NCBI GenBank assembly: GCA_964499635.1
Contig: CAZCLY010000002.1
Location: forward strand, 239,878-303,877
Source of the DNA: an uncultured Gemmatimonadota bacterium
GTDB taxonomy: Bacteria > Gemmatimonadota > Gemmatimonadetes > Palauibacterales > Palauibacteraceae
Reading direction: 5' to 3'
Length of the DNA: 64,000 nucleotides
How positions within the stretch are numbered: position 1 is the first letter of the stretch; each line of letters opens with the position of its first letter. Shown piece by piece: positions 1-64,000 of this stretch. The position numbers were made by a program, and so were the translations under genes. The notes below the pieces were generated by a model. It saw only the letters and a list, made by a program, of their open reading frames with translations, had not been told where the DNA came from and did not search any database.

Positions 1-630
1 GTCTACCAGGCCGAGGTGTTCGCGCGTCACCGGATCGACTGTCCCCGCACCCTCGTCGTGGGACCGGGGGGCGAGGAGGAGATCGCGCGGGACATCGGAT
101 TCCCGTGCGTCGTCAAGCAGCCCGACAGCTCGTTCTCGAGGGGAGTCACGCGCATCGAGTCGGGAGAGGAGCTGAAGCCCGCGCTGGACGCCCTGTTCCG
201 CGATACCGAGCTCGTCGTGGTGCAGGAATGGATGCCCACCGAGCACGACTGGCGTGTCGGCGTGCTCGACGGTGGTCCGCTGTTCGTGTCGCAGTACCAC
301 ATGGCACGTGGCCACTGGCAGATCGCCGTGCACGATGTGGGGCGGAAGACGCGCTACGGGCGTGTCGAGACCGTCGCCATTCCCGACGCGCCCGCGGGCG
401 TCGTGGATCTGGCCGTGCGCGCCGCCCGCCTGTTCGGCGATGGCCTGTATGGGGTCGACGTCAAGGTCGTGGACGGCAAGCCGCTGGTCATCGAGGTCAA
501 CGACAATCCCAACCTCGAGGCGGGGGTGGAGGACGCGCACGACCGCGACCGTATCTACGGGGAGCTCGCCGGCCTGTTCCGCCGGCGCCTCGACCAGCGC
601 GGCGATCGGCCGGGCCGGGGCGCCGGGTGA
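1..630 (+). CDS. RimK-type ATP-grasp ligase, C-terminal part (5' end outside the window)
   Basis: The frame is open from base 1 to TGA 628-630. The translation carries ATP-grasp/RimK-like blocks (FPCVVKQPDSSFSRGV, ELVVVQEWMP, YGVDVKVVDGKPLVIEVNDNPNLEAGVED). Confidence 0.85.
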   Translation, partial: VYQAEVFARHRIDCPRTLVVGPGGEEEIARDIGFPCVVKQPDSSFSRGVTRIESGEELKPALDALFRDTELVVVQEWMPTEHDWRVGVLDGGPLFVSQYHMARGHWQIAVHDVGRKTRYGRVETVAIPDAPAGVVDLAVRAARLFGDGLYGVDVKVVDGKPLVIEVNDNPNLEAGVEDAHDRDRIYGELAGLFRRRLDQRGDRPGRGAG

Positions 631-1844
631 CGCCCCCCCTCCACCTGTTCGAGGCCTTCGGCGTCGAGATCGAGTACGCCATCGTCGACGCCGACACGCT
701 CGACGTACGGCCGCTCGCCGATCGGTTGATGGAGTCGGTGGCCGGCCGGCCCGCGTCGGAGTTCGTGCGGGGCGGGGTCGGCTGGTCGAACGAGCTCGCC
801 CTGCACGTCCTCGAGCTCAAGACCGACGGTCCGGCCCCGGAGCTCGGACCGCTTCCGGACCGGTTCACCGCCGAGCTTCGCACGGCGGATGCCGCCCTGG
901 GTGCCCTCGGAGCCCGACTCATGCCCGGCGCGATGCACCCGTGGATGGACCCGGCCACCGAATCCAGGCTGTGGCCGCACGAGTACAACGACGTGTACCG
1001 GGCCTTCGACCGGATTTTCGGGTGCTCCGGCCACGGCTGGACCAACCTCCAGAGCCTGCACCTGAACCTGCCGTTCCACGGCGACGAGGAGTTCGCGCGC
1101 CTGCACGCGGCGATCCGGCTCGTCCTGCCCCTGACGCCGGCCCTCGCCGCCTCCTCGCCGGTCGCCGACGGCCGACGGAGCGGAGCCCTGGACACGCGAC
1201 TCGTGGCGTACATGGGGAACTCGCGCCGCATCCCCTCCGTGGCCGGGCTCGTCGTCCCCGAGCCGGTGCGCACCCGCGATGAGTACGAGCGCCGCATCCT
1301 CGCCCGGATCTACGACGACCTCGCGCCGCACGACCCGGAAGGCGTGCTCCGGCACGAATGGGCCAACGCGCGCGGCGCGATCGCGCGCTTCGAGCGCGGC
1401 TCGATCGAGATCCGGCTCCTCGACTCGCAGGAATGCGCCTCGGCGGACATCGCCCTCGCGGCGGCCGTGACGGACGTCGTCCGCCGGGTTGCCGAGGAGG
1501 TGGACCCGTCGGCCGCCAACCGCGTGCCCACCGAGCTCCTCGCGCACGTTCTCGAGGCGACCGTGCGCGAGGCCGATGCCGCCGTCATCCCGACGGAGAT
1601 CCGGCACCTCCTCGGCGTGAGATCCTCGGACGGCGCGGGGCGATTGTGGGGCCGTCTGCTCGACCGGGCGGCGAGCCTCGCGGCCGACCCGCGGCTCGCG
1701 CCGAGCATCGAGCGCACGCTGCGGGATGGGCCGCTGGCCCGCCGGCTGGTCGCGGCCCTTGGCGAGGGACCCACGCGGGAGATCCTCCACACCGTGTACG
1801 CGCGGCTGTGCGACTGCCTGCGCGCGGATGCGCCCTTCGAGTAG
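627..1844 (+). CDS. Glutamate-cysteine ligase family 2 (GCS2, YbdK-like carboxylate-amine ligase)
   Basis: GTG 627 overlaps the upstream stop (GTGA). The translation from there (VTPPLHLFEAFGVEIEYAIVD..., WSNELALHVLELKT, SIEIRLLDSQE) looks like GCS2. The Arg/Pro-rich first ~174 aa of track ORF 105..1844 are an off-frame read of the ATP-grasp gene. Confidence 0.85.
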   Translation: MTPPLHLFEAFGVEIEYAIVDADTLDVRPLADRLMESVAGRPASEFVRGGVGWSNELALHVLELKTDGPAPELGPLPDRFTAELRTADAALGALGARLMPGAMHPWMDPATESRLWPHEYNDVYRAFDRIFGCSGHGWTNLQSLHLNLPFHGDEEFARLHAAIRLVLPLTPALAASSPVADGRRSGALDTRLVAYMGNSRRIPSVAGLVVPEPVRTRDEYERRILARIYDDLAPHDPEGVLRHEWANARGAIARFERGSIEIRLLDSQECASADIALAAAVTDVVRRVAEEVDPSAANRVPTELLAHVLEATVREADAAVIPTEIRHLLGVRSSDGAGRLWGRLLDRAASLAADPRLAPSIERTLRDGPLARRLVAALGEGPTREILHTVYARLCDCLRADAPFE

Positions 1845-1854
1845 GCGGGGGCGC

Positions 1855-2667
1855 GTGCGCTCGGGGCCGGGCTGGGTCGTGTCGTGCGAGCATGCCGGCT
1901 GCCGCGTCCCGCCCCGGTACCGGCAGCTGTTCGCGGGGCACGCGGAGCTCCTGCGCTCACACAGGGGGTGGGACGCCGGCGCGGCCCCGCTGGCCCGCGA
2001 GCTCGCATCGGCGCTCGGACGGCGGGCGCTGCTCCACCTTCCGACGCGTCTCCTGGTGGACGCCAACCGCTCGCCGACCCACCGCGCCTGCTTCTCGGAG
2101 CTGTCGCGCGGGCTCCCCGCGGCGGAGCGCCGACGCGTCCTGCAACGGATCCATGCGCCGCACCGGCGACGCGTCGCGGGCGCGGTCGAGACCGAGATCG
2201 CTCGACACGGCGCGTGCGTGCACGTCGGCGTCCACACTTTCACGCCGCGGCGGGACGGGGTCGAGCGCACCGCCGAGGTGGGCCTCCTGTACGATCCCGG
2301 GCGTGCGTGGGAGCGCGATCTGTGTGCCTGCTGGCGGTCGATCCTCGAGCGGCGGGCGACCTCGGCAGGCGAGGTCGGGGGAGGCGGCGAGGCGTGGCGG
2401 ATTCGGCGCAACTACCCCTACCGCGGCGTCGCGGACGGCCTCACCACCACGCTCCGCGGGACGCTCGGCGGGGACGCCTACGCCGGGATCGAGCTGGAGG
2501 TCAACCAGGCGCTGCTCGGAACGCCCGGGGCGATCCGACGTGTGGGACGCCTGCTGACGGCCGGGGTAGGGGCGCTCGTCGAGTGGGCGGCCGCCACCGC
2601 TACGTCTTCTTCTTCCTCTGCAGCCCGTCGAGGGCCCGATCTACCACCTCCTTCGCCGAGGCCGTGA
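1855..2667 (+). CDS. N-formylglutamate amidohydrolase (FGase) family protein
   Basis: GTG 1855 lies 11 nt after the GCS2 stop. Motifs SCEHAG, LLVDANRS, VHTFTP and NYPYRG are typical of the FGase fold. The 3' end overlaps the convergent ORF by 68 nt. Confidence 0.8.
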   Translation: MRSGPGWVVSCEHAGCRVPPRYRQLFAGHAELLRSHRGWDAGAAPLARELASALGRRALLHLPTRLLVDANRSPTHRACFSELSRGLPAAERRRVLQRIHAPHRRRVAGAVETEIARHGACVHVGVHTFTPRRDGVERTAEVGLLYDPGRAWERDLCACWRSILERRATSAGEVGGGGEAWRIRRNYPYRGVADGLTTTLRGTLGGDAYAGIELEVNQALLGTPGAIRRVGRLLTAGVGALVEWAAATATSSSSSAARRGPDLPPPSPRP

Positions 2668-3025
2668 TCCCCCCTCGCTCGTACTCCTGGACGACCAGCT
2701 GCTCCATGCGCTCGACGAGACGGTCCACGCCCGGTCCGGACGCGGCGGCGAGCGGATCGTGGTGCTCCCGCGCCCCGAACAGGTTGATCCACTCATCGGT
2801 GCGGTGACCGAGCTGGAGGATGCGATAGAACTGAAGGCCCGGACGCGGGCCGACGCCGAGGAGGTCGAGCACGACGGCGCCGGTCGAGATCGGCATCATC
2901 AGGAAGTCGCGCACCCCGTCCAGGAACAGCTTGAGCTGGAACACGAGGGCATCCCGAATGAGCGTCCAACGCGAAGGGCGCAGTTCGGTGCGCGCGGGCT
3001 GGCGGCGCGTCGGCGTGGTCTCCAT
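2600..3025 (-). CDS. Conserved hypothetical protein with one hydrophobic segment
   Basis: ATG 3025 is preceded by GGGGGAGAAG. Composition is unbiased (K, F, Y, I, Q present), unlike the overlapping Arg/Pro-rich frames. I chose the internal Met (METTPTRR...) of track ORF 2600..3118. Confidence 0.6.
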   Translation of the reverse strand: METTPTRRQPARTELRPSRWTLIRDALVFQLKLFLDGVRDFLMMPISTGAVVLDLLGVGPRPGLQFYRILQLGHRTDEWINLFGAREHHDPLAAASGPGVDRLVERMEQLVVQEYERGGITASAKEVVDRALDGLQRKKKT

Positions 3026-3223
3026 GGTCTGTCTGTCTTCTCCCCCTGCGGTCTTGCGGGACGGCCGGGCGGACACCGGTGCCCGTGAGCCCGAGCGGCC
3101 CGCTTTCCTGTTCAGCACAGTGTACGTTGGAACGTGTCGCTCGCGGCACCGGATTCCGTGCGCGCCCGTCGCCGCCGCGCAGTCGAGTACGGATTCTGTT
3201 CCGCCACAGATTCGGGAGGAAAG

Positions 3224-4909
3224 ATGACGGCCAGGACTTCACCGCTCGCGATCTTCGCGCTCGGTCTCGCGATCGCCGCGTGCGGCACCGCCGGCGCCGA
3301 GGACGGGAACCACGACCACGTCGCCGCCGATGGCGGGGACCATCCCGCGCACGCCGCCACCACGGCGGAGCCCGGTGGCGCCCCGTTGTACGACAACCTC
3401 GGCGACCACGGACACGCGATCACCACGGCCTCCGCCGGGGCCCGGGACTACTTCGACCAGGGTCTCAGGCTCCAGTACGCCTTCAACCACGCCGAGGCGA
3501 TCGCGTCCTACCGCGCCGCGCTGGAGCGCGACCCGGATTGCGCCATGTGCTGGTGGGGCATCGCGCTTGCCAACGGTCCCAACATCAACGGGGAGATGGA
3601 GGAGGACGCCGGCCGGGACGCCTACGCCGCGATCGGCGAGGCCCGCTCGCGCACCGCGGGGGCGAGCGAGCTCGAGCGGGCGCTCATCGATGCGCTCGCA
3701 GCGCGGTACGGCGCCGACCCGGGCGCCGATCGCGCGGCGCACGACTCGGCCTACGCGACGGCAATGGCCGCGGTGGCGGAGCGCTTCCCCGACGACACCG
3801 ACGTGCTCACGCTGTACGGCGCGTCGCTCATGAACCTGCGCCCGTGGGACTACTGGTCGGGCGACTACGGCGCCCGGACGCCCAACGCGGGCACCGACGG
3901 GATCCTGGCGGCGCTCGAGCGCGCCATCCAGCTCGACCCGCGGAATCCCGGCGCCTGCCACTACTATATCCACGCGGTGGAGGCCGCCCACCCCGAGAAG
4001 GCGGTGGCGTGCGCCGATCGTCTGGCCACCCTCATGCCGGGGGCCGGGCACATCGTCCACATGCCCGGGCACATCTACATCCGGGTGGGACGATACGCGG
4101 ACGCCGTGCGGGCCAACGAGCACGCGGTCCATTCCGACGAGACCTACATCGAGGACCGCAACCCCATGGGGTTGTACCCGGCGGCGTACTATCCGCACAA
4201 CTACCACTTCATGGCGTTCGCGGCGACGATGGCCGGCATGTCCGGGAAGGCGATGGAGGCGTCGCGCATCGTGTCTCCCAAGGTCCCCAAGGACATCGCC
4301 CTCCAGGTCCCGTGGATCCAGAACGCCATCGTCTTCCCGCACCTCACCGGGGTGACGTTCGGGCGCTGGGACGAGGTGCTGTCGCTTCCGATGCCGGACC
4401 CGGAGCTCCACCAGGCGACGGTCATGGCCCTGTACGCGCGGGGCGTCGCGCTGGCGGCGACCGGCGACCGCACAGCGGCGGCGGAGGCCCTCGACGAGAT
4501 GGAGAGCGTCGTCACCGACGCCGATCCCGAGGGCGAGAATCCGGTGCTCGCGATCGCGCTCGACGCCCTGCGGGGCGAGATCGCGCATCGCGGAGGCGAT
4601 CTCGAGGGAGCCGTCGGATACTTCCGGGCCGCGGCGGACCACGAGGACGAGATGCTGTACGAGGAGCCGCCCCTGTGGTACTACCCGATCCGGCACTCGC
4701 TGGGCCGCGCCCTGCTCGAGGCCGGTCGGGCCGCCGAGGCCGAGACGGCCTACCGGGAGGATCTGGCCCGCTTCCCGGCCAACGGCTGGTCGCTGTTCGG
4801 GCTGGCGCGGAGCCTCGAGGCACAGGGGAAGGACGCGTCGGCGACCTGGGCCGACTTCGAGGCCGCCTGGAAGGACGCGGATGTGACGCTCGCCGCGTCG
4901 CGCTTCTGA
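3224..4909 (+). CDS. TPR-repeat lipoprotein with a His-rich N-terminal linker
   Basis: ATG 3224 lies 4 nt after GGGAGGAAAG. The signal plus lipobox is MTARTSPLAIFALGLAIAAC, followed by the His-rich DGNHDHVAADGGDHPAH. TPR-like helical repeats run through the rest (AEAIASYRAALERDPD..., AAEAETAYREDLARFPANGW). Confidence 0.8.
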   Translation: MTARTSPLAIFALGLAIAACGTAGAEDGNHDHVAADGGDHPAHAATTAEPGGAPLYDNLGDHGHAITTASAGARDYFDQGLRLQYAFNHAEAIASYRAALERDPDCAMCWWGIALANGPNINGEMEEDAGRDAYAAIGEARSRTAGASELERALIDALAARYGADPGADRAAHDSAYATAMAAVAERFPDDTDVLTLYGASLMNLRPWDYWSGDYGARTPNAGTDGILAALERAIQLDPRNPGACHYYIHAVEAAHPEKAVACADRLATLMPGAGHIVHMPGHIYIRVGRYADAVRANEHAVHSDETYIEDRNPMGLYPAAYYPHNYHFMAFAATMAGMSGKAMEASRIVSPKVPKDIALQVPWIQNAIVFPHLTGVTFGRWDEVLSLPMPDPELHQATVMALYARGVALAATGDRTAAAEALDEMESVVTDADPEGENPVLAIALDALRGEIAHRGGDLEGAVGYFRAAADHEDEMLYEEPPLWYYPIRHSLGRALLEAGRAAEAETAYREDLARFPANGWSLFGLARSLEAQGKDASATWADFEAAWKDADVTLAASRF

Positions 4910-4947
4910 GGGGCGGCTCCGCCGAGCCTGGCCTTGCCCGGACGGGT

Positions 4948-4975
4948 CCCGGCGGCTCCGATCGGAGCCGCCGGG
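4948..4975. terminator. Perfect 28-nt palindrome between convergent genes (candidate bidirectional terminator hairpin, no U-tract)
   Basis: CCCGGCGGCTCCGATCGGAGCCGCCGGG equals its own reverse complement. It lies between the stop at 4909 (+) and the stop at 5035 (-). Confidence 0.45.
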
Positions 4976-5034
4976 GGCCGTCGTGGACTCGACGGGCCGT
5001 CGGACCGACCCCGGTACGAAACGCTCGCTGCGGT

Positions 5035-5913
5035 TCAGCACCCCCGGGTCGGATACCACAGCCACGTCCCGCGCTCGTCGTCGCGCCACCGGATCCAGCC
5101 CTCCAGCGCCTCGCCTTCCCACGTCTCCCCCAGACACCCCGCGAGATACACGCCCGGCCGGTACGCCCTCACCCGCGCCCAGTCGCCGCGGACCTCGAGC
5201 AGCTCCACCTCATCACGCGGCTGGAGCCACGCCGTGCGTTCGGCATCGGGCGCCGGACCGGTGCGGAGCGCGTGGCGCGACTCGTCGCGGAACGACAGAG
5301 GGGGCGCATCGGCCCCCGCGAACCGCTCGCTCCACAGGACGACGTCGAGGGCGAGCTCGCCCGACCCGAGCAGACAGCGTCGCGTCCACATGCGCCCGGA
5401 TGTCTCGCCGGGGCCGAGCGGCCCCGGGTCCACCCACAGCTCGATCCAACCGTCCTCGCGCGTCGAGATCACGATCGGGCGGGCCGCTTCGTAATCCGTC
5501 TCCACCATGCCGCGGTAGGTCAGCGCGAGGCGATCGCGAGGGGGGTCGATCGGAATCCACCAGCCGCGATGGATCCACACGCCGGCATCGTCCTCCGCGG
5601 GCGTCCAGAAGAGCGGCAAGGTGACGTGCGGCAGCCAATCCCCATTCGAGGGCGGCGTCGCCGCACCGGCATCGTCGCCCGTCTCGCGCGGCTCCAGATA
5701 GCCCACGCCGAGATTCCGACGCTCGAGCCCGTTTCCCCATGCCCAGTAGGCCTCGGAGCGCTGGCTGGAGTCGGGGGGGGTCACGCCCTCGAGGAGACCC
5801 TCGTCACCGGGGCGCGGGCACGCGGGCTCCTGAGCGGCGAGGGAGGCCGCGGCGAGCGCCGCGCACGCGAGCGCGAGCGCCGTGGGGGCGTCGACGCCCC
5901 CGCGGGCCTTCAT
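5035..5913 (-). CDS. Secreted Trp-rich hypothetical protein
   Basis: An internal Met gives the signal peptide MKARGGVDAPTALALACAALAAASLAAQ. The mature part is very Trp-rich (WAWGNG, WIHRGWWIP, WIRWRDDERGTWLWYP) and ends in Cys. An alternative ATG is at 5940. Confidence 0.65.
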   Translation of the reverse strand: MKARGGVDAPTALALACAALAAASLAAQEPACPRPGDEGLLEGVTPPDSSQRSEAYWAWGNGLERRNLGVGYLEPRETGDDAGAATPPSNGDWLPHVTLPLFWTPAEDDAGVWIHRGWWIPIDPPRDRLALTYRGMVETDYEAARPIVISTREDGWIELWVDPGPLGPGETSGRMWTRRCLLGSGELALDVVLWSERFAGADAPPLSFRDESRHALRTGPAPDAERTAWLQPRDEVELLEVRGDWARVRAYRPGVYLAGCLGETWEGEALEGWIRWRDDERGTWLWYPTRGC

Positions 5914-5992
5914 CGATCCCCAGAATCGAATAACATGCATCCTCGATGGGTACCCCTGCGAAACGGCGACAGCTTCCGGTGACGCACGCGCC

Positions 5993-6631
5993 ATGGAACG
6001 AGCCCTGAACGGTAGCGAGGTGACCGACCGCGCGCTGGTCCTGCGGGCGCAGGGCGGCGAGCGCGCCGCGTTCGGCGAACTCGTCACCCGGTACATGCAA
6101 CGGGCGTACTTCGCCGCCCTCGGGCTGGTCGGGTCGCACGACGATGCGCTCGACCTCTCGCAGGAGGCGTTCGCGCGCGCCTTCCGGGCTCGCGCGAAGA
6201 TCGATCCGGAGCGGCCGTTCTTCCCGTGGCTGTACCAGATCATTCGGCGTCTGTGCTTCAATCACACGCGTGACCGTTCGAGCCATCGCCGCAAGCTCGA
6301 GCGGGCCGGCGCGTGGCTGGCCGACACGACGATGGGCGAGAGCCCGGCGAACCCCGACGCCGAGACCGAACGCCGGGAGCTGCGCGACATCATCACCCGC
6401 GCCATCGACCGGCTGTCGGTCCGGGAGCGTGAAGTCCTCGTATTGCGCGAATTCGAGGGCCTGAAGTACCGGGAGATCGCGGATGTGGTGGGCATCCCGG
6501 TGGGGACGGTGATGTCGCGGCTGTACGCGGCCAGGAGGGCGCTGGCTCGAGAGCTGGAGGCGGGGGGCCTGGTGCGGCCCCCAGCCTCCGCTACGGACGA
6601 AACGAGACGACCCGAGGAGGGCTCCCCGTGA
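5993..6631 (+). CDS. ECF (group IV) RNA polymerase sigma factor
   Basis: Region 2 (DDALDLSQEAFARAF, FFPWLYQIIRRLCFN) and region 4 (LSVREREVLVLREFEGLKYREIADVVGIPVGTVMSRLYAARRAL) are recognisable. I chose ATG 5993. Confidence 0.9.
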   Translation: MERALNGSEVTDRALVLRAQGGERAAFGELVTRYMQRAYFAALGLVGSHDDALDLSQEAFARAFRARAKIDPERPFFPWLYQIIRRLCFNHTRDRSSHRRKLERAGAWLADTTMGESPANPDAETERRELRDIITRAIDRLSVREREVLVLREFEGLKYREIADVVGIPVGTVMSRLYAARRALARELEAGGLVRPPASATDETRRPEEGSP

Positions 6632-7101
6632 AGGACGAGTCGGAACGGGCCCCGACGGAGAAGGAGCGGTGGCGCCGCCTGATGATGGCGGCCGTCGACG
6701 GCGAGATCTCCGACAACGACCGCGCGACGCTGGAACACGCCCTGGCAGGGGACGCGGGCCTGCGCCGTGAATTGCGCTCCTTCGAGAGGCTCAGGGAGGT
6801 GACGAGCACCATGACACCAAGGCGACCGCCCCCCGAGGTGTGGGATACGTACTGGCAGGGCGTATACCGACGGTTGGAGCGGGGGCTGGCGTGGATCCTG
6901 GTCTCGGTGGGCGCCATCGTGCTCACCGTGTGGGGCGTGTGGACGTGGGTGAGCGAGTTGCTGGCAGACACGACCCTGCCCGTGTTCGTACGCTGGTCCG
7001 TGCTGGTGCTCGCCGCGGGGCTCGCGATCCTGTTCGTGTCGGTCGTCCGCGAACGCTGGTTCCTGCAGAGGGATGACCCCTACAAGGACGTGGTGCGATG
7101 A
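6628..7101 (+). CDS. Membrane anti-sigma factor (no zinc motif)
   Basis: GTG 6628 overlaps the sigma stop (GTGA). It has an N-terminal helical anti-sigma-like segment and then hydrophobic helices (LAWILVSVGAIVLTVWGVW, VLVLAAGLAILFVSVV). Confidence 0.75.
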   Translation: MKDESERAPTEKERWRRLMMAAVDGEISDNDRATLEHALAGDAGLRRELRSFERLREVTSTMTPRRPPPEVWDTYWQGVYRRLERGLAWILVSVGAIVLTVWGVWTWVSELLADTTLPVFVRWSVLVLAAGLAILFVSVVRERWFLQRDDPYKDVVR

Positions 7102-7418
7102 TCGTCACTCCGTCGAGCCGCATTCCGGGCCGAACGGTCTCCACGGACCTCGGGCTCGTGCGCGGCAACACGATCCGGGCGAGGAACCTCGGCCGCGACA
7201 TCCTCGCCGGCCTCAAGAGCCTCATCGGCGGCGAGATCCAGGAGTACACGAAGATGATGGCGGAAGCGCGCGAGCAGGCGATCGACCGCATGGTGGAGGA
7301 CGCCGAGACGCTGGGGGCGGATGCGGTGCTCAACGTCCGGTTCTCGACCTCCTACGTGATGGGCGGCGCAGCGGAGATCCTCGTCTACGGCTCGGCGGTG
7401 ACGCTGGAGAGCGAGTGA
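7098..7418 (+). CDS. YbjQ/UPF0145 family protein (putative heavy-metal-binding domain fold)
   Basis: ATG 7098 overlaps the upstream stop (ATGA). The 106-aa protein has the typical blocks GLVRGNTIRARNLGRDILAGLKSLIGGEI..YTKMMAEAREQAIDRMVEDAETLGADAVLNVRF. Confidence 0.85.
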   Translation: MIVTPSSRIPGRTVSTDLGLVRGNTIRARNLGRDILAGLKSLIGGEIQEYTKMMAEAREQAIDRMVEDAETLGADAVLNVRFSTSYVMGGAAEILVYGSAVTLESE

Positions 7419-8863
7419 CCCCCTGCGCAGCGCGTGTGCCCGTCACGGTGTGCGTCCTCGCCGGGCTGTGCGCCGGCGAGGGCAAGCCCGGCGCGAGCGA
7501 CCTCGCGGCGCAGGAGACCGATCCGGCCGCGGAGGGCGGCGTGTGGACGGGATCGCTCGCCGTCCTCGGTCAGGACCTCGGGTTTCGGGTGGCCTTTCGC
7601 CGCGAGGGAGACTCGCTGCGGGCCACCATGGACATCCCCGCGCAGGGCGCCCACGAGCTCGAACTCATCCACGTCGCGGCGACGTCGGCCCGCGTCCACT
7701 TCGAGCTCGAGGCCGGGCCGGGGCTCGCGGTGTGGGACGGACGGATGGTCGACGGTGTCGTCGAGGGGGAGTTCACGCAGGGGGGCGCCCGGGGGACGTT
7801 CCACATGGCGCGCGGCGAGGCGCCGCCACCGCCCGCGACGGCCGTCGAGACCCGGCCCTACCGGAGCGACGAGCTCGAGTTCGCCAACGGTGACGTCCGC
7901 CTCTCGGGCACCCTGACGGTGCCGGAGGGGAGCGGTCCGTTTCCCGCCGTCGTGCTCCTCTCGGGCTCGGGGCCCCAGGATCGGGACTCGGACCTGCTCG
8001 GCTTCCCGGTGTTCCGCGTGCTGGCGGATCACCTGACCCGGAGCGGGATCGCGGTGCTGCGCTACGACGACCGCGGGGTGGGCGGCTCGACGGGGAGCGT
8101 GTTCCTGTCGACCACCGACGACTTCGCGGACGACGCGCTGGCGGCGATCCGGAGCCTCGCCGGTCTCCCCGACATCGATCCCGACCGGATCGGCCTGTTC
8201 GGTCACAGCGAGGGGGCCGTGGTGGCGCCGCTCGCGGCCTCGCGCTCGGAAACGGTGGCGTTCGTGGTGCTGCTCGCCGGTACCACGGTGCCGGGCGCGG
8301 AGGTGATCTACGAGCAGGGCGCGGCGATCGCGCGTGTCGCCGGCGCCAGCGAGGCGGACATCGCGTCCGGCCGCGATCTCCAGCAGCGCATGTTCGAGAC
8401 GCTGGTGAACGGCGGCGACCTGGCACCGTTCCTACCCGAGGTGGAAGCCTCCATCCGCGAACGGATCGCGGCGCTTCCGGCGGCCGAGCGGGACGCGATC
8501 GTCGATGTCGACGAGTACGTTGGGCGCCAGGCGGCCGCGCAGATCCAGCAGATCCAGACACCGTGGTTCCGCTTCTTCCTGGCGTACGATCCGATCCCGG
8601 CGCTGCGGGCCACGACCGTCCCGGTCCTCGCGTTGTTCGGCGAGCGCGATCTGCAAGTGACCCCGGCGCAGAACATGGGTCCGATGACCGATGCGCTGCG
8701 CGACAACCCCGACGCGACGCTCCAGGTCGTGCCCGGCGCCAACCACCTGTTCCAGAGCGCCGGGACGGGGAGCCCCTCCGAGTACGCGACGCTCGACAGC
8801 CGGTTCGCGCCGGGCGTCCTCGAGACGATCTCGGACTGGATCCTCGCCCGCTTCTCTTCCTGA
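7415..8863 (+). CDS. Secreted alpha/beta-hydrolase with an N-terminal beta-rich domain
   Basis: GTG 7415 overlaps the YbjQ stop (GTGA). The nucleophile elbow is GLFGHSEGA, followed by VPVLALFGERD and GANHLF, which are Asp/His-type blocks. Confidence 0.8.
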   Translation: MTPCAARVPVTVCVLAGLCAGEGKPGASDLAAQETDPAAEGGVWTGSLAVLGQDLGFRVAFRREGDSLRATMDIPAQGAHELELIHVAATSARVHFELEAGPGLAVWDGRMVDGVVEGEFTQGGARGTFHMARGEAPPPPATAVETRPYRSDELEFANGDVRLSGTLTVPEGSGPFPAVVLLSGSGPQDRDSDLLGFPVFRVLADHLTRSGIAVLRYDDRGVGGSTGSVFLSTTDDFADDALAAIRSLAGLPDIDPDRIGLFGHSEGAVVAPLAASRSETVAFVVLLAGTTVPGAEVIYEQGAAIARVAGASEADIASGRDLQQRMFETLVNGGDLAPFLPEVEASIRERIAALPAAERDAIVDVDEYVGRQAAAQIQQIQTPWFRFFLAYDPIPALRATTVPVLALFGERDLQVTPAQNMGPMTDALRDNPDATLQVVPGANHLFQSAGTGSPSEYATLDSRFAPGVLETISDWILARFSS

Positions 8864-8865
8864 GC

Positions 8866-10641
8866 ATGGGGCCCGGCGCGGCGCGGTCCGAGTATGGGAG
8901 CCGCCTCGAAGCGCGCGAACTCGTCGCCGGGCGCGCGGCCGCGAGCGAGCGTCGCATCGCCGATCTCAGGCTCGCGCTGTTCGTGCTCGGGGCCGCCACC
9001 GTGTGGCTGCTTCGCCAGCGTGTCGCCCCGCTCGCGTCGCTCGCGGTTCTCGCGCTCCTGTTCGCCGCGCTCGTGCTCGTGCACGGTCGCGTGAAGCGTC
9101 GCCACGCGCTCGCTCGTCGCTCGGTCGTCTTCTATCGGCGTGCGCTGGACCGCCTCGAGCACCGCTTCGCCGGGGGCGGCCCGATCGGGGACGAGTGGCT
9201 CGACCCATCCCATCCGTACGCCACGCACCTCGATCTGTTCGGGATGGGCTCGCTGTACGAGCTCCTGTGCGGGGCGCGGACCGCGGCGGGTCGTGAGACG
9301 GTGGCGCGCTGGCTGCTCGAGCCGGCCTCCGCGGCGGAGGTCGCGGCGCGCCAGGACGCGGCCCGCGAGCTGGCCCACCACCTCGACCTGAGGGAGGACC
9401 TCGCGACGATCGAGGACCGGGTCCTCGCGGCGTTCGGCTCCACGGAGCTCGTGGCGTGGGCCACCGCACCGGCGCTGCTCCCGTCGGGTGCCCTCCGCAT
9501 GGCCGGGCTGGGGCTGGCCGCGGCCACCGCGGCGGCCGCCGTCGCGGTCCCCTGGCTGGGGACAACGCCCCTGGCGTGGCTCGTGGTCCTCGAGATCGGG
9601 CTGTGGTGGCGCCTCCGTGGGCGCGTGGCCGCGGTCCTCGAGGCGGTCGAGCACCCGGCCGTGTCGCTGCATCTCGTGCGCTCCGCCCTGGAGCGGATCG
9701 AGCGCGAACGCTTCGAGGCTCCCCGCATCCGGGCTATCGCGCCCGCGCCCGGCGACGGCGGCATGCCGGCCTCCGGGCGGCTGGGCGACCTCCTGCGGCG
9801 GGTGGATGCGCTCGAGTGGAGACGCAACCAGCTGTTCCTGCCCGTGTCGGCCCTCCTCCTGTGGGGCACGAACTGGGCGTTCGCGATCGACCGCTGGCGC
9901 CGGAGGCACGGGGCCGAGGTCGCAGGCTGGATCCGGTCGGTGGGAGAGCTCGAGGCGCTCCTCGATCTGGGACGGCTGACGTACGAGCGCCCCGAGTACG
10001 TGTTCCCATCGGTCGAACCGGGGGTGGCGCGTCTCGACGCCACGGAGCTAGCGCACCCGCTGCTCCCGGTTTGCACCCCCAACGACGTGTCGCTGGACGC
10101 CGACCGCGCCCTCCTGATGGTCACGGGGTCCAACATGTCCGGAAAGAGCACTCTGCTCAGGACGGTGGGGATCAACGCGGTGCTCGCGCTGGCAGGGGCC
10201 CCGGTGCGCGCCCGGTCGCTGGCCCTCGGCGACCTCTCGGTGGGCGCCTCCATCCGCACCGTCGACTCGCTCCAGGACGGAGCGTCCCGCTTCTACACCG
10301 AGATCCGGGCCATCAAGCGGGCGATGGATGCCGCGGAGACCTCGCCACCGGCGCTCTTCCTCCTCGACGAGCTCCTGCACGGCACCAACTCGCACGACCG
10401 CCGGCCGGGCGCCGAGGCGATCGTACGCGCCTTTCTCGAGCGGGGGGCGATCGGGATCGTCACCACGCACGACCTCGCCCTGGCGGAGATCGCCGAGCGT
10501 CCGGGGGCGCGCGCCGTGAACGCCCACTTCGAGTTCGCGCTCGAGGGAGACCGGGTCCGGTTCGACTACCGGCTGCGCCCGGGGGTCGTGGAAGCGGGGA
10601 ACGCGCTCGCGATCATGCGGGCGGCGGGGCTCGACGTCTAG
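8866..10641 (+). CDS. MutS-related ATPase with transmembrane segments (no mismatch-binding domain)
   Basis: ATG 8866 lies 2 nt after the previous stop. The MutS domain-V ATPase motifs are GSNMSGKSTLLRTVG, FLLDELLHGTNSHDR and TTHDL. Hydrophobic helices sit near the N-terminus and the middle (LALFVLGAATVWLL, LAWLVVLEIGLWW). Confidence 0.8.
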   Translation: MGPGAARSEYGSRLEARELVAGRAAASERRIADLRLALFVLGAATVWLLRQRVAPLASLAVLALLFAALVLVHGRVKRRHALARRSVVFYRRALDRLEHRFAGGGPIGDEWLDPSHPYATHLDLFGMGSLYELLCGARTAAGRETVARWLLEPASAAEVAARQDAARELAHHLDLREDLATIEDRVLAAFGSTELVAWATAPALLPSGALRMAGLGLAAATAAAAVAVPWLGTTPLAWLVVLEIGLWWRLRGRVAAVLEAVEHPAVSLHLVRSALERIERERFEAPRIRAIAPAPGDGGMPASGRLGDLLRRVDALEWRRNQLFLPVSALLLWGTNWAFAIDRWRRRHGAEVAGWIRSVGELEALLDLGRLTYERPEYVFPSVEPGVARLDATELAHPLLPVCTPNDVSLDADRALLMVTGSNMSGKSTLLRTVGINAVLALAGAPVRARSLALGDLSVGASIRTVDSLQDGASRFYTEIRAIKRAMDAAETSPPALFLLDELLHGTNSHDRRPGAEAIVRAFLERGAIGIVTTHDLALAEIAERPGARAVNAHFEFALEGDRVRFDYRLRPGVVEAGNALAIMRAAGLDV

Positions 10642-10986
10642 CAGGGAGGGAGGTGCGACCGCCGCGCGCGGTTCCATGGGTCAGGCGGGATACCGGGGTG
10701 GGTCTCGCCCGCGACGATCGCGTTGCCGGAACCCAGCCCCGGCTCACTTACGGACGGGAGGACCGCCGGTGGCCACACGCGCAGTTTGGGGCCCGCGCCT
10801 CACCGCGCGATCAGGGTCCCGAAACGCGTGTGTAACGGCGGTCCGGTCGCTACCACACGGCCGCGCCCGCGGGGGCCGGCGGCGCGCCGCTCTCACGTCC
10901 GCGCGGACCGCGCGTTCAATGCCGGGTGGCGCGCGATTGCGTCCTTCCGTTCGCACCGACTTCCTCGCACCGACCGACGCGCCGAC

Positions 10987-11940
10987 ATGACCGAATCTCC
11001 GGCCCCCCCGGGCAAGGTGGCCCTCGCGTTCGCCGCCGTGTACGTGATCTGGGGCTCCACCTACCTGGCGATCCGTTTCGCGGTCGAGACGCTCCCTCCG
11101 CTCCTCATGGCCGGGGTGCGGTTCGGCGTGGCCGGCCTCACCCTGTGCATCGTGCTGCGCGCACGCGGCGCGCCTCGCCCCGACGCCCGTCAATGGTGGG
11201 CTGCCGGCGTGTCGGGCGCGCTGATGATCCTCGGCGGGAACGGCGTGCTGAGCTGGGCCGAGCTGTACGTGCCCTCCGGGGTGGCCGCGCTCATCGTCGC
11301 CACCGTCCCCCTGTGGTTCGTCGGACTGGTGTGGCTGGGTCCGGATCGAGAGGCGCCCGCACCGCTCGAGCTCGCGGGCGTCGGCCTCGGGTTGTTCGGC
11401 GTCGCCCTCCTGGTCGCCGATTCCGGCCGCTCCACGTCCGCGGCGGGAGGCGGGATGGTCGTGTGGGGCGCGCTCGCCGTGGTCGCGGCATCGGGGAGCT
11501 GGGCCGCCGGCTCTCTGTACACCCGGCGTGCTCCGCTTCCCTCTCCACCGCTGTACGCGACGGCACTCACCATGCTGGCGGGTGGAGCGCTCCTTCTCGC
11601 GGCCGGGGTTGCGCGGGGCGAGGCGGGCCGATTCGACCCGGGGGCCGTCTCGGGCCGCTCGGTCGCCGCGCTCGCCTACCTGATCGTGTTCGGATCGATC
11701 GTGGCGTTCTCGGCCTACGCCTGGCTGCTCAGGGTGGTGCGCCCGGCGCTCGTCGGCACGTACGCCTACGTCAACCCCGTCGTGGCGGTGCTTCTGGGGT
11801 GGTGGCTGGCGGGCGAGACGCTCACCGCCAGGATGGCGGTGGGCGCTTCGATCGTGGTGGTCTCGGTCGCCCTCGTGCAGCGGGGGCGCGCGCGGATGGC
11901 CCGGCGGCGGACGAAGGCCCCGGAGGGGGCCTCCGCCTGA
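10987..11940 (+). CDS. EamA/DMT-superfamily transporter
   Basis: I chose ATG 10987 (MTESPAPPGKVALAFAAVYVIWGSTYLAIR). About ten hydrophobic helices form two EamA-like halves. Confidence 0.85.
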   Translation: MTESPAPPGKVALAFAAVYVIWGSTYLAIRFAVETLPPLLMAGVRFGVAGLTLCIVLRARGAPRPDARQWWAAGVSGALMILGGNGVLSWAELYVPSGVAALIVATVPLWFVGLVWLGPDREAPAPLELAGVGLGLFGVALLVADSGRSTSAAGGGMVVWGALAVVAASGSWAAGSLYTRRAPLPSPPLYATALTMLAGGALLLAAGVARGEAGRFDPGAVSGRSVAALAYLIVFGSIVAFSAYAWLLRVVRPALVGTYAYVNPVVAVLLGWWLAGETLTARMAVGASIVVVSVALVQRGRARMARRRTKAPEGASA

Positions 11941-11997
11941 CGGGTCGGGGCGGTGCCCCGCGACGGCCCGCCACCGGGCGTGTGGATCCGCACGCCA

Positions 11998-12393
11998 TCA
12001 CGCCGGGGAGCGTTCGGGCGGAGGCCGTCGGGCCGCGCGTCGCTGCCGGAGCTCCCGGAACGTCTGCATCTGCGTCTCGTCGAGAACCTCGGCCAGGAGG
12101 GTGTCGGTCTCTCCGCGGATCTCCTCCATCGCGGAGCGCATCGCGCTCCGGTCGCCCGCGGCGGCCTGCATCGCCTCGCGGCGCCGCTCACCCTGTTGTT
12201 CGAGGATCTCGCGCACCGACACGGCCTGCTCTGCGGTGAGCTGGAGCTGCTCGGTGAGCATCCGCATCTGCCGGTCGAGACCCGGCCCGCGCCGCGGCGG
12301 ACCGCCCGGACCCTGCTGTGCGGCCACCGGAGCCGCCATGACCGCCGCGAACAACACCGCCGCGGCAGCGAAACCCGCCCTGTCTGTCCACAT
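11998..12393 (-). CDS. Periplasmic Spy/CpxP/ZraP-like (LTXXQ) protein
   Basis: The signal peptide is MWTDRAGFAAAAVLFAAVMAAPVAAQ. There is an LTAEQ (LTXXQ) motif and a second degenerate LDETQ, and the rest is helical and rich in R/E/Q. Confidence 0.7.
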   Translation of the reverse strand: MWTDRAGFAAAAVLFAAVMAAPVAAQQGPGGPPRRGPGLDRQMRMLTEQLQLTAEQAVSVREILEQQGERRREAMQAAAGDRSAMRSAMEEIRGETDTLLAEVLDETQMQTFRELRQRRAARRPPPERSPA

Positions 12394-12595
12394 CGGAACG
12401 CCCTCTCGTTGTCGGTCTGTCGTCCGTCCGCCCCGCCGGGGCACGACCCCGGCACGACGTCTCGTCCGCTGGATACGACAGCCGGCGCGAGCGTCGCGTT
12501 AGCGGCCCCATCTCCCGGCCGCACGCCTAACATTTCGGAGCCGTGAAGTGTCTATCTCATCGCTTCGACAGTCGTTAACGATACCAGAGGCATCC

Positions 12596-13957
12596 ATGAA
12601 GAGACTCATCCTCGGGCTGGCGGTGGTCGCGGCCGTGGCCGTCGGGATCTTCTTCATCACCCGATCCGGGAGTGCCGAGACCAGCTCGTATCGATTCGTC
12701 ACCGTCGAGCGCGGCGACATCGAGGCCGTCGTGGCCGCGACCGGGCAGCTGAGCGCGGTGACCACCGTCCAGGTCGGCACGCAGGTGTCGGGTCAGGTGA
12801 ACGAGATCTTCGTCGACTTCAACGATCACGTGAAGCGCGGCCAGCTCATCGCCCGCATCGATCCGACGCCCCTCCAACAGACCGTACGCGACGCGGAGGC
12901 CAACATCGAGCGCATCACGGCGGAGCTCGAGCGGAATCGCTGGGAGCTCGAGCGCACGAAGGAGCTGTTCGCCATCCAGGGCGTCACCGAGAGCGAGTAC
13001 AAGGACGCCGAATACCAGGTCGCCGTATCCGAGGCCAACTTGAAGGCCGCCCAGGTGAGCCTCGAGCGCGCCCGGAACAACCTGGCGTACAGCGAGATCT
13101 ACGCGCCCATCGATGGGGTCGTGGTGGAGCGTAACGTGGACGTGGGACAGACCGTGGCGGCCAGCCTCTCGGCTCCGCAGCTCTTCCTGATCGCGAACGA
13201 CCTTTCGGAGATGGAGATCCTGGCCCAGGTGGACGAGAGCGACATCGGGCAGATCGAGGAGGGGCAGGAGGCCCGGTTCACCGTCCAGGCGTACCCGGAC
13301 GAGAGCTTTTCGGGCACCGTGCGGCAGGTCCGGCTCCAGTCGGTCACGCAGGAGAACGTGGTCAACTACACCGTGGTGGTGAGCGTGACGAACCCCGACG
13401 GCCGCCTGCTCCCCGGGATGACGGCCACCGTGGACTTCATCGTCCAGCGCGTGGAGGATGTCCTCAAGGTGCCCAACGCCGCGCTTCGGTTCCGTCCCAG
13501 CCAGGCCATGCTGGCCCAGATCCAGGAGCGCATCCAGGCCCGACGCGAGGAGTTCCAGCGCGCGCGGCCCGAGGGCGACACGGGCGCCGCGCCGGGGGCC
13601 GCACGGTTCGGCGGCGAGGTCCCGGACTCTGTCCGTGAGCGCTTCCGCGCCATGCGGGAGGCGAACGGAGGCCAGAGGCCCGGCGGCGGGGCCGGTCCGG
13701 GGGACGGGCTCGGAGGGGCGGCCGTCGGCGCGCGGGGCGGCGGCACCCAGCTGTGGTACGTGGACGCGAGCGGTGCGCTCCAGGTGGCGAGGGTGCAGGT
13801 AGGCGTCACGGATGGCCAGTTCACGGAGGTGCGTGGACGGGGTCTGGAGGAGGGGCTCGAGGTGATCGCCGGGGTCGTCGTACAGGCCGAGAGCGGCACG
13901 ACCGTCAATCCGTTCCAACCCCAGCGCCCGGAGCGCGGCTTCGGCCGTGGCTTCTGA
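12596..13957 (+). CDS. HlyD/MacA-type periplasmic adaptor (membrane fusion protein)
   Basis: ATG 12596 follows AGAGG. It has an N-terminal anchor, then VQVGTQVSGQVNEIFVDFNDHVKRGQLIARIDP (lipoyl-like), a coiled-coil hairpin, and IYAPIDGVVVERNVDVGQTV. Confidence 0.9.
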   Translation: MKRLILGLAVVAAVAVGIFFITRSGSAETSSYRFVTVERGDIEAVVAATGQLSAVTTVQVGTQVSGQVNEIFVDFNDHVKRGQLIARIDPTPLQQTVRDAEANIERITAELERNRWELERTKELFAIQGVTESEYKDAEYQVAVSEANLKAAQVSLERARNNLAYSEIYAPIDGVVVERNVDVGQTVAASLSAPQLFLIANDLSEMEILAQVDESDIGQIEEGQEARFTVQAYPDESFSGTVRQVRLQSVTQENVVNYTVVVSVTNPDGRLLPGMTATVDFIVQRVEDVLKVPNAALRFRPSQAMLAQIQERIQARREEFQRARPEGDTGAAPGAARFGGEVPDSVRERFRAMREANGGQRPGGGAGPGDGLGGAAVGARGGGTQLWYVDASGALQVARVQVGVTDGQFTEVRGRGLEEGLEVIAGVVVQAESGTTVNPFQPQRPERGFGRGF

Positions 13958-13979
13958 GGCGATCGGCGAGGGAGTGACG

Positions 13980-14800
<821 letters not shown>

Positions 14801-14804
<4 letters not shown>

Positions 14805-16018
14805 AGATGACCGTCCTCACCCGGGTCGCGGCGCAGAGCATCCTCAAGAACAAGCTGCGCACTCTGCTCACGATGCTGGGGATCATCATCGGCGTCGGCG
14901 CCGTGATCCTCATGGTGGCCATCGGTCAGGGCGCCCAGGGCCAGATCCGCTCGCAGATCGAGAACCTGGGCACGAACCTCATCGTGGTGTCGCCCGGCTC
15001 GAGCGACCAGGGGGGCGTGAGCCGGGGCGCGGGGAGCTTCAATCGCCTCAGGCTCGATGACGTCGAGAAGCTGCGGCGCGAGTCCGTGCTTCTCTCCGGG
15101 GTGTCGCCGGTGATCTCGACCGGAACGCAGGTGATCGGGGGACAGGGCAATTGGCGCACCCGGATCAACGGCGTATCGACCGACTACCAGGTCATCCGCG
15201 ACTGGCCGCTCGCCAGCGGGACGTTCTTCGACGAGAGCGACCAGCGGTCCTCGCGACGCGTGGCCATCCTCGGTCAGACCGTGGCCCGCAACCTGTTTCC
15301 CGACACCGATCCGGTCGGCGAGCAGGTGCAGCTCCGGAACGTCCCGTTCCGGATCATCGGAGTGCTCGCCGCCAAGGGTCAATCGGCGGAGGGAAACGAC
15401 CAGGACGACGTGGTGCTGGCCCCGTACACCACCGTTCAGACGCGGCTCTCGGGACGGAGCTTCATCCCGCAGATCCTCGCCTCCACCTTCTCGCCCGGCG
15501 ACATCCCGGCGGCACAGGCCGAGATCACAGCGATCATGCGGGAATCGCACGAGCTTCCCGATTACGAGGACGACGACTTCACGGTCCGCAACCAGTCCGA
15601 CCTCACCGACGCGGCACAGGGCACTACCCAGGTCATGACCCTGCTCCTGTCGGCCATCGCGGGAATCTCGCTCCTCGTGGGGGGCATCGGGATCATGAAC
15701 ATCATGCTCGTGTCGGTGACCGAGCGGACGCGGGAGATCGGCATCCGACTCGCGATCGGAGCCCGTGGCTCGGACGTCCTCAAGCAGTTTCTCGTGGAAG
15801 CGGTGGTGATGAGCGCGATCGGCGGGCTGCTGGGGGTGGGGCTCGGCTTCGGAAGCGCGCGGGCGCTGGGCGGGGTCACGGGGTGGAGCACCGCGATTTC
15901 GCCGGCGACGGTGTTCATCGCGCTCGGCTTCTCGGGCGCGATCGGGATCTTCTTCGGCTTCTACCCGGCCCGGCAGGCGGCGTCGCTCGACCCGATCGAG
16001 GCGCTCAGGTACGAGTAG
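14801..16018 (+). CDS. MacB-type ABC permease, single FtsX module (4 TM plus periplasmic domain)
   Basis: GTG 14801 overlaps the ATPase stop (GTGA). The protein is 405 aa, with LRTLLTMLGIIIGVGAVI at the N-terminus and IGIRLAIGARGSDVLKQFLVEA plus a C-terminal IEALRYE. Confidence 0.92.
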
Positions 16019-16151
16019 CCCGGCGGGGCTCCTCGCCCGCCGCTCCCGGGCGTGCGCGTCGCGATCGGGCGCGTCCGGCTGCACGCACCCCGGTGGCCCG
16101 GCCCCGGCCCGACGGCCACATTCCTCCAGGTGTCCACTCAGGAGGAACACC

Positions 16152-17642
16152 ATGAGGCCCGCAACCGCCCCGACCCGCACCCGCCACACCTCCCCGTCCG
16201 TTGTCGGCGCCGTCCTCGGCGTCCTGCTGGTCGCCACCCCGCACGCGATCGTCGCGCAGGCCCCGGCGACCACGGGAGTCGAGGTCGACCCGGCCGAGGT
16301 GCGGATCCACACGGCCGCCATGGCCGCGCACCACCTGTGCGCCGGTGTATTCGTCGTGGGACGCGACCACCCGCGGGACCCCGATACGGTCGTGCAGAAC
16401 GACATCGCGCGCTTCCCGATGTTCAACTGGCAGGACGACTTCTCGTACGCGGTCGATCGCGAGAGCCGGACCGCGTCGGTGTGGGGGGAGGGAGTTCCGG
16501 CCCGGAAGGCCGAGTACAACGGGGATCAGGGGTGCACCATCCTGCCGGAGGGCATGGACGATGTCCGTTTCCACCCCACACCGGTGCCGCGCCACGTGCC
16601 GGACCCGGAGACGACGCCATGGCCCATGGGGGACGCGGACGCACACCACGATCCCTTCCCCGCCGACGTCGACTACGACCGCTTCCAGGCCGCCCTCGAC
16701 TGGGCCATGGCCCAGGAGGAGCACCACACCCGGGCCCTGGTGGTCGTCTACGGGGGGAAGATCCTCGGCGAGCGCTACGCCGAGGGCTTCGGGCCGAACA
16801 CGCCACAGATCTCCTGGTCACAGGGGAAGAGCATCGCCGCCACGCTTCTCGGCGCCACCATCCAGGCCGGTCTGCTCGACGTGGGGCTGGACGATCCGGC
16901 GCCCGTCCCGGAGTGGCACGGCGAGGGCGACCCGCGGAACGCGATCCGGGTGCGGGATCTGCTCAACATGAGCTCGGGGCTGGACTTTCAGAACTGGGGC
17001 ATCGGTCCCCCGCGCACGTGGATGAGCCAGAACGAGCACTTCCGGATCTACTTCGACGGGCTCGACGTGTACGAGCACGCGATCGACCAGCCCATGGACC
17101 TGGCGCCGGGCGAGCGGTTCCGGTATCGGAACTCCGACCCGCTCGCGGTGGCTCGGATCGTCCGCCGGGCGGCCGAGGCCGCCGGCGCGGACTGGCTGAC
17201 CTATCCGCAACGGATCCTGTTCGATCGGATCGGCGCGCGGAGCTACGTCCTCGAGCCGGACGCGTGGGGCAACTTCATCATCACGGGCTACGACTTCGGG
17301 AGCGCGCGCGACTGGGCCCGTTTCGGGCTGCTCCATCTGTGGGACGGCATGTGGCGGGGGGAGCGGATCCTGCCGGAGGGGTGGGTCGAGTTCGAGCGCA
17401 CGCCGGCACCCGGCGATCCCGACCGCAACTACGGCGGCCTCTTCTGGCTCAATCGCGGCGGCCACCTGCCGCGTGCGCCGGCCGATACCTACTACGCGGC
17501 CGGGTTCATGGGGCAGTTCACGGCCATCATCCCGTCGCTCGACATGGTCATCGTGCGGCTGGGTCCGAGCGCCGGGGACGTCACGACCTACCTGTCCGAC
17601 ATCATCGGCGAGGTGACCGCGTCGCTCGACCGTTCGCCCTGA
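16152..17642 (+). CDS. Secreted serine hydrolase of the beta-lactamase/transpeptidase-like fold
   Basis: ATG 16152 follows AGGAGGAA. There is a signal peptide, an SxxK candidate (WSQGKSI) and the blocks DLLNMSSGLDF and GFMGQFTAIIPSLDMVIV. Confidence 0.75.
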   Translation: MRPATAPTRTRHTSPSVVGAVLGVLLVATPHAIVAQAPATTGVEVDPAEVRIHTAAMAAHHLCAGVFVVGRDHPRDPDTVVQNDIARFPMFNWQDDFSYAVDRESRTASVWGEGVPARKAEYNGDQGCTILPEGMDDVRFHPTPVPRHVPDPETTPWPMGDADAHHDPFPADVDYDRFQAALDWAMAQEEHHTRALVVVYGGKILGERYAEGFGPNTPQISWSQGKSIAATLLGATIQAGLLDVGLDDPAPVPEWHGEGDPRNAIRVRDLLNMSSGLDFQNWGIGPPRTWMSQNEHFRIYFDGLDVYEHAIDQPMDLAPGERFRYRNSDPLAVARIVRRAAEAAGADWLTYPQRILFDRIGARSYVLEPDAWGNFIITGYDFGSARDWARFGLLHLWDGMWRGERILPEGWVEFERTPAPGDPDRNYGGLFWLNRGGHLPRAPADTYYAAGFMGQFTAIIPSLDMVIVRLGPSAGDVTTYLSDIIGEVTASLDRSP

Positions 17643-17672
17643 GCGGGCGAGGCCGCGGAGCGCTCCGACCCG

Positions 17673-18782
17673 TCATCCGACACCCGGGCCGGTCTCACCG
17701 GTGACCCGACCGGGCGCCTCGAGGGCGGGCAACGGGAAGCTCAGGATCGCGGGAACCGGATCGTGGGCGATGGCCAGCAGACGGTGTCGATCTTCGTCCA
17801 GGGCGATCGCGAACACATCCCGATCGGCGCGCAACACGGCCACCAGCGACCCCTTCCAGTCGAATACGTGGATGTCGCGGGCGTAGTTGTCGCGACCCGG
17901 GAAGTCGGCCTCGCTCCGACCCGAGAACAGCCCGAAGATGAAGTCGCGGCCGGCCGTCGCGTCGATATAGCCCAGCGCGCTCTCGGGCGGGAACATGGCC
18001 ACGGGGAAGCTGCCCTTCTTCCCGACCACGAACTCCGGCTCGAAGGGGATCGGCGCGCTCACCTGGCCGCGGGACTCCCCCTGACCGCTCACGATGTCGA
18101 TGCGGCCTGCGTAGCGCGCCGCGACCGCGAACAGACGTCCGTCGGGACGTCCCGCGATCCGCGACTGGAACGCCTGCTGGCGGAGCACCGTGGGCAGGTC
18201 GCCCGGCAGGCTCGGGAACGCGCCGACCTCGCGCGTGAGCGCTCCGCTCCGGTCCAGCAGCCCGAAGCGCGCGTCGAGAAAGGCGCCGCCAGCGAGCAAC
18301 CCGGAGCTCGAGGTCCACGACAGGTCCGTGACCAGGGCGCCGTGCAGCTGGAACGATGAGTCCGCCCACCCCGTCGCCTCTCCCAGTCTGGCGAGATCGA
18401 TGCGCGTCATCCGCTGCGTCGTCGTGTCGAGGATCCACACCCGACCGTCGGCATCCCGCGTGATCGTGGCGGGCGCCATGAACTCCGCCGGCCCTTCGCC
18501 GGGGTTGCCGACCGACGCGATGAGCGTCCCCCCGGCCGCGTCGATCAGGTGGAGGTTCTTCTCGCCGTGCCGATCGAGGACGACGACCACCCCGTCGACC
18601 GGGGCGAGGTCCACGGGCACGCCCAGATGATCCCCGGTGTGGAACACCTCCCCCTCGAGCGGGATCGGCTCCAGTCCATACTCGTGCGGACGCTGCCGGA
18701 TCACCGTGCGGAGGAGGGTCCCCCCTACGAAAATGGCCGCCAGCCCCGCGGCCAGCATCGCGATGTGCTTCCTGGATGTCAC
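17673..18782 (-). CDS. Membrane-anchored 6-bladed beta-propeller protein (DUF5128/BF3164-like)
   Basis: GTG 18782 lies 6 nt after AAGGGG. The N-terminal anchor is MLAAGLAAIFVGGTLL. Repeated blade-like strands follow (DGRVWILD, LFAVAARYAGRIDIV, DFIFGLFSG, DIHVFDWKGSLVAVL, LLAIAHD). Confidence 0.65.
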   Translation of the reverse strand: MTSRKHIAMLAAGLAAIFVGGTLLRTVIRQRPHEYGLEPIPLEGEVFHTGDHLGVPVDLAPVDGVVVVLDRHGEKNLHLIDAAGGTLIASVGNPGEGPAEFMAPATITRDADGRVWILDTTTQRMTRIDLARLGEATGWADSSFQLHGALVTDLSWTSSSGLLAGGAFLDARFGLLDRSGALTREVGAFPSLPGDLPTVLRQQAFQSRIAGRPDGRLFAVAARYAGRIDIVSGQGESRGQVSAPIPFEPEFVVGKKGSFPVAMFPPESALGYIDATAGRDFIFGLFSGRSEADFPGRDNYARDIHVFDWKGSLVAVLRADRDVFAIALDEDRHRLLAIAHDPVPAILSFPLPALEAPGRVTGETGPGVG

Positions 18783-18932
18783 GATTCGCCCCTTGTTCCG
18801 TGGCGGCGTCTGTGTCGTTTCGGGGCAACGTCCCGCCGTCGACCGGCCGGCGAGCGGGGAGTCCACGAGCGGAGCCCCCTGTGGTCGGATCCTCGCCCGA
18901 CCGACCGGTCTTCGAAGGAACACGGTTCCGAC

Positions 18933-19142
18933 TCAGTCGATCTCGATGATGGCGCGCTTGGAGTCGGGCCGGACGGAGCCCTGATCCCAGCAGTACGACG
19001 CGTAGTGCGGCTTGCATTCGACCGAGGCGCACACGCCCTCGAGCTCCACGCTCCCGGCCGGCGAGACCGACACGGGGATCAGGAACAGGGTGGCCACGAG
19101 CGCGGCGACGAACGTCCAGCGGATGCTTCGAATGGCGGTCAT
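18933..19142 (-). CDS. Small secreted three-cysteine peptide (69 aa precursor)
   Basis: ATG 19142 lies 6 nt after AAGGAGAA, one of the best SD matches I saw in the window. The signal peptide is MTAIRSIRWTFVAALVATLFLIPVSVSPAGS. The mature part is VELEGVCASVECKPHYASYCWDQGSVRPDSKRAIIEID. It is the C-terminal part of track ORF 18933..19526. Confidence 0.6.
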   Translation of the reverse strand: MTAIRSIRWTFVAALVATLFLIPVSVSPAGSVELEGVCASVECKPHYASYCWDQGSVRPDSKRAIIEID

Positions 19143-19267
19143 GATGTTCTCCTTGTGTGTGGTTGGAAGTGCTCGCGGGGGCTCCGCGCGCCGCCGACAT
19201 TGCGGTCGACGGCCTTTGCCGACCGCCGCTCCGGTCGGCCCGATGACACTGGCGGGATGGGGAGTGG

Positions 19268-19302
19268 ATGAAAACGGCGGCGCCCCGGCGGGGACGCCGC
19301 CG
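19268..19302 (-). terminator. Candidate rho-independent terminator after the anti-sigma gene
   Basis: On the minus strand, CGGCGGCG..(CCCC GCC GGGG)..CGCCGCCG is followed by GTTTTC. It lies 31 nt downstream of the stop at 19333. Confidence 0.5.
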
Positions 19303-19332
19303 CGTCCACCGGAAGCGATCGCGACTGCCCGG

Positions 19333-21459
19333 CTACCCGATCGCCGCCAGCGCGAGGGCGGCCCGCAACACGTCGCCTGCCCGGACGAACCGGGCCCGCA
19401 CCTGGCCGCCGGCATCCAGCACGACGGCCTCGGAGAAGGTGGCCGTGCGGAACGACAGCAGCGCCTCCTGACCCGTGTCGACCAGGACGTCCAAGGCGGG
19501 ACAGCTCTCGGCCCCGTCCGGCACATCGGCCGGCGTGACGCGGTCGACCGACACGGCGATCAGACGCACGCCCGCGGACTCCAGACGCGGGCAGCTCTCG
19601 ATCAGGGTCTCGAGCTTGTCCACCGAGCCCGGGAGCAGCGGGGTCCAGAACTGGACGATCGTGGTCCGGTGCCCCAGCCGGGAGCCCAGGTCGCGCGGCC
19701 CTCCATCCAGCGCCCGAACCGGGATCGGTCCCTGCGGGTAGATCTGGTTGCGGCCCGAGCCGAGAAGCTCGCCGATCATCTCCACGCGGGCCGCGGCGAG
19801 ACGGGTATCGAACGTGGCCCGATCGAGCCCCGTCGCTTCCTCGATCGTCCGACGGTCCGCGTCCCCCAGAAGCGGATCGGCCGCCTGCAGGAGGCGGTAC
19901 CGCTCCGCCGCATCCGGTCGCCCCAGCGTCTCCGAGAGGCTGGCCAGCCGCACCAGGAGCTCGGGATCCCACACGAGCGCCGAGGCCCGGTTGAGGGTGT
20001 CGGCCGCGGATCCCAGCGACCCCTCGGCCTGGAGGAGCTCACCCAGGGTCTTGAGGAGTGCAGCGCGTCGACGGCCTACGGCGGCCAGATAGCCCGAGCG
20101 GGTGGTGCCGAGGGCCCGGGGGGGCGGCCGCTCGTCCAGACGCCTGAGCTCGGACCGCAGCCGCTCCATGGAGGTAGACCGCAGCGACGGGAAGCTCGCC
20201 AGCTCGCGCGTCAGCATGGCGGCCGCGGAGGGATCGGTGGCCGCCCAGCGGTCGGCCCACCGGAGGGCCGCCTCGTCATCCGCAATCGCCACGGCGGTCC
20301 CCAGACCCGCCTCGAGGAGAAGCCCGACCGGCTGTCCGTGGCTCCGCCACTCGGCCTCGAGCGAAGCGGCGAGCTGACGGGGGTTCCCACGGAGCTCGGC
20401 GGACAGCTTCAGCACCCGATCCCTGACGACGCTGGGGTGTCGCGGAGCGATCTGCTGGAGGCGCGATAGAAGCCGGGCCGGCGTCGCCGGGTCACCGGTA
20501 TGGCGGGCATACTCGATGAGCTCGGCCAGCTCGTCCGGATCGGGATTCGCCGGAAGCGCCTCCACGAACCGCTCCAACCGCTTCTCGCTGGCCACCGGCT
20601 CGGCATCGCGCCCGACCCGTTGGCGATGCGACGCCAGGTACCCCCACCCCTGTGGCTGATCCGGGTACAGGCGGACCAGCTCCCGGGCCGACTCGAGCGC
20701 CCCTCCGGGGGCCACATCCTCGAGCACGAGCGTCCGCTGCCACAGCGCGTCGAACGTCGGGAGACCGTCCGAGCCCTTCTGGAGGTACTCCCAGCGTTCG
20801 CCGTAGTCGCGGTCCACCACCTCGCCCCGCAGGTCCTCCACCACGAAGCGCGCGTACGCGGCCGACGAAGGCAACGGGAGCTCGCCGCGGAACTCCCCGT
20901 CGTGCCGCGACTCGAGGTCGCCCTCGATCACGACGCCGGGACTCGTCGCGCCGGACGACTGCTGGCCGGGGTTGTAGTACTCGCCGCGGACGCGCAGGGC
21001 CGGCTCTCCCGACAGCACCCCCGACGTCGAGAAGCTCACCTCGAGCGGGCGGGCGGCGCCGCGAGACTCGATCTCGAACGTCCGCGAGCCCGCGCGGATG
21101 GGGTTGGCTCCGAAGATCAGGAAGCTCCCCAACGCGAGCGCCATGACGATCGACATCACGGCGACCCCTTGCCACGCGCGGCGTCTCCCTCCGGATGGAC
21201 CCTCCACATCTTCGAGCGGCAGGACGCGCCGCTCGCCCGCCTCGCGACGCTCGAGGAGGTCCGGCAACAGGGAGCTCGGCGGGCCGGGCACCGCCAGCTC
21301 GCGCAGCCGGGCGCGCAGCTCGATCATGAAGTCGACTTCCTCGCGACAGCGCTCGCAGCTGGCGAGATGACCGTTGATGTCGAGGGTTTCCCGAGCCGTC
21401 AGGTCGCCGTCGGCGAGCCGGGAGAGCTTCTCGTATGACGGGTGTGTGCGGAAGAACAT
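19333..21459 (-). CDS. Zinc-motif (zf-HC2/ZAS) transmembrane anti-sigma factor with a large periplasmic helical domain and a C-terminal cysteine-less thioredoxin-like fold
   Basis: ATG 21459 (MFFRTHPSYEKL...). The HxxxCxxC motif is HLASCERC and the single TM is AWQGVAVMSIVMALALGSFLIFG. The C-terminus resembles TlpA/ResA but reads IVQFWTPLLPGS where WCxxC is expected. Confidence 0.8.
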   Translation of the reverse strand: MFFRTHPSYEKLSRLADGDLTARETLDINGHLASCERCREEVDFMIELRARLRELAVPGPPSSLLPDLLERREAGERRVLPLEDVEGPSGGRRRAWQGVAVMSIVMALALGSFLIFGANPIRAGSRTFEIESRGAARPLEVSFSTSGVLSGEPALRVRGEYYNPGQQSSGATSPGVVIEGDLESRHDGEFRGELPLPSSAAYARFVVEDLRGEVVDRDYGERWEYLQKGSDGLPTFDALWQRTLVLEDVAPGGALESARELVRLYPDQPQGWGYLASHRQRVGRDAEPVASEKRLERFVEALPANPDPDELAELIEYARHTGDPATPARLLSRLQQIAPRHPSVVRDRVLKLSAELRGNPRQLAASLEAEWRSHGQPVGLLLEAGLGTAVAIADDEAALRWADRWAATDPSAAAMLTRELASFPSLRSTSMERLRSELRRLDERPPPRALGTTRSGYLAAVGRRRAALLKTLGELLQAEGSLGSAADTLNRASALVWDPELLVRLASLSETLGRPDAAERYRLLQAADPLLGDADRRTIEEATGLDRATFDTRLAAARVEMIGELLGSGRNQIYPQGPIPVRALDGGPRDLGSRLGHRTTIVQFWTPLLPGSVDKLETLIESCPRLESAGVRLIAVSVDRVTPADVPDGAESCPALDVLVDTGQEALLSFRTATFSEAVVLDAGGQVRARFVRAGDVLRAALALAAIG

Positions 21460-21482
21460 GCGGCTATCGACGGAACGAGATT

Positions 21483-22097
21483 TCAAGCGAGCGCGCGCCG
21501 CAGCTGCTCCCGGGCCCGCATGAGACGCATGGCCGACGCCGCGGCCGTGATTCCGAGGAGCTCGCCGATCTCGGTATGCGAGAATCCCTCGATCTCCTTG
21601 AGCACGACCACCACGCGGAGCCTCTCCGGCAACGCATCGATCGCCGACTCCAGGTCGATGCGCGTCCCATGCCCCGGTGTCCTGCCCGGCAACCAGTCGG
21701 GTTCGAAGGCCACCTCCCGCCGTCTCTGCCGGCAACGGATCCTGTAGAGCGCCACCCGCACCGTCGCGGTGCGAAGCCAGGCGTGGAAGCTGCCGCCTCC
21801 GCGGTACGGACCGAGCGCCTCCGGGAGACCGAGAAACAGATCCTGAACGATGTCCTGGGCGTCCTGGACCGAACGCGTGAGCCGATAGGCCAGCCGATAG
21901 ACCCGCTCCGCGTACGCCCGGTAGATCTCCGCGAGCGCCACGACATCGCCGGTGGCCAGCCGATCGAGCGTCGCATGCAACGCCGCCGTGTCGAGGTCGG
22001 TCGGAGCTTGTTCGTCTCGAGCATTCGCGCGCTGGTCGAAGTCCACGGGCGCGTCCGGCCCTCCGTTTCCCAGTGTATAGGGTACACGAGTGGGCAA
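21483..22097 (-). CDS. ECF RNA polymerase sigma factor
   Basis: Region 2 (DAQDIVQDLFLGL, FHAWLRTATVRVALYRIR) and region 4 (LPERLRVVVVLKEIEGFSHTEIGELLGITAAASAMRLMRAREQL) are present. The start is uncertain. The 22097 codon is TTG and lies inside a large palindrome, and GTG 22046 is an alternative. Confidence 0.85.
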   Translation of the reverse strand: MPTRVPYTLGNGGPDAPVDFDQRANARDEQAPTDLDTAALHATLDRLATGDVVALAEIYRAYAERVYRLAYRLTRSVQDAQDIVQDLFLGLPEALGPYRGGGSFHAWLRTATVRVALYRIRCRQRRREVAFEPDWLPGRTPGHGTRIDLESAIDALPERLRVVVVLKEIEGFSHTEIGELLGITAAASAMRLMRAREQLRRALA

Positions 22098-22180
22098 AAT
22101 CTAACATCCGGGTTCGAGACCGGGAAACCGGAGCGAGTCGTTGAAACCCCGGATGTTAGATTTCGTCGACTCGTGTACCC
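22080..22180. repeat. 101-bp composite inverted repeat in the divergent intergenic region
   Basis: GGGTACACGAGT (22080-22091) pairs with ACTCGTGTACCC (22169-22180). AAATCTAACATCCGGG (22097-22112) pairs with CCCGGATGTTAGATTT (22148-22163). The central spacer is ~35 nt. Confidence 0.8.
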
Positions 22181-22195
22181 TTAGCAGGAGGAGGG

Positions 22196-24445
22196 GTGTG
22201 CGCGGACGCGGTGTGCACCCGAGCGACACGGACAAGGGGGGGGCGGGACGTGGCCGAGGAGCCGGGAACCACGAGCATGGAAACCGAGATCGAGCCGGAT
22301 CAGCCGGACCCCGTGGCCGTGCGTGCGGAAGAGTGGGGGCCCGATGACCAGGTCGCTCCTCTCACCATCCTGCTCGTCGAAGACAATCCCGCCGATGTCC
22401 GTCTGTTCCAGGATCTCGTCGGCCGCGCGAAGCTCGGGCGCGCGACCCTCAAGCACGCCGCGAGCCTGACGCCGGCCCTCGACGAGATCGGGCGCTCCGG
22501 CTGCGACATCATGTTCCTCGACCTGTCGCTTCCGGGAGACGGAGGGGTCGCGACCATCCGCAAGGCCGTCGAGGCTGCCTCCGACACTCCGGTCGTCGTT
22601 CTCACCGGTGCCCTGGATGAGGATCTCCCCCGTCTGGCGCTGCGCGAGGGCGCCCAGGATTACCTCCGCAAGGGCGCCTTCGAGCCGAAGGACCTGCGCC
22701 GCACGATCCGGTACAGCATCGAGCGCTTCCGGTGGACGCGTGCCGCCGTCGCCGGAGAGCTCCTGTACCGGTCGATCGTGAACACATCGCGGGAAGGCAT
22801 CCTGGCCCTCGACGAGGAGGGGCGCGCGACGCTCGTCAATCCCAGCCTGGGTCGGATGCTCGACCGCGAGCCCGACGAGCTGATCGGCCGTCTGGTCGGG
22901 GAGTTGTTCCACGTCACGGATGGGAACGGCGAGTTCGGCGATCCGTTTCCCGATTCGGGAGACGTGGAGCTCGACTTCCGACGCGAGGACGGGGCCTCGA
23001 TCTCGGTCCACGCCTCCTGTTCGTCCCTGAAGGACGACTACGGTCGCAAGCGGGGCCGCGTGATCCTGCTCATGGACGTTACCTCTCGGAAGCGCACCGA
23101 GGTCGAGCTTGCACGCGCCGCCTTTTCCGACCCGCTCACGGGTCTCCCCAACCGCATGCTGTTCGAGGACCGTCTCGATCACGCCATGAAGCGGCGGGCT
23201 CGCATGAGCACGCCCGTCGCGGTGCTCATGCTCGATCTCGACGGATTCAAGGCGATCAACGATTCCTTTGGACACCCGGTGGGAGACGCGTTGATCTCCA
23301 TGGTCGGCCAGCGGCTCGTCGACCTTACGCGCGCCGACGACACCGTCGCGAGAATGGGAGGAGACGAGTTCGCGATCCTGCTCGACAAGGTCACCGACGA
23401 GCAGATCATCCATACGGTCGCAGGCAGGATCGCCACGGCGTTCGAGAAGCCCTTCGAGGTGATGGGTTCGCCGATCCAGGTGAACGCGAGCATGGGAATC
23501 GCGCCCCTGACGAGCGAGCAGGAGGGCCCCGAGGATCTGCTGCGCTTCGCCGACGTGGCCATGTATCGGGCCAAGGAGAAGCCGGGGACGACCTACGAGA
23601 TCTTCGATCCGCGCGAGGACTTCGGCGCGACACGCCGCGTCCAGGTACAGAACGAGCTCCGCGAGGCCATCCGCAAGCGCCACCTGCGCGTCCATTTCCA
23701 GCCGATCGTCGAGCTGGCGACGGGACAGATCGTGGGTGGCGAGGGCCTCGTGCGGTGGGAGCACCCCAGGCGGGGGTTCATCTTCCCCGGGGAGTTCATC
23801 GCCCTGGCGGAGGAATCCGGGCTCGTACGGGAGCTGGGTGAGTCGGTGCTGCGACAGGCCACCGAGCGCTGGCGCGATTGGATCAGGGTCGATGCGACCC
23901 GCTCCAGCCTGACGCTCGCCGTCAACGTGTCGGCGCGGCAGCTCGGCGACCCCGGCTTCGTCGCGATCGTTGCCGAGGTGCTCGAGGAGACCGGGATCGA
24001 GCCGCGCATGCTCCAGCTCGAGGTGGAAGAGGCGGCCGCCATCCGCGCGGCACGGCACCTCGCAGGGTACAAGAAGCTCGGCGTGTCGATCGCCCTCGAC
24101 GACATCGGGAAGGGCCACGCATCGCTGGAGAACATCACCCGGCTGGAAGTGGACGTTCTGAAGATCGACCAGACGTTCGTGGGCGGCCTCGGCACCAGCT
24201 CGCGGGACACTGCCGTGGTGGAGGCGATGATCGTGCTGGGCCGGCGCCTCGGCGTGTCGGTGGTGGCCGAGGGGATCGAGACCGAGGATCAGCTCCGACG
24301 TCTCCTGGACCTCGGGTGCGACGTGGGTCAGGGATACCTGTTCGCCAAGGCGGTCACACCGAGGGCGTTCGAGCGCCTGCTGGAAGGCGGGCGCCTCGGC
24401 CCGCCGCCCGAGGCGCTCGCGAGCCCCTCTCCCGCCGGCGGTTGA
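22196..24445 (+). CDS. Response-regulator receiver - PAS - GGDEF - EAL protein (c-di-GMP turnover)
   Basis: REC (ILLVEDNPADV, IMFLDLSLPGDGG), PAS (SIVNTSREGILALDEEG), GGDEF with an I-site (RADDTVARMGGDEF), and EAL-domain blocks (GGEGLVRW, LEVEE, ALDDIGKG, KIDQTF, VAEGIET, GQGYLF). The start is uncertain: GTG 22196, GTG 22250 or ATG 22277. Confidence 0.9.
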   Translation: MCADAVCTRATRTRGGRDVAEEPGTTSMETEIEPDQPDPVAVRAEEWGPDDQVAPLTILLVEDNPADVRLFQDLVGRAKLGRATLKHAASLTPALDEIGRSGCDIMFLDLSLPGDGGVATIRKAVEAASDTPVVVLTGALDEDLPRLALREGAQDYLRKGAFEPKDLRRTIRYSIERFRWTRAAVAGELLYRSIVNTSREGILALDEEGRATLVNPSLGRMLDREPDELIGRLVGELFHVTDGNGEFGDPFPDSGDVELDFRREDGASISVHASCSSLKDDYGRKRGRVILLMDVTSRKRTEVELARAAFSDPLTGLPNRMLFEDRLDHAMKRRARMSTPVAVLMLDLDGFKAINDSFGHPVGDALISMVGQRLVDLTRADDTVARMGGDEFAILLDKVTDEQIIHTVAGRIATAFEKPFEVMGSPIQVNASMGIAPLTSEQEGPEDLLRFADVAMYRAKEKPGTTYEIFDPREDFGATRRVQVQNELREAIRKRHLRVHFQPIVELATGQIVGGEGLVRWEHPRRGFIFPGEFIALAEESGLVRELGESVLRQATERWRDWIRVDATRSSLTLAVNVSARQLGDPGFVAIVAEVLEETGIEPRMLQLEVEEAAAIRAARHLAGYKKLGVSIALDDIGKGHASLENITRLEVDVLKIDQTFVGGLGTSSRDTAVVEAMIVLGRRLGVSVVAEGIETEDQLRRLLDLGCDVGQGYLFAKAVTPRAFERLLEGGRLGPPPEALASPSPAGG

Positions 24446-24486
24446 GACCGAGCGGGCGGCGGGACGGCCGGCGCAAAGGAGAGGTG

Positions 24487-24927
24487 ATGGGCACCCTCGG
24501 GGGGCGGACCGCCGAGATCCTCCTGGTGGAGGACAACGAGGGCGACGCGTTCCTCATCGAGTCGGCCCTCCGGGAGGCCGGGTTCCCGAGCCACATCCGC
24601 CATGTCGCGGACGGGCCGGCAGCCCTCGAATACCTGCATTCGGCCTCTGGCGGAAGTCGGGCTCCCGACCTCGTGCTGCTCGACCTGAACCTCCCGGGGA
24701 TGGATGGCCGCGAGATCCTCGCCCGGCTCAAGGGGGACGCCGAGCTCAGGCGGATTCCGGTCATCGTCTTGACTACATCGGACAACCCGCGAGACATTCA
24801 GTCGAGCTACGATCGATTGGCCAACTGCTACGTGACCAAGCCGGTGCAGATCGACGACTTCTTCGAGTCGATCCGCGCCATCGCGGAGTTCTGGTTTCGC
24901 GTCGCGACGCTGCCGGGGGCGAACTGA
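24487..24927 (+). CDS. Stand-alone CheY-like response-regulator receiver
   Basis: ATG 24487 follows GGAGAGG. Blocks are ILLVEDNEGDAFL, LVLLDLNLPGMDG, PVIVLTTS and CYVTKP. It is an internal start of track ORF 23878..24927. Confidence 0.9.
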   Translation: MGTLGGRTAEILLVEDNEGDAFLIESALREAGFPSHIRHVADGPAALEYLHSASGGSRAPDLVLLDLNLPGMDGREILARLKGDAELRRIPVIVLTTSDNPRDIQSSYDRLANCYVTKPVQIDDFFESIRAIAEFWFRVATLPGAN

Positions 24928-24962
24928 CGCTGTGAAGCCCCCGTAGCCGAGCCCGAGGGGGG

Positions 24963-25877
24963 GTGCGGGGGGTGAAGACTGCGACGGTTTCGAACGGGGC
25001 GACGGGGCTCGTTCCCCTGATCGGCGGCTCGAAGCGAGACGTCCCACGAAGCGCCCTCCTGGTCTCCGTCCTCGCGCTCGGGACCGCGGCGACGGGCAAC
25101 ATCTTCTTCCCGGAGCAGCTCGAGAACTACTTCGCACTCCTGTGGCTGCTCGCGCTCATCCCGCCCTTCCTGCTCGCCTATTACAAGGGGTGGGAAGGCG
25201 CGACGCTCGCGCTGTCGATCGGCATGGTGCTCCTGGTGGGCGTCGAGGTCGGAGGCTCCTACCTCGCCAACCGCGAGGTGCGCTGGTGGGTCGTGAGCGG
25301 GGTGATCGTCATCCTGATCACGGTCAGCCTCGGGGCGGGCGTGATCTCCGAGCGCCTGCACCGGGAGCGATCCAGCGCGCTCGATCTCGCCTACCTGGAC
25401 CACCTGACCGGGCTGCCGAACCGTCGCACGCTGGAATGGTTCCTGGGGAAGGAGTTCGCCGAGGCCCAGCGGGGCCGGGGGCTCGCCATCGTCCTGTTCG
25501 ACATCGACGGCTTCAAGCGCCACAACGACGAATCCGGCCATGCGGAGGGCGACCGCGTGCTCAAGGTCGTCGCGGACGTGCTGGGTCAGAACACGCGCGC
25601 CTCGGACCTGTCGGGGCGTCTGGGGGGCGATGAGTTCCTGTCCATCCTGGGCGGCGAGACGGCCGACACGGCGTTCGTGTTCGCCCAGCGCGTGCTCCGG
25701 GAGCTCGAAGCGCGCACGGACCTCGTGGGTCTGAGCGCCGGGATCTCCTCCTACGGGCCCGGCGTCGGGAGCACGGCAGAGCTCCTCGAGGACGCGGACC
25801 GCGCCCTGTACGAGGCGAAGTCCGAGGGCGGCGGACGCGTCGTTCGCCGCATGCCGGCCGAGGGAGTCACCCCCTGA
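24963..25877 (+). CDS. Membrane-bound diguanylate cyclase (GGDEF with I-site)
   Basis: About four N-terminal hydrophobic helices are followed by LTGLPNRR, DIDGFKRHND and RASDLSGRLGGDEF. Confidence 0.88.
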   Translation: MRGVKTATVSNGATGLVPLIGGSKRDVPRSALLVSVLALGTAATGNIFFPEQLENYFALLWLLALIPPFLLAYYKGWEGATLALSIGMVLLVGVEVGGSYLANREVRWWVVSGVIVILITVSLGAGVISERLHRERSSALDLAYLDHLTGLPNRRTLEWFLGKEFAEAQRGRGLAIVLFDIDGFKRHNDESGHAEGDRVLKVVADVLGQNTRASDLSGRLGGDEFLSILGGETADTAFVFAQRVLRELEARTDLVGLSAGISSYGPGVGSTAELLEDADRALYEAKSEGGGRVVRRMPAEGVTP

Positions 25878-25891
25878 ATCGACGGTGAGCG

Positions 25892-25912
25892 ACCGGGCCC
25901 GACGGGCCCGGT
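25892..25912. terminator. Hairpin between convergent genes
   Basis: ACCGGGCC cgacg GGCCCGGT forms an 8-bp stem between the stop at 25877 (+) and the stop at 25916 (-). There is no U-tract. Confidence 0.35.
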
Positions 25913-25915
25913 GCG

Positions 25916-28846
25916 CTACGGCGAGCCCCCTCCTTCCTCCCCGGTCGCGGCGCTCTCGACGAGGCCGAGGCCGAGGTCGCGGCCCTTGGCGACCGCCGGC
26001 ACACCCGTCGCCATCCATTCGGGCGCGGGGGCGCCCTTCAGGTGATGGTCGAAGAACTGCTGCATGCGGATCGCCCAGTCCTCCCGGTTCGCCCTGCGTC
26101 CCAGCCCGTGGTCCTCTCCGTTGTAGTCGAGCAGGTATGCGGGCTTCCCGAGCCGGCGCATGGCCACGAACATCTCGATCCCCTGGTACCAGGGCACCGC
26201 CCCGTCCGCGTCGTTGTGCATCATGAGGAGCGGCGTGCGGATCTTGTCGGCGTAGAACACCGGCGAGTTGTGCACGTACTCCATGGTGGATTCCCACAGC
26301 GAGCCTCCGATGCGGCTCTGCGTGCGCTCGTACTGGAACATGCGGCTCATCCCGCTCCCCCACCGGATCCCCCCGTAGGCGCTCGTCATGTTGGCCACCG
26401 GGGCGCCCGCCTCGGCGGCCGCGAACAGATCCGTCTTCGTGATCATGTAGGCGATCTGGTAGCCTCCCCACGAGTGCCCCTGCACGCCGATCCGGTCCGG
26501 ATCCACGAACCCGTCGTCGATCAGCGACAGCACGCCCGGCACCACCGCGTCGAGGGCGCTCTCGCCCGGGTATCCGATCTCGTACGGGATGTCGGGGATG
26601 AACACGAGGTATCCGCGGCTCGCGTAGAACGCGTAGCGGATCGAGGCCCGGTTGGGGACCGGGGACTGATAGCGGTTGAGGTCGTCGGACAGACGCTCGT
26701 AGAAGTACACCATCATCGGGTAGCGCTGCGACGGATCGAAGCCATCCGGCTTGATGAGGATGCCCTCGAGCGGGGTGCGGTCCGCCGACAGCCACGACAC
26801 GAGCTCCGCGCTCCCCCAGCGATACTCGGCCTGCTGGGGGTTGGCGTCGCTCAGCCGGCGCGGCGACCCGAACGCGGGGCCGCTCACCCACAGATCCGGG
26901 AACTCCACGAAGGTCTCGCGCGTCCACAGCAGCAGCTCCGCATCGCGGGCCTTGCGCGGCGTGCCGAACCACGCGTCCGCCTCGATCAGCGTCCGCGTGG
27001 CGCCCGCCCGGTCGTCCCGCCCCGCGGCGAAGCCGGCGGCGCGCGTCCTCGTATCGAACGTGGACAGGAGGATCGGACCTTCCGGCAGGGTCGGGTCGTC
27101 CGGATCGAGCTCCACGGCCCGGTATCGCACGCTGTCGTCGCGTCCGTCGGTGAGGCGAAGCGGGGCGGAGCGGCCGCTCGGGTCGATGCGCCATGCGTCG
27201 AAGCGGTCGTAGACGAGGAGCCCCGCGTCCCCCTCGATCCAATCGGGCGATGCGTACGGCGGGGGACCCTGCGGGTGATCGTCCAGCTCGTCGTGGAAGG
27301 CCTGCGGGATGGCGGCCGTGAGGCTGTGCGGCTCGGCGCTCCCGTCCACGGGGGCGAGCTTCCAGTCGCGGTCGCCATCATCCCACCAGTACGCGTACCG
27401 TCCGGCCGGCGACAGACGCACGCCGCCGAACCCGCGCACGCGTGAGGTGACGGGGCGCCGGGCCCCGGTTCGGACGTCGATGGCCCAGGCGTCGCGGTAC
27501 TGCGCATCCCACGACAGCTCCTGGCGATACGGAGCGTCTGTCGTGCCGAGGACGAAGTCGCCCGATCCGTCGAGCGGGCGCTCCACGTCCGGTGTGTCCG
27601 GGGAGCCGAGCTGGACGATCCCATCCTCGCCGTCGCGCGCGACGGCCGCATACGTCCGCTCGCGGTCGCGCTCCGCCCGGAGGAGCTGCATCGGCTGCAG
27701 GTAGTCGTCCCGCCAGTTCCACACGTCGACCCGCACCTCGTCCTCGTCGAGGATCTTCTCGGGCTCCGGACCGGGCCGCGGAGCGGTGCCGAAGAAGAGT
27801 CGCGAGCCGTCCTCGGAGAACTCCAGCGGGCCGTGCGGGCCGACCCACCAGCCGGGGGGCATGCCCCTGGTGCGGGAGTCCGCGACCGTGCGCGTGCTCC
27901 ACCCGGCGCCCGTCGCCACGTAGAGGACGTACTCGGGGCGCTCGTCGTCCCAGCCGTCGCGGTCGCTCAGGAAGGCCAGACGCCGGCCCTCGTCGTCGAA
28001 GGCGAGCTGCGTGTAGTGTCCCGTCCCGGTGAGCACCGGGGTGGCGGCGCCCGAGGAGGGATCCACGGCGCGCAGCCCGTCCCGATCTCCCTCCTCCGTG
28101 GACACGACGTACGCCAGCGCGGACCCGTTGGGCGCCACGCCGTATTCGAGCACGGACTCGAAGCGCCACTCCGAGCCGCCCGCCAGGTCGCGCAGGACGA
28201 GCGTCGTCCCATCCTCCTTCTCGTGGCTCGCCTCCCAGGTCGGCGAGCGCTCCTCCTGCGGTGTCTCTCCCTCCGTCGTCTCCGCTTCGCCCTCGCTCTC
28301 ACGGCCCTCGCCTTCGGCCTCGGGCTCCTCGGCCAGGCGATAGACCAGCCACACGCCCCCGTCCTCGGGCACGGAGAACGACTCGATCGGGCCGTCCCGG
28401 AAGATCCCTTCGTCCGGGGGCACACCCGACACGCCGATCACCTCGAGATCGACGACGGCGATCGAGTCGCCGGGCAGCTCGTCGTCCTTCGTCCCCGCGA
28501 GCGCGAGCGAATCCACGACCGCGTCTACCGGCGGAACGCGGAACGCGACGTGACGCGAGTCCCGTGTGAACACCGGCGCCCGGCCCCGAAAGCGCCGCTC
28601 GAGCGAGCCGTCCGTCCTGGTCACCACGAGGGTCGGATCTCCATCCCAGGGGGCGAGGACGTACGCCAGCCACGCGCCGTCGGGGGAAAGGGCGCGGTCA
28701 TCGATCTCGCTCCAGCGGTACGTGTCCTCGTGGTCGAGAGCCGGCCGAACCTCCTGCGCCCCGGCGCGCGTAGGGCTCCACGAGGCGACCAGGGACACCG
28801 CCAGGACGGCGTGTCGGGACGGGCGGAATCGGAGCGTGGGCTTCAT
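25916..28846 (-). CDS. Secreted prolyl-oligopeptidase-family (S9) serine peptidase with an N-terminal beta-propeller region
   Basis: ATG 28846 follows AGGAGG. The signal is MKPTLRFRPSRHAVLAVSLVASWSPTRAGA. The catalytic blocks are GVQGHSWGGY, MMHNDADGAVP and GEDHGL. Confidence 0.9.
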   Translation of the reverse strand: MKPTLRFRPSRHAVLAVSLVASWSPTRAGAQEVRPALDHEDTYRWSEIDDRALSPDGAWLAYVLAPWDGDPTLVVTRTDGSLERRFRGRAPVFTRDSRHVAFRVPPVDAVVDSLALAGTKDDELPGDSIAVVDLEVIGVSGVPPDEGIFRDGPIESFSVPEDGGVWLVYRLAEEPEAEGEGRESEGEAETTEGETPQEERSPTWEASHEKEDGTTLVLRDLAGGSEWRFESVLEYGVAPNGSALAYVVSTEEGDRDGLRAVDPSSGAATPVLTGTGHYTQLAFDDEGRRLAFLSDRDGWDDERPEYVLYVATGAGWSTRTVADSRTRGMPPGWWVGPHGPLEFSEDGSRLFFGTAPRPGPEPEKILDEDEVRVDVWNWRDDYLQPMQLLRAERDRERTYAAVARDGEDGIVQLGSPDTPDVERPLDGSGDFVLGTTDAPYRQELSWDAQYRDAWAIDVRTGARRPVTSRVRGFGGVRLSPAGRYAYWWDDGDRDWKLAPVDGSAEPHSLTAAIPQAFHDELDDHPQGPPPYASPDWIEGDAGLLVYDRFDAWRIDPSGRSAPLRLTDGRDDSVRYRAVELDPDDPTLPEGPILLSTFDTRTRAAGFAAGRDDRAGATRTLIEADAWFGTPRKARDAELLLWTRETFVEFPDLWVSGPAFGSPRRLSDANPQQAEYRWGSAELVSWLSADRTPLEGILIKPDGFDPSQRYPMMVYFYERLSDDLNRYQSPVPNRASIRYAFYASRGYLVFIPDIPYEIGYPGESALDAVVPGVLSLIDDGFVDPDRIGVQGHSWGGYQIAYMITKTDLFAAAEAGAPVANMTSAYGGIRWGSGMSRMFQYERTQSRIGGSLWESTMEYVHNSPVFYADKIRTPLLMMHNDADGAVPWYQGIEMFVAMRRLGKPAYLLDYNGEDHGLGRRANREDWAIRMQQFFDHHLKGAPAPEWMATGVPAVAKGRDLGLGLVESAATGEEGGGSP

Positions 28847-29059
28847 GCGACCTCCTGGGTGGCAGCTCGGAAGGTCACAATGTGACGGCGAGACGGAGCC
28901 GCCGGCCACCCGGGGCACCGTTTCCGGACGCGCCCCACCGGGACTCATCGCACCATCCGGCAGCGAAGCGTGTCAAATCGAGCGGTCCCTGCACGTTGCA
29001 GGGGGCGGGTCACTTCGGATCCGTACGAGGAAGAACACAACTGGAGGCGGTGCAAGCAA

Positions 29060-29695
29060 ATGAGACTCCATCGTTTGTCGCTGGCGGCCCTGTTCGTCGG
29101 GGCCTTGTCGATCGCGCCCGCGAGGCTCCTGGCGCAGGACGTCATCCTGGGTGTCAAGGGCGGAATCAACATCGCCGACCTCCATGTGACGGGGGCGGAC
29201 CTCGGCGATACGTCCACGCGCACCGGGCTGGTGGGCGGCGTGTTCGCCGAGCTCGGGCTGGGCAGCGTGTTCGCGATCCGGCCCGAGGGGCTCTACTCCC
29301 AAAAGGGGTTCTCCGAGACGGATACCGGCATCGACGCGGACCTCAAGGTGGACTACATCGAGGTGCCGCTCCTCCTGGCCGCCCGCTTCGGACAGAGCTC
29401 GGTCCGGCCCGTGGTGTTCGCCGGTCCGGTCGTCGGTTTCGAGGCCTCCTGCAAGCTGGAGGGCTCCTCCGGCGGCGTGAGCGTCAGCGCCGACTGCGCG
29501 GATCAGGATGTCGACACCGAGAGCACCGACTTCGGGGTGGCGTTCGGAGGTGGCGTGGAGGTGGATGCCGGCGGCGTCGTGCTGCTTCTCGACGGCCGCT
29601 ACACGCTCGGGCTGCGGGACATCGATGCGATGAACGGCTCCGAGGCGAAGAACCGGGTGTGGTCGGTGATGGCGGGTCTCGGGTTCCACCCCTAG
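29060..29695 (+). CDS. Small outer-membrane beta-barrel protein (OmpA-N/OmpW-like porin family)
   Basis: The signal is MRLHRLSLAALFVGALSIAPARLLAQ. Alternating amphipathic strands run through the protein and it ends in an aromatic-rich strand (WSVMAGLGFHP). Confidence 0.75.
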   Translation: MRLHRLSLAALFVGALSIAPARLLAQDVILGVKGGINIADLHVTGADLGDTSTRTGLVGGVFAELGLGSVFAIRPEGLYSQKGFSETDTGIDADLKVDYIEVPLLLAARFGQSSVRPVVFAGPVVGFEASCKLEGSSGGVSVSADCADQDVDTESTDFGVAFGGGVEVDAGGVVLLLDGRYTLGLRDIDAMNGSEAKNRVWSVMAGLGFHP

Positions 29696-29704
29696 GCCCG
29701 GCGT

Positions 29705-29723
29705 CCCCCGACGAGGTCGGGGG
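29705..29723. terminator. Hairpin after the OMP gene (convergent with the kinase gene)
   Basis: CCCCCGAC gag GTCGGGGG lies 10 nt after the stop at 29695. A second hairpin (GGGAGACC...GGTCTCCC) follows at about 29739-29779. There is no U-tract. Confidence 0.35.
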
Positions 29724-29827
29724 CGCGGCGAGCGGGCGGGGAGACCGCCGGGGCGCCCTGCCTCGGTGGTCTCCCGTCTGATCCGGGGGCGAGCGCCCCG
29801 ATCGGCGAGGCACGACGCGCATCGCGC

Positions 29828-31240
29828 TCACCGCGATTTGACGGCGTCGCCGAGCCGTGGCAGGGTGAGCCGGGCCACGGCACCGCGTGCCTTCTCCCGA
29901 TTCGAGAGACTGAGGGAGCCGTGGTGGGCCTCCGCGATCTCGCGACACAGGACCAGACCGATCCCGGAGCCGGACTCCTTGGTGGTGTAGAACGGTACGA
30001 ACAGGTTCGAGGTGTCGGCCAACCCCGGACCCTCATCCTCCACCCACACCTCCACCTCGCGGCGCGCGACGCGCCACCCCACGCGCACCACGCCCCCGGT
30101 CTCCTGCGCCGCATCCACGGCGTTGTCCACCAGGTTGATGAGGAGCTGATCCAGCTGATCGCCATCGGCGCGGATTCGGGCCTCGGGGCCCGGACGCAGG
30201 TCGACCTTCATGCGCGTCTCGAGACCGACGGCTCGTCGCACCCACTCGCCGACATCCAGCGGAGCGAGCCTCGGCGGGGGAAGCCGCGCCAGCCGCGCGT
30301 ACGAGGACAGGAAGCGGGCGAGGGCTTCCGCCCGATTCGAGATCACGTCGAGGCCCTGCTCGAGATCCTCGTGCCACGTCTCGGCGTCACCGTTCGTCGG
30401 GTGGCCGTCGTGACGCGAGGCCGACAGCGAGCTCAGGCTCTGGGCGATGGACCGGATCGGCGCGAGCGAGTTGTTGATCTCGTGTCCCAGCACGCGCACC
30501 AGCCGCTGCCAGGCAGAGCGCTCCTCCTCCCGCAGCACGCGACTCAGGTCCGACAGGACGAGCAGGCGGTGCGGTCTGCCTTCCTGACGGAAATGACTCA
30601 CCCGCACTTCCCAGCGGCTCGCCCCGCCCGGGAACACCATGTCCGCGACGCGGCGGGACGGTCCCTTGAGCAGGTCCTCCAGCCCCAGGGATCCGGCCCT
30701 CCGGCCGATCATGCTCTCTTCCGAGCGCTCCACCAGCCGCTCGGCGGCGCGGTTCGCCAGCACGAGGCGATCCTCGTCGTCGAACGCGAACACGGCGACG
30801 TCGATCTCGGACATGACGCGACGCAGGAGCGCGGTCGCCTCGAGGACCTCCAGGCGCTGCTCGCGCAGAGTCTGGCCGAGCAGGTTCACCTCGTGCGCCA
30901 CCAGACCCAGCGCGTCGTCGGGTCGGCCCAGCCGGGCCCGGATGGTGTAGTCGCCCTCCTGGAGGGCCGCGATCATGTTCGACATCGTCTGCAGCGGCCG
31001 CACGAGCCGCTCGCGCAACACCAGCCAGAACCCGAGCCACCCGCCGACGGTGACCAGGGTGAGGGTCCATTGGAGACGGAGGGCGAACTCCCGTGTCCAC
31101 ACGAGGACCAGGGCGACCACGAGCGCCGGCAGGGCGGAGAGGAGCGACAGGAGGGGAACGCGACGCTCGTAGCTGATCCGGGCGCTCTTCACGACCCTCC
31201 CGGCTCTCGACGCGGCACGCGCCCCGTCGCCCCGCGCCAC
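29828..31240 (-). CDS. Sensor histidine kinase (2 TM - HAMP - PAS - HisKA - HATPase), NtrY/NtrB-like
   Basis: The H-box is LGHEINNSLAPI, the HAMP-like segment is PLQTMSNMIAALQEGDY, the N-box is LINLVDNAVDA, and the G-boxes are DEGPGL and GSGIGL. The start is GTG 31240 or GTG 31192. Confidence 0.88.
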   Translation of the reverse strand: MARGDGARAASRAGRVVKSARISYERRVPLLSLLSALPALVVALVLVWTREFALRLQWTLTLVTVGGWLGFWLVLRERLVRPLQTMSNMIAALQEGDYTIRARLGRPDDALGLVAHEVNLLGQTLREQRLEVLEATALLRRVMSEIDVAVFAFDDEDRLVLANRAAERLVERSEESMIGRRAGSLGLEDLLKGPSRRVADMVFPGGASRWEVRVSHFRQEGRPHRLLVLSDLSRVLREEERSAWQRLVRVLGHEINNSLAPIRSIAQSLSSLSASRHDGHPTNGDAETWHEDLEQGLDVISNRAEALARFLSSYARLARLPPPRLAPLDVGEWVRRAVGLETRMKVDLRPGPEARIRADGDQLDQLLINLVDNAVDAAQETGGVVRVGWRVARREVEVWVEDEGPGLADTSNLFVPFYTTKESGSGIGLVLCREIAEAHHGSLSLSNREKARGAVARLTLPRLGDAVKSR

Positions 31241-31280
31241 TAGTGTCCCGTCGAAGACGTACGGTGCGTCGCGTGCACGG

Positions 31281-32651
31281 CTAGGCCTCGATCCCGTGGC
31301 GCTCGAGACGACGATACAACGCGCTGCGACTCACGCCCAGTGCCTCGGCGGCCTGGCTCACGTTGCCGTCGAAGCGTCCCAGGGCGCGCTGGATGAGGAT
31401 ACGTTCGGCCTCCTCCAGCGTCAGCTCGTCGAAGCGGGCCGCGGCATCGGGCGCCGGGCGCAGCCCCAGATCCTCGCCGTCCACGGTGGCGCCCTCCGAC
31501 AGGAGCACGGCCCGCTCGACCGCGTGTCGCAGCTCGCGCACGTTCCCGGGCCAGGTGTGTGCGAGCAGGGCGCGCATGGCCGCCTGCGAGAAGTCGAGCT
31601 CGACCCCGTACCGTGCCGTCTGCTGTTTCAGGAAGTAGGCGGCCAGGGCCGGGATGTCCTCGCGCCGCTCGCGGAGGGGCGGAATCGGGATCTCCACGGA
31701 GTTCAAGCGATACAGGAGATCCTCGCGGAATCGGTCCTCGGCCACCCGCGCCGGCAGATCGGCGTTGGTGGCCGCCAGCACCCGGACGTCCGCCCGCCGC
31801 GCGCGCGACGAGCCCACGCGCTGGAACTCCCCCGTCTCGAGCACGCGCAAGAGCTTCGCCTGCTGGGCGGGGGACAGGTTCCCCACCTCATCCAGGAACA
31901 GGGTCCCCCCGTCCGCGAGCTCGAAGTAGCCTACCCGGTCGGTCTTGGCATCGGTGAACGCGCCCTTCACGTGGCCGAACATCTCGCTCTCGAACAGCGT
32001 CTCCGACAGCCCGCCGGCGTTGACCGCCACGAGCGGCCGGTCGGCGCGCTCCGAGCGGGCATGGAGCCAGCGTGCCACGACCTCCTTGCCGCTGCCGGGC
32101 TCGCCGGTGATGAGGACGCTCGCATCCGACGGCCCGACGCGCTCGATGAGCCTGAGGACGGGCTGCATGGCACGGGAGGTGGCGATGAAGTCCGGAACAT
32201 CGCGCTCGCGCAGGCGCTGGTTCTCGAGCTCGAGGTGCTGGGCGCGCCGCAGCGCGCGCCCGAGCTCGATCTGGGTGCGCAGCGTCGACAGGAGCCGCTG
32301 GTTGTCCCACGGCTTCTCGATGTAGTCACCCGCCCCCTTCCGGATCGCTTCGACCGCCCCCTCGATCGAACCCCACGCGGTCATTACGATGACCGGGAGG
32401 ATGGGATCGACCGACTTGATCCTCGGAATGAGGTCGAGGCCTTCCCGCCCCGAGGTCGTGTCGCGCGCGTAGTTGAGATCCATGAGGACGCCATCGAAGT
32501 CGTGCGACTCGAGGGCGCTCATGATCCCGGGCGGCGACGTCGCGGTCTCGAGCTCGAAACCCTCCCCCTTGAGTAGGAGGCGCAGGGCCCTGAGCACGTC
32601 CTGCTGGTCGTCCCCGATCAGCACGCGCGGAGGTGAGGGCTTGTCGGTCAC
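31281..32651 (-). CDS. Sigma54-dependent response regulator (NtrC-family bacterial enhancer-binding protein)
   Basis: REC (VLIGDDQQDVL, VLMDLNY), an AAA+ sigma54-activation domain (GEPGSGKE, the GAFTGA-type loop KGAFTDA, LFLDEV, RVLAATN, GNVRELRH) and a C-terminal HTH (GNVSQAAEALGVSRSALYRRL). Confidence 0.93.
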   Translation of the reverse strand: MTDKPSPPRVLIGDDQQDVLRALRLLLKGEGFELETATSPPGIMSALESHDFDGVLMDLNYARDTTSGREGLDLIPRIKSVDPILPVIVMTAWGSIEGAVEAIRKGAGDYIEKPWDNQRLLSTLRTQIELGRALRRAQHLELENQRLRERDVPDFIATSRAMQPVLRLIERVGPSDASVLITGEPGSGKEVVARWLHARSERADRPLVAVNAGGLSETLFESEMFGHVKGAFTDAKTDRVGYFELADGGTLFLDEVGNLSPAQQAKLLRVLETGEFQRVGSSRARRADVRVLAATNADLPARVAEDRFREDLLYRLNSVEIPIPPLRERREDIPALAAYFLKQQTARYGVELDFSQAAMRALLAHTWPGNVRELRHAVERAVLLSEGATVDGEDLGLRPAPDAAARFDELTLEEAERILIQRALGRFDGNVSQAAEALGVSRSALYRRLERHGIEA

Positions 32652-32767
32652 GGCAGGAAAGCTAGCACGTCGTCCGGATCCGAGCCCGTCCGCGCGTGCC
32701 GTCGTGGCGTCGACCGGCGGTCCGGGCGCGCGGGTCCGGGCGGCGGGCGCGCGCGCTCGATCCGGGA

Positions 32768-33433
32768 CTAGTCCTCGACGATCCAGCCGTCCGCGAGGTT
32801 GATCACGCGATGGCCGTAGGCCGCGACCTTGGGGTCGTGCGTGACCTGGACGATCGTCGTCCCCGCCTCGTTGAGCTCCTTCAGCATCTGCATGATCTGC
32901 TCTCCCTGCGAGGAGTGGAGGCTGCCGGTGGGCTCGTCGGCGAGGATCAGCCGGGGCTCGGAGATCACCGCGCGTGCCACGGCCACCTGCTGCTGCTGTC
33001 CCCCGGATAGCTGGTTGGGGAACAGGTCCTTCTTCCCCACGATGTTGAACCGGTCGAGGATGTCCGCCACCAGAGCCTGTCGCTCCGACCGCTTCACGTC
33101 CCGGTAGGAGAGCGGGATCTCGAGGTTCTCGTACACGGTCAGATCGTCGATCAGGTGGTACTGCTGGAACACGAACCCGATGTACGCCTTGTGGAGCTCG
33201 TTTCGGTGCTTCGGCTTGAGGGCGTGTACGGGCTCGTCCATGAACCAGTACTCGCCCTCGAACGCCCCATCCAGCAGCCCCATGATGCCGAGCAGGGTGG
33301 ACTTGCCGGCGCCGGACGGACCCATGAAGGTCAGGAATTCGCCCTCACGGACCATGAGGCCGATGCGGCGCAGCACCCAGGTGCGACCGCCCTTGTACGG
33401 ATAGCTCTTCTCTACGTTTTCGAGACGGATCAT
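32768..33433 (-). CDS. MacB/LolD-type ABC ATP-binding protein (cluster ATPase 2)
   Basis: Walker A is GPSGAGKST, the signature is [15 protein letters not shown] and Walker B is [11 protein letters not shown]. Confidence 0.92.
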
Positions 33434-33563
33434 CGCTCGCCGTTCGTTTCTTTCGTCGTTCTCGTCACGGGAAAGGACCGGAACACTCGCACGCAGAACC
33501 TACGTCGCGGCGGCACGCGCGGGCATCCGGGTTCGAGACGCGGCCGGTCGCCGGGCCGGTGGC

Positions 33564-35969
33564 TCATTCGGCGCGCAACGCGACGATCGGGTCGACCCTG
33601 GCCGCGCGCCGTGCCGGGAGAAGCGAGGCGGCGAGCGCGGTGATCAGCAGCAGGAGCGGCACGACGAGGTACACCTGCGGATCCGTCGGGCTCACGCCGT
33701 GCAGGATGCCCGAGATGAGCCGTGCGAGCCAGAACGCCGCCACGAGACCCAACCCCACGCCGAGCAGCGTGAGCTCGAGCCCCGCGCGTACCACATCGCC
33801 GAGCACCCGCCGGACCGGCGCCCCGAGCGCGATGCGAATGCCGATCTCGCGGGTGCGGTCCTGGACGGTGAGCGCGAGCAGCCCGTACAGCCCGATCCCG
33901 GCCAGCAGGGCCGCGAGCGCCGCGAACGCGCCGACCATCGCCGCGTTGAAGCGCGCCGGCGCGACCTGCCGCGACACGGTCCGCGCGAGGGGCTCGACGT
34001 CCACGAGGGGGATGTCGGGATCGAGCTCGGCCACCTCGCGGCGCACGATCCCCACGATCGACTGCGGGTCTCCCGTGGTTCGTACCACCACCTCGAATTC
34101 GCGCGGGTACGGCTGTTGGGCGTGGGGCATGTAGATCTCCGGGCGCGCCGGCTCGTCGAGACCGAAATGGCGCACGTCGCCCACCACGCCGACCACCGTC
34201 CGCCACGGGTCCTCGCTCTCGGGCCCACCCCACCGGAAGCGATCGCCGATCGGATCGATCCCGCCCCAGTACTCGCGGACCGCAGCCTCGTTCACGACCA
34301 CCACGGGCTCGGATGTCGGGCCATCGTCGTCGTCGAAGCCGCGGCCGCTCGCCAGCCGCATCCGCATGGCACGAAAGTACTCGCCCCGGATGATGCGCTC
34401 CTCGGCGCACGCGTCCGGCCGCTCGACGCCGTCGTCGAGCGTGAAGCCGGCACAGGAGGCACCACCGCGGAGCGGGATCAGCTGCCCGCCACCCACCGCC
34501 ACCACCTCGGGCCGCGCGTCGATGCGCTCGAACAGGCGGTCGAAGAAGGCGTGCGAGGCGACCACGTCCGGGTAGTCGGCCGGCGGCGTCTCGACGCGGA
34601 AGGCGAGCACGTGCTCGGGATCGAACCCCGGGTCGATCGCTTCGAGGCCGATGACCGTACGGACCAGGAGACCCGACCCGACGAGGAGCACGATGGAAAG
34701 GGCCACCTGCACCACGACCAGGGCCGAACGGAGCCCGGTGCCGGTCCCTCCGGCGATTCCGCGCGCGCCGCCCGCCTTGAGGGCCGGCACCACGTCGACG
34801 CGGCGGGAGCGGAGCGCCGGGATGAGACCGGACAGCGTCCCCGTGAGAACGGCGACACCGAACGTGAACGCGAGCACCCAGCCGTCGATGCGGATCTGGC
34901 TGGCCCGCGGGAGCTCGGCCGGAAGAACCGCGGTCGCGGCCCCCAGGGACCAGCTCGCCACGACGAGCCCCACCACCCCGCCGAGCGCGGCCACGATGAG
35001 GCTCTCGATCAGGAGCTGCCGCGCGATGCGCCCGGTGCCGGCGCCGAGGGCGGCGCGGATCGCGAGCTCGCGGCGCCGGCGCACGCCCCGGGCCAGACCC
35101 AGGCCGGCCAGGTTGGTGCACGCGATGAGCAGCACGAAGGCCACGGCGCCGAGCAGGATCACGAGCGGCTCGCGGGCCGTCCCGGTCATCGCCCGCGTGA
35201 GGGGCTCGAGCGAGATCGTGCGGCCCTGCTTGAACGGATAGTCCTCGGAGATGGCTCCGAACAGGCGATCGAGCTCCGCGCCGGCCCGGGGAAGATCCGC
35301 CCCGGCGGCCAGCCGGATCATGGCCTTCATGAAGTGACCGCCACGGTTCGCGGGGTCCACGACGTATGGCACCCAGACGTCGGGCTGCGTCCCGGTGATC
35401 GGATCCTCGAAGCCGGGGGGCGCCACGCCCACGAGCTCGTGCTCGACGCCGTTCAGGGTGAGCGTCCGACCCACGGCGTCCGGGTCGCCCGCGAGGAGGG
35501 TGCGCCACATGGCGTACGAGACCACGGCGACGCAGGGCGCCCCGGCCCGGTCCTCGGCGACGCGGAACAGCCGGCCACGAGACGACGTCACTCCGAGCAC
35601 CGAGAAGTAGTTGGCCGACACGAGCCCGACGTCGAGGCTGTGCGGTCGATCGAGCCCGGTGAGGGTGCGCGCCGTCTCCGTTCCGAACGCAAGGCCCTGG
35701 ACCGACGCGGCGTTCGCCAGATCCATCAGATCGGCCGGGTTCAGCGGGCCGTGCGGCTGGCCCTGCGGCGTCGAGAGCCACACGCGCGCCAGCCGAGCCG
35801 GGCTCTCGTAGCGCGGCGCTCGGAGGACGACGCCCCGCACGAGGCTGAACACGGCCGTGTTCGCACCGATTCCGATCGCCAGCGTAGTGACCGCGACGGC
35901 CACGTACCCGGGGCTCCGGGACAGATGACGGAGCGCGTATCGCACGTCCTGCCACAGTCGGTTCAGCAT
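33564..35969 (-). CDS. Duplicated MacB-type ABC permease (ADOP-like), tandem copy 6 of 6 in transcription order
   Basis: 801 aa. The N-terminus is MLNRLWQDVRYALRHLSRSPGYVAVAVTTLAIGIGANTAVFSLV. There are two MacB-periplasmic-domain plus FtsX modules (REIGIRIALGA) and the C-terminus is VALRAE. Confidence 0.92.
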   Translation of the reverse strand: MLNRLWQDVRYALRHLSRSPGYVAVAVTTLAIGIGANTAVFSLVRGVVLRAPRYESPARLARVWLSTPQGQPHGPLNPADLMDLANAASVQGLAFGTETARTLTGLDRPHSLDVGLVSANYFSVLGVTSSRGRLFRVAEDRAGAPCVAVVSYAMWRTLLAGDPDAVGRTLTLNGVEHELVGVAPPGFEDPITGTQPDVWVPYVVDPANRGGHFMKAMIRLAAGADLPRAGAELDRLFGAISEDYPFKQGRTISLEPLTRAMTGTAREPLVILLGAVAFVLLIACTNLAGLGLARGVRRRRELAIRAALGAGTGRIARQLLIESLIVAALGGVVGLVVASWSLGAATAVLPAELPRASQIRIDGWVLAFTFGVAVLTGTLSGLIPALRSRRVDVVPALKAGGARGIAGGTGTGLRSALVVVQVALSIVLLVGSGLLVRTVIGLEAIDPGFDPEHVLAFRVETPPADYPDVVASHAFFDRLFERIDARPEVVAVGGGQLIPLRGGASCAGFTLDDGVERPDACAEERIIRGEYFRAMRMRLASGRGFDDDDGPTSEPVVVVNEAAVREYWGGIDPIGDRFRWGGPESEDPWRTVVGVVGDVRHFGLDEPARPEIYMPHAQQPYPREFEVVVRTTGDPQSIVGIVRREVAELDPDIPLVDVEPLARTVSRQVAPARFNAAMVGAFAALAALLAGIGLYGLLALTVQDRTREIGIRIALGAPVRRVLGDVVRAGLELTLLGVGLGLVAAFWLARLISGILHGVSPTDPQVYLVVPLLLLITALAASLLPARRAARVDPIVALRAE

Positions 35970-35979
35970 GTCACGCCGC

Positions 35980-38403
35980 CTACTCCGTCCGCAGCGTGAT
36001 CATCGGGTCGACGCGGGTGGCCCGCCGGGCGGGCCAGAAGCACGCGAACAGGGCCGACAGGCCGAGCAGGAGCGTGACGCCCCCGAGCGTCAGCGGATCG
36101 GTCGGGGCCACGCCGAACAGGAGGCTCGACAGCGCCCGACCGGCCGCGATCGCCCCGCCCAGGCCGAGGACGATGCCCAGACCCGTCAGGATGGCCCCCT
36201 GACCCATCACCCGTCCCAGCACGTCGCCGGGGCGCGCGCCTAGGGCCATCCGGATCCCGATCTCCCGCGTCTGCCGAGACACCATGAACGCCATCACGCC
36301 GTAGATCCCGATGACCCCCAGGACCAGCGCGAGCCCGGCGAACAGCGCCAGGAGCAGGCTCACGAAGCGCTCCGACGCGATGCTCGTGGCGAACACCTCG
36401 TCCAGAGTGGCCACCTGCGAGACCGGCATGTCCGGGTCGAGGTCCCAGACCGCCTCGCGGAGCGTGTTGGCGTAGGCGGACGGATCGCCGCCCTCGGTGT
36501 GCAGCACGATATTGAGCGCGCGCCCCGGGCGCTGGGCGTACGGGATGAACATCTCGGGACGGGGGGTCGCCGCCACCCCCCGGGTTCGCACCGTCTCGAC
36601 CACGCCGACGATGGTCCACCACGGCGAATCGGGGTCCCGTACGCCTCCGATCTTGATGCGCTTGCCGATCGGGTCCTCGTCGGAGAACTGCTCATCGACC
36701 ATGGACTGGCTCACGACGACGGTGAGGAGTCCGTCGGGACGATCGCTATCGTCCACGTAGCGCCCCCTCAGGAGCGGGATCCGCATGGCCTCGAAGAACC
36801 CCGGGGTGGCTCGCCAGAAGTCGCCGGCCGGCTCCTGTCCAGGCTCCGGAAGCCGTCCCTCCACCCCGAAGCTCACGTCGTTGACGTTTCCACCCAGCGG
36901 GAGCAGTGACGCGCTCCCCACCGCGCGGACGCCCGGAGATGTCTCCAGACGATCCTCGAGTTGCCGGACCAGCTCCGGGAGAACCGACGCATCCGGATAG
37001 TCGGCACCGCTGAACGTGATCTGGCCGGTCAGCGCGTCATCGGTCCGGAATCCCGGATCGACGTGCTGCAGCTCCTGGAAGCTCCGCAGCAGGAGACCCG
37101 CCGCGACGAGGACCGCGACGCCCAGCGCGAGCTCCCCGACCACGAGCGCGCTCCGCAACCGGCTCCCCGCCGCGGCAGTGGACCCGCGCTCCCCCTCGCG
37201 CAGGGTGAGGCTAGACGCCTCGGAGGCATACCCCAGGGCCGGAGCTAGACCGAACAGGAGCCCCGTAAGCACCGAGGCGCCCAGACCGTACAGGAACACG
37301 GCGGCGTCGAGACCGATGGCGGATGCGCGCGGCAGACCCGACGGCGCGAGCTGGACGAGGACGTCGGTGCCCCACACCCCCAGGCCGAGTCCGAGCAGCC
37401 CCCCCGCGATGGCGAGGACCATGCTCTCGGTGAGGAGCTGCCGGGCGATGCGGATCCGTCCGGCTCCCAGCGACGCCCGCACGGCGAGCTCGCGCTCGCG
37501 CACCGATGCGCGTCCCAGGAGCAGATTGGCCACATTGGCGCACGCGATCAGCAGGACCAGGCCCACCGTGGCGAGGAGCACGAAGAGCGGCGTGCGCACG
37601 GGGCCCACCACTGTGTCCCGGAGCGGCTCCAGGGTCACCCCGACGTCGCGATAGTCGACCGGGTTCTCCTCGGCGATCCCCGCCGCGATCCGCTCCATGT
37701 CCGACAGCGCGGCCTCGCGCGTGACGCCCGGGGCGAGCCGTCCGATCACCCGCAGGTAGTAGTTCCCGCGGTCGTCCCGCGAGCGATCGATCGGAAGGAC
37801 ACCCCAGATTTGCGCGTTCGAGATGATGGGCCCCTGGAACCCGGGCGGCGCGACTCCGACGACGACGTGCGGTTCGCCGTTCAGCGTCAGCGATGTCCCG
37901 ATGATGGCCTCATCGCCGCCGAAGCGCTCCTGCCAGAAGTCGTGTCCCAGCACCACGACCCGGTCGTTGCCGGGGGTCTCCTCCCCGGCAGCGAAGCCGC
38001 GTCCCTGCCGGGGCTCCACCCCGAGCACCGAGAAGTACGACGGGCTCACGAGCGCCCCGTTGAGGACATCGGGCCGCTCGCCAGCGGTCAGGTTGGGCTG
38101 CCACCCCGTCAGGGCCGCCATGCCGGAGAAGGTCCGGTTCCGGTCGCGCCACTCGGCGAAGGTCGTGCGCCCCGTCCACTCGTTGGCCGGCCCTCCGCGA
38201 AGCTCCTGGTTCTCCCACACGGTCAGCAGTCGACCGGATTCCGGATACGGCAACGGCTCTAGCAGCACCCCGTTCACGACGCTGAAGATCGACGTGTTCA
38301 CGCCGATCCCGAGCGCCACGGTGAGGAGCGCGATGGCCGTGAAGCCGGGATTGCGCCGCAGGGCGCGGAACGCGAACCGAATGTCCTGTCGCAGCGTTTC
38401 CAT
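35980..38403 (-). CDS. Duplicated MacB-type ABC permease (ADOP-like), tandem copy 5
   Basis: I chose ATG 38403 (METLRQDIRFAFRALRRNPGFTAIALLTVALGIGVNTSIFSVV), giving 807 aa with the C-terminus ITLRTE. The 1343-aa track ORF is an upstream read-through in the wrong frame of the next gene. Confidence 0.92.
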   Translation of the reverse strand: METLRQDIRFAFRALRRNPGFTAIALLTVALGIGVNTSIFSVVNGVLLEPLPYPESGRLLTVWENQELRGGPANEWTGRTTFAEWRDRNRTFSGMAALTGWQPNLTAGERPDVLNGALVSPSYFSVLGVEPRQGRGFAAGEETPGNDRVVVLGHDFWQERFGGDEAIIGTSLTLNGEPHVVVGVAPPGFQGPIISNAQIWGVLPIDRSRDDRGNYYLRVIGRLAPGVTREAALSDMERIAAGIAEENPVDYRDVGVTLEPLRDTVVGPVRTPLFVLLATVGLVLLIACANVANLLLGRASVRERELAVRASLGAGRIRIARQLLTESMVLAIAGGLLGLGLGVWGTDVLVQLAPSGLPRASAIGLDAAVFLYGLGASVLTGLLFGLAPALGYASEASSLTLREGERGSTAAAGSRLRSALVVGELALGVAVLVAAGLLLRSFQELQHVDPGFRTDDALTGQITFSGADYPDASVLPELVRQLEDRLETSPGVRAVGSASLLPLGGNVNDVSFGVEGRLPEPGQEPAGDFWRATPGFFEAMRIPLLRGRYVDDSDRPDGLLTVVVSQSMVDEQFSDEDPIGKRIKIGGVRDPDSPWWTIVGVVETVRTRGVAATPRPEMFIPYAQRPGRALNIVLHTEGGDPSAYANTLREAVWDLDPDMPVSQVATLDEVFATSIASERFVSLLLALFAGLALVLGVIGIYGVMAFMVSRQTREIGIRMALGARPGDVLGRVMGQGAILTGLGIVLGLGGAIAAGRALSSLLFGVAPTDPLTLGGVTLLLGLSALFACFWPARRATRVDPMITLRTE

Positions 38404-38438
38404 GGTGCTCCTGTCGGGTACGCGGGCTCGTCCGTCCT

Positions 38439-40874
38439 CTATTCGATGCGAAGCGCGCACGACGGATCGACCGACGTCGCGCGACGGGCGGGGAGCCACG
38501 TCGCGAGCAGCGCGACGGCCATGAGGACCGTCGCCACGACGAGCAGCGTGAGGGGGTCCCGCGGTCCGACGCCGTACAGGAGCCTCGCCATGAGACCCGT
38601 CAGACCGAGCGAGCCCGCCAGCCCGATGAGGATCCCAGTGCCGGCCAGCCCGAACCCCCGTCGCATGACCTCGCCCATGATGTCCGCGCGGCCGGCTCCG
38701 AGCGCCATGCGAACGCCGAACTCGTGCGTGCGCAGGCGGGTGGCGTAGGCGACGACGCCGTAGATCCCCACCACCGCGAGGACCAACCCGATAGCCGCGA
38801 AGGTGGCCAGGATCCAGAGGGTGAAGCGACGCCCGGCGACCGACCTCGCGAGGAGTTCCTGTAGCGTGGCCGCCCGATACACGGGCTGGTCGGGATCTAC
38901 CGTCCACAGCTCGGTCTGCATGCGTTCGAGGCTCGGCCGCGGGGCGGTCCGGGTCCGCGCGACGAACACCATCCCACCGCTCGGCGCCTGCGCCTCGGAC
39001 AGGAAGAGCTCCGGCCGCGGGTCGCGGTCGAGCCCCTCGTGCCGGACCTGCCCGACCACACCGATCACCTCCCACGACACTGCTCGCCCGTCGGCGTCCC
39101 GATACCCATCGATCGCCAGTCGCTCTCCGATCGGGCTCTCGCCAGGCCAGTAGCGCCGCGCCAGCCCCTGGCCGACCACCGTGACGCGCACGGATCCGTC
39201 GCGATCGCGCGCACCGAACGCCCGGCCCTCTATGACCGGGATCCCCATGGTCTCGAAGTAGTCGACCGTCGCCTGGGCCACGAACGCGGTCGGGCGATCC
39301 TCGGGGCGCGGGTCGGGGCGGTCCTCGACGACGAAGCTCCGACGGATCGCGACATCGGCCTCGATGAACGGCAGGGCCGAGACCGCCCCCGCCGACACGA
39401 CGCCCGGCAGCCCGCGGATTCGCTCCAGCACTTCGTCGAAGAACGCCGCCCGCTCCCCGGGCGTCTCGCCTTCCGGATAATGGAACACCTGTAGCGCCGC
39501 GACCCGCTCGCCATCGAAGCCGGGGTCGACCCGCAGCAGCTCCACGAAGCTCCTCGCCAGGAGACCAGCGCCCACAACCAGCATCAGCGACAGCGCGATC
39601 TCGGCAACCACCAGCCCGCCCCGGATCCGGCTGCGGAGGGTTCCCGAGGCGCCGCGCCGTCCCTCCTTCATGGCCACCCGGAGATCCGGCCGCGAGAAGT
39701 GGATCGAGGGCACCAGGCCGAATGCGAGCGCCGTCATGAGCGATGCCCCGAGCGCGAAGCCCAGAACCCGGCCATCGACGGCGACCTCGTCGAGCCGCGC
39801 GATCTCCGGAGGTCCGATCGCGACGATGAGATCGAGGCCCCCGTACGCGACCAGGACTCCCGCCGCTCCACCCAACACCGCGATCGCCACGCTCTCGGTG
39901 AGGAGCTGACGGACGAGACGCCCGCGCCCGGCCCCGAGGGCGGCGCGCAACGAGAGCTCTCCCTCCCGCTCCGTTCCGCGTGCCAGCATGAGGCTGGCGA
40001 CGTTCGCACACCCCACGAGGAGCAGGAAGAGGACGGCGCCCTGGAGGACGAGAAGCGCCGTACGCGCGTCGCCCACGAGGTGGTCACGCAGGGGCACGAC
40101 GCTGGCCCGCATGCCGGCGTTCGACTGCGGGTGGTCGACGGCCAGACGCGCCGAGACCGCCGTCATCTCGGCGCGCGCCGCCTCGAGCGTCACGCCCGGG
40201 GCGAGCCTTCCGACGACGTTCCAGAAGCGGGAGCCCCGCATCTGGCGCTCCCAGCCCTGCTCCACGAGCGGGATCCATGCATCTCGCTCGGTGACCGTGG
40301 GCTGGAAATGCGGGTTGAACGAGCGTGGTGCGATTCCCACCACGGTCGTCGGCACGCCATCCAGCACGATCGAGCGACCGACGAGCTCCGGGTCGGACCC
40401 GAAACGGCGTTCCCATAGCCGCTCCCCGATCACGACGGCCCCACCGATGTCGAAGTCCTCGGGGACGAATCCGCGGCCGAGGAGCATCCGCGTACCGAAC
40501 GCATCGAAGAACCCCCGGGTGACGCGGGCCGCGAACACGACCTCCGGCCGCCCCTCGCCCGTGAGGTCCAGGCTGTACGGATCGAACGCCGCGAGCACTT
40601 CGAACGAGCGGGCCGCATCCCGCCAGTCGTAGAAGTTTCCGGGCGCCACCTCGTCGCGCTCGCTGCCGCGGTCCGGGCCGTGCTCCCACAGCGTGACGAT
40701 CCGATCCGCACCCTCGTAGGGCAGCGCGCGCAGCACGAGCGTGTCGAACACGCTGAAGATCGCGGTGGCGGCGCCGATGGCGATCGCGAGCACCGCCACG
40801 ACGACGAGCGCGAAGCCCGGCCGGGAGGCGAACTGCCGGAGGGAGAACCTCAAGTCCTGGAGCAGGGAGTCCAT
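38439..40874 (-). CDS. Duplicated MacB-type ABC permease (ADOP-like), tandem copy 4
   Basis: 811 aa. The N-terminus is MDSLLQDLRFSLRQFASRPGFALVVVAVLAIAIGAATAIFSVF and the C-terminus is CALRIE. Confidence 0.92.
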   Translation of the reverse strand: MDSLLQDLRFSLRQFASRPGFALVVVAVLAIAIGAATAIFSVFDTLVLRALPYEGADRIVTLWEHGPDRGSERDEVAPGNFYDWRDAARSFEVLAAFDPYSLDLTGEGRPEVVFAARVTRGFFDAFGTRMLLGRGFVPEDFDIGGAVVIGERLWERRFGSDPELVGRSIVLDGVPTTVVGIAPRSFNPHFQPTVTERDAWIPLVEQGWERQMRGSRFWNVVGRLAPGVTLEAARAEMTAVSARLAVDHPQSNAGMRASVVPLRDHLVGDARTALLVLQGAVLFLLLVGCANVASLMLARGTEREGELSLRAALGAGRGRLVRQLLTESVAIAVLGGAAGVLVAYGGLDLIVAIGPPEIARLDEVAVDGRVLGFALGASLMTALAFGLVPSIHFSRPDLRVAMKEGRRGASGTLRSRIRGGLVVAEIALSLMLVVGAGLLARSFVELLRVDPGFDGERVAALQVFHYPEGETPGERAAFFDEVLERIRGLPGVVSAGAVSALPFIEADVAIRRSFVVEDRPDPRPEDRPTAFVAQATVDYFETMGIPVIEGRAFGARDRDGSVRVTVVGQGLARRYWPGESPIGERLAIDGYRDADGRAVSWEVIGVVGQVRHEGLDRDPRPELFLSEAQAPSGGMVFVARTRTAPRPSLERMQTELWTVDPDQPVYRAATLQELLARSVAGRRFTLWILATFAAIGLVLAVVGIYGVVAYATRLRTHEFGVRMALGAGRADIMGEVMRRGFGLAGTGILIGLAGSLGLTGLMARLLYGVGPRDPLTLLVVATVLMAVALLATWLPARRATSVDPSCALRIE

Positions 40875-40916
40875 GCGGCGGCCGCTACGGCGCCCGACGC
40901 GGGTGTCTTCGGCGCT

Positions 40917-43349
<2,433 letters not shown>

Positions 43350-43350
43350 C

Positions 43351-45774
<2,424 letters not shown>

Positions 45775-45778
45775 CGGG

Positions 45779-48190
45779 TCATTCCCGACGCAGGGTGCGC
45801 GCCGGATCGACGCGAGAGGCCCGAACGGCCGGCGCGGCGCTCGCCACCAGCGCGGTCGTGGCGAGCACGAGGGCCACCACCGCGTAGGTCAGCGGATCGC
45901 TCGGCTCGACCCCGAACAGAAGGCTCTGGATGAGCCCGGTGAGGCCGAGCGAGCCTACGATGCCGATCACGAGCCCGATCGTCGACAGCCACAGCCCACG
46001 TCCCACGATCAGCTTCAGCACATCCGTGGAGCGGGCGCCGAGGGCCATGCGAACACCGATCTCCCCGCGTCTCTGCACGACCGCGTACGACAGGATCCCG
46101 TACAGACCCTGGACCGCGATCACCAGCGCCAGCGCCGCGAACAGCGCCACGAGCGTCGAGGTGAAGCGCTGCGGCGCGATCGAATCGGACACGAGCCGAT
46201 CGAGCGGCGCGATCTGGTCGAAGGGGACGGCGGGATCGACGGACCACACGGCGTCCTTCACAGCCCTCGTGAGCGTCGCGTCGTCACCGGGGCCGCGGGC
46301 GACTAGGGTTCCGAACCGCCCCCAGGCCATCTGCCGTTGAGGATACGGCACGTATATCGTGTAGTCGTCCGGCCCCGACAGCGTGTTCTGCTTCACGTCG
46401 GCGACCACGCCCACGACGGTCATCCACTCCGGCTCGGGCGTGTACAGCGCGGCCACCCGCTTGCCGACCGGATCCTCGTCGGGCCAGTACCGGCGTGCGA
46501 ACGTCTCGTTCACGACGGCGACGCGGGGCGCCTCGGCGTCGTCCGTCTCCTCGAAGGCGCGACCCCGCCGTACGGGGACCTCCATGGTGCGGAAGTAGTC
46601 TCCCAGCACGAGACGGATCCGGGCGCTGGGTCGGTTGCCGGGTTCCGGCGGGGGTCGGTCGTCGAACGCGATGCTGTTGCCGATGGAGCCGTACGCGGTG
46701 AGCGGCGCTCCCAGGATGAAGGCGGCCCGCTCGACACCCGGCGAGGACTCGAGCGTCTCGAGGATGCGGTCGAAGGCGGCATCCTGGAGCTCCGTGTCGC
46801 CGTACCGCGACTCCGGCAGCACGAGGTTGGCGGTGATGACGTGCGCGGGCTCGAACCCGAGCTCGACGTGGCGGAGCGACTGGAAGCTGCGGAGCAGCAG
46901 CGTCGAGCCGACCAGCAGGAGCGCGGCGAGCGCCACCTCGGCGACCACCAGGGCGCTCAACGTGCGCCCGCTCCGGCCCGCCGCCCCACGACCGCCCCCG
47001 CGCGCGAGGAGGTCCGCCGGGTCGCGCCGCATCGCATGGAGGGCCGGGACCCAGCCGAACACGAGCGCCGTGGCGACGCACAGCCCCGCGGTGAACAGGA
47101 GGACGCCCGGATGGATCCCGATCTGATCCACCCGCGGCAGACCCGCCGGCGCCAGGGCGATCAGCGCACGCGCCCCCCACCAGGCCAGCAGGGTGCCCAG
47201 CGCGCCGCCGGCCAGCGACAGGAGCACGGCTTCGCCCAGCGCCGAGCCGGCAACCCGCCAGCGGCTCCCGCCGAGCGCCATGCGGACGGCGACCTCGCGC
47301 TCGCCCGCACTGGCGCGCACCAGGAGCAGGTTGGCCACGTTCGCGCACGTGATCAGGAGGACCAGACCCACGGCGCCGAACAGGACCCACAGCGCGGTCC
47401 GCGCCGGCCCCACCACCCGGTCACGCAGCGGGATGCCGTGCACGATCTTGCCCTGGTTGGTGTCCGGGTATGCGTCCGCGAGCCGCGTCGTGATCGTCTC
47501 GATCTCGGCGCTCGCCGCCGCGACCGACACCCCCGGATCCACCCGCGCGATGGCCTCGAAGTTGTTCGACCCCCTCGACTCGAGGAACATCGGGGTCGCG
47601 TCGGCCACCGTAAGCCACATGTCCGTGCCGGCCTGCAGGAAGTCGAACTCCGCCGGCATCACGCCGACGACCGTGAACACCTCCCCACCGAGCCGGAGCG
47701 GTGACCCGACGACGGCCGGATCGGCCCCCAGCCGTCCCCGCCAGAAGGGCTCGGAGACCACCGCGACGCGCTCGCTGCCCTCCACATCGTCGCTCGTGGC
47801 GAGGACCCGGCCGTACAGGGGCGTGGTCTCGAGCACGCGGAAGTACTCCGGCTCGACGACCGATGCCGCCACCCGCTCGGGCTCGCCGGAGCCCGTGAGG
47901 TCGAAGGCCCAGAACGGCAGGTACAGGGCGACGTCCTGGAGCACGGTCTCCTGCATGCGGAGATCCGCGCCGTCCGGGATGGACAGATCGCTCTCCATGG
48001 CCCCCGGACGCGTGAGGAACAGGAGCTGGTCGGCGTCCTCGAACGGGAGCGACCTCAGGAGCACCCCGTCCACCACGCTGAAGATGGCGGTGTCGGCACC
48101 GATCCCGAGGGCGAGCGTCAGGACCGCGACGATCGTGAACGTCGGCGCCGACAGAAGCCGGCGGGCGACGCGTCTGACCTGGGGGAGCAT
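45779..48190 (-). CDS. Duplicated MacB-type ABC permease (ADOP-like), tandem copy 1
   Basis: I chose ATG 48190 (MLPQVRRVARRLLSAPTFTIVAVLTLALGIGADTAIFSVVDG); the track start at 48238 is possible. The C-terminus is RTLRRE and the stop lies 4 nt from the next start. Confidence 0.9.
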   Translation of the reverse strand: MLPQVRRVARRLLSAPTFTIVAVLTLALGIGADTAIFSVVDGVLLRSLPFEDADQLLFLTRPGAMESDLSIPDGADLRMQETVLQDVALYLPFWAFDLTGSGEPERVAASVVEPEYFRVLETTPLYGRVLATSDDVEGSERVAVVSEPFWRGRLGADPAVVGSPLRLGGEVFTVVGVMPAEFDFLQAGTDMWLTVADATPMFLESRGSNNFEAIARVDPGVSVAAASAEIETITTRLADAYPDTNQGKIVHGIPLRDRVVGPARTALWVLFGAVGLVLLITCANVANLLLVRASAGEREVAVRMALGGSRWRVAGSALGEAVLLSLAGGALGTLLAWWGARALIALAPAGLPRVDQIGIHPGVLLFTAGLCVATALVFGWVPALHAMRRDPADLLARGGGRGAAGRSGRTLSALVVAEVALAALLLVGSTLLLRSFQSLRHVELGFEPAHVITANLVLPESRYGDTELQDAAFDRILETLESSPGVERAAFILGAPLTAYGSIGNSIAFDDRPPPEPGNRPSARIRLVLGDYFRTMEVPVRRGRAFEETDDAEAPRVAVVNETFARRYWPDEDPVGKRVAALYTPEPEWMTVVGVVADVKQNTLSGPDDYTIYVPYPQRQMAWGRFGTLVARGPGDDATLTRAVKDAVWSVDPAVPFDQIAPLDRLVSDSIAPQRFTSTLVALFAALALVIAVQGLYGILSYAVVQRRGEIGVRMALGARSTDVLKLIVGRGLWLSTIGLVIGIVGSLGLTGLIQSLLFGVEPSDPLTYAVVALVLATTALVASAAPAVRASRVDPARTLRRE

Positions 48191-48283
48191 GATCCCGTCT
48201 CCGGCTGGCGTGAGGTCGAGGAGGCCGGCGGTGGACACGCCGCCGGCGGGCGGACGGCCGGCCCGTGCGAGCCGGCCCCCGGA

Positions 48284-49045
48284 TCAGGCGATCTCGAACC
48301 CGCTTTCCTTGAGCTCCTCGATCGCCCGCTCGGCGTGCTCCTCGTCCTCGACGATCCGCCCGTCGAACAGGTGGATCGTGCGCTCCGAGAACTCCGCGTA
48401 TCGCGGATCGTGCGTGACCATGCAGATGGTCGCGCCCTCCATGTGGAGTTCCTTCAAGAGCTCCATCACGGCGTTGCCGTTCGTGGAGTCGAGGTTCCCC
48501 GTCGGCTCGTCGGCGAGCACGATCAGCGGATCCCCGACCACGGCGCGCGCCACGGCGACGCGCTGCTGCTGGCCGCCGGACAGCTGGGCCGGATAGTGGT
48601 TCCGGCGGTGTGACATGCCCACCCGTTCGAGCGCCTCGAGCGTGCGCTCCTTGCGCTCGCTGGAGGGCATTCCCTCCCGGTACGTGAGCGGGAGCTCGAC
48701 GTTCTCGTACACCGTGAGATCGCCGATCAGGTTGAACGCCTGGAAGACGAACCCGATGTGACGGTTGCGGATCCGGGCGCGTTGAGAGGCCGACAGCTCC
48801 GCCACCGGCTGACCGTCGAGCAGGTACTCGCCGGCCGTAGGCGTGTCGAGCAGCCCGAGCAGCGAGAGGAGCGTCGACTTCCCGCATCCCGAGGGCCCCG
48901 CGATCGACAGGAACTCGCCTTCCGGGATCTCGAGGTGGATGTCGGACAGGGCGTGGGTCTCCACTTCCTCGGTGTAGAACACCTTCTTCACGCCCTGGAG
49001 CTCGATGAGGGCCCTGCGGTCGCCGTTCGACGTCTGTTCGCTCAT
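48284..49045 (-). CDS. MacB/LolD-type ABC ATP-binding protein (cluster ATPase 1) with a C-terminal acidic extension
   Basis: ATG 49045 follows GGAAGG. Walker A is GPSGCGKST, the signature is LSGGQQQRVAVARAV and Walker B is [11 protein letters not shown]. An extra ~30-aa tail reads EDEEHAERAIEELKESGFEIA. Confidence 0.92.
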   Translation of the reverse strand: MSEQTSNGDRRALIELQGVKKVFYTEEVETHALSDIHLEIPEGEFLSIAGPSGCGKSTLLSLLGLLDTPTAGEYLLDGQPVAELSASQRARIRNRHIGFVFQAFNLIGDLTVYENVELPLTYREGMPSSERKERTLEALERVGMSHRRNHYPAQLSGGQQQRVAVARAVVGDPLIVLADEPTGNLDSTNGNAVMELLKELHMEGATICMVTHDPRYAEFSERTIHLFDGRIVEDEEHAERAIEELKESGFEIA

Positions 49046-49076
49046 GATCTCACCTTCCGGTCAACGCCGGGTTGGG

Positions 49077-49104
49077 ACGCCGTCGGGGACGACCCCCGAC
49101 GGCG
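49077..49104. other. Perfect 12-bp GC-rich hairpin with a tetraloop in the intra-cluster spacer
   Basis: ACGCCGTCGGGG acga CCCCGACGGCGT lies 32 nt upstream of the ATPase start. A T7/A7 run is at 49166-49172 and an ACGTACGT palindrome at 49203-49210, all in the same 200-nt spacer. Confidence 0.7.
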
Positions 49105-49245
49105 TTCGGCCGTCGACCGGTGCGCGGCGGGCGTGCCCGCGAAACTCTGCCTTGCCACAGGAGGGTTTTTTTGTCGCGCACCGGCGTGTTCGGTTCCTCT
49201 GGACGTACGTTACGACTCCCGCGGAGGTTTGCCCGGGGGTGCCTC

Positions 49246-50679
49246 CTACCGGATCCGGATGCGGTCCGCATCGGCGACGCGCGACAGATCCGACAGGATG
49301 ATCACGTCTCCCTCCTGGAGACCCTCCACGACTTCGATCTCGTTCACCGAGCTGCGGCCGAGCTGCACGGTCACCCTGACGGCCTCGCCTCCGTCCCCCA
49401 CCACCTTGAACAGGCTGACCGAGCTGTTCGCCTGTCCGTAGGCCGGGCGATCGACGAACAACACGTCCTGGAGCCGCTCGAGCTCGATCGTCCCGTCGAC
49501 GCTCAGATCGGGACGGGCGCCCGGAGGCAGCTCCTCCGTGAGCCGCACTTCGACGAGCACGGATCCGTTCTGGACGTTCGGGTCCACCCTTCGGACGGCT
49601 CCAGCGATCGAATCGTTGCGCGTGTCGATGACTACGGGCTGACCGATCTGGACATCTCGCGCCTGCGTCTCGGGAATCCGGAGCTCGGCCTTGAGGCGGC
49701 CCGGCTGCGCCACGCGGGCCAGCGTCGTCCCCGCCTGGACGTACTGACCCACCTCGAGAGACAGGTCCTGGATGACTCCGCCCGCTCCCGACATCACCTG
49801 CATCGACTCCACGCGCCGTTGCTGCTGCTGGACGATCGACTGGAGCCGCGCGATCTGCTCGCGCTGCACCTGGAGCTGCGTGTCGACGCTCGAGCGCATG
49901 AGCTCGAGCCGGCCACGCTCCGCATCGACCCGCACCTTCGCGGCGTTCGCCTGCTCGATCGCGCTGCTGGCCTCGTTGCGCGACACCGTCTGGTTCTCGA
50001 CCAGCTCGCGGAACGCATCGGCCTCGCGTTGCGCGGCCTGGTAGTCCGCCTCCGCCGTCGCGACCGTCGACTCCTGCTGGAGGATCGAGGTCTGGAGGCT
50101 CTGATCGAGCGTGATCAGGGTCGCGCGGGCCTGCGTGAGCTGCTGCTGGGCCTGGAGCGCCTGGAGCTCGACGTCGGGGTTCGACAACACGACCAGCACG
50201 GTCGTGTCCGTCACCGTCTCTCCGGGCTGCACGAACACCTGCTCCACCCGCCCCCCGGTGAGCGCGGCGACGTACACGATCTGCTCCGGCACGAGCGTTC
50301 CCGGCCCCCGCACCTCGCGCACGAAGGAGCCGCGCTCGACGGTGCCGAACAGCTGAATATCCCGATCCACGCTGGGCGCCGCCGGTTCGAGGCGGGAGAG
50401 GAGGAACGTCACGACGATCACCGCCAGCACGCCGGCGCCGATCCACATGTTACGACGACGCTTGCGGCTGCCGCCGGCGCGCTTGACGTCCATACCGGCA
50501 CCGCCGCCGATACCGATCTGGATGCGCCGACCGGGGTCGCCCGGCTCCGTCTCCGACCCGATCGCGGGCTCGCCCTTCGCCCTGCGTCCGAAACGCTTCT
50601 TCTCCCTGCCGCCGACCTCGGCCGACAGCCCGGGGCGTTTGCGGGGCGAGCGATCGGCCGGTTCGCTGCCTGAGCTCAC
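49246..50679 (-). CDS. HlyD-family periplasmic adaptor (membrane fusion protein) heading the permease cluster
   Basis: The anchor is WIGAGVLAVIVVTFLL. A long coiled-coil follows (LQALQAQQQLTQARATL...), then LRIPETQARDVQIGQPVVIDTRN. The start is GTG 50679 (AGGAA 7 nt upstream) or ATG 50493. Confidence 0.88.
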   Translation of the reverse strand: MSSGSEPADRSPRKRPGLSAEVGGREKKRFGRRAKGEPAIGSETEPGDPGRRIQIGIGGGAGMDVKRAGGSRKRRRNMWIGAGVLAVIVVTFLLSRLEPAAPSVDRDIQLFGTVERGSFVREVRGPGTLVPEQIVYVAALTGGRVEQVFVQPGETVTDTTVLVVLSNPDVELQALQAQQQLTQARATLITLDQSLQTSILQQESTVATAEADYQAAQREADAFRELVENQTVSRNEASSAIEQANAAKVRVDAERGRLELMRSSVDTQLQVQREQIARLQSIVQQQQRRVESMQVMSGAGGVIQDLSLEVGQYVQAGTTLARVAQPGRLKAELRIPETQARDVQIGQPVVIDTRNDSIAGAVRRVDPNVQNGSVLVEVRLTEELPPGARPDLSVDGTIELERLQDVLFVDRPAYGQANSSVSLFKVVGDGGEAVRVTVQLGRSSVNEIEVVEGLQEGDVIILSDLSRVADADRIRIR

Positions 50680-50805
50680 GTCATATTCCTGCTTCTAGGT
50701 CGCACCGCGTCGCGGGCGCCGTGAATCCTGTCTCCTCACGCACGGGGACCGCCGGGTCCGCCTCCGCGTACCCGGGCGGCGCTCCCGGCGATCCAACCGA
50801 TATAG

Positions 50806-50821
50806 GGCAATGCCCGTACCA
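50806..50821 (-). promoter_or_regulatory. Sigma54 (-24/-12) promoter candidate for the HlyD/ATPase/permease cluster
   Basis: The minus-strand sequence TGGTACGGGCATTGCC matches the consensus TGGCACG-N4-TTGCW with exact GG-to-GC spacing. It lies ~125 nt upstream of GTG 50679, and a sigma54-dependent activator is encoded in the same cluster. Confidence 0.7.
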
Positions 50822-50840
50822 CACCTCGCTTCCACCCATA

Positions 50841-50864
50841 AGTCTATGTCAGGATGTCATATAG
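50841..50864. promoter_or_regulatory. AT-rich element with tandem ATGTCA repeats immediately upstream of the sigma54 -24 box
   Basis: The sequence is AGTCTATGTCAGGATGTCATATAG. Its first 11 nt are identical to 61800-61810, inside the PadR-gene palindrome. Confidence 0.35.
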
Positions 50865-50887
50865 CGCGATGCGTAGCCCGCCCGGCC

Positions 50888-50953
50888 CGGACTCGGGGTG
50901 GGCGGTTTCGGGACGCGGTGTCCGGATCTGAACGCCACGGCCCCCGGAGTCCG
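50888..50953. promoter_or_regulatory. Candidate enhancer (UAS) dyad upstream of the sigma54 promoter
   Basis: CGGACTCGGGG (50888-50898) and CCCCGGAGTCCG (50942-50953) form an inverted repeat with one indel, 67-132 nt upstream of the -24 element. Confidence 0.25.
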
Positions 50954-50961
50954 CCCGTCAC

Positions 50962-53628
50962 CTATTCGGCGCGCAGCGTCTCGAGGGGATCGGTCCGCCC
51001 CGCGCGGACCGCGGGCAACAGACAGGCCCCGAGGGCCACCAGCGCGAGGAGCCCCGACACGACCCCGATCGTGACCGGATCCCGGGGCGAGATCCCGAAC
51101 ACCATGCTGGCCAGCACGCGGGCCCCGGCCAGCGAGACCGTCAGCCCGATGAGGATGCCGGTGGCCGTCAGTGCGACACCCCGGCGCAATACCAGACGGA
51201 CAATGTCCGAGCTGCGGGCCCCGAGCGCGAGGCGGATCCCCATCTCCCGCACCCGCTGTCGAACCGAATACAGGAGGGTCGCGTACACCCCCGCGGCGGC
51301 GAGCAGGATGGCGACGATCGCGAGACCGGCCAGGATGACCGAGTAGAAGCGCTCGTCGGCGACCGAGCGGGACATGCGACCGTCCATCGTCACCACATCG
51401 GGAATGGGAAGCGCGGGATCGACGTCCCAGATCGCGCGCCGGATGGCCGGGGCCACCGCACCGATCTCGAGATCGGTGCGCACGCCGATGTTGAGGAACG
51501 GCATGTTCGGACCCCGTGCCTCCCACGGCATGTAGAGCTCCGGGTGCGCCGGCACCTGGAGGGACGTGTAGCGCACGTCGCCGGCCACACCGACCACGAG
51601 GCCACGGCGGTCGGAGAAGCGCACGACCTCCCCAATGGCGTCGGGGGCACCGCCGAACAGACGCATGGCGAGCGACCGGTTGATGACCACGGGGAGCGGG
51701 TCCAGCCCCTCATCCCCGGGCTGCAGGTCCCGACCCGCGATCAGCGTCGTGCCGAGCGCCGAGAAGTACCCGGCGGTCACCGGGTTCAGCGCCGTCGGGA
51801 TCCCGTCGGCGGGCGTGTCCGGCCCCGGGAGCGACACGCCCGAGCGCCAGCAGCAGCTCCCTCCGGAAGCGTACTGGAACGGGAGAGTGACACCGACCAC
51901 AACCGCTCGCGTGCCGGGGAGGGCGCGCAGACGGGGGACGAGCTCATCGACGAAGCGCTCGCGGTCGGCCGCCTCGTATCCCGCCCGAAGCTGCAGGTCC
52001 ACGGTGACCAGATGATCCGGCGCGAACCCCGCATCCACGCCGGTGAGCCTCAGGAAGCTGTGGAACAGCAGCCCCGCCCCGACGAGGAGCACCAGCGAGA
52101 TGGACACTTCGGCCACCACCAGCGCCCCCTGGAGCCGGGCTCGGCCGCCGCCGACGGTGATGCGGGCCGCGCCTTCCTTGAGCGCGTCGTTGGGGTCGAC
52201 ACGCGTCGCCTGGAGCGCGGGCAACACGCCGAACAGGAGACCCGTCATGACCGAGACCGCGAGCGCGAACAGGAGGACGCGGCCGTCGACCGCCACCGCC
52301 GCGGTGCGCGGCAGGATCCCCGGCTCCAGGACGGTGAAGGCGCGTACTCCGAGGAAGGCGAGGCCGGTCCCCACGAGGCCCCCGGCGATCGCCAGCGCGA
52401 GGCTCTCGACGGTGAGCTGCGAGACGAGATTCCGGCGGGTCGCCCCCAGCGCTCCGCGGACGGCGAGCTCCCGCGCGCGGTCCGCGCCGCGCGCGAGGAG
52501 CAGGTTGGCCACGTTGGCGCACGCGAGTAGCAGGAGGAGTCCGACCGCTCCGAGGAGGATGAGGAGCGTCCCGCCCACGTCCCCGACCACGGCCTCCTTG
52601 AGCGGCACGACCGGCGTCTCCTCGATCCTCCCGTCCGAGTCCACGTGCCACTCCGGATACCGGTCCGCGAGCCGTCGATCGAAGGCCTCCATCTCGGTGC
52701 GCGCTCGCTCGATCCCGACCCCATCCGCCAGGCGTCCGACCACCTCCAGCACGTGGAGCCCGCGGTCCTGGATGGCCGGATCCTGCAGGTCGAGAGGGGT
52801 CCACACCTCGGGATCTCCGCGCACCATGATGCCGGGAGGCGAGAAGTCCGGAGCGAGGACGCCGATCACCCGGAGCGCCCGTCCTCCGATGCGGACGTCC
52901 CGCCCCACGAGCTCGGGATCGCTCCCATACCGCATCTGCCAGAACGCGTGCGTGAGGATCGCGAGGTCGCGTTCGCCGGCGTGGTCGTCGGGCGTGAACA
53001 GACGGCCGAGCTGGGCTCGTGCGCCGAGGACGTCGAACAGGTCGGGGGTGACCCGCGCCACCGACAGGCGCTGTGGCGGCCCATCGCCGGTCAGATCCGC
53101 CTCCTCCGTCCAGATCCCGCCCCATTCCGACACGGCCGAGATGTCGCGTTGCCACTCCTGGAACTCGATCGGCGGATGCGAGGCGTGTGACAGGTACACG
53201 AGCCGCTCCGGCTCGGGGTAGGGCAGCCGTCGCAGGAGAACGCCGTCGACGACCGAGAACACCGTGTTGGTGGCGCCGATGCCGGCGCCGAGGAGAAGCG
53301 TGACGGTCAGCGCGAACGCGGGGCGCGTGCGCAGCGATCTGAGTGCATATCGGATGTCGTGAGCCATGTTCGCCCTGCCTGGAGTCGGGTGACGGGGAGA
53401 AGCGGGGGTCCGCGACGCGGCTTCGCGACACGCGGCCATGCGCTCGAGGACGGCGCCCCCGAGCGCCGACCCGAGACCGCGGACCGCGAACCCGAACGCC
53501 GCCGCGCGTCCGTCGCGCGCGCGGCGCTCACGAACCAGCGCGTCGAAGATGCGCACGGCTTCCGCGCCGAACCGGTCGCGGAAGTCGACGGGATACAGAC
53601 GCAGTACGAGACCGTACAGACGGGCCAT
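50962..53628 (-). CDS. Duplicated MacB-type ABC permease (ADOP-like) with an N-terminal prefix domain, PadR-linked
   Basis: I chose ATG 53628 (MARLYGLVLRLYPVDFRDRFGAEAVRIFDAL...); ATG 53700 would overlap padR by 37 nt. The core starts at MAHDIRYALRSLRTRPAFALTVTLLLGAGIGATNTVFSVVDG and the C-terminus is ETLRAE. Confidence 0.9.
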   Translation of the reverse strand: MARLYGLVLRLYPVDFRDRFGAEAVRIFDALVRERRARDGRAAAFGFAVRGLGSALGGAVLERMAACREAASRTPASPRHPTPGRANMAHDIRYALRSLRTRPAFALTVTLLLGAGIGATNTVFSVVDGVLLRRLPYPEPERLVYLSHASHPPIEFQEWQRDISAVSEWGGIWTEEADLTGDGPPQRLSVARVTPDLFDVLGARAQLGRLFTPDDHAGERDLAILTHAFWQMRYGSDPELVGRDVRIGGRALRVIGVLAPDFSPPGIMVRGDPEVWTPLDLQDPAIQDRGLHVLEVVGRLADGVGIERARTEMEAFDRRLADRYPEWHVDSDGRIEETPVVPLKEAVVGDVGGTLLILLGAVGLLLLLACANVANLLLARGADRARELAVRGALGATRRNLVSQLTVESLALAIAGGLVGTGLAFLGVRAFTVLEPGILPRTAAVAVDGRVLLFALAVSVMTGLLFGVLPALQATRVDPNDALKEGAARITVGGGRARLQGALVVAEVSISLVLLVGAGLLFHSFLRLTGVDAGFAPDHLVTVDLQLRAGYEAADRERFVDELVPRLRALPGTRAVVVGVTLPFQYASGGSCCWRSGVSLPGPDTPADGIPTALNPVTAGYFSALGTTLIAGRDLQPGDEGLDPLPVVINRSLAMRLFGGAPDAIGEVVRFSDRRGLVVGVAGDVRYTSLQVPAHPELYMPWEARGPNMPFLNIGVRTDLEIGAVAPAIRRAIWDVDPALPIPDVVTMDGRMSRSVADERFYSVILAGLAIVAILLAAAGVYATLLYSVRQRVREMGIRLALGARSSDIVRLVLRRGVALTATGILIGLTVSLAGARVLASMVFGISPRDPVTIGVVSGLLALVALGACLLPAVRAGRTDPLETLRAE

Positions 53629-53663
53629 CCGGGCCGCGGGGGGCTCGTCGGGGCGGCCCGGGG

Positions 53664-54083
53664 TCACGAGCCGCTCCCCGTCCGCGGGATCAGACGCCAT
53701 TCGCGGGCCCGGTCGGTGAGCCTCGCGAGCCGGGCCGCCTCCGCGGTCACCACGCGCCGGCCGCGCTCCGTGAGCGCGTAGTGCCGGCGGGGGGCGCCGG
53801 CGGACTCATCCTCCACGTCGGTTTCCCTCACGAGCCCGTCGCGCTCGAGGCGTTTCAGGGCGCGGTACAGGTTGGCCGGATCGAGGGTGACCTGCCCGGC
53901 CGAATGCCGCTCCGCGTCCTTGATGATCCCGTATCCGTGCCGAGCCCCGCGCGCGAGGACGAGCAGGATGAGGAAGTCACGCGGGCTCAGGGGCAACCAT
54001 TCGGGTGGCTCGGTCACCGCGATCCACGGGGTTCGGGGGGGCGTCCGGGCGCCGAAGCTGCGCGCGGCCGGATAATCTGTCAA
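53664..54083 (-). CDS. PadR-family transcriptional regulator
   Basis: The winged-helix blocks are LSPRDFLILLVLARGARHGYGIIKD, LYRALKRLERDGLV and RRHYALTERGRR. The track start at 54083 is TTG inside a palindrome, so GTG 54017 is more likely. Confidence 0.88.
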   Translation of the reverse strand: MTDYPAARSFGARTPPRTPWIAVTEPPEWLPLSPRDFLILLVLARGARHGYGIIKDAERHSAGQVTLDPANLYRALKRLERDGLVRETDVEDESAGAPRRHYALTERGRRVVTAEAARLARLTDRAREWRLIPRTGSGS

Positions 54084-54092
54084 TCGACAGAT
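54075..54092. promoter_or_regulatory. Palindromic operator candidate upstream of padR
   Basis: ATCTGTC aatc GACAGAT has perfect 7-bp arms and sits in an AT-richer patch between the HAD gene stop and padR. Confidence 0.45.
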
Positions 54093-54191
54093 ACTCGATC
54101 ACCCCCGTGTGAACCGCGCGGGCCGGAAAGGGTTGCATCCGCGCCCGCCGGCGGGCGGGCACCCCGCTCCCACATGGGGAGCCGGCGGGAC

Positions 54192-54893
54192 TCAGACGGG
54201 CGCCAGCCGGCGTAGCAGATCCGGGAGCTCGCGGAGGTGGGGCAGCGTGTGGTAGCGGAGCGTCGCCAGCCGCCGGTCATCGACTCGTTCGTGCGTCCAG
54301 GTCGCGCCGTACGGCACGTGGACCGCATGCCCTCCCATCTCGGCCACCGGCACGATATCGGAGCGGAGCGAGTTGCCGACCATCACGAACTCCCCGGCGG
54401 TCAGACCGTGCACCGCGAGGAGCGATTCGTACATCGCCCGGTCCTTGCGGCTCACCACCGAGACGTGCTGGAAGAAGTCCCCGAGACCCGACCGTGCCAG
54501 CTTCGTCTCCTGATCGAGCAGGTCCCCCTTGGTCACCACCATCAGGTCGTGCTGTTCCGCCAGCTCGCGGACGGCGTCGTGCACCCCGTCGAGGACGTCC
54601 ACGGGACCCAGGAGCATCTCGCGCCCCATGCGGAGAATCCGCGAGATCTCCGCCCCCGCCACGCGCCCATCCGTCAGCTCGATCGCCGTCTCCACCATCG
54701 ACAGCGTGAACGACTTCACCCCGTACCCGTAGTGCTGGAGGTTGCGGACCTCGGTCTCCAGGAGCCGCTGCTCGATCACCTCCGCGTCCACGTGGCGTGA
54801 CAGGAGCTCGCAGAAGCGGGCCTGGGTGTCGGTGAACAGCGGCTCGTTGTGCCACAGCGTATCGTCGGCGTCGAGCGCCACGAGTCGAATCAC
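54192..54893 (-). CDS. HAD-superfamily hydrolase
   Basis: Motif I is LVALDADDTLW, motif II is MVVTKGD and motif III/IV is VMVGNSLRSDI. Confidence 0.88.
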   Translation of the reverse strand: MIRLVALDADDTLWHNEPLFTDTQARFCELLSRHVDAEVIEQRLLETEVRNLQHYGYGVKSFTLSMVETAIELTDGRVAGAEISRILRMGREMLLGPVDVLDGVHDAVRELAEQHDLMVVTKGDLLDQETKLARSGLGDFFQHVSVVSRKDRAMYESLLAVHGLTAGEFVMVGNSLRSDIVPVAEMGGHAVHVPYGATWTHERVDDRRLATLRYHTLPHLRELPDLLRRLAPV

Positions 54894-55028
54894 GACGGAT
54901 CGATCCGCATCGTCATGTCCATGTCCTGCCTCCGGTCGGTGACGATCCGCTCAACCGGCCGCGGTCGCGCCGTCTGGTAACCATCAGCGCGGCCGGGGAT
55001 CCCGGGAGCGGGCGAGCGCCGCGGTCGG

Positions 55029-55063
55029 CGTGACCGGTTACGGACATGGAATCCCGTGACCGG
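55029..55063 (+). promoter_or_regulatory. Direct repeat CGTGACCGG x2 (candidate enhancer site)
   Basis: The copies are at 55029-55037 and 55055-55063, 26 nt apart and 80-115 nt upstream of the sigma54-like -24 box at 55144. Confidence 0.25.
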
Positions 55064-55143
55064 ACGCTTCCGGGCCGGCATGAGGGCTCGCCGGCATCGT
55101 CCAAGTCGTTGTCAGCCCGTCACTTGGTCCCGACGAGAGACAG

Positions 55144-55159
55144 CGGCACGCCCGTTGCC
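55144..55159 (+). promoter_or_regulatory. Sigma54 (-24/-12) promoter candidate
   Basis: CGGCACGCCCGTTGCC matches the consensus TGGCACG-N4-TTGCW with exact spacing. It lies 47 nt upstream of ATG 55206. Confidence 0.65.
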
Positions 55160-55205
55160 CCCATCGCTCCGGATCCCCATCACGCTCCGAGCGGCGAGGA
55201 CCCGG

Positions 55206-57629
55206 ATGGACGCCCTTCTGAACGACGTGCGGTTCGCGCTGCGCACGCTCGTCCGCGATCGATCGTTCTCGCTCACCGCGCTGCTCACGCTGGCCGTCGG
55301 CATCGGTGCGAGCACCGCGATCTTCAGCGTGGTCGACGGCGTGCTCCTCCGCCCACTTCCGTACCGCGACGCCGACCGGATCGTCACCCTGTGGCAGCAC
55401 GACCGCGGCGCGGCGATCGAGCGCGACGACGTCTCTTCCGCCAACTACATGGACTGGCGCGACCGGGCGCGAGGGTCGTTCGAGTCGATGGCGGCGGTGG
55501 AGCCCTACAGCCTCGATTGGATAGGCCCGGATGGGCCGGAGGAGATCGGAGCCTGGCTGGTGACCCCCGGGTTCTTCGACGTCATGGACGCGACACCGCT
55601 CCTCGGTCGCGCGCTGCGCGCCGAGGACTTCCGGGAGGACGGGGCGCTGACCACGGTGGTCCTCGGCCACCGGCTGTGGCGCGCCCGGTTCGGTGCGGAC
55701 TCCTCGCTCGTCGGGCGTACGCTCACGCTCGACGACCGGCCGGTCGAGGTGGCGGGCGTGATGCCGCCGGGCTTCGAATACCCACCGGGGAACCAGCTCT
55801 GGGCGCCGAAGAGGTTCGCGGAGAGCGCCCGACAGGTGCGTGCCGCCAACTACTTCCAGGTCGTGGGCCGGCTCCGTCCGGGAGCGAATCTGGAGGCGGC
55901 CCGGGCGGAGATGGACGCGATCGCCGGGCGGCTCTCGGACGAGTATCCCGACACGAACGCCGAAATCGGGGTCACCGTGGTGCCGCTCGCGGAGCATCTC
56001 CTCGGGTCGGTTCGCGCGGCGATGTTCGTGCTCCTCGGCGCGGTCGTTCTCGTCCTTCTGATCGCGTGCGTGAACGTGGCCAATCTCCTGCTCGCGCGCG
56101 GAGCGCGGCGCCGGCGGGAGTTCGCGATGCGAGCCGCGGTCGGTGCGGGCCGGCGACGGCTCCTCGCCCAACTGACGGTCGAGAACCTCGTGCTGGCCGC
56201 GCTCGGGGGGACACTCGGGATGGCGGTCGCGAGCTGGTTGGTGTCATCGCTCAAGGGCCTCGCTCCGGCCGGCTTGCCACGCATCGATACGGTCGCCGTG
56301 GACCTGCGCGTGCTGGGGTTCGCGGCCGCGATCTCGGCGCTCACCTCGCTCGTGTTCGGCATCGCGCCTCTGCTCCAGGTGGCCCGCGTGGACCTCAGGG
56401 ATCAACTCGGCGACAGCGGTCGGACGTCGACGGGGGGCCGATCGCCGGCCGCGCTCCGGGACGCGCTGGTGATCGCCCAGATCGCCCTCGCCCTCGTGCT
56501 CCTCGCCGGCGCCGGCCTCATGACGCGGAGCTTCGTGCGGCTCCTGTCCGAAGATCCCGGGTACGAGCCCGAAAACGTGGTGGCGTTCACCACCCAGGCA
56601 TGGCGGTACTATCCGAGGGCCGTGGACCGAATCCAGTTCGTCCGTCAGGCCACGGCGGCCCTCGAGGAAGCGCCCGGCGTGCGCGCGGTCGGGGTGACCT
56701 CTTCCCTCCCCCTGTCCGACGTCATATACGCGGATCGGGGCACCTACACGGTGATCGGCCAGCCGGAACCACGGCCCGGTCAGGAGCCGAGCGCGCGCGG
56801 GGCCGCCGTCACGTCGGGGTATTTCGCGGCGCTCGGAATCCCGCTCCTCGAGGGGAGGCTCTTCCGGGACACCGACGATGCGGACGCCCCCGCCGTCGTG
56901 CTCGTGAGCGAGGGCCTGGCGCGCCGCCACTGGCCCGCCGGCGGCGCGGTGGGGGCGCGCATCTCGCTCTCCTTCGCCGGCCCCCCCACGCCGGCCGAAG
57001 TGATCGGGGTGGTCGGCGATGTCCGTCACGATGGCCTCGATGACACGCCCTCGGCGGCGTTCTACGTGCCCCACGCACAGCACCCCACGGGGGCCATCAC
57101 GTTCACGCTCCGCACGACGACCGTTCCCGCCGCCGCGCTGGCGGCTCTCAAGGGCCGCGTCTGGGAGCTGAACCCCCGCATCCCGCTCACCGACGCGGGG
57201 ACGCTCCGCTCCCTGATGAACGAGACGCTCCGACCCCGCCGCTTCTATCTCCTCCTGTTGGTGTCGTTTTCGGCGGCGGCGTTGGTCCTCGCCGTGGTGG
57301 GTATCTACGGACTCATCAGCTACGCCGCGCGCGGCCGCACGGCCGAGATCGGGATCCGGATGGCGCTCGGCGCGCGGGCAGAGACGATCCTGGCCCTCTT
57401 CCTCTCGCGGGGAGCGCGGCTGATCGGCCTCGGGGTGCTCGGCGGGCTGGTCGGGACGCTCGCGGTCTCACGCTATCTGGAGAGCCTGCTGTACGAGATT
57501 CCCCCCGGCGACCCGTTGACGCTGGTGCTGATCACCCTCGTGCTGGGGGTCGCGGGGCTGGTCGGGACGTTCATCCCTGCCAGACGCGCGGCCCGCACCG
57601 ACCCGGCCCGCACGCTCCGGATGGAATAG
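55206..57629 (+). CDS. Duplicated MacB-type ABC permease (ADOP-like), solitary
   Basis: ATG 55206 follows GGCGAGGA. The N-terminus is MDALLNDVRFALRTLVRDRSFSLTALLTLAVGIGASTAIFSVVDG and the C-terminus is RTLRME. It is an internal start of track ORF 55056..57629. Confidence 0.92.
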   Translation: MDALLNDVRFALRTLVRDRSFSLTALLTLAVGIGASTAIFSVVDGVLLRPLPYRDADRIVTLWQHDRGAAIERDDVSSANYMDWRDRARGSFESMAAVEPYSLDWIGPDGPEEIGAWLVTPGFFDVMDATPLLGRALRAEDFREDGALTTVVLGHRLWRARFGADSSLVGRTLTLDDRPVEVAGVMPPGFEYPPGNQLWAPKRFAESARQVRAANYFQVVGRLRPGANLEAARAEMDAIAGRLSDEYPDTNAEIGVTVVPLAEHLLGSVRAAMFVLLGAVVLVLLIACVNVANLLLARGARRRREFAMRAAVGAGRRRLLAQLTVENLVLAALGGTLGMAVASWLVSSLKGLAPAGLPRIDTVAVDLRVLGFAAAISALTSLVFGIAPLLQVARVDLRDQLGDSGRTSTGGRSPAALRDALVIAQIALALVLLAGAGLMTRSFVRLLSEDPGYEPENVVAFTTQAWRYYPRAVDRIQFVRQATAALEEAPGVRAVGVTSSLPLSDVIYADRGTYTVIGQPEPRPGQEPSARGAAVTSGYFAALGIPLLEGRLFRDTDDADAPAVVLVSEGLARRHWPAGGAVGARISLSFAGPPTPAEVIGVVGDVRHDGLDDTPSAAFYVPHAQHPTGAITFTLRTTTVPAAALAALKGRVWELNPRIPLTDAGTLRSLMNETLRPRRFYLLLLVSFSAAALVLAVVGIYGLISYAARGRTAEIGIRMALGARAETILALFLSRGARLIGLGVLGGLVGTLAVSRYLESLLYEIPPGDPLTLVLITLVLGVAGLVGTFIPARRAARTDPARTLRME

Positions 57630-57697
57630 GCCGAAGGTCGGCGCCGGGACGACGGTTCACCTCCGGGGGCCCATACCTCCGGGGCTCGGCCGGGCGC

Positions 57698-60091
57698 TCA
57701 CTCGGTCTTGAGCGCCCGGATCGGGTCCGCCCGCACGGCGCGCTCGGCCGGCACGTAGCTGGCGAGGAGGCTCGCGACGAGCAGGATGCCCGTGACGACC
57801 AGCAACGTGACCGGGTCCCTCGGGTTCACGCCGACGAGGAAGAGCGACAGCGCCCGGGTCACGATCAGCGAGGCGCCGAGCCCGATCACGATCCCGACGC
57901 CGGCGACCCGGGCTCCCTGACCGACGATCAGCCGCAGCACGTCGCGCCGCTCGGCTCCCATGGCCATCCGGATCCCCAGCTCGTGCACGCGCCGCGAGAC
58001 CGCGTACGCCATCACGCCGTACACGCCGACCACGGCGAGGACGAGGGCCACCAGCGCGAGGACGCCCATGATCTTGGGCATGATCGTCTGGCCCCCGATG
58101 CGGTCGGCCAGCTCGGTCTCCATCGTGCTCGCCCCGTACAGCGGCTGGTCGGGATCCATGTCCTCGAGGAGCGACCTCACGGGGTCGACGAGCGCGCCGG
58201 GGTCGCCGTGCGCCCGCACGGCGAAGGCGAGCGATCGGTCGGCGGACTGGGAACCCGCGAAGTAGATCATCGGCTCGGGCTCGTTGTCCGGGCCGTCCTC
58301 GCGCGTGTCGCCCACGACGCCCACGATGGTCGCGTCCCCGCTCGAGAACACCAGACGCTCGCCCACGGGATTGCGGCCCGGCCAGTGTCGCTCGACCAGC
58401 CGCTCGTTGACGAGCAGGACCCTCGGGCTCCCCTCGCCCTCATCCTCCTCGAGCATGCGGCCCGAGCGCAGAGGGATGTCGAGCGCCGAGAAGTATCCCG
58501 GCGTCACATCTGCGTACAGGGCGACCGGCCGGCGCTCCTCGGTCTCGTTCGTGCCCGGGAGCGAGTAATACGTCGCCGCCCCGCCGATGAGCGGGAGCGA
58601 GGATCCGGCGCCCACGGACTCCACTCCGGGGATGGCCGCCAGCCGCTCCCGGAACTGCCTGAAGAATCCACGGACGTCCTCCTCCGTGTCGTACTTCGTC
58701 TCGGGCAGCGTGACGCGGAAGGTGAGCAGGTTCTGGGTCTCGAATCCGAGATCCGTGGTCCGGAGACCGATGAAGGTCTTGACGAGCAGACCCGACGCCA
58801 CGAGCAGCACCACCGCGAGGGCCAACTCCGCGGCCACGAGCACGCCCCGCAGGCGACCGCCTCTGGCGCCGGTGGCGCCGCGGGTCCCGCCCTCGGAGAG
58901 CCCCTCACGGAGGTTCGGGGTGGCGGCCCGCAGCGCCGGCACGAGCCCGAACAGCACCCCCGCCCCGACCGCGACCATCCATGTGAAGCCGAGCACGCGC
59001 GGCGTGAGCCGGACGTCCTCGATCCCGGGGAACCAGGCGGGCATCGCCGCCACCAGCCCGCGGATCCCGACGACGGCGAGACCGATCCCCACGACCCCGG
59101 CGGCGACCGCGAGGATCAGGCTCTCCGTGAGCAGCTGCCGGATGATTCGACCCCGGCCCGCCCCGAGCGCGCTGCGGAGCGCGATCTCCCGCTCCCGTCC
59201 GGCGCCGCGCGCGAGGAGCAGGTTCGCGACGTTCGCGCACGCGATGAGGAGGACGAAGGCGACCGCGACCGAGGAGATCAGGCTCCCCTGGCGAAACCCC
59301 TCGTCGTAGATGTCGTCGCGGAGGGGCGTCACGCTGGCGCCGATGCCGCGATTCGTCTCCGGGTACGCCGACTCCAGGCGCGCCGTGACGGCGTCCAGCT
59401 CCGCGCGTGCGGCCTCGATGGTCGCGTCGTCGGCGAGGAGGCCCGAGACGCGCAGCCGCCGATCGGTGCGGGTCTCGTCCGCCGAGGGCTGCAGCGGGAG
59501 GAGCACGTCGGCGTTCCCGGACAGGAAGCGGAACCCCGGAGGCAGTACGCCCACCACGGTGTGCGGGGCCCCATCGAGGTTGACGGTCCCGCCCACGATC
59601 TGCGGATCGGCTCCGAACCGGCGGTGCCACACGGCGTCGCTCAGGATGGCGACGCGGGCGCCCCCCTCCCGGCCCTCCTCGGGCGTGAACACGCGGCCGC
59701 GGGCGGGCGTGGCGCCGAACAGCCGGAAGAAGCCTTCGGTCACGCGCATCCCGGACAGCCGCTCCGGCCGATCGCCGCCGGACAGGTTCACCCCCACGCC
59801 GCGGTACGCCGCCAGCTCGAGAGTCCGGCTCTCCTCCCGCAAGTCCCGGAAGTCCATCGCGGAGACGTTCGTCTGCGTCCAGCCCTGGATCTCGTTCGTC
59901 CCGTATACCTGGACCAGCCGGTCCTCGTCCGGATAGGGGAGCGGACGCAGCATGAACACGTCGACCGCGGAGAAGATGGCGGCGTTGGCGCCGATCCCGA
60001 TCGCGATCGAGAGGACCGCGAGACCGGTGACGAGGGGGCTCTTCGTGAGCGCCCTGAACGCGAAGCGCACGTCCTGACGTAGTCGGTCCAT
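57698..60091 (-). CDS. Duplicated MacB-type ABC permease (ADOP-like), solitary, convergent with the previous copy
   Basis: 797 aa. The N-terminus is MDRLRQDVRFAFRALTKSPLVTGLAVLSIAIGIGANAAIFSAVD and the C-terminus is RALKTE. Confidence 0.92.
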   Translation of the reverse strand: MDRLRQDVRFAFRALTKSPLVTGLAVLSIAIGIGANAAIFSAVDVFMLRPLPYPDEDRLVQVYGTNEIQGWTQTNVSAMDFRDLREESRTLELAAYRGVGVNLSGGDRPERLSGMRVTEGFFRLFGATPARGRVFTPEEGREGGARVAILSDAVWHRRFGADPQIVGGTVNLDGAPHTVVGVLPPGFRFLSGNADVLLPLQPSADETRTDRRLRVSGLLADDATIEAARAELDAVTARLESAYPETNRGIGASVTPLRDDIYDEGFRQGSLISSVAVAFVLLIACANVANLLLARGAGREREIALRSALGAGRGRIIRQLLTESLILAVAAGVVGIGLAVVGIRGLVAAMPAWFPGIEDVRLTPRVLGFTWMVAVGAGVLFGLVPALRAATPNLREGLSEGGTRGATGARGGRLRGVLVAAELALAVVLLVASGLLVKTFIGLRTTDLGFETQNLLTFRVTLPETKYDTEEDVRGFFRQFRERLAAIPGVESVGAGSSLPLIGGAATYYSLPGTNETEERRPVALYADVTPGYFSALDIPLRSGRMLEEDEGEGSPRVLLVNERLVERHWPGRNPVGERLVFSSGDATIVGVVGDTREDGPDNEPEPMIYFAGSQSADRSLAFAVRAHGDPGALVDPVRSLLEDMDPDQPLYGASTMETELADRIGGQTIMPKIMGVLALVALVLAVVGVYGVMAYAVSRRVHELGIRMAMGAERRDVLRLIVGQGARVAGVGIVIGLGASLIVTRALSLFLVGVNPRDPVTLLVVTGILLVASLLASYVPAERAVRADPIRALKTE

Positions 60092-60252
60092 GTGTCGGCC
60101 TCGGCGGGGAGCGAGGGGGGCCAGCGGCGAGACGGGCCTCCGATCTGTCCAGACTCCCTACGATCGGCCGGCGGCGCGGGTTTCGAGGTCGCGACGCCCC
60201 GCCGGCTGCGACGGGACGACCGGGTGCGGTCCCCCGGACGATTCCCGGTCGC

Positions 60253-60267
60253 GCAACCGTCGGCCCG
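60253..60267 (-). promoter_or_regulatory. Weak sigma54-like -24/-12 match
   Basis: The minus-strand sequence CGGGCCGACGGTTGC keeps GG and TTGC at the correct spacing but deviates elsewhere. It lies ~160 nt upstream of ATG 60091. Confidence 0.3.
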
Positions 60268-60351
60268 GCCGTCGTGTCCCTCCGGGGCGGTCGGGGGCCC
60301 GCACGGATGGGCCGACGGGCCGCCCCCACCCCCGAGGGTCCGGGAGTCGCG

Positions 60352-61755
60352 ATGTCAGGTCAGACCAGGCAGACCGCGCGGAATGGCGCGCGTCTGGTGC
60401 CGATGGCAGCGTGCGTGCTGCTCGCCGGTTGCGGGGGGGCACCCGGGTCCGACGACGGGCGGCCCGCCGACCTCGTGCTCGAAAACGCACGCGTGGTGGA
60501 TCCGGCCGCGCGCCGGATCCGTGCGGGGCACATCGTCATCGGGGACGGCGTCATCCGGGGGATCGCCGACACGCCGCCACGGAATGCCGCCGCCCGACTC
60601 GATGTCGACGGGGCCTGGGTGATTCCGGGCCTCGTCGACATGCACACCCATTCGGGCGCCAACGTGGCGCCGCCCCGCGTGATCGAGTTCGCCGGCACCG
60701 CCGAGATGTCCCGGCGGATGCTGTACATGGGGGTGACCGCCTTCCTCGACCTGTTCTCGCTGGAGGACTCGATCTTCGCGCTCCGCGAGCGTCGGCGCGG
60801 CGTACCGGCGCTCGCCGCCGAGCTGTTCGCGGCCGGGCCGTGCCTCACGGCGACCGGCGGGCACTGCACCGAGTACGGCATCCCGACCAGGGTCGTGGAC
60901 TCGCCGGCCGATGCGAGGGCCGAGGTCGCGGAGCTCGCCACGCGACGACCCGACGTCGTCAAGCTCGTGTACGATCACTCCGGATATCTGCCCACCATGA
61001 GCCGCGAGACGATGGCGGCCGTGATCGCCGCGGCGCGGGAGCTCGGCCCACCGACCGTCGTGCACGTGGCCACGTGGTCCGACGTGGAGGAGAGCGTCGC
61101 GGCCGGCGTCTCCGTCGTGACGCACCTGCCGCGCGAGGGTCCGATCCCTTCCGGTCTGGCCCGACGGATCGCCGAGGCGGGCACGTGGTACATGCCCACC
61201 ATGGTGACGCCCGCCGATGCGGTCGTCCTCGCACGCCAGCCCGCCCTGCTGGACGACCCGGCCCTCGAGGCCGTCACGAGCCCGGCCATCCGCGACGCGT
61301 ACCGGGACAGCACCGCCTTCCCCCCCTACCTGCAGGGCTGGCTGAGCGCCGCCGATTCGATCGTGTCGGGCTACTACACCTCGCTGCGCGCGCTCCACGA
61401 TGCCGGCGTGCCGCTCCTCCTCGGCACCGATGCGGGCAACTACGGCGCCTTCTTGGGCTGGTCAGTGCACCGCGAGCTCGAGCGATACGTGGAGGCGGGT
61501 CTGAGCCCGTGGGACGCGCTCGAGGCCGCCACCACCGCGCCGGGGCGCTTTCTCCGCCGGCCGTGGGGCGTGGAGCCCGGAGACGAGGCGAACCTCGTCG
61601 TGCTGGACGGATCGCCGATCGAAGACATCCGAAACACGCGGCGCATCCGGGCCGTCATCCTGCGGGGCGAGGTGGTCGATCGCGACTCCCTGCTCCACGA
61701 GAAGGGGCCCGGGCCGACGAGGATCCCTGAGCGCGGACCGGCCTCGCCTCCATGA
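60352..61755 (+). CDS. Metal-dependent amidohydrolase-superfamily lipoprotein
   Basis: ATG 60352 follows GGGAG. The lipobox is VLLAGC. The blocks are PGLVDMHTHS, VVHVATW and LLLGTDAGN. Confidence 0.85.
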   Translation: MSGQTRQTARNGARLVPMAACVLLAGCGGAPGSDDGRPADLVLENARVVDPAARRIRAGHIVIGDGVIRGIADTPPRNAAARLDVDGAWVIPGLVDMHTHSGANVAPPRVIEFAGTAEMSRRMLYMGVTAFLDLFSLEDSIFALRERRRGVPALAAELFAAGPCLTATGGHCTEYGIPTRVVDSPADARAEVAELATRRPDVVKLVYDHSGYLPTMSRETMAAVIAAARELGPPTVVHVATWSDVEESVAAGVSVVTHLPREGPIPSGLARRIAEAGTWYMPTMVTPADAVVLARQPALLDDPALEAVTSPAIRDAYRDSTAFPPYLQGWLSAADSIVSGYYTSLRALHDAGVPLLLGTDAGNYGAFLGWSVHRELERYVEAGLSPWDALEAATTAPGRFLRRPWGVEPGDEANLVVLDGSPIEDIRNTRRIRAVILRGEVVDRDSLLHEKGPGPTRIPERGPASPP

Positions 61756-61788
61756 CCCGCCTTGCTCCCCTCCGGTCGCCGCGGTAGC

Positions 61789-61811
61789 ATGACCTAGACA
61801 GTCTATGTCAT
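61789..61811. promoter_or_regulatory. 23-bp near-perfect palindrome, operator candidate upstream of padR
   Basis: In ATGACCTAGACAGTCTATGTCAT, 10 of 11 positions pair around the centre at 61800. It ends 21 nt before ATG 61833. Confidence 0.5.
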
Positions 61812-61832
61812 CTCGAACCCGAGCAGGCGCCC

Positions 61833-62174
61833 ATGGCAGGTCCCGTCGAGATCCTCCCCGGAACGCTGGAGCTGCTCGTCATGAAGGCCGTCGCGAGCGT
61901 CGACTCGATGCACGGCTTCGACATCCTGCGCTGGCTTCGAGACGCGACGGACGAGGCGCTCGTCGTCGAGGAGGGAAGCCTCTACCCGGCGCTGCATCGC
62001 ATGGAGCGACGCGGCTGGCTGGACTCGGAGTGGGGCATCTCCGCGAAGGGGAAGCGCGCCAAGTACTATCGGCTCACCCGCACCGGCCGTCAGGAGCTCG
62101 TCCGCCAGGAGAGGAGCTGGCTTCGCTACGTCGCGATCGTGGGCCGGGTGCTCGTGGCGGGTTCGGGGGGCTGA
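61833..62174 (+). CDS. PadR-family transcriptional regulator
   Basis: 113 aa with the blocks LPGTLELLVMKAVASVDSMHGFDILRWL, GSLYPALHRMERRGWL and KYYRLTRTGRQEL. Confidence 0.92.
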   Translation: MAGPVEILPGTLELLVMKAVASVDSMHGFDILRWLRDATDEALVVEEGSLYPALHRMERRGWLDSEWGISAKGKRAKYYRLTRTGRQELVRQERSWLRYVAIVGRVLVAGSGG

Positions 62175-62178
62175 GCGC

Positions 62179-64000
62179 GTGAGCCGCCCGGGACCGCCGG
62201 ACACGTTGGTGCGCAGGCTGTTCCGCATCTTCGAGCGCCCGCCCTCTTCGTCCGACGCCGTCGAGCTCGAGATCCGCCACCACATCGAGTCCCGGGCGGA
62301 AACGCTGATGGAGAGCGAGGGGCTTTCCGAGACGGAGGCCCTCCGGGAGGCCGAGCGTCGCTTCGGCGACGTCGGCCGCGTCCGCTCCGAGATGGAGGGC
62401 GGCGAGCGCCGGCGGCGCCGGGAGCGGGAGCACGCACGCAGGCTGCGAGAGTCGATCCAGGACGCGAAGTTCGCGCTCAGGGCGCTGCGCAAGAGCCCGG
62501 GGTTCGCGGCCATCGCCGTGCTGACCCTGTCGCTGGGGATCGGGCTCAATACCGCGATCTTCAGCGTCGTGAAGGGCGTGCTCCTCGACCCCCTTCCCTA
62601 CCCGGACGCCGACCGGCTCGTGTGGGGCGTGGGCTCCTTCAGCGGATCGGACGGGGCGTCCGTCTCCCCTCCGGACTACCTGGACTACCGCGAGCGGTCG
62701 ACATCCTTCGAGTATCTGGGGGCGCGACGGGGCGTCGGATCGTACGCCCTCACCGGGCTCGACACCCCGGAGATCGTGCGAGGGCAGTCGGTGACGGCGG
62801 AGCTGTTCGAAGCCCTGGGGGGCGCCCCGCTCCTCGGACGGACGTTCGCCCGCCGGGACGAGCAGGACGTGACCCGGGTGCTCGTCCTGTCGTACGCCTT
62901 CTGGCAGAGCCGTTTCGGCGGCGATCCCGAGATCATCGGACGCACGGTGTCTCTCGACGACGAGCCGTACGAGGTGATCGGGGTCATGCGGGCGGAATTC
63001 CGGACCCTCTCGGAAACCGACTTCTGGCGCCCGATCCCGCTCCACGTGGGCGGCAACCTGGTCCGGCGATTCCACAATCTCAGACTCGTCGGACGCTTGC
63101 GGTCCGGCGTGACGATCGAGCGCGCGCAGGCGGAGCTCGACGTCATCGCCGCCCGGCTCGAGCGCGAGCATCCCGAGTCGAACGCCACCTGGCGACTCGC
63201 GATCGCGCCGCTGCGCGAGGTGGTCGTGGGGCCCGTGCGCACGGGGCTCGTGATCCTGTGGGGATCGGTGGCGCTCGTGCTCCTCATCGTGTGCGCCAAC
63301 GTGGCGAACCTCCTGCTCGCGAGGGGGGCGGGGAGACGCGCCGAGATCGCCGTCCGCACGGCGCTGGGTGCGAGCCGGAGCAGGATCGTGCGGCTCCTGC
63401 TCGTCGAGAGCCTCACGCTGGCGGGGGCCGGGTGCGCCGCCGGAACGGGCATCGCGCTTCTCGGCGTCAGACTCCTGACGGCCCTCGATCCCGGCAACCT
63501 GCCCCGCATCGATCGGATCGGGCTCGATGGATGGGGGGTCGCGTTCGCGATCGGCGTGTCGCTCGCGACGGGCCTCGTGTTCGGGCTCCTGCCCGCGCTC
63601 ACGGCGTCGCGACCCGACCCGACCCGCGCCCTCAAGGCGGGTGGACGCGGTGGGTCCGGCGCGGCGGGGCGGATCCGGGGGACGCTCGTCGTCGCGGAGG
63701 TGGCGCTGTCGTTCGTCCTCCTCCTCGGGGCCGGGCTCCTGCTCCGGAGCTTCGCACGGCTGGTGAGCGTCGACCCGGGGTTTCGTCCGGACGGCGCGAT
63801 CATCGCCTCGCTGTCGCTCCCGAGCGCACGGTACGAGACGGCGGAGGAGGTCCTCGCCTTCGACGAGGCCCTCCGCGATCGGCTCCGGGCCCTGCCCGGT
63901 GTCACGTCCGTGGGGCTCACCGACATCCTCCCGTTGTCGGGCAACGGCAACGACACGTACATGGCGGTTCCCGGCCGACACGAGCTGGGGACGGAGAGCC
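62179..64000 (+). CDS. Duplicated MacB-type ABC permease (ADOP-like) with an N-terminal helical prefix domain, PadR-linked (3' end outside the window)
   Basis: This ORF is not in the track because it runs off the window, so I translated it by hand. GTG 62179 lies 4 nt after the padR stop. The prefix is ...ELEIRHHIESRAETLMESEGLSETEALREAERRFGDV... and the core is IQDAKFALRALRKSPGFAAIAVLTLSLGIGLNTAIFSVVKG. The frame stayed open through ~63360 where I translated it, and no stop was noticed beyond that. Confidence 0.88.
   Translation, partial: MSRPGPPDTLVRRLFRIFERPPSSSDAVELEIRHHIESRAETLMESEGLSETEALREAERRFGDVGRVRSEMEGGERRRRREREHARRLRESIQDAKFALRALRKSPGFAAIAVLTLSLGIGLNTAIFSVVKGVLLDPLPYPDADRLVWGVGSFSGSDGASVSPPDYLDYRERSTSFEYLGARRGVGSYALTGLDTPEIVRGQSVTAELFEALGGAPLLGRTFARRDEQDVTRVLVLSYAFWQSRFGGDPEIIGRTVSLDDEPYEVIGVMRAEFRTLSETDFWRPIPLHVGGNLVRRFHNLRLVGRLRSGVTIERAQAELDVIAARLEREHPESNATWRLAIAPLREVVVGPVRTGLVILWGSVALVLLIVCANVANLLLARGAGRRAEIAVRTALGASRSRIVRLLLVESLTLAGAGCAAGTGIALLGVRLLTALDPGNLPRIDRIGLDGWGVAFAIGVSLATGLVFGLLPALTASRPDPTRALKAGGRGGSGAAGRIRGTLVVAEVALSFVLLLGAGLLLRSFARLVSVDPGFRPDGAIIASLSLPSARYETAEEVLAFDEALRDRLRALPGVTSVGLTDILPLSGNGNDTYMAVPGRHELGTES

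Follow-up and report, generated by a model that had tools for sequence, protein, structure and literature searches.

Sequence evidence for a predicted sigma-54-dependent regulon of clustered ADOP permeases, with putatively shared ATPases and HlyD-family adaptor, in a Gemmatimonadota genome

Permeases of the ADOP family (TIGR03434), together with their PadR partners (TIGR03433), were defined from Acidobacteria genomes, and we know of no ADOP that has so far been characterised biochemically. The window considered here, by which we mean the whole 64-kb stretch of DNA analysed, comes from a soil-type bacterium of the Gemmatimonadota. Two of its ADOPs are likewise PadR-coupled and carry the N-terminal prefix domain of PadR-linked ADOPs, whereas six clustered copies lack this domain, are not PadR-coupled (nor is a further copy, ADOPx), and have ATPases and an adaptor as neighbours. 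MacAB-TolC (type VII ABC; PDB 5NIK, 5GKO, 5LIL) shares with this locus the FtsX-type 4-TM module with the MacB periplasmic core between TM1 and TM2, an HlyD/MFP adaptor and a MacB/LolD-type NBD, and in relatives of the cluster TolC-family genes are found in the same regulon. In contrast to MacAB-TolC, however, the permease here is one 8-TM polypeptide with two fused MacB-type halves and no fused NBD, the ATPases are two separate paralogous genes, there are up to seven different permeases per adaptor, and control is of the sigma-54/bEBP type, with no OMF gene in the window.

In YbbAP-TesA from E. coli (PDB 9GE6-9GE8), too, the type VII permease is a pseudo-dimer formed by one polypeptide of ~800 aa; it has two periplasmic domains, and its ATPase is a separate protein bound 2:1. 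YbbP has, however, 10 TM helices (including a TM5-6 linker pair) rather than the 8 of the ADOPs, and its partner is a periplasmic thioesterase, where the ADOP cluster has an HlyD adaptor (PMC12646458). In BceAB-BceRS, the antimicrobial-peptide sensing and detoxification system of Bacillota, a type VII ABC transporter is again encoded with a two-component system, and the kinase again spans the membrane with two TM helices joined by practically no extracellular loop, a likeness which suggests sensing through the transporter. BceR, however, is an OmpR-type sigma-70 regulator whereas the regulator here is a sigma-54 AAA+ activator, BceB contains 10 TM helices and a single periplasmic domain, and the present system differs in having HAMP and PAS domains in its kinase as well as an adaptor. 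A large same-locus ADOP array has been described in genomic island 43 of Psychroflexus torquis, with around ten paralogues and other transporter genes, including ATP-binding ones, and this cluster is highly translated by proteomics (PMC3914696); it differs in lying on a mobile island with transposases in a member of the Bacteroidota, and sigma-54, two-component control and an enhancer are not described for it (PMC3914696). Finally, a 2025 computational prediction placed COG0577/COG1136 ABC systems of other phyla under sigma-54 control, with -24/-12 promoters ahead of the genes for FtsX-type permeases and ATPases, also in Opitutia (PMC12316311); its scope is outside Gemmatimonadota and Acidobacteriota, and it does not include a cognate activator subfamily, an enhancer, a fixed enhancer spacing or ADOP cassette arrays.

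The cluster comprises 11 genes on the minus strand of the window:

49246..50679, minus strand: HlyD/MFP-family periplasmic adaptor (Pfam HlyD_D23 and HlyD_3; TIGR01730)
48284..49045, minus strand: ABC ATPase a, a MacB/LolD/DevA-type NBD (ABC_tran, 5e-35)
45779..48190, minus strand: ADOP permease 1 (TIGR03434, 889 bits)
43351..45774, minus strand: ADOP permease 2 (TIGR03434, 855 bits)
40917..43349, minus strand: ADOP permease 3 (TIGR03434, 911 bits)
38439..40874, minus strand: ADOP permease 4 (TIGR03434, 899 bits)
35980..38403, minus strand: ADOP permease 5 (TIGR03434, 950 bits)
33564..35969, minus strand: ADOP permease 6 (TIGR03434, 879 bits)
32768..33433, minus strand: ABC ATPase b (profile HMM and catalytic motif check)
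31281..32651, minus strand: sigma-54 enhancer-binding response regulator (Response_reg, Sigma54_activat and HTH_8, that is, REC-AAA+-HTH_8)
29828..31240, minus strand: membrane histidine kinase (HAMP, PAS, H-box, HATPase_c)

ORF and profile HMM evidence bears out the gene order and coordinates given in the initial annotation, and the measured gaps match those it had reported, being 4, 1, 42, 35 and 10 nt between permeases (1-42 nt) and 200, 93, 130, 116 and 40 nt elsewhere (40-200 nt). All six clustered permeases are full-length ADOPs by HMM search (TIGR03434 cutoff, 622 bits), each with two MacB_PCD and two FtsX domains, and topology prediction gives 8 TM helices per ADOP. The AF2 model of permease 5 (pLDDT 80) likewise has 8 TM helices, along with two periplasmic domains, and its top Foldseek matches are YbbP 9GE6, MacB, LolCDE and BceAB; YbbP is the best full-length match (E 7.6e-20, TM 0.44), at 13% identity and with a YbbP equivalog score of 26 bits against a cutoff of 999. 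The permeases had been described as six tandem duplicated copies. Six in the array, each internally duplicated, stands, but with a mutual identity of 36-44% the genes are, judging by their sequences, old and diverged paralogues, so that "tandem duplicated" is apt solely for the duplicated domains within each protein. The window moreover holds 10 ADOP genes rather than six, of which 9 reach the TIGR03434 cutoff; besides ADOPx, the additional copies, all from profile HMMs, are:

50962-53700, minus strand: additional ADOP
57698-60091, minus strand: additional ADOP
from ~62101, plus strand: additional ADOP, truncated, nearly reaching the family cutoff

The HlyD adaptor scores 121.9 bits against TIGR01730 (cutoff 94.9) and has one TM helix (79-97) and an alpha-hairpin region of ~120 aa. 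A long coiled-coil segment separates its lipoyl halves, and its orthologues are 43-75% identical. The top NCBIfam matches of ATPase a are DarD, the MacB NBD and LolD, each below its equivalog cutoff. ATPase b is 49% identical to ATPase a, the catalytic motifs are complete in both, and orthologues of ATPase b (66-86% identity) immediately precede the activator gene in four related loci (L004, L007, L008 and L025). We infer that these two ATPases and one adaptor are shared by the six permeases.

The regulatory pair had been called NtrC/NtrB-type. The activator does belong to the NtrC family (Sigma54_activat, 5.7e-64), with the intact Walker A (GEPGSGKE) and GAFTGA-type loop (GAFTDA) that had been read from its sequence, but it falls below the equivalog cutoffs of NtrC, AtoC, ZraR and PrsR. 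The GAFTDA loop (once GAYTDA), in which Asp replaces the second Gly, is common to all 16 of 16 cluster-linked activators across phyla. An NtrB-like identity was rejected for the kinase, which is a membrane-bound, AtoS/ZraS-like HAMP-PAS protein with 2 TM helices separated by a ~9-aa loop, followed by HAMP, PAS, H-box and HATPase_c. The kinase gene conservedly adjoins the activator gene in related loci, and because synteny is conserved in several phyla, a functional tie of this pair to the HlyD-ATPase-ADOP genes is supported.

The following cis-elements were found at the head of the cluster and ahead of ADOPx:

50807..50821, minus strand: sigma-54 promoter P1, TGGTAC-GGGCA-TTGC (TGGTACGGGCATTGC), a -24/-12 match
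50836..50866, minus strand: AT-rich spacer between enhancer and P1, read from the sequence
50900..50933, minus strand: P1 enhancer (UAS), tandem palindromes, GTTCAGATCCGGAC-ACCGCG-TCCCGAAACCGCCC
55032..55065, plus strand: P2 enhancer (UAS), GACCGGTTACGGAC-ATGGAA-TCCCGTGACCGGAC, 1/20 mismatches to the model
55144..55158, plus strand: sigma-54 promoter P2, CGGCAC-GCCCG-TTGC, a composite pattern match
55206..57629, plus strand: seventh ADOP permease, ADOPx (TIGR03434, 889 bits)

In P1, the -24 GG lies at 50820-50819 and the -12 GC at 50808-50807, and TGGTACGGGCATTGC is the sole exact TGGYAC-N5-TTGC in the window (0.05 expected). The element GGCAC-N5-TTGC precedes HlyD in 12 related loci that retain the activator or are cut ahead of it; it is kept in every locus that has the activator/kinase pair or whose contig stops short of it, whereas paralogous HlyD-ATPase-ADOP loci in which the pair is missing lack it. 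Phylogenetic footprinting of this kind indicates that the sigma-54 promoter proposed at the head of the cluster is genuine. Measured from the -24 element, the enhancer starts 112 nt further upstream, and it has 4/20 mismatches to the UAS model (GTCCG-N4-CGGAC-N6-TCCCG-N4-CGGAC, 20 scored positions). In orthologous loci the UAS keeps a constant distance of 109-112 nt upstream, and at most 4/20 mismatches were seen in 9/20 promoter regions compared to 6/3000 random 160-nt controls. From its co-occurrence with the activator, this newly defined enhancer is the predicted binding site of the latter. Most orthologous promoters also have an AT-rich stretch at the position of the spacer, possibly a DNA-bending or IHF-type site lacking an established IHF consensus.

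The composite of enhancer and promoter has two matches in the window, P1 and P2 (118 nt each), where 0.01 are expected. P2, with the same enhancer offset of 112 nt and the less degenerate enhancer (1 mismatch versus 4 in P1), sits 47 nt ahead of the ATG of ADOPx, the start codon having been set from the canonical ADOP N-terminus. This unit lies 4.4 kb upstream of the cluster on the opposite strand, and ADOPx is monocistronic, without its own ATPase or adaptor. Thus, of the proposal of one signal-induced machine, sigma-54 control remains, but the predicted regulon extends beyond the 21-kb operon to a seventh ADOP, and P2 control of this permease offers a testable answer to how orphan permeases obtain motors.

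A scan of the genome collection returned 120 exact composite matches, 21 of which directly precede HlyD or ADOP genes and one more a TolC-family gene (L171); across the 10 enhancer positions outside the query, these 22 show 0-3 mismatches. The other 98 have 5-10 mismatches at the non-query positions in all but 9 cases, namely seven with 0-3 mismatches, which are further true sites, and two with 4. These further sites precede TolC-family OEP genes (L124, L142, L171) and PadR-ADOP pairs (L132, L169). The observation that no TolC-like duct is encoded therefore holds for the window, but relatives place TolC-family genes under the same promoter type, which would account for the absence of TolC from the cluster itself. 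No rpoN lies within the window.

A synteny survey showed the cluster to be real and evolutionarily conserved across phyla (Gemmatimonadota, Acidobacteriota and Verrucomicrobiota), so its composition is not unusual. The array composition had been considered uncharacterised; this is correct of the cluster type, but the type is widespread, ADOP arrays have already been reported, and the sigma-54 link has been predicted computationally. In Woeseiaceae, the activator/kinase and pump genes are arranged divergently. Within Gemmatimonadota, a core HlyD-ATPase-activator-kinase operon holds 0 to 6 ADOP cassettes, and this comparison of sequences marks the array as a cassette region variable in size, with 0-6 permeases. 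Core operons without a permease (L009, L010, L028) imply that the permeases partnering adaptor and ATPase must come from other loci. The label "orphan" fits only in part, since an ATPase lies within ~6 kb at 19/79 sampled ADOP loci. The regulator may also sit inside its own regulon, in that the ATPase-to-activator gap in minimal operons is -2 to ~60 nt (L009, L010, L025, L028), making co-transcription with the pump genes plausible.

Taking these observations together, we consider it probable (roughly 0.62) that the region is an inducible sigma-54-dependent regulon for MacAB-TolC-like (type VII ABC) envelope efflux with interchangeable permeases. The membrane kinase, having no periplasmic sensor domain, would sense in the membrane, in the cytoplasm via PAS, or through the transporter itself and, from its domain composition, would phosphorylate the NtrC-family activator. 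The latter would bind the tandem palindromic enhancer ~112 nt upstream of -24/-12 (conservation for the elements, co-occurrence for the binding), and RNA polymerase-sigma54 would transcribe HlyD, ATPase a, the six ADOPs and ATPase b. Gene spacing suggests that activator and kinase are probably on the P1 transcript, giving positive feedback, and the second, identical promoter P2 would drive the seventh ADOP. On the evidence of HMMs and the AF2 model, every ADOP is an 8-TM pseudo-dimer whose periplasmic part comprises two MacB-type domains. Two NBD subunits would sit on its pair of coupling helices, the HlyD adaptor would dock to it as a hexamer, and a TolC-family protein from another locus would serve as the duct. 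With seven permeases at 36-44% identity, one shared motor and adaptor set may then cover differing substrate specificities and clear the periplasm or the outer leaflet of a range of toxic or amphipathic compounds.

It is unlikely, in our assessment, that the cluster is instead a patchwork in which P1 drives HlyD only, the other genes use their own promoters, and co-linearity reflects paralogue accretion. Transcription would here stop within the 200-nt HlyD-ATPase gap, at the following feature:

49079..49115, minus strand: strong overlapping hairpins

The RNA fold z-score of 49046-49190 in this gap is -3.95, and the hairpins, of which the window has no second copy, are possibly a partial terminator or an mRNA-stabilising element; together with the three gaps of 93, 130 and 116 nt, they mean that internal termination or internal promoters may exist. 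A two-component system also has to be expressed at a basal level. In L072 and L106, both from Verrucomicrobiota, the sigma-54 promoter lies downstream of the activator and kinase genes, which must there have a promoter of their own, and the L106 array contains an internal sigma-54 promoter. Against this, the orthologous HlyD-ATPase gaps are merely 15-66 nt and lack the hairpin, the permease junctions are as short as noted above, a search of 29000-48999 turned up neither another sigma-54/UAS unit nor any sigma-70-like or terminator-like site, and the one-strand gene order is preserved across genomes.

The efflux label itself derives from MacB homology and linkage to HlyD and OEP genes, and there is a similarly small chance that ADOPs are mechanotransmission devices doing periplasmic work like LolCDE, FtsEX or YbbAP-TesA, for example lipid or lipoprotein extraction or periplasmic enzyme activation, with the HlyD-like protein a scaffold without a TolC duct. 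YbbP, the top full-length structural match, is part of a lipid-extracting, non-efflux system, neither the window nor any sampled Gemmatimonadota cluster has a linked TolC gene, and in two Gemmatimonadota MAGs a P1/P2-type promoter precedes a ~196-aa secreted protein of unassigned role. Efflux is nevertheless favoured by the tight linkage, in several phyla, to adaptors of the HlyD family whose coiled-coil hairpin is long, by the Acidobacteriota TolC-family OEP genes under the same enhancer and promoter beside the HlyD cluster (L171; L124 with L212), and by the difference between the 8 TM helices of ADOPs and the 10-TM YbbP/BceB topology.

That the six permeases are a redundant or decaying surplus without distinct roles, some of them non-functional, is highly improbable: the family is hugely expanded and cassette number varies between related genomes, but all six are full length without frameshifts, score 855-950 bits, share the GC3 of 0.89-0.92 found for all cluster genes and are anciently diverged, and positional orthologues of 4/6 at 59-71% identity in other genomes point to long-term purifying selection. 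Among the sampled loci permeases 2 and 6 have no orthologue, while permease 1 has a 60% identical one at the equivalent position in L002, and the orthologues of permeases 3 (L002-L005, L007, L008), 4 (L002, L004, L005, L007) and 5 are 61-68%, 59-67% and 63-71% identical, respectively.

The window has a GC content of 70-73%, and GC at third codon positions cleanly separates its real genes from spurious open reading frames. Judged by this measure and by HMM searches, all eleven minus-strand genes that the initial annotation had placed at 29828-50679 are present, with none to add:

49246-50679, minus strand: HlyD adaptor (HlyD_D23, HlyD_3; TIGR01730 at 121.9 bits, cutoff 94.9)
48284-49045, minus strand: ABC ATPase a (Walker A, Walker B, LSGGQ and H-loop kept)
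45779-48190, 43351-45774, 40917-43349, 38439-40874, 35980-38403 and 33564-35969, minus strand: six ADOP (TIGR03434) permeases of ~800 aa, ADOP1 to ADOP6 (two MacB_PCD and two FtsX domains each)
32768-33433, minus strand: ABC ATPase b (Walker A, Walker B, LSGGQ and H-loop kept)
31281-32651, minus strand: activator (REC, Sigma54_activat, AAA_lid, HTH_8; Walker A GEPGSGKE; loop KGAFTDA)
29828-31240, minus strand: kinase (HAMP, PAS, H-box, ATPase domain)

The intergenic gaps, which had been put at 1-42 nt between permeases and 40-200 nt elsewhere, proved correct on recount (4, 1, 42, 35 and 10 nt, and 200, 93, 130, 116 and 40 nt, respectively), with the start codon of the fifth permease set at ATG 38403. 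The two ATPases are 49% identical, and their intact Walker A/B, signature and H-loop motifs predict that both are catalytically competent.

Taking ADOP membership as a full-length match above the curated TIGR03434 cutoff of 622.3 bits, the six clustered permeases score 855-950 bits, and three further copies in the window score 889 (ADOPx, 55206-57629, plus strand), 904 (ADOPy) and 808 (ADOP0). A truncated copy, from ~62101 on the plus strand, reaches 597 bits over 518 of the 803 model positions. Every copy in the window has two stretches each of PF12704 and PF02687 (Pfam). ADOP1-6 are only 36-44% identical to one another and to the remaining window ADOPs, and are therefore ancient paralogues; the description of the array as six tandem duplicated permeases holds for the six genes, but not for recent tandem duplication. 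Decay of the array, which would have undercut its reading as a functional system, is ruled out by the integrity of the permeases and by the presence of orthologues in other loci. We note also that ADOPy (57698-60091, minus strand) is full length and convergent with ADOPx, and that it has no PadR gene, ATPase gene or upstream sigma-54/enhancer unit in the window.

The word "orphan" in the family name is descriptive, denoting the lack of an adjacent ABC ATPase gene (TIGRFAM description). ADOPx, ADOPy, ADOP0 and the truncated copy fit this description, but the six clustered ADOPs, bracketed by two ATPase genes, do not. Among the 79 best ADOPx matches (mostly from Acidobacteriota, and top matches rather than a random sample), at least two ADOPs were found within ~6 kb in 42 loci, an ATPase in 19, PadR in 17, HlyD in 9 and an activator in 8. 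Thus, the statement that these permeases usually lack a neighboring ATPase does not extend to the cluster, nor to the 19 of 79 sampled loci with an ATPase nearby.

Each ADOP is predicted from hydropathy to have eight TM helices, arranged as a direct repeat of a 4-TM unit. For ADOP5, an AF2 model built on an alignment of the nine window ADOPs (pLDDT 80, pTM 0.73) has eight helices, two periplasmic domains and a disordered linker at 395-412, with short helices at 303-311 and ~720-725, in the TM2/3 and TM6/7 loops, at the positions of coupling helices. It fits the type VII MacB fold, in which a 4-TM bundle has a Porter/Sabre periplasmic domain in its TM1-TM2 loop and a coupling helix in its TM2-TM3 loop. 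There is no ADOP structure in the PDB, and a sequence search gives half-length MacB matches only. In Foldseek the top match is YbbP (9GE6), which covers the full length (E 7.6e-20, TM 0.44), followed by MacB, Spr0694/5, LolCDE, BceAB and HrtB, with YbbP, MacB, LolCDE, HrtB and BceAB all at a probability of 1.00. The 10-TM YbbP associates with two copies of YbbA and a single TesA (PMC12646458), and YbbAP (NF041854) carries a TM5-6 linker, whereas the ADOPs have eight TM helices and a single match, of 26 bits against a cutoff of 999; the ADOPs therefore represent a different fusion topology. They differ likewise from MacB proper (NF007826; 80-125 bits for the cluster permeases, cutoff 966), in which the nucleotide-binding domain is fused to the N-terminus of a homodimerizing 4-TM permease, whereas the cluster ATPases are separate genes. 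The adaptor matches the HlyD/MFP component of a MacAB-TolC-type pump (TIGR01730, HlyD_D23, HlyD_3), with one TM helix (79-97) and ~120 coiled-coil-like residues between the lipoyl half-motifs, which we read as a predicted hairpin of the kind found in TolC-docking adaptors.

The regulatory elements of the cluster and of ADOPx are as follows:

50807-50821, minus strand: P1, sigma-54 promoter before the HlyD gene (-24 GG / -12 GC, canonical spacing; type conserved in orthologous loci)
50900-50933, minus strand: P1 enhancer (tandem palindromes)
55144-55158, plus strand: P2, sigma-54 promoter before ADOPx (CGGCACGCCCGTTGC; type conserved in orthologous loci; 47 nt before ATG 55206)
55032-55065, plus strand: P2 enhancer (one mismatch in 20 positions to the enhancer (UAS) model)

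The -24/-12 match noted at the head of the cluster, TGGTACGGGCATTGC at 50821-50807, is borne out as the sole exact TGGYAC-N5-TTGC in 128 kb (both strands; 0.05 expected), and is conserved in orthologous loci: GGCAC-N5-TTGC or a close variant lies upstream of the HlyD orthologue (43-75% identical) in all of L002-L010, L025, L027 and L028, loci from our genome searches in which the activator/kinase pair is present or the sequence stops short of where it would lie. The motif is absent from the paralogous HlyD-ATPase-ADOP loci without this pair (L011-L024). Alignment of the upstream regions exposed a palindrome pair with the consensus GTCCG-N4-CGGAC-N6-TCCCG-N4-CGGAC, separated from the promoter in most aligned loci by an AT-rich stretch, which is possibly a DNA bend; we found no convincing IHF consensus in this spacer. 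A 20-position UAS model of the pair has at most four mismatches in 9 of 20 promoter regions; of 3000 random 160-nt controls taken from these loci, 6 do as well. The pair begins 109-112 nt before the -24 T in 11 of the 20 regions (ten Gemmatimonadota-type loci and one from Terriglobia), a fixed phasing such as would be expected of an enhancer for a sigma-54 enhancer-binding activator (bEBP). The tandem palindromes are kept across phyla and fit an upstream activator sequence, which would be expected at about -100 to -150.

Simple palindromes (GTCCG-N4/5-CGGAC) occur no more often than by chance in the 71% GC window, so that only the fixed-spacing composite counts as specific. The junction motif CGGAC-N6-TCCCG is found exactly twice in the window, each time 88 nt upstream of one of its two best -24/-12 matches, and CGGAC-N6-TCCCG-N{70,100}-GGYAC-N5-TTGC likewise has two matches, both of 118 nt (0.01 expected): one at P1, the other at 55041-55158 on the plus strand. 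The latter precedes ATG 55206, which opens the canonical ADOP N-terminus of ADOPx, a permease with neither an ATPase nor an adaptor of its own. The regulon therefore reaches beyond the reported coordinates, and, while the genes of the proposed 21-kb cluster are as described, the regulatory unit is not confined to 29828-50821. No true ADOPx orthologue was found in the genome-collection search (best 45% identity). In the closest relative genome (L002), too, one ADOP stands apart from the cluster in the opposite orientation, under an enhancer and a sigma-54 promoter that belong to it alone, and the separate-unit design is found likewise in Opitutus (L106, two promoters) and Terriglobia (L111). 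A further sigma-54-like match upstream of an S9 peptidase gene (TGGAGTCTCATTTGCT, 29055-29070, minus strand) was discarded, as it overlaps the start of a divergent OMP gene (ATG 29060) and has no enhancer. There is no rpoN within the 64-kb window, which is part of a metagenome contig; sigma-54 is near-universal in LPS-bearing diderms, where it is tied to the cell exterior (PMC3162934).

With its gap narrowed to 84-91 nt, the composite has at least 120 exact matches in the genome collection. Among the 120 matches listed, 21 lie directly upstream of an HlyD or ADOP homologue, and in one more (L171) a unit precedes a TolC-family gene and is followed by a second unit and then HlyD. At the ten enhancer positions outside the query, mismatches number 0-3 in every one of these 21 and in L171, whereas the other 98 listed matches have 5-10 mismatches in 89 cases, 4 in two and 0-3 in seven, which are further true sites, so that the distribution among the matches listed is cleanly bimodal. 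The true sites among them belong to Gemmatimonadota, Acidobacteriota (including Aminicenantes) and two Gammaproteobacteria MAGs; two precede PadR and an ADOP bearing the N-terminal prefix (L132, L169). Two others stand directly upstream of genes for ~196-aa signal-peptide proteins that are 66% identical (L183:134-748, minus strand; L199:7272-7859, plus strand) and have neither a Pfam match nor a homologue in the window; such a secreted protein is possibly a periplasmic member or a substrate of the regulon. In one acidobacterial locus (L160:2131-3266, minus strand), an IS element (HTH and DDE_3 transposase) sits between the enhancer/sigma-54 promoter and HlyD. A composite match upstream of a bEBP gene (L168) was rejected as direct evidence of autoregulation, its enhancer flanks being unmatched and the loop of its product the canonical GAFTGA.

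The scan also bears on the missing outer-membrane duct. The 64-kb window holds no TolC-family gene, and none adjoins the sampled related clusters in Gemmatimonadota, whose flanks encode 2-oxoacid dehydrogenase, TypA/BipA and similar proteins, with no TolC-family outer-membrane protein (OEP). In Acidobacteriota and Aminicenantes, OEP/TolC-family genes lie directly downstream of the enhancer and promoter (L124, L142, L171), and L124 and L212 are adjoining segments of one chromosome in which the OEP gene comes first and HlyD follows. As OEP genes of relatives stand under the common enhancer and promoter, the missing TolC duct is best explained as a putative product of the same regulon encoded elsewhere.

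The activator has an intact Walker A and scores 215 bits on PF00158. Its loop, GAFTDA, is a variant of the GAFTGA sigma-54 contact loop; it recurs (once as GAYTDA) in all 16 cluster-linked activators, four phyla being represented, and so marks them out as one dedicated subfamily. The initial designation as an NtrC/NtrB-type system does not survive in the strict sense: the activator falls below every NCBIfam equivalog cutoff (NtrC, TIGR01818, 360 bits against 558.6), and the kinase below that for NtrB (NF008293, 58 bits against 240). Unlike the soluble NtrB, this kinase sits in the membrane, with two TM helices ~9 residues apart and, after them, HAMP, PAS, H-box and ATPase domains. Since it lacks a periplasmic sensor domain, its signal would come from the membrane, from the cytoplasm or by way of a partner such as the transporter. 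In this respect it resembles BceS, and, by analogy only, it might gauge how heavily the transporter is loaded, as Bce systems do.

A search of 185,579 species genomes, with HlyD as the query, gave 39 loci, mostly Gemmatimonadota MAGs, which were annotated with the window proteins. The conserved core in Gemmatimonadota is promoter-HlyD-ATPase-...-activator-kinase, and the content between ATPase and activator varies: no ADOP in L009, L010 and L028, two in L008, three in L004 and L007, at least four in L002 and L005, and six in the window, while L025 has a second ATPase alone at this position. In the permease-less operons of L009, L010 and L028 (about 10000-14800), HlyD, ATPase, activator and kinase follow a conserved sigma-54 promoter, and tblastn (E < 0.01) found no FtsX/ADOP gene in the 15-21 kb of sequence covered at each locus. 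Their upstream element, GTTCGCTTTCGGTACAGTATGTGCGATATT, has a recognizable first palindrome and a second half that departs from the usual GTCCG/TCCCG consensus. Positional orthologues exist for ADOP3, 4 and 5 (59-71% identity) and, in L002, for ADOP1, and none were found for ADOP2 and ADOP6 in the sampled loci. The suggestion that the regulator sits inside its own regulon gains from the ATPase-activator junctions of the minimal operons (-2 to about 60 nt), which support co-transcription and hence positive feedback, but does not carry over to Verrucomicrobiota, where the regulator genes lie upstream of the sigma-54 promoter; autoregulation would therefore be lineage-specific.

We consider the cluster real and its regulation well supported in silico, with the predicted path from enhancer through sigma-54 promoter to HlyD, ATPase, ADOP and OEP genes supported by conservation. 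The GAFTDA activator would bind the tandem palindromic enhancer, the whole 21 kb would be read as a single transcript, the ATPases and the adaptor would be shared among the permeases, and the output would be efflux. A non-efflux role in mechanotransmission, in the manner of YbbAP or LolCDE, is less likely, as the linkage to HlyD and OEP genes speaks against it. A bolder reading, to which we give a probability of roughly one in three, goes further: the HlyD-ATPase core would serve as a common engine for many dispersed ADOPs, joining them in trans, and the ADOPs would be interchangeable heads, each with its own substrates, on one combinatorial ABC machine. It is suggested by the permease-less HlyD-ATPase-activator-kinase operon kept in related genomes (L009, L010, L028), by the wiring of the lone ADOPx (55206-57629) to the common enhancer and promoter, and by the span of 0-6 cassettes between the two ATPase genes. 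If true, the shared engine would explain the orphan look of the ADOP family.

The chief caveat against one transcript is a pair of very stable hairpins between the HlyD and ATPase genes, where the gap is unusually long:

49079-49115, minus strand: overlapping perfect hairpins (CGACGGC/GCCGTCG and GCCGTCGGGG/CCCCGACGGC; fold z -3.95)

It is absent from the orthologous loci, and was rejected as a REP-like repeat or known RNA, having no second copy in the window and no Rfam match. Its role may be in attenuation, or in processing or stability; more speculatively, partial termination at this point could keep the adaptor:pump ratio high, as MacA:MacB is 6:2 in 5NIK. A scan for sigma-70 promoters and terminators inside the cluster found nothing, although this is weak evidence, the E. 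coli consensus having been used.

The system is built from known families (type VII ABC, HlyD, bEBP), to which it adds a distinct organization, with many pseudo-dimeric permeases per motor/adaptor set, a dedicated sigma-54 activator and a sharply defined enhancer. Many permeases on one motor, the mode of organization suggested by this locus, would be unusual among ABC transporters. The ADOPs are among the largest paralogous families of Acidobacteriota and Gemmatimonadota, two dominant soil phyla, and we know of no member with a known substrate, partner or regulator. Three handles, namely the GAFTDA activator subfamily, the spaced enhancer and promoter signature by which the regulon can be read in any genome, and the candidate motor/adaptor set (HlyD and one or two ATPases, with the TolC-family genes of relatives in the same regulon), together make the long-standing "orphan permease" puzzle directly testable.

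The array is not unusual in its composition. HlyD-ATPase arrays with three to five ADOPs, and NtrC-HK-HlyD-ATPase arrays with three, recur in Terriglobia, Pyrinomonadaceae, Spartobacteria and Opitutus, so the cluster type is widespread and common in public genomes, the window simply being the largest example among the loci examined. Complete genomes with the system include OZ241897.1 and OZ242374.1. Parts of the story are already published, even though ADOPs are rarely met by name in a full-text literature search. A genomic island of P. torquis holds a 42-kb ADOP cluster that is highly translated (PMC3914696), and a 2025 comparative study of Gammaproteobacteria, Opitutia and Bacteroidia, presented by its authors as the first such evidence, found predicted sigma-54 promoters enriched upstream of COG0577 permeases and COG1136 ATPases (PMC12316311). 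Neither work identifies the activator or the enhancer, or establishes the variation in cassettes and the cores that lack a permease.

Finally, several neighboring genes of the window deserve mention:

12548-13957, 13947-14804 and 14801-16018, plus strand: HlyD, ATPase and single-length FtsX/MacB_PCD permease of a classical MacA/MacB-like operon with overlapping junctions
19333-22107: anti-sigma (zf-HC2) protein, adjoining an ECF sigma factor gene (gene call in L001)
22196-24445: REC-PAS-GGDEF-EAL protein
24963-25877: GGDEF protein
25916-28948: S9 peptidase, ~1000 aa
about 29060-29695: small OMP beta-barrel, convergent with the kinase gene
53664-54083 and 50962-53700, minus strand: PadR and ADOP0
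61833-62174, plus strand: PadR (TIGR03433, 119 bits), paired with the truncated ADOP that runs past the window end

Both PadR-linked ADOPs carry a ~110-aa N-terminal extension (perm_prefix_1) that the clustered ADOPs lack. The spacing is 230-375 nt in 16 PadR-ADOP pairs of other genomes, and a median of 67 nt for in-array ADOPs. The overall picture points to two ADOP classes with different regulators. Downstream of the cluster, 19333-25877 forms a signaling-rich neighborhood, and the operon at 12548-16018 indicates that the genome also has a conventional type VII pump.
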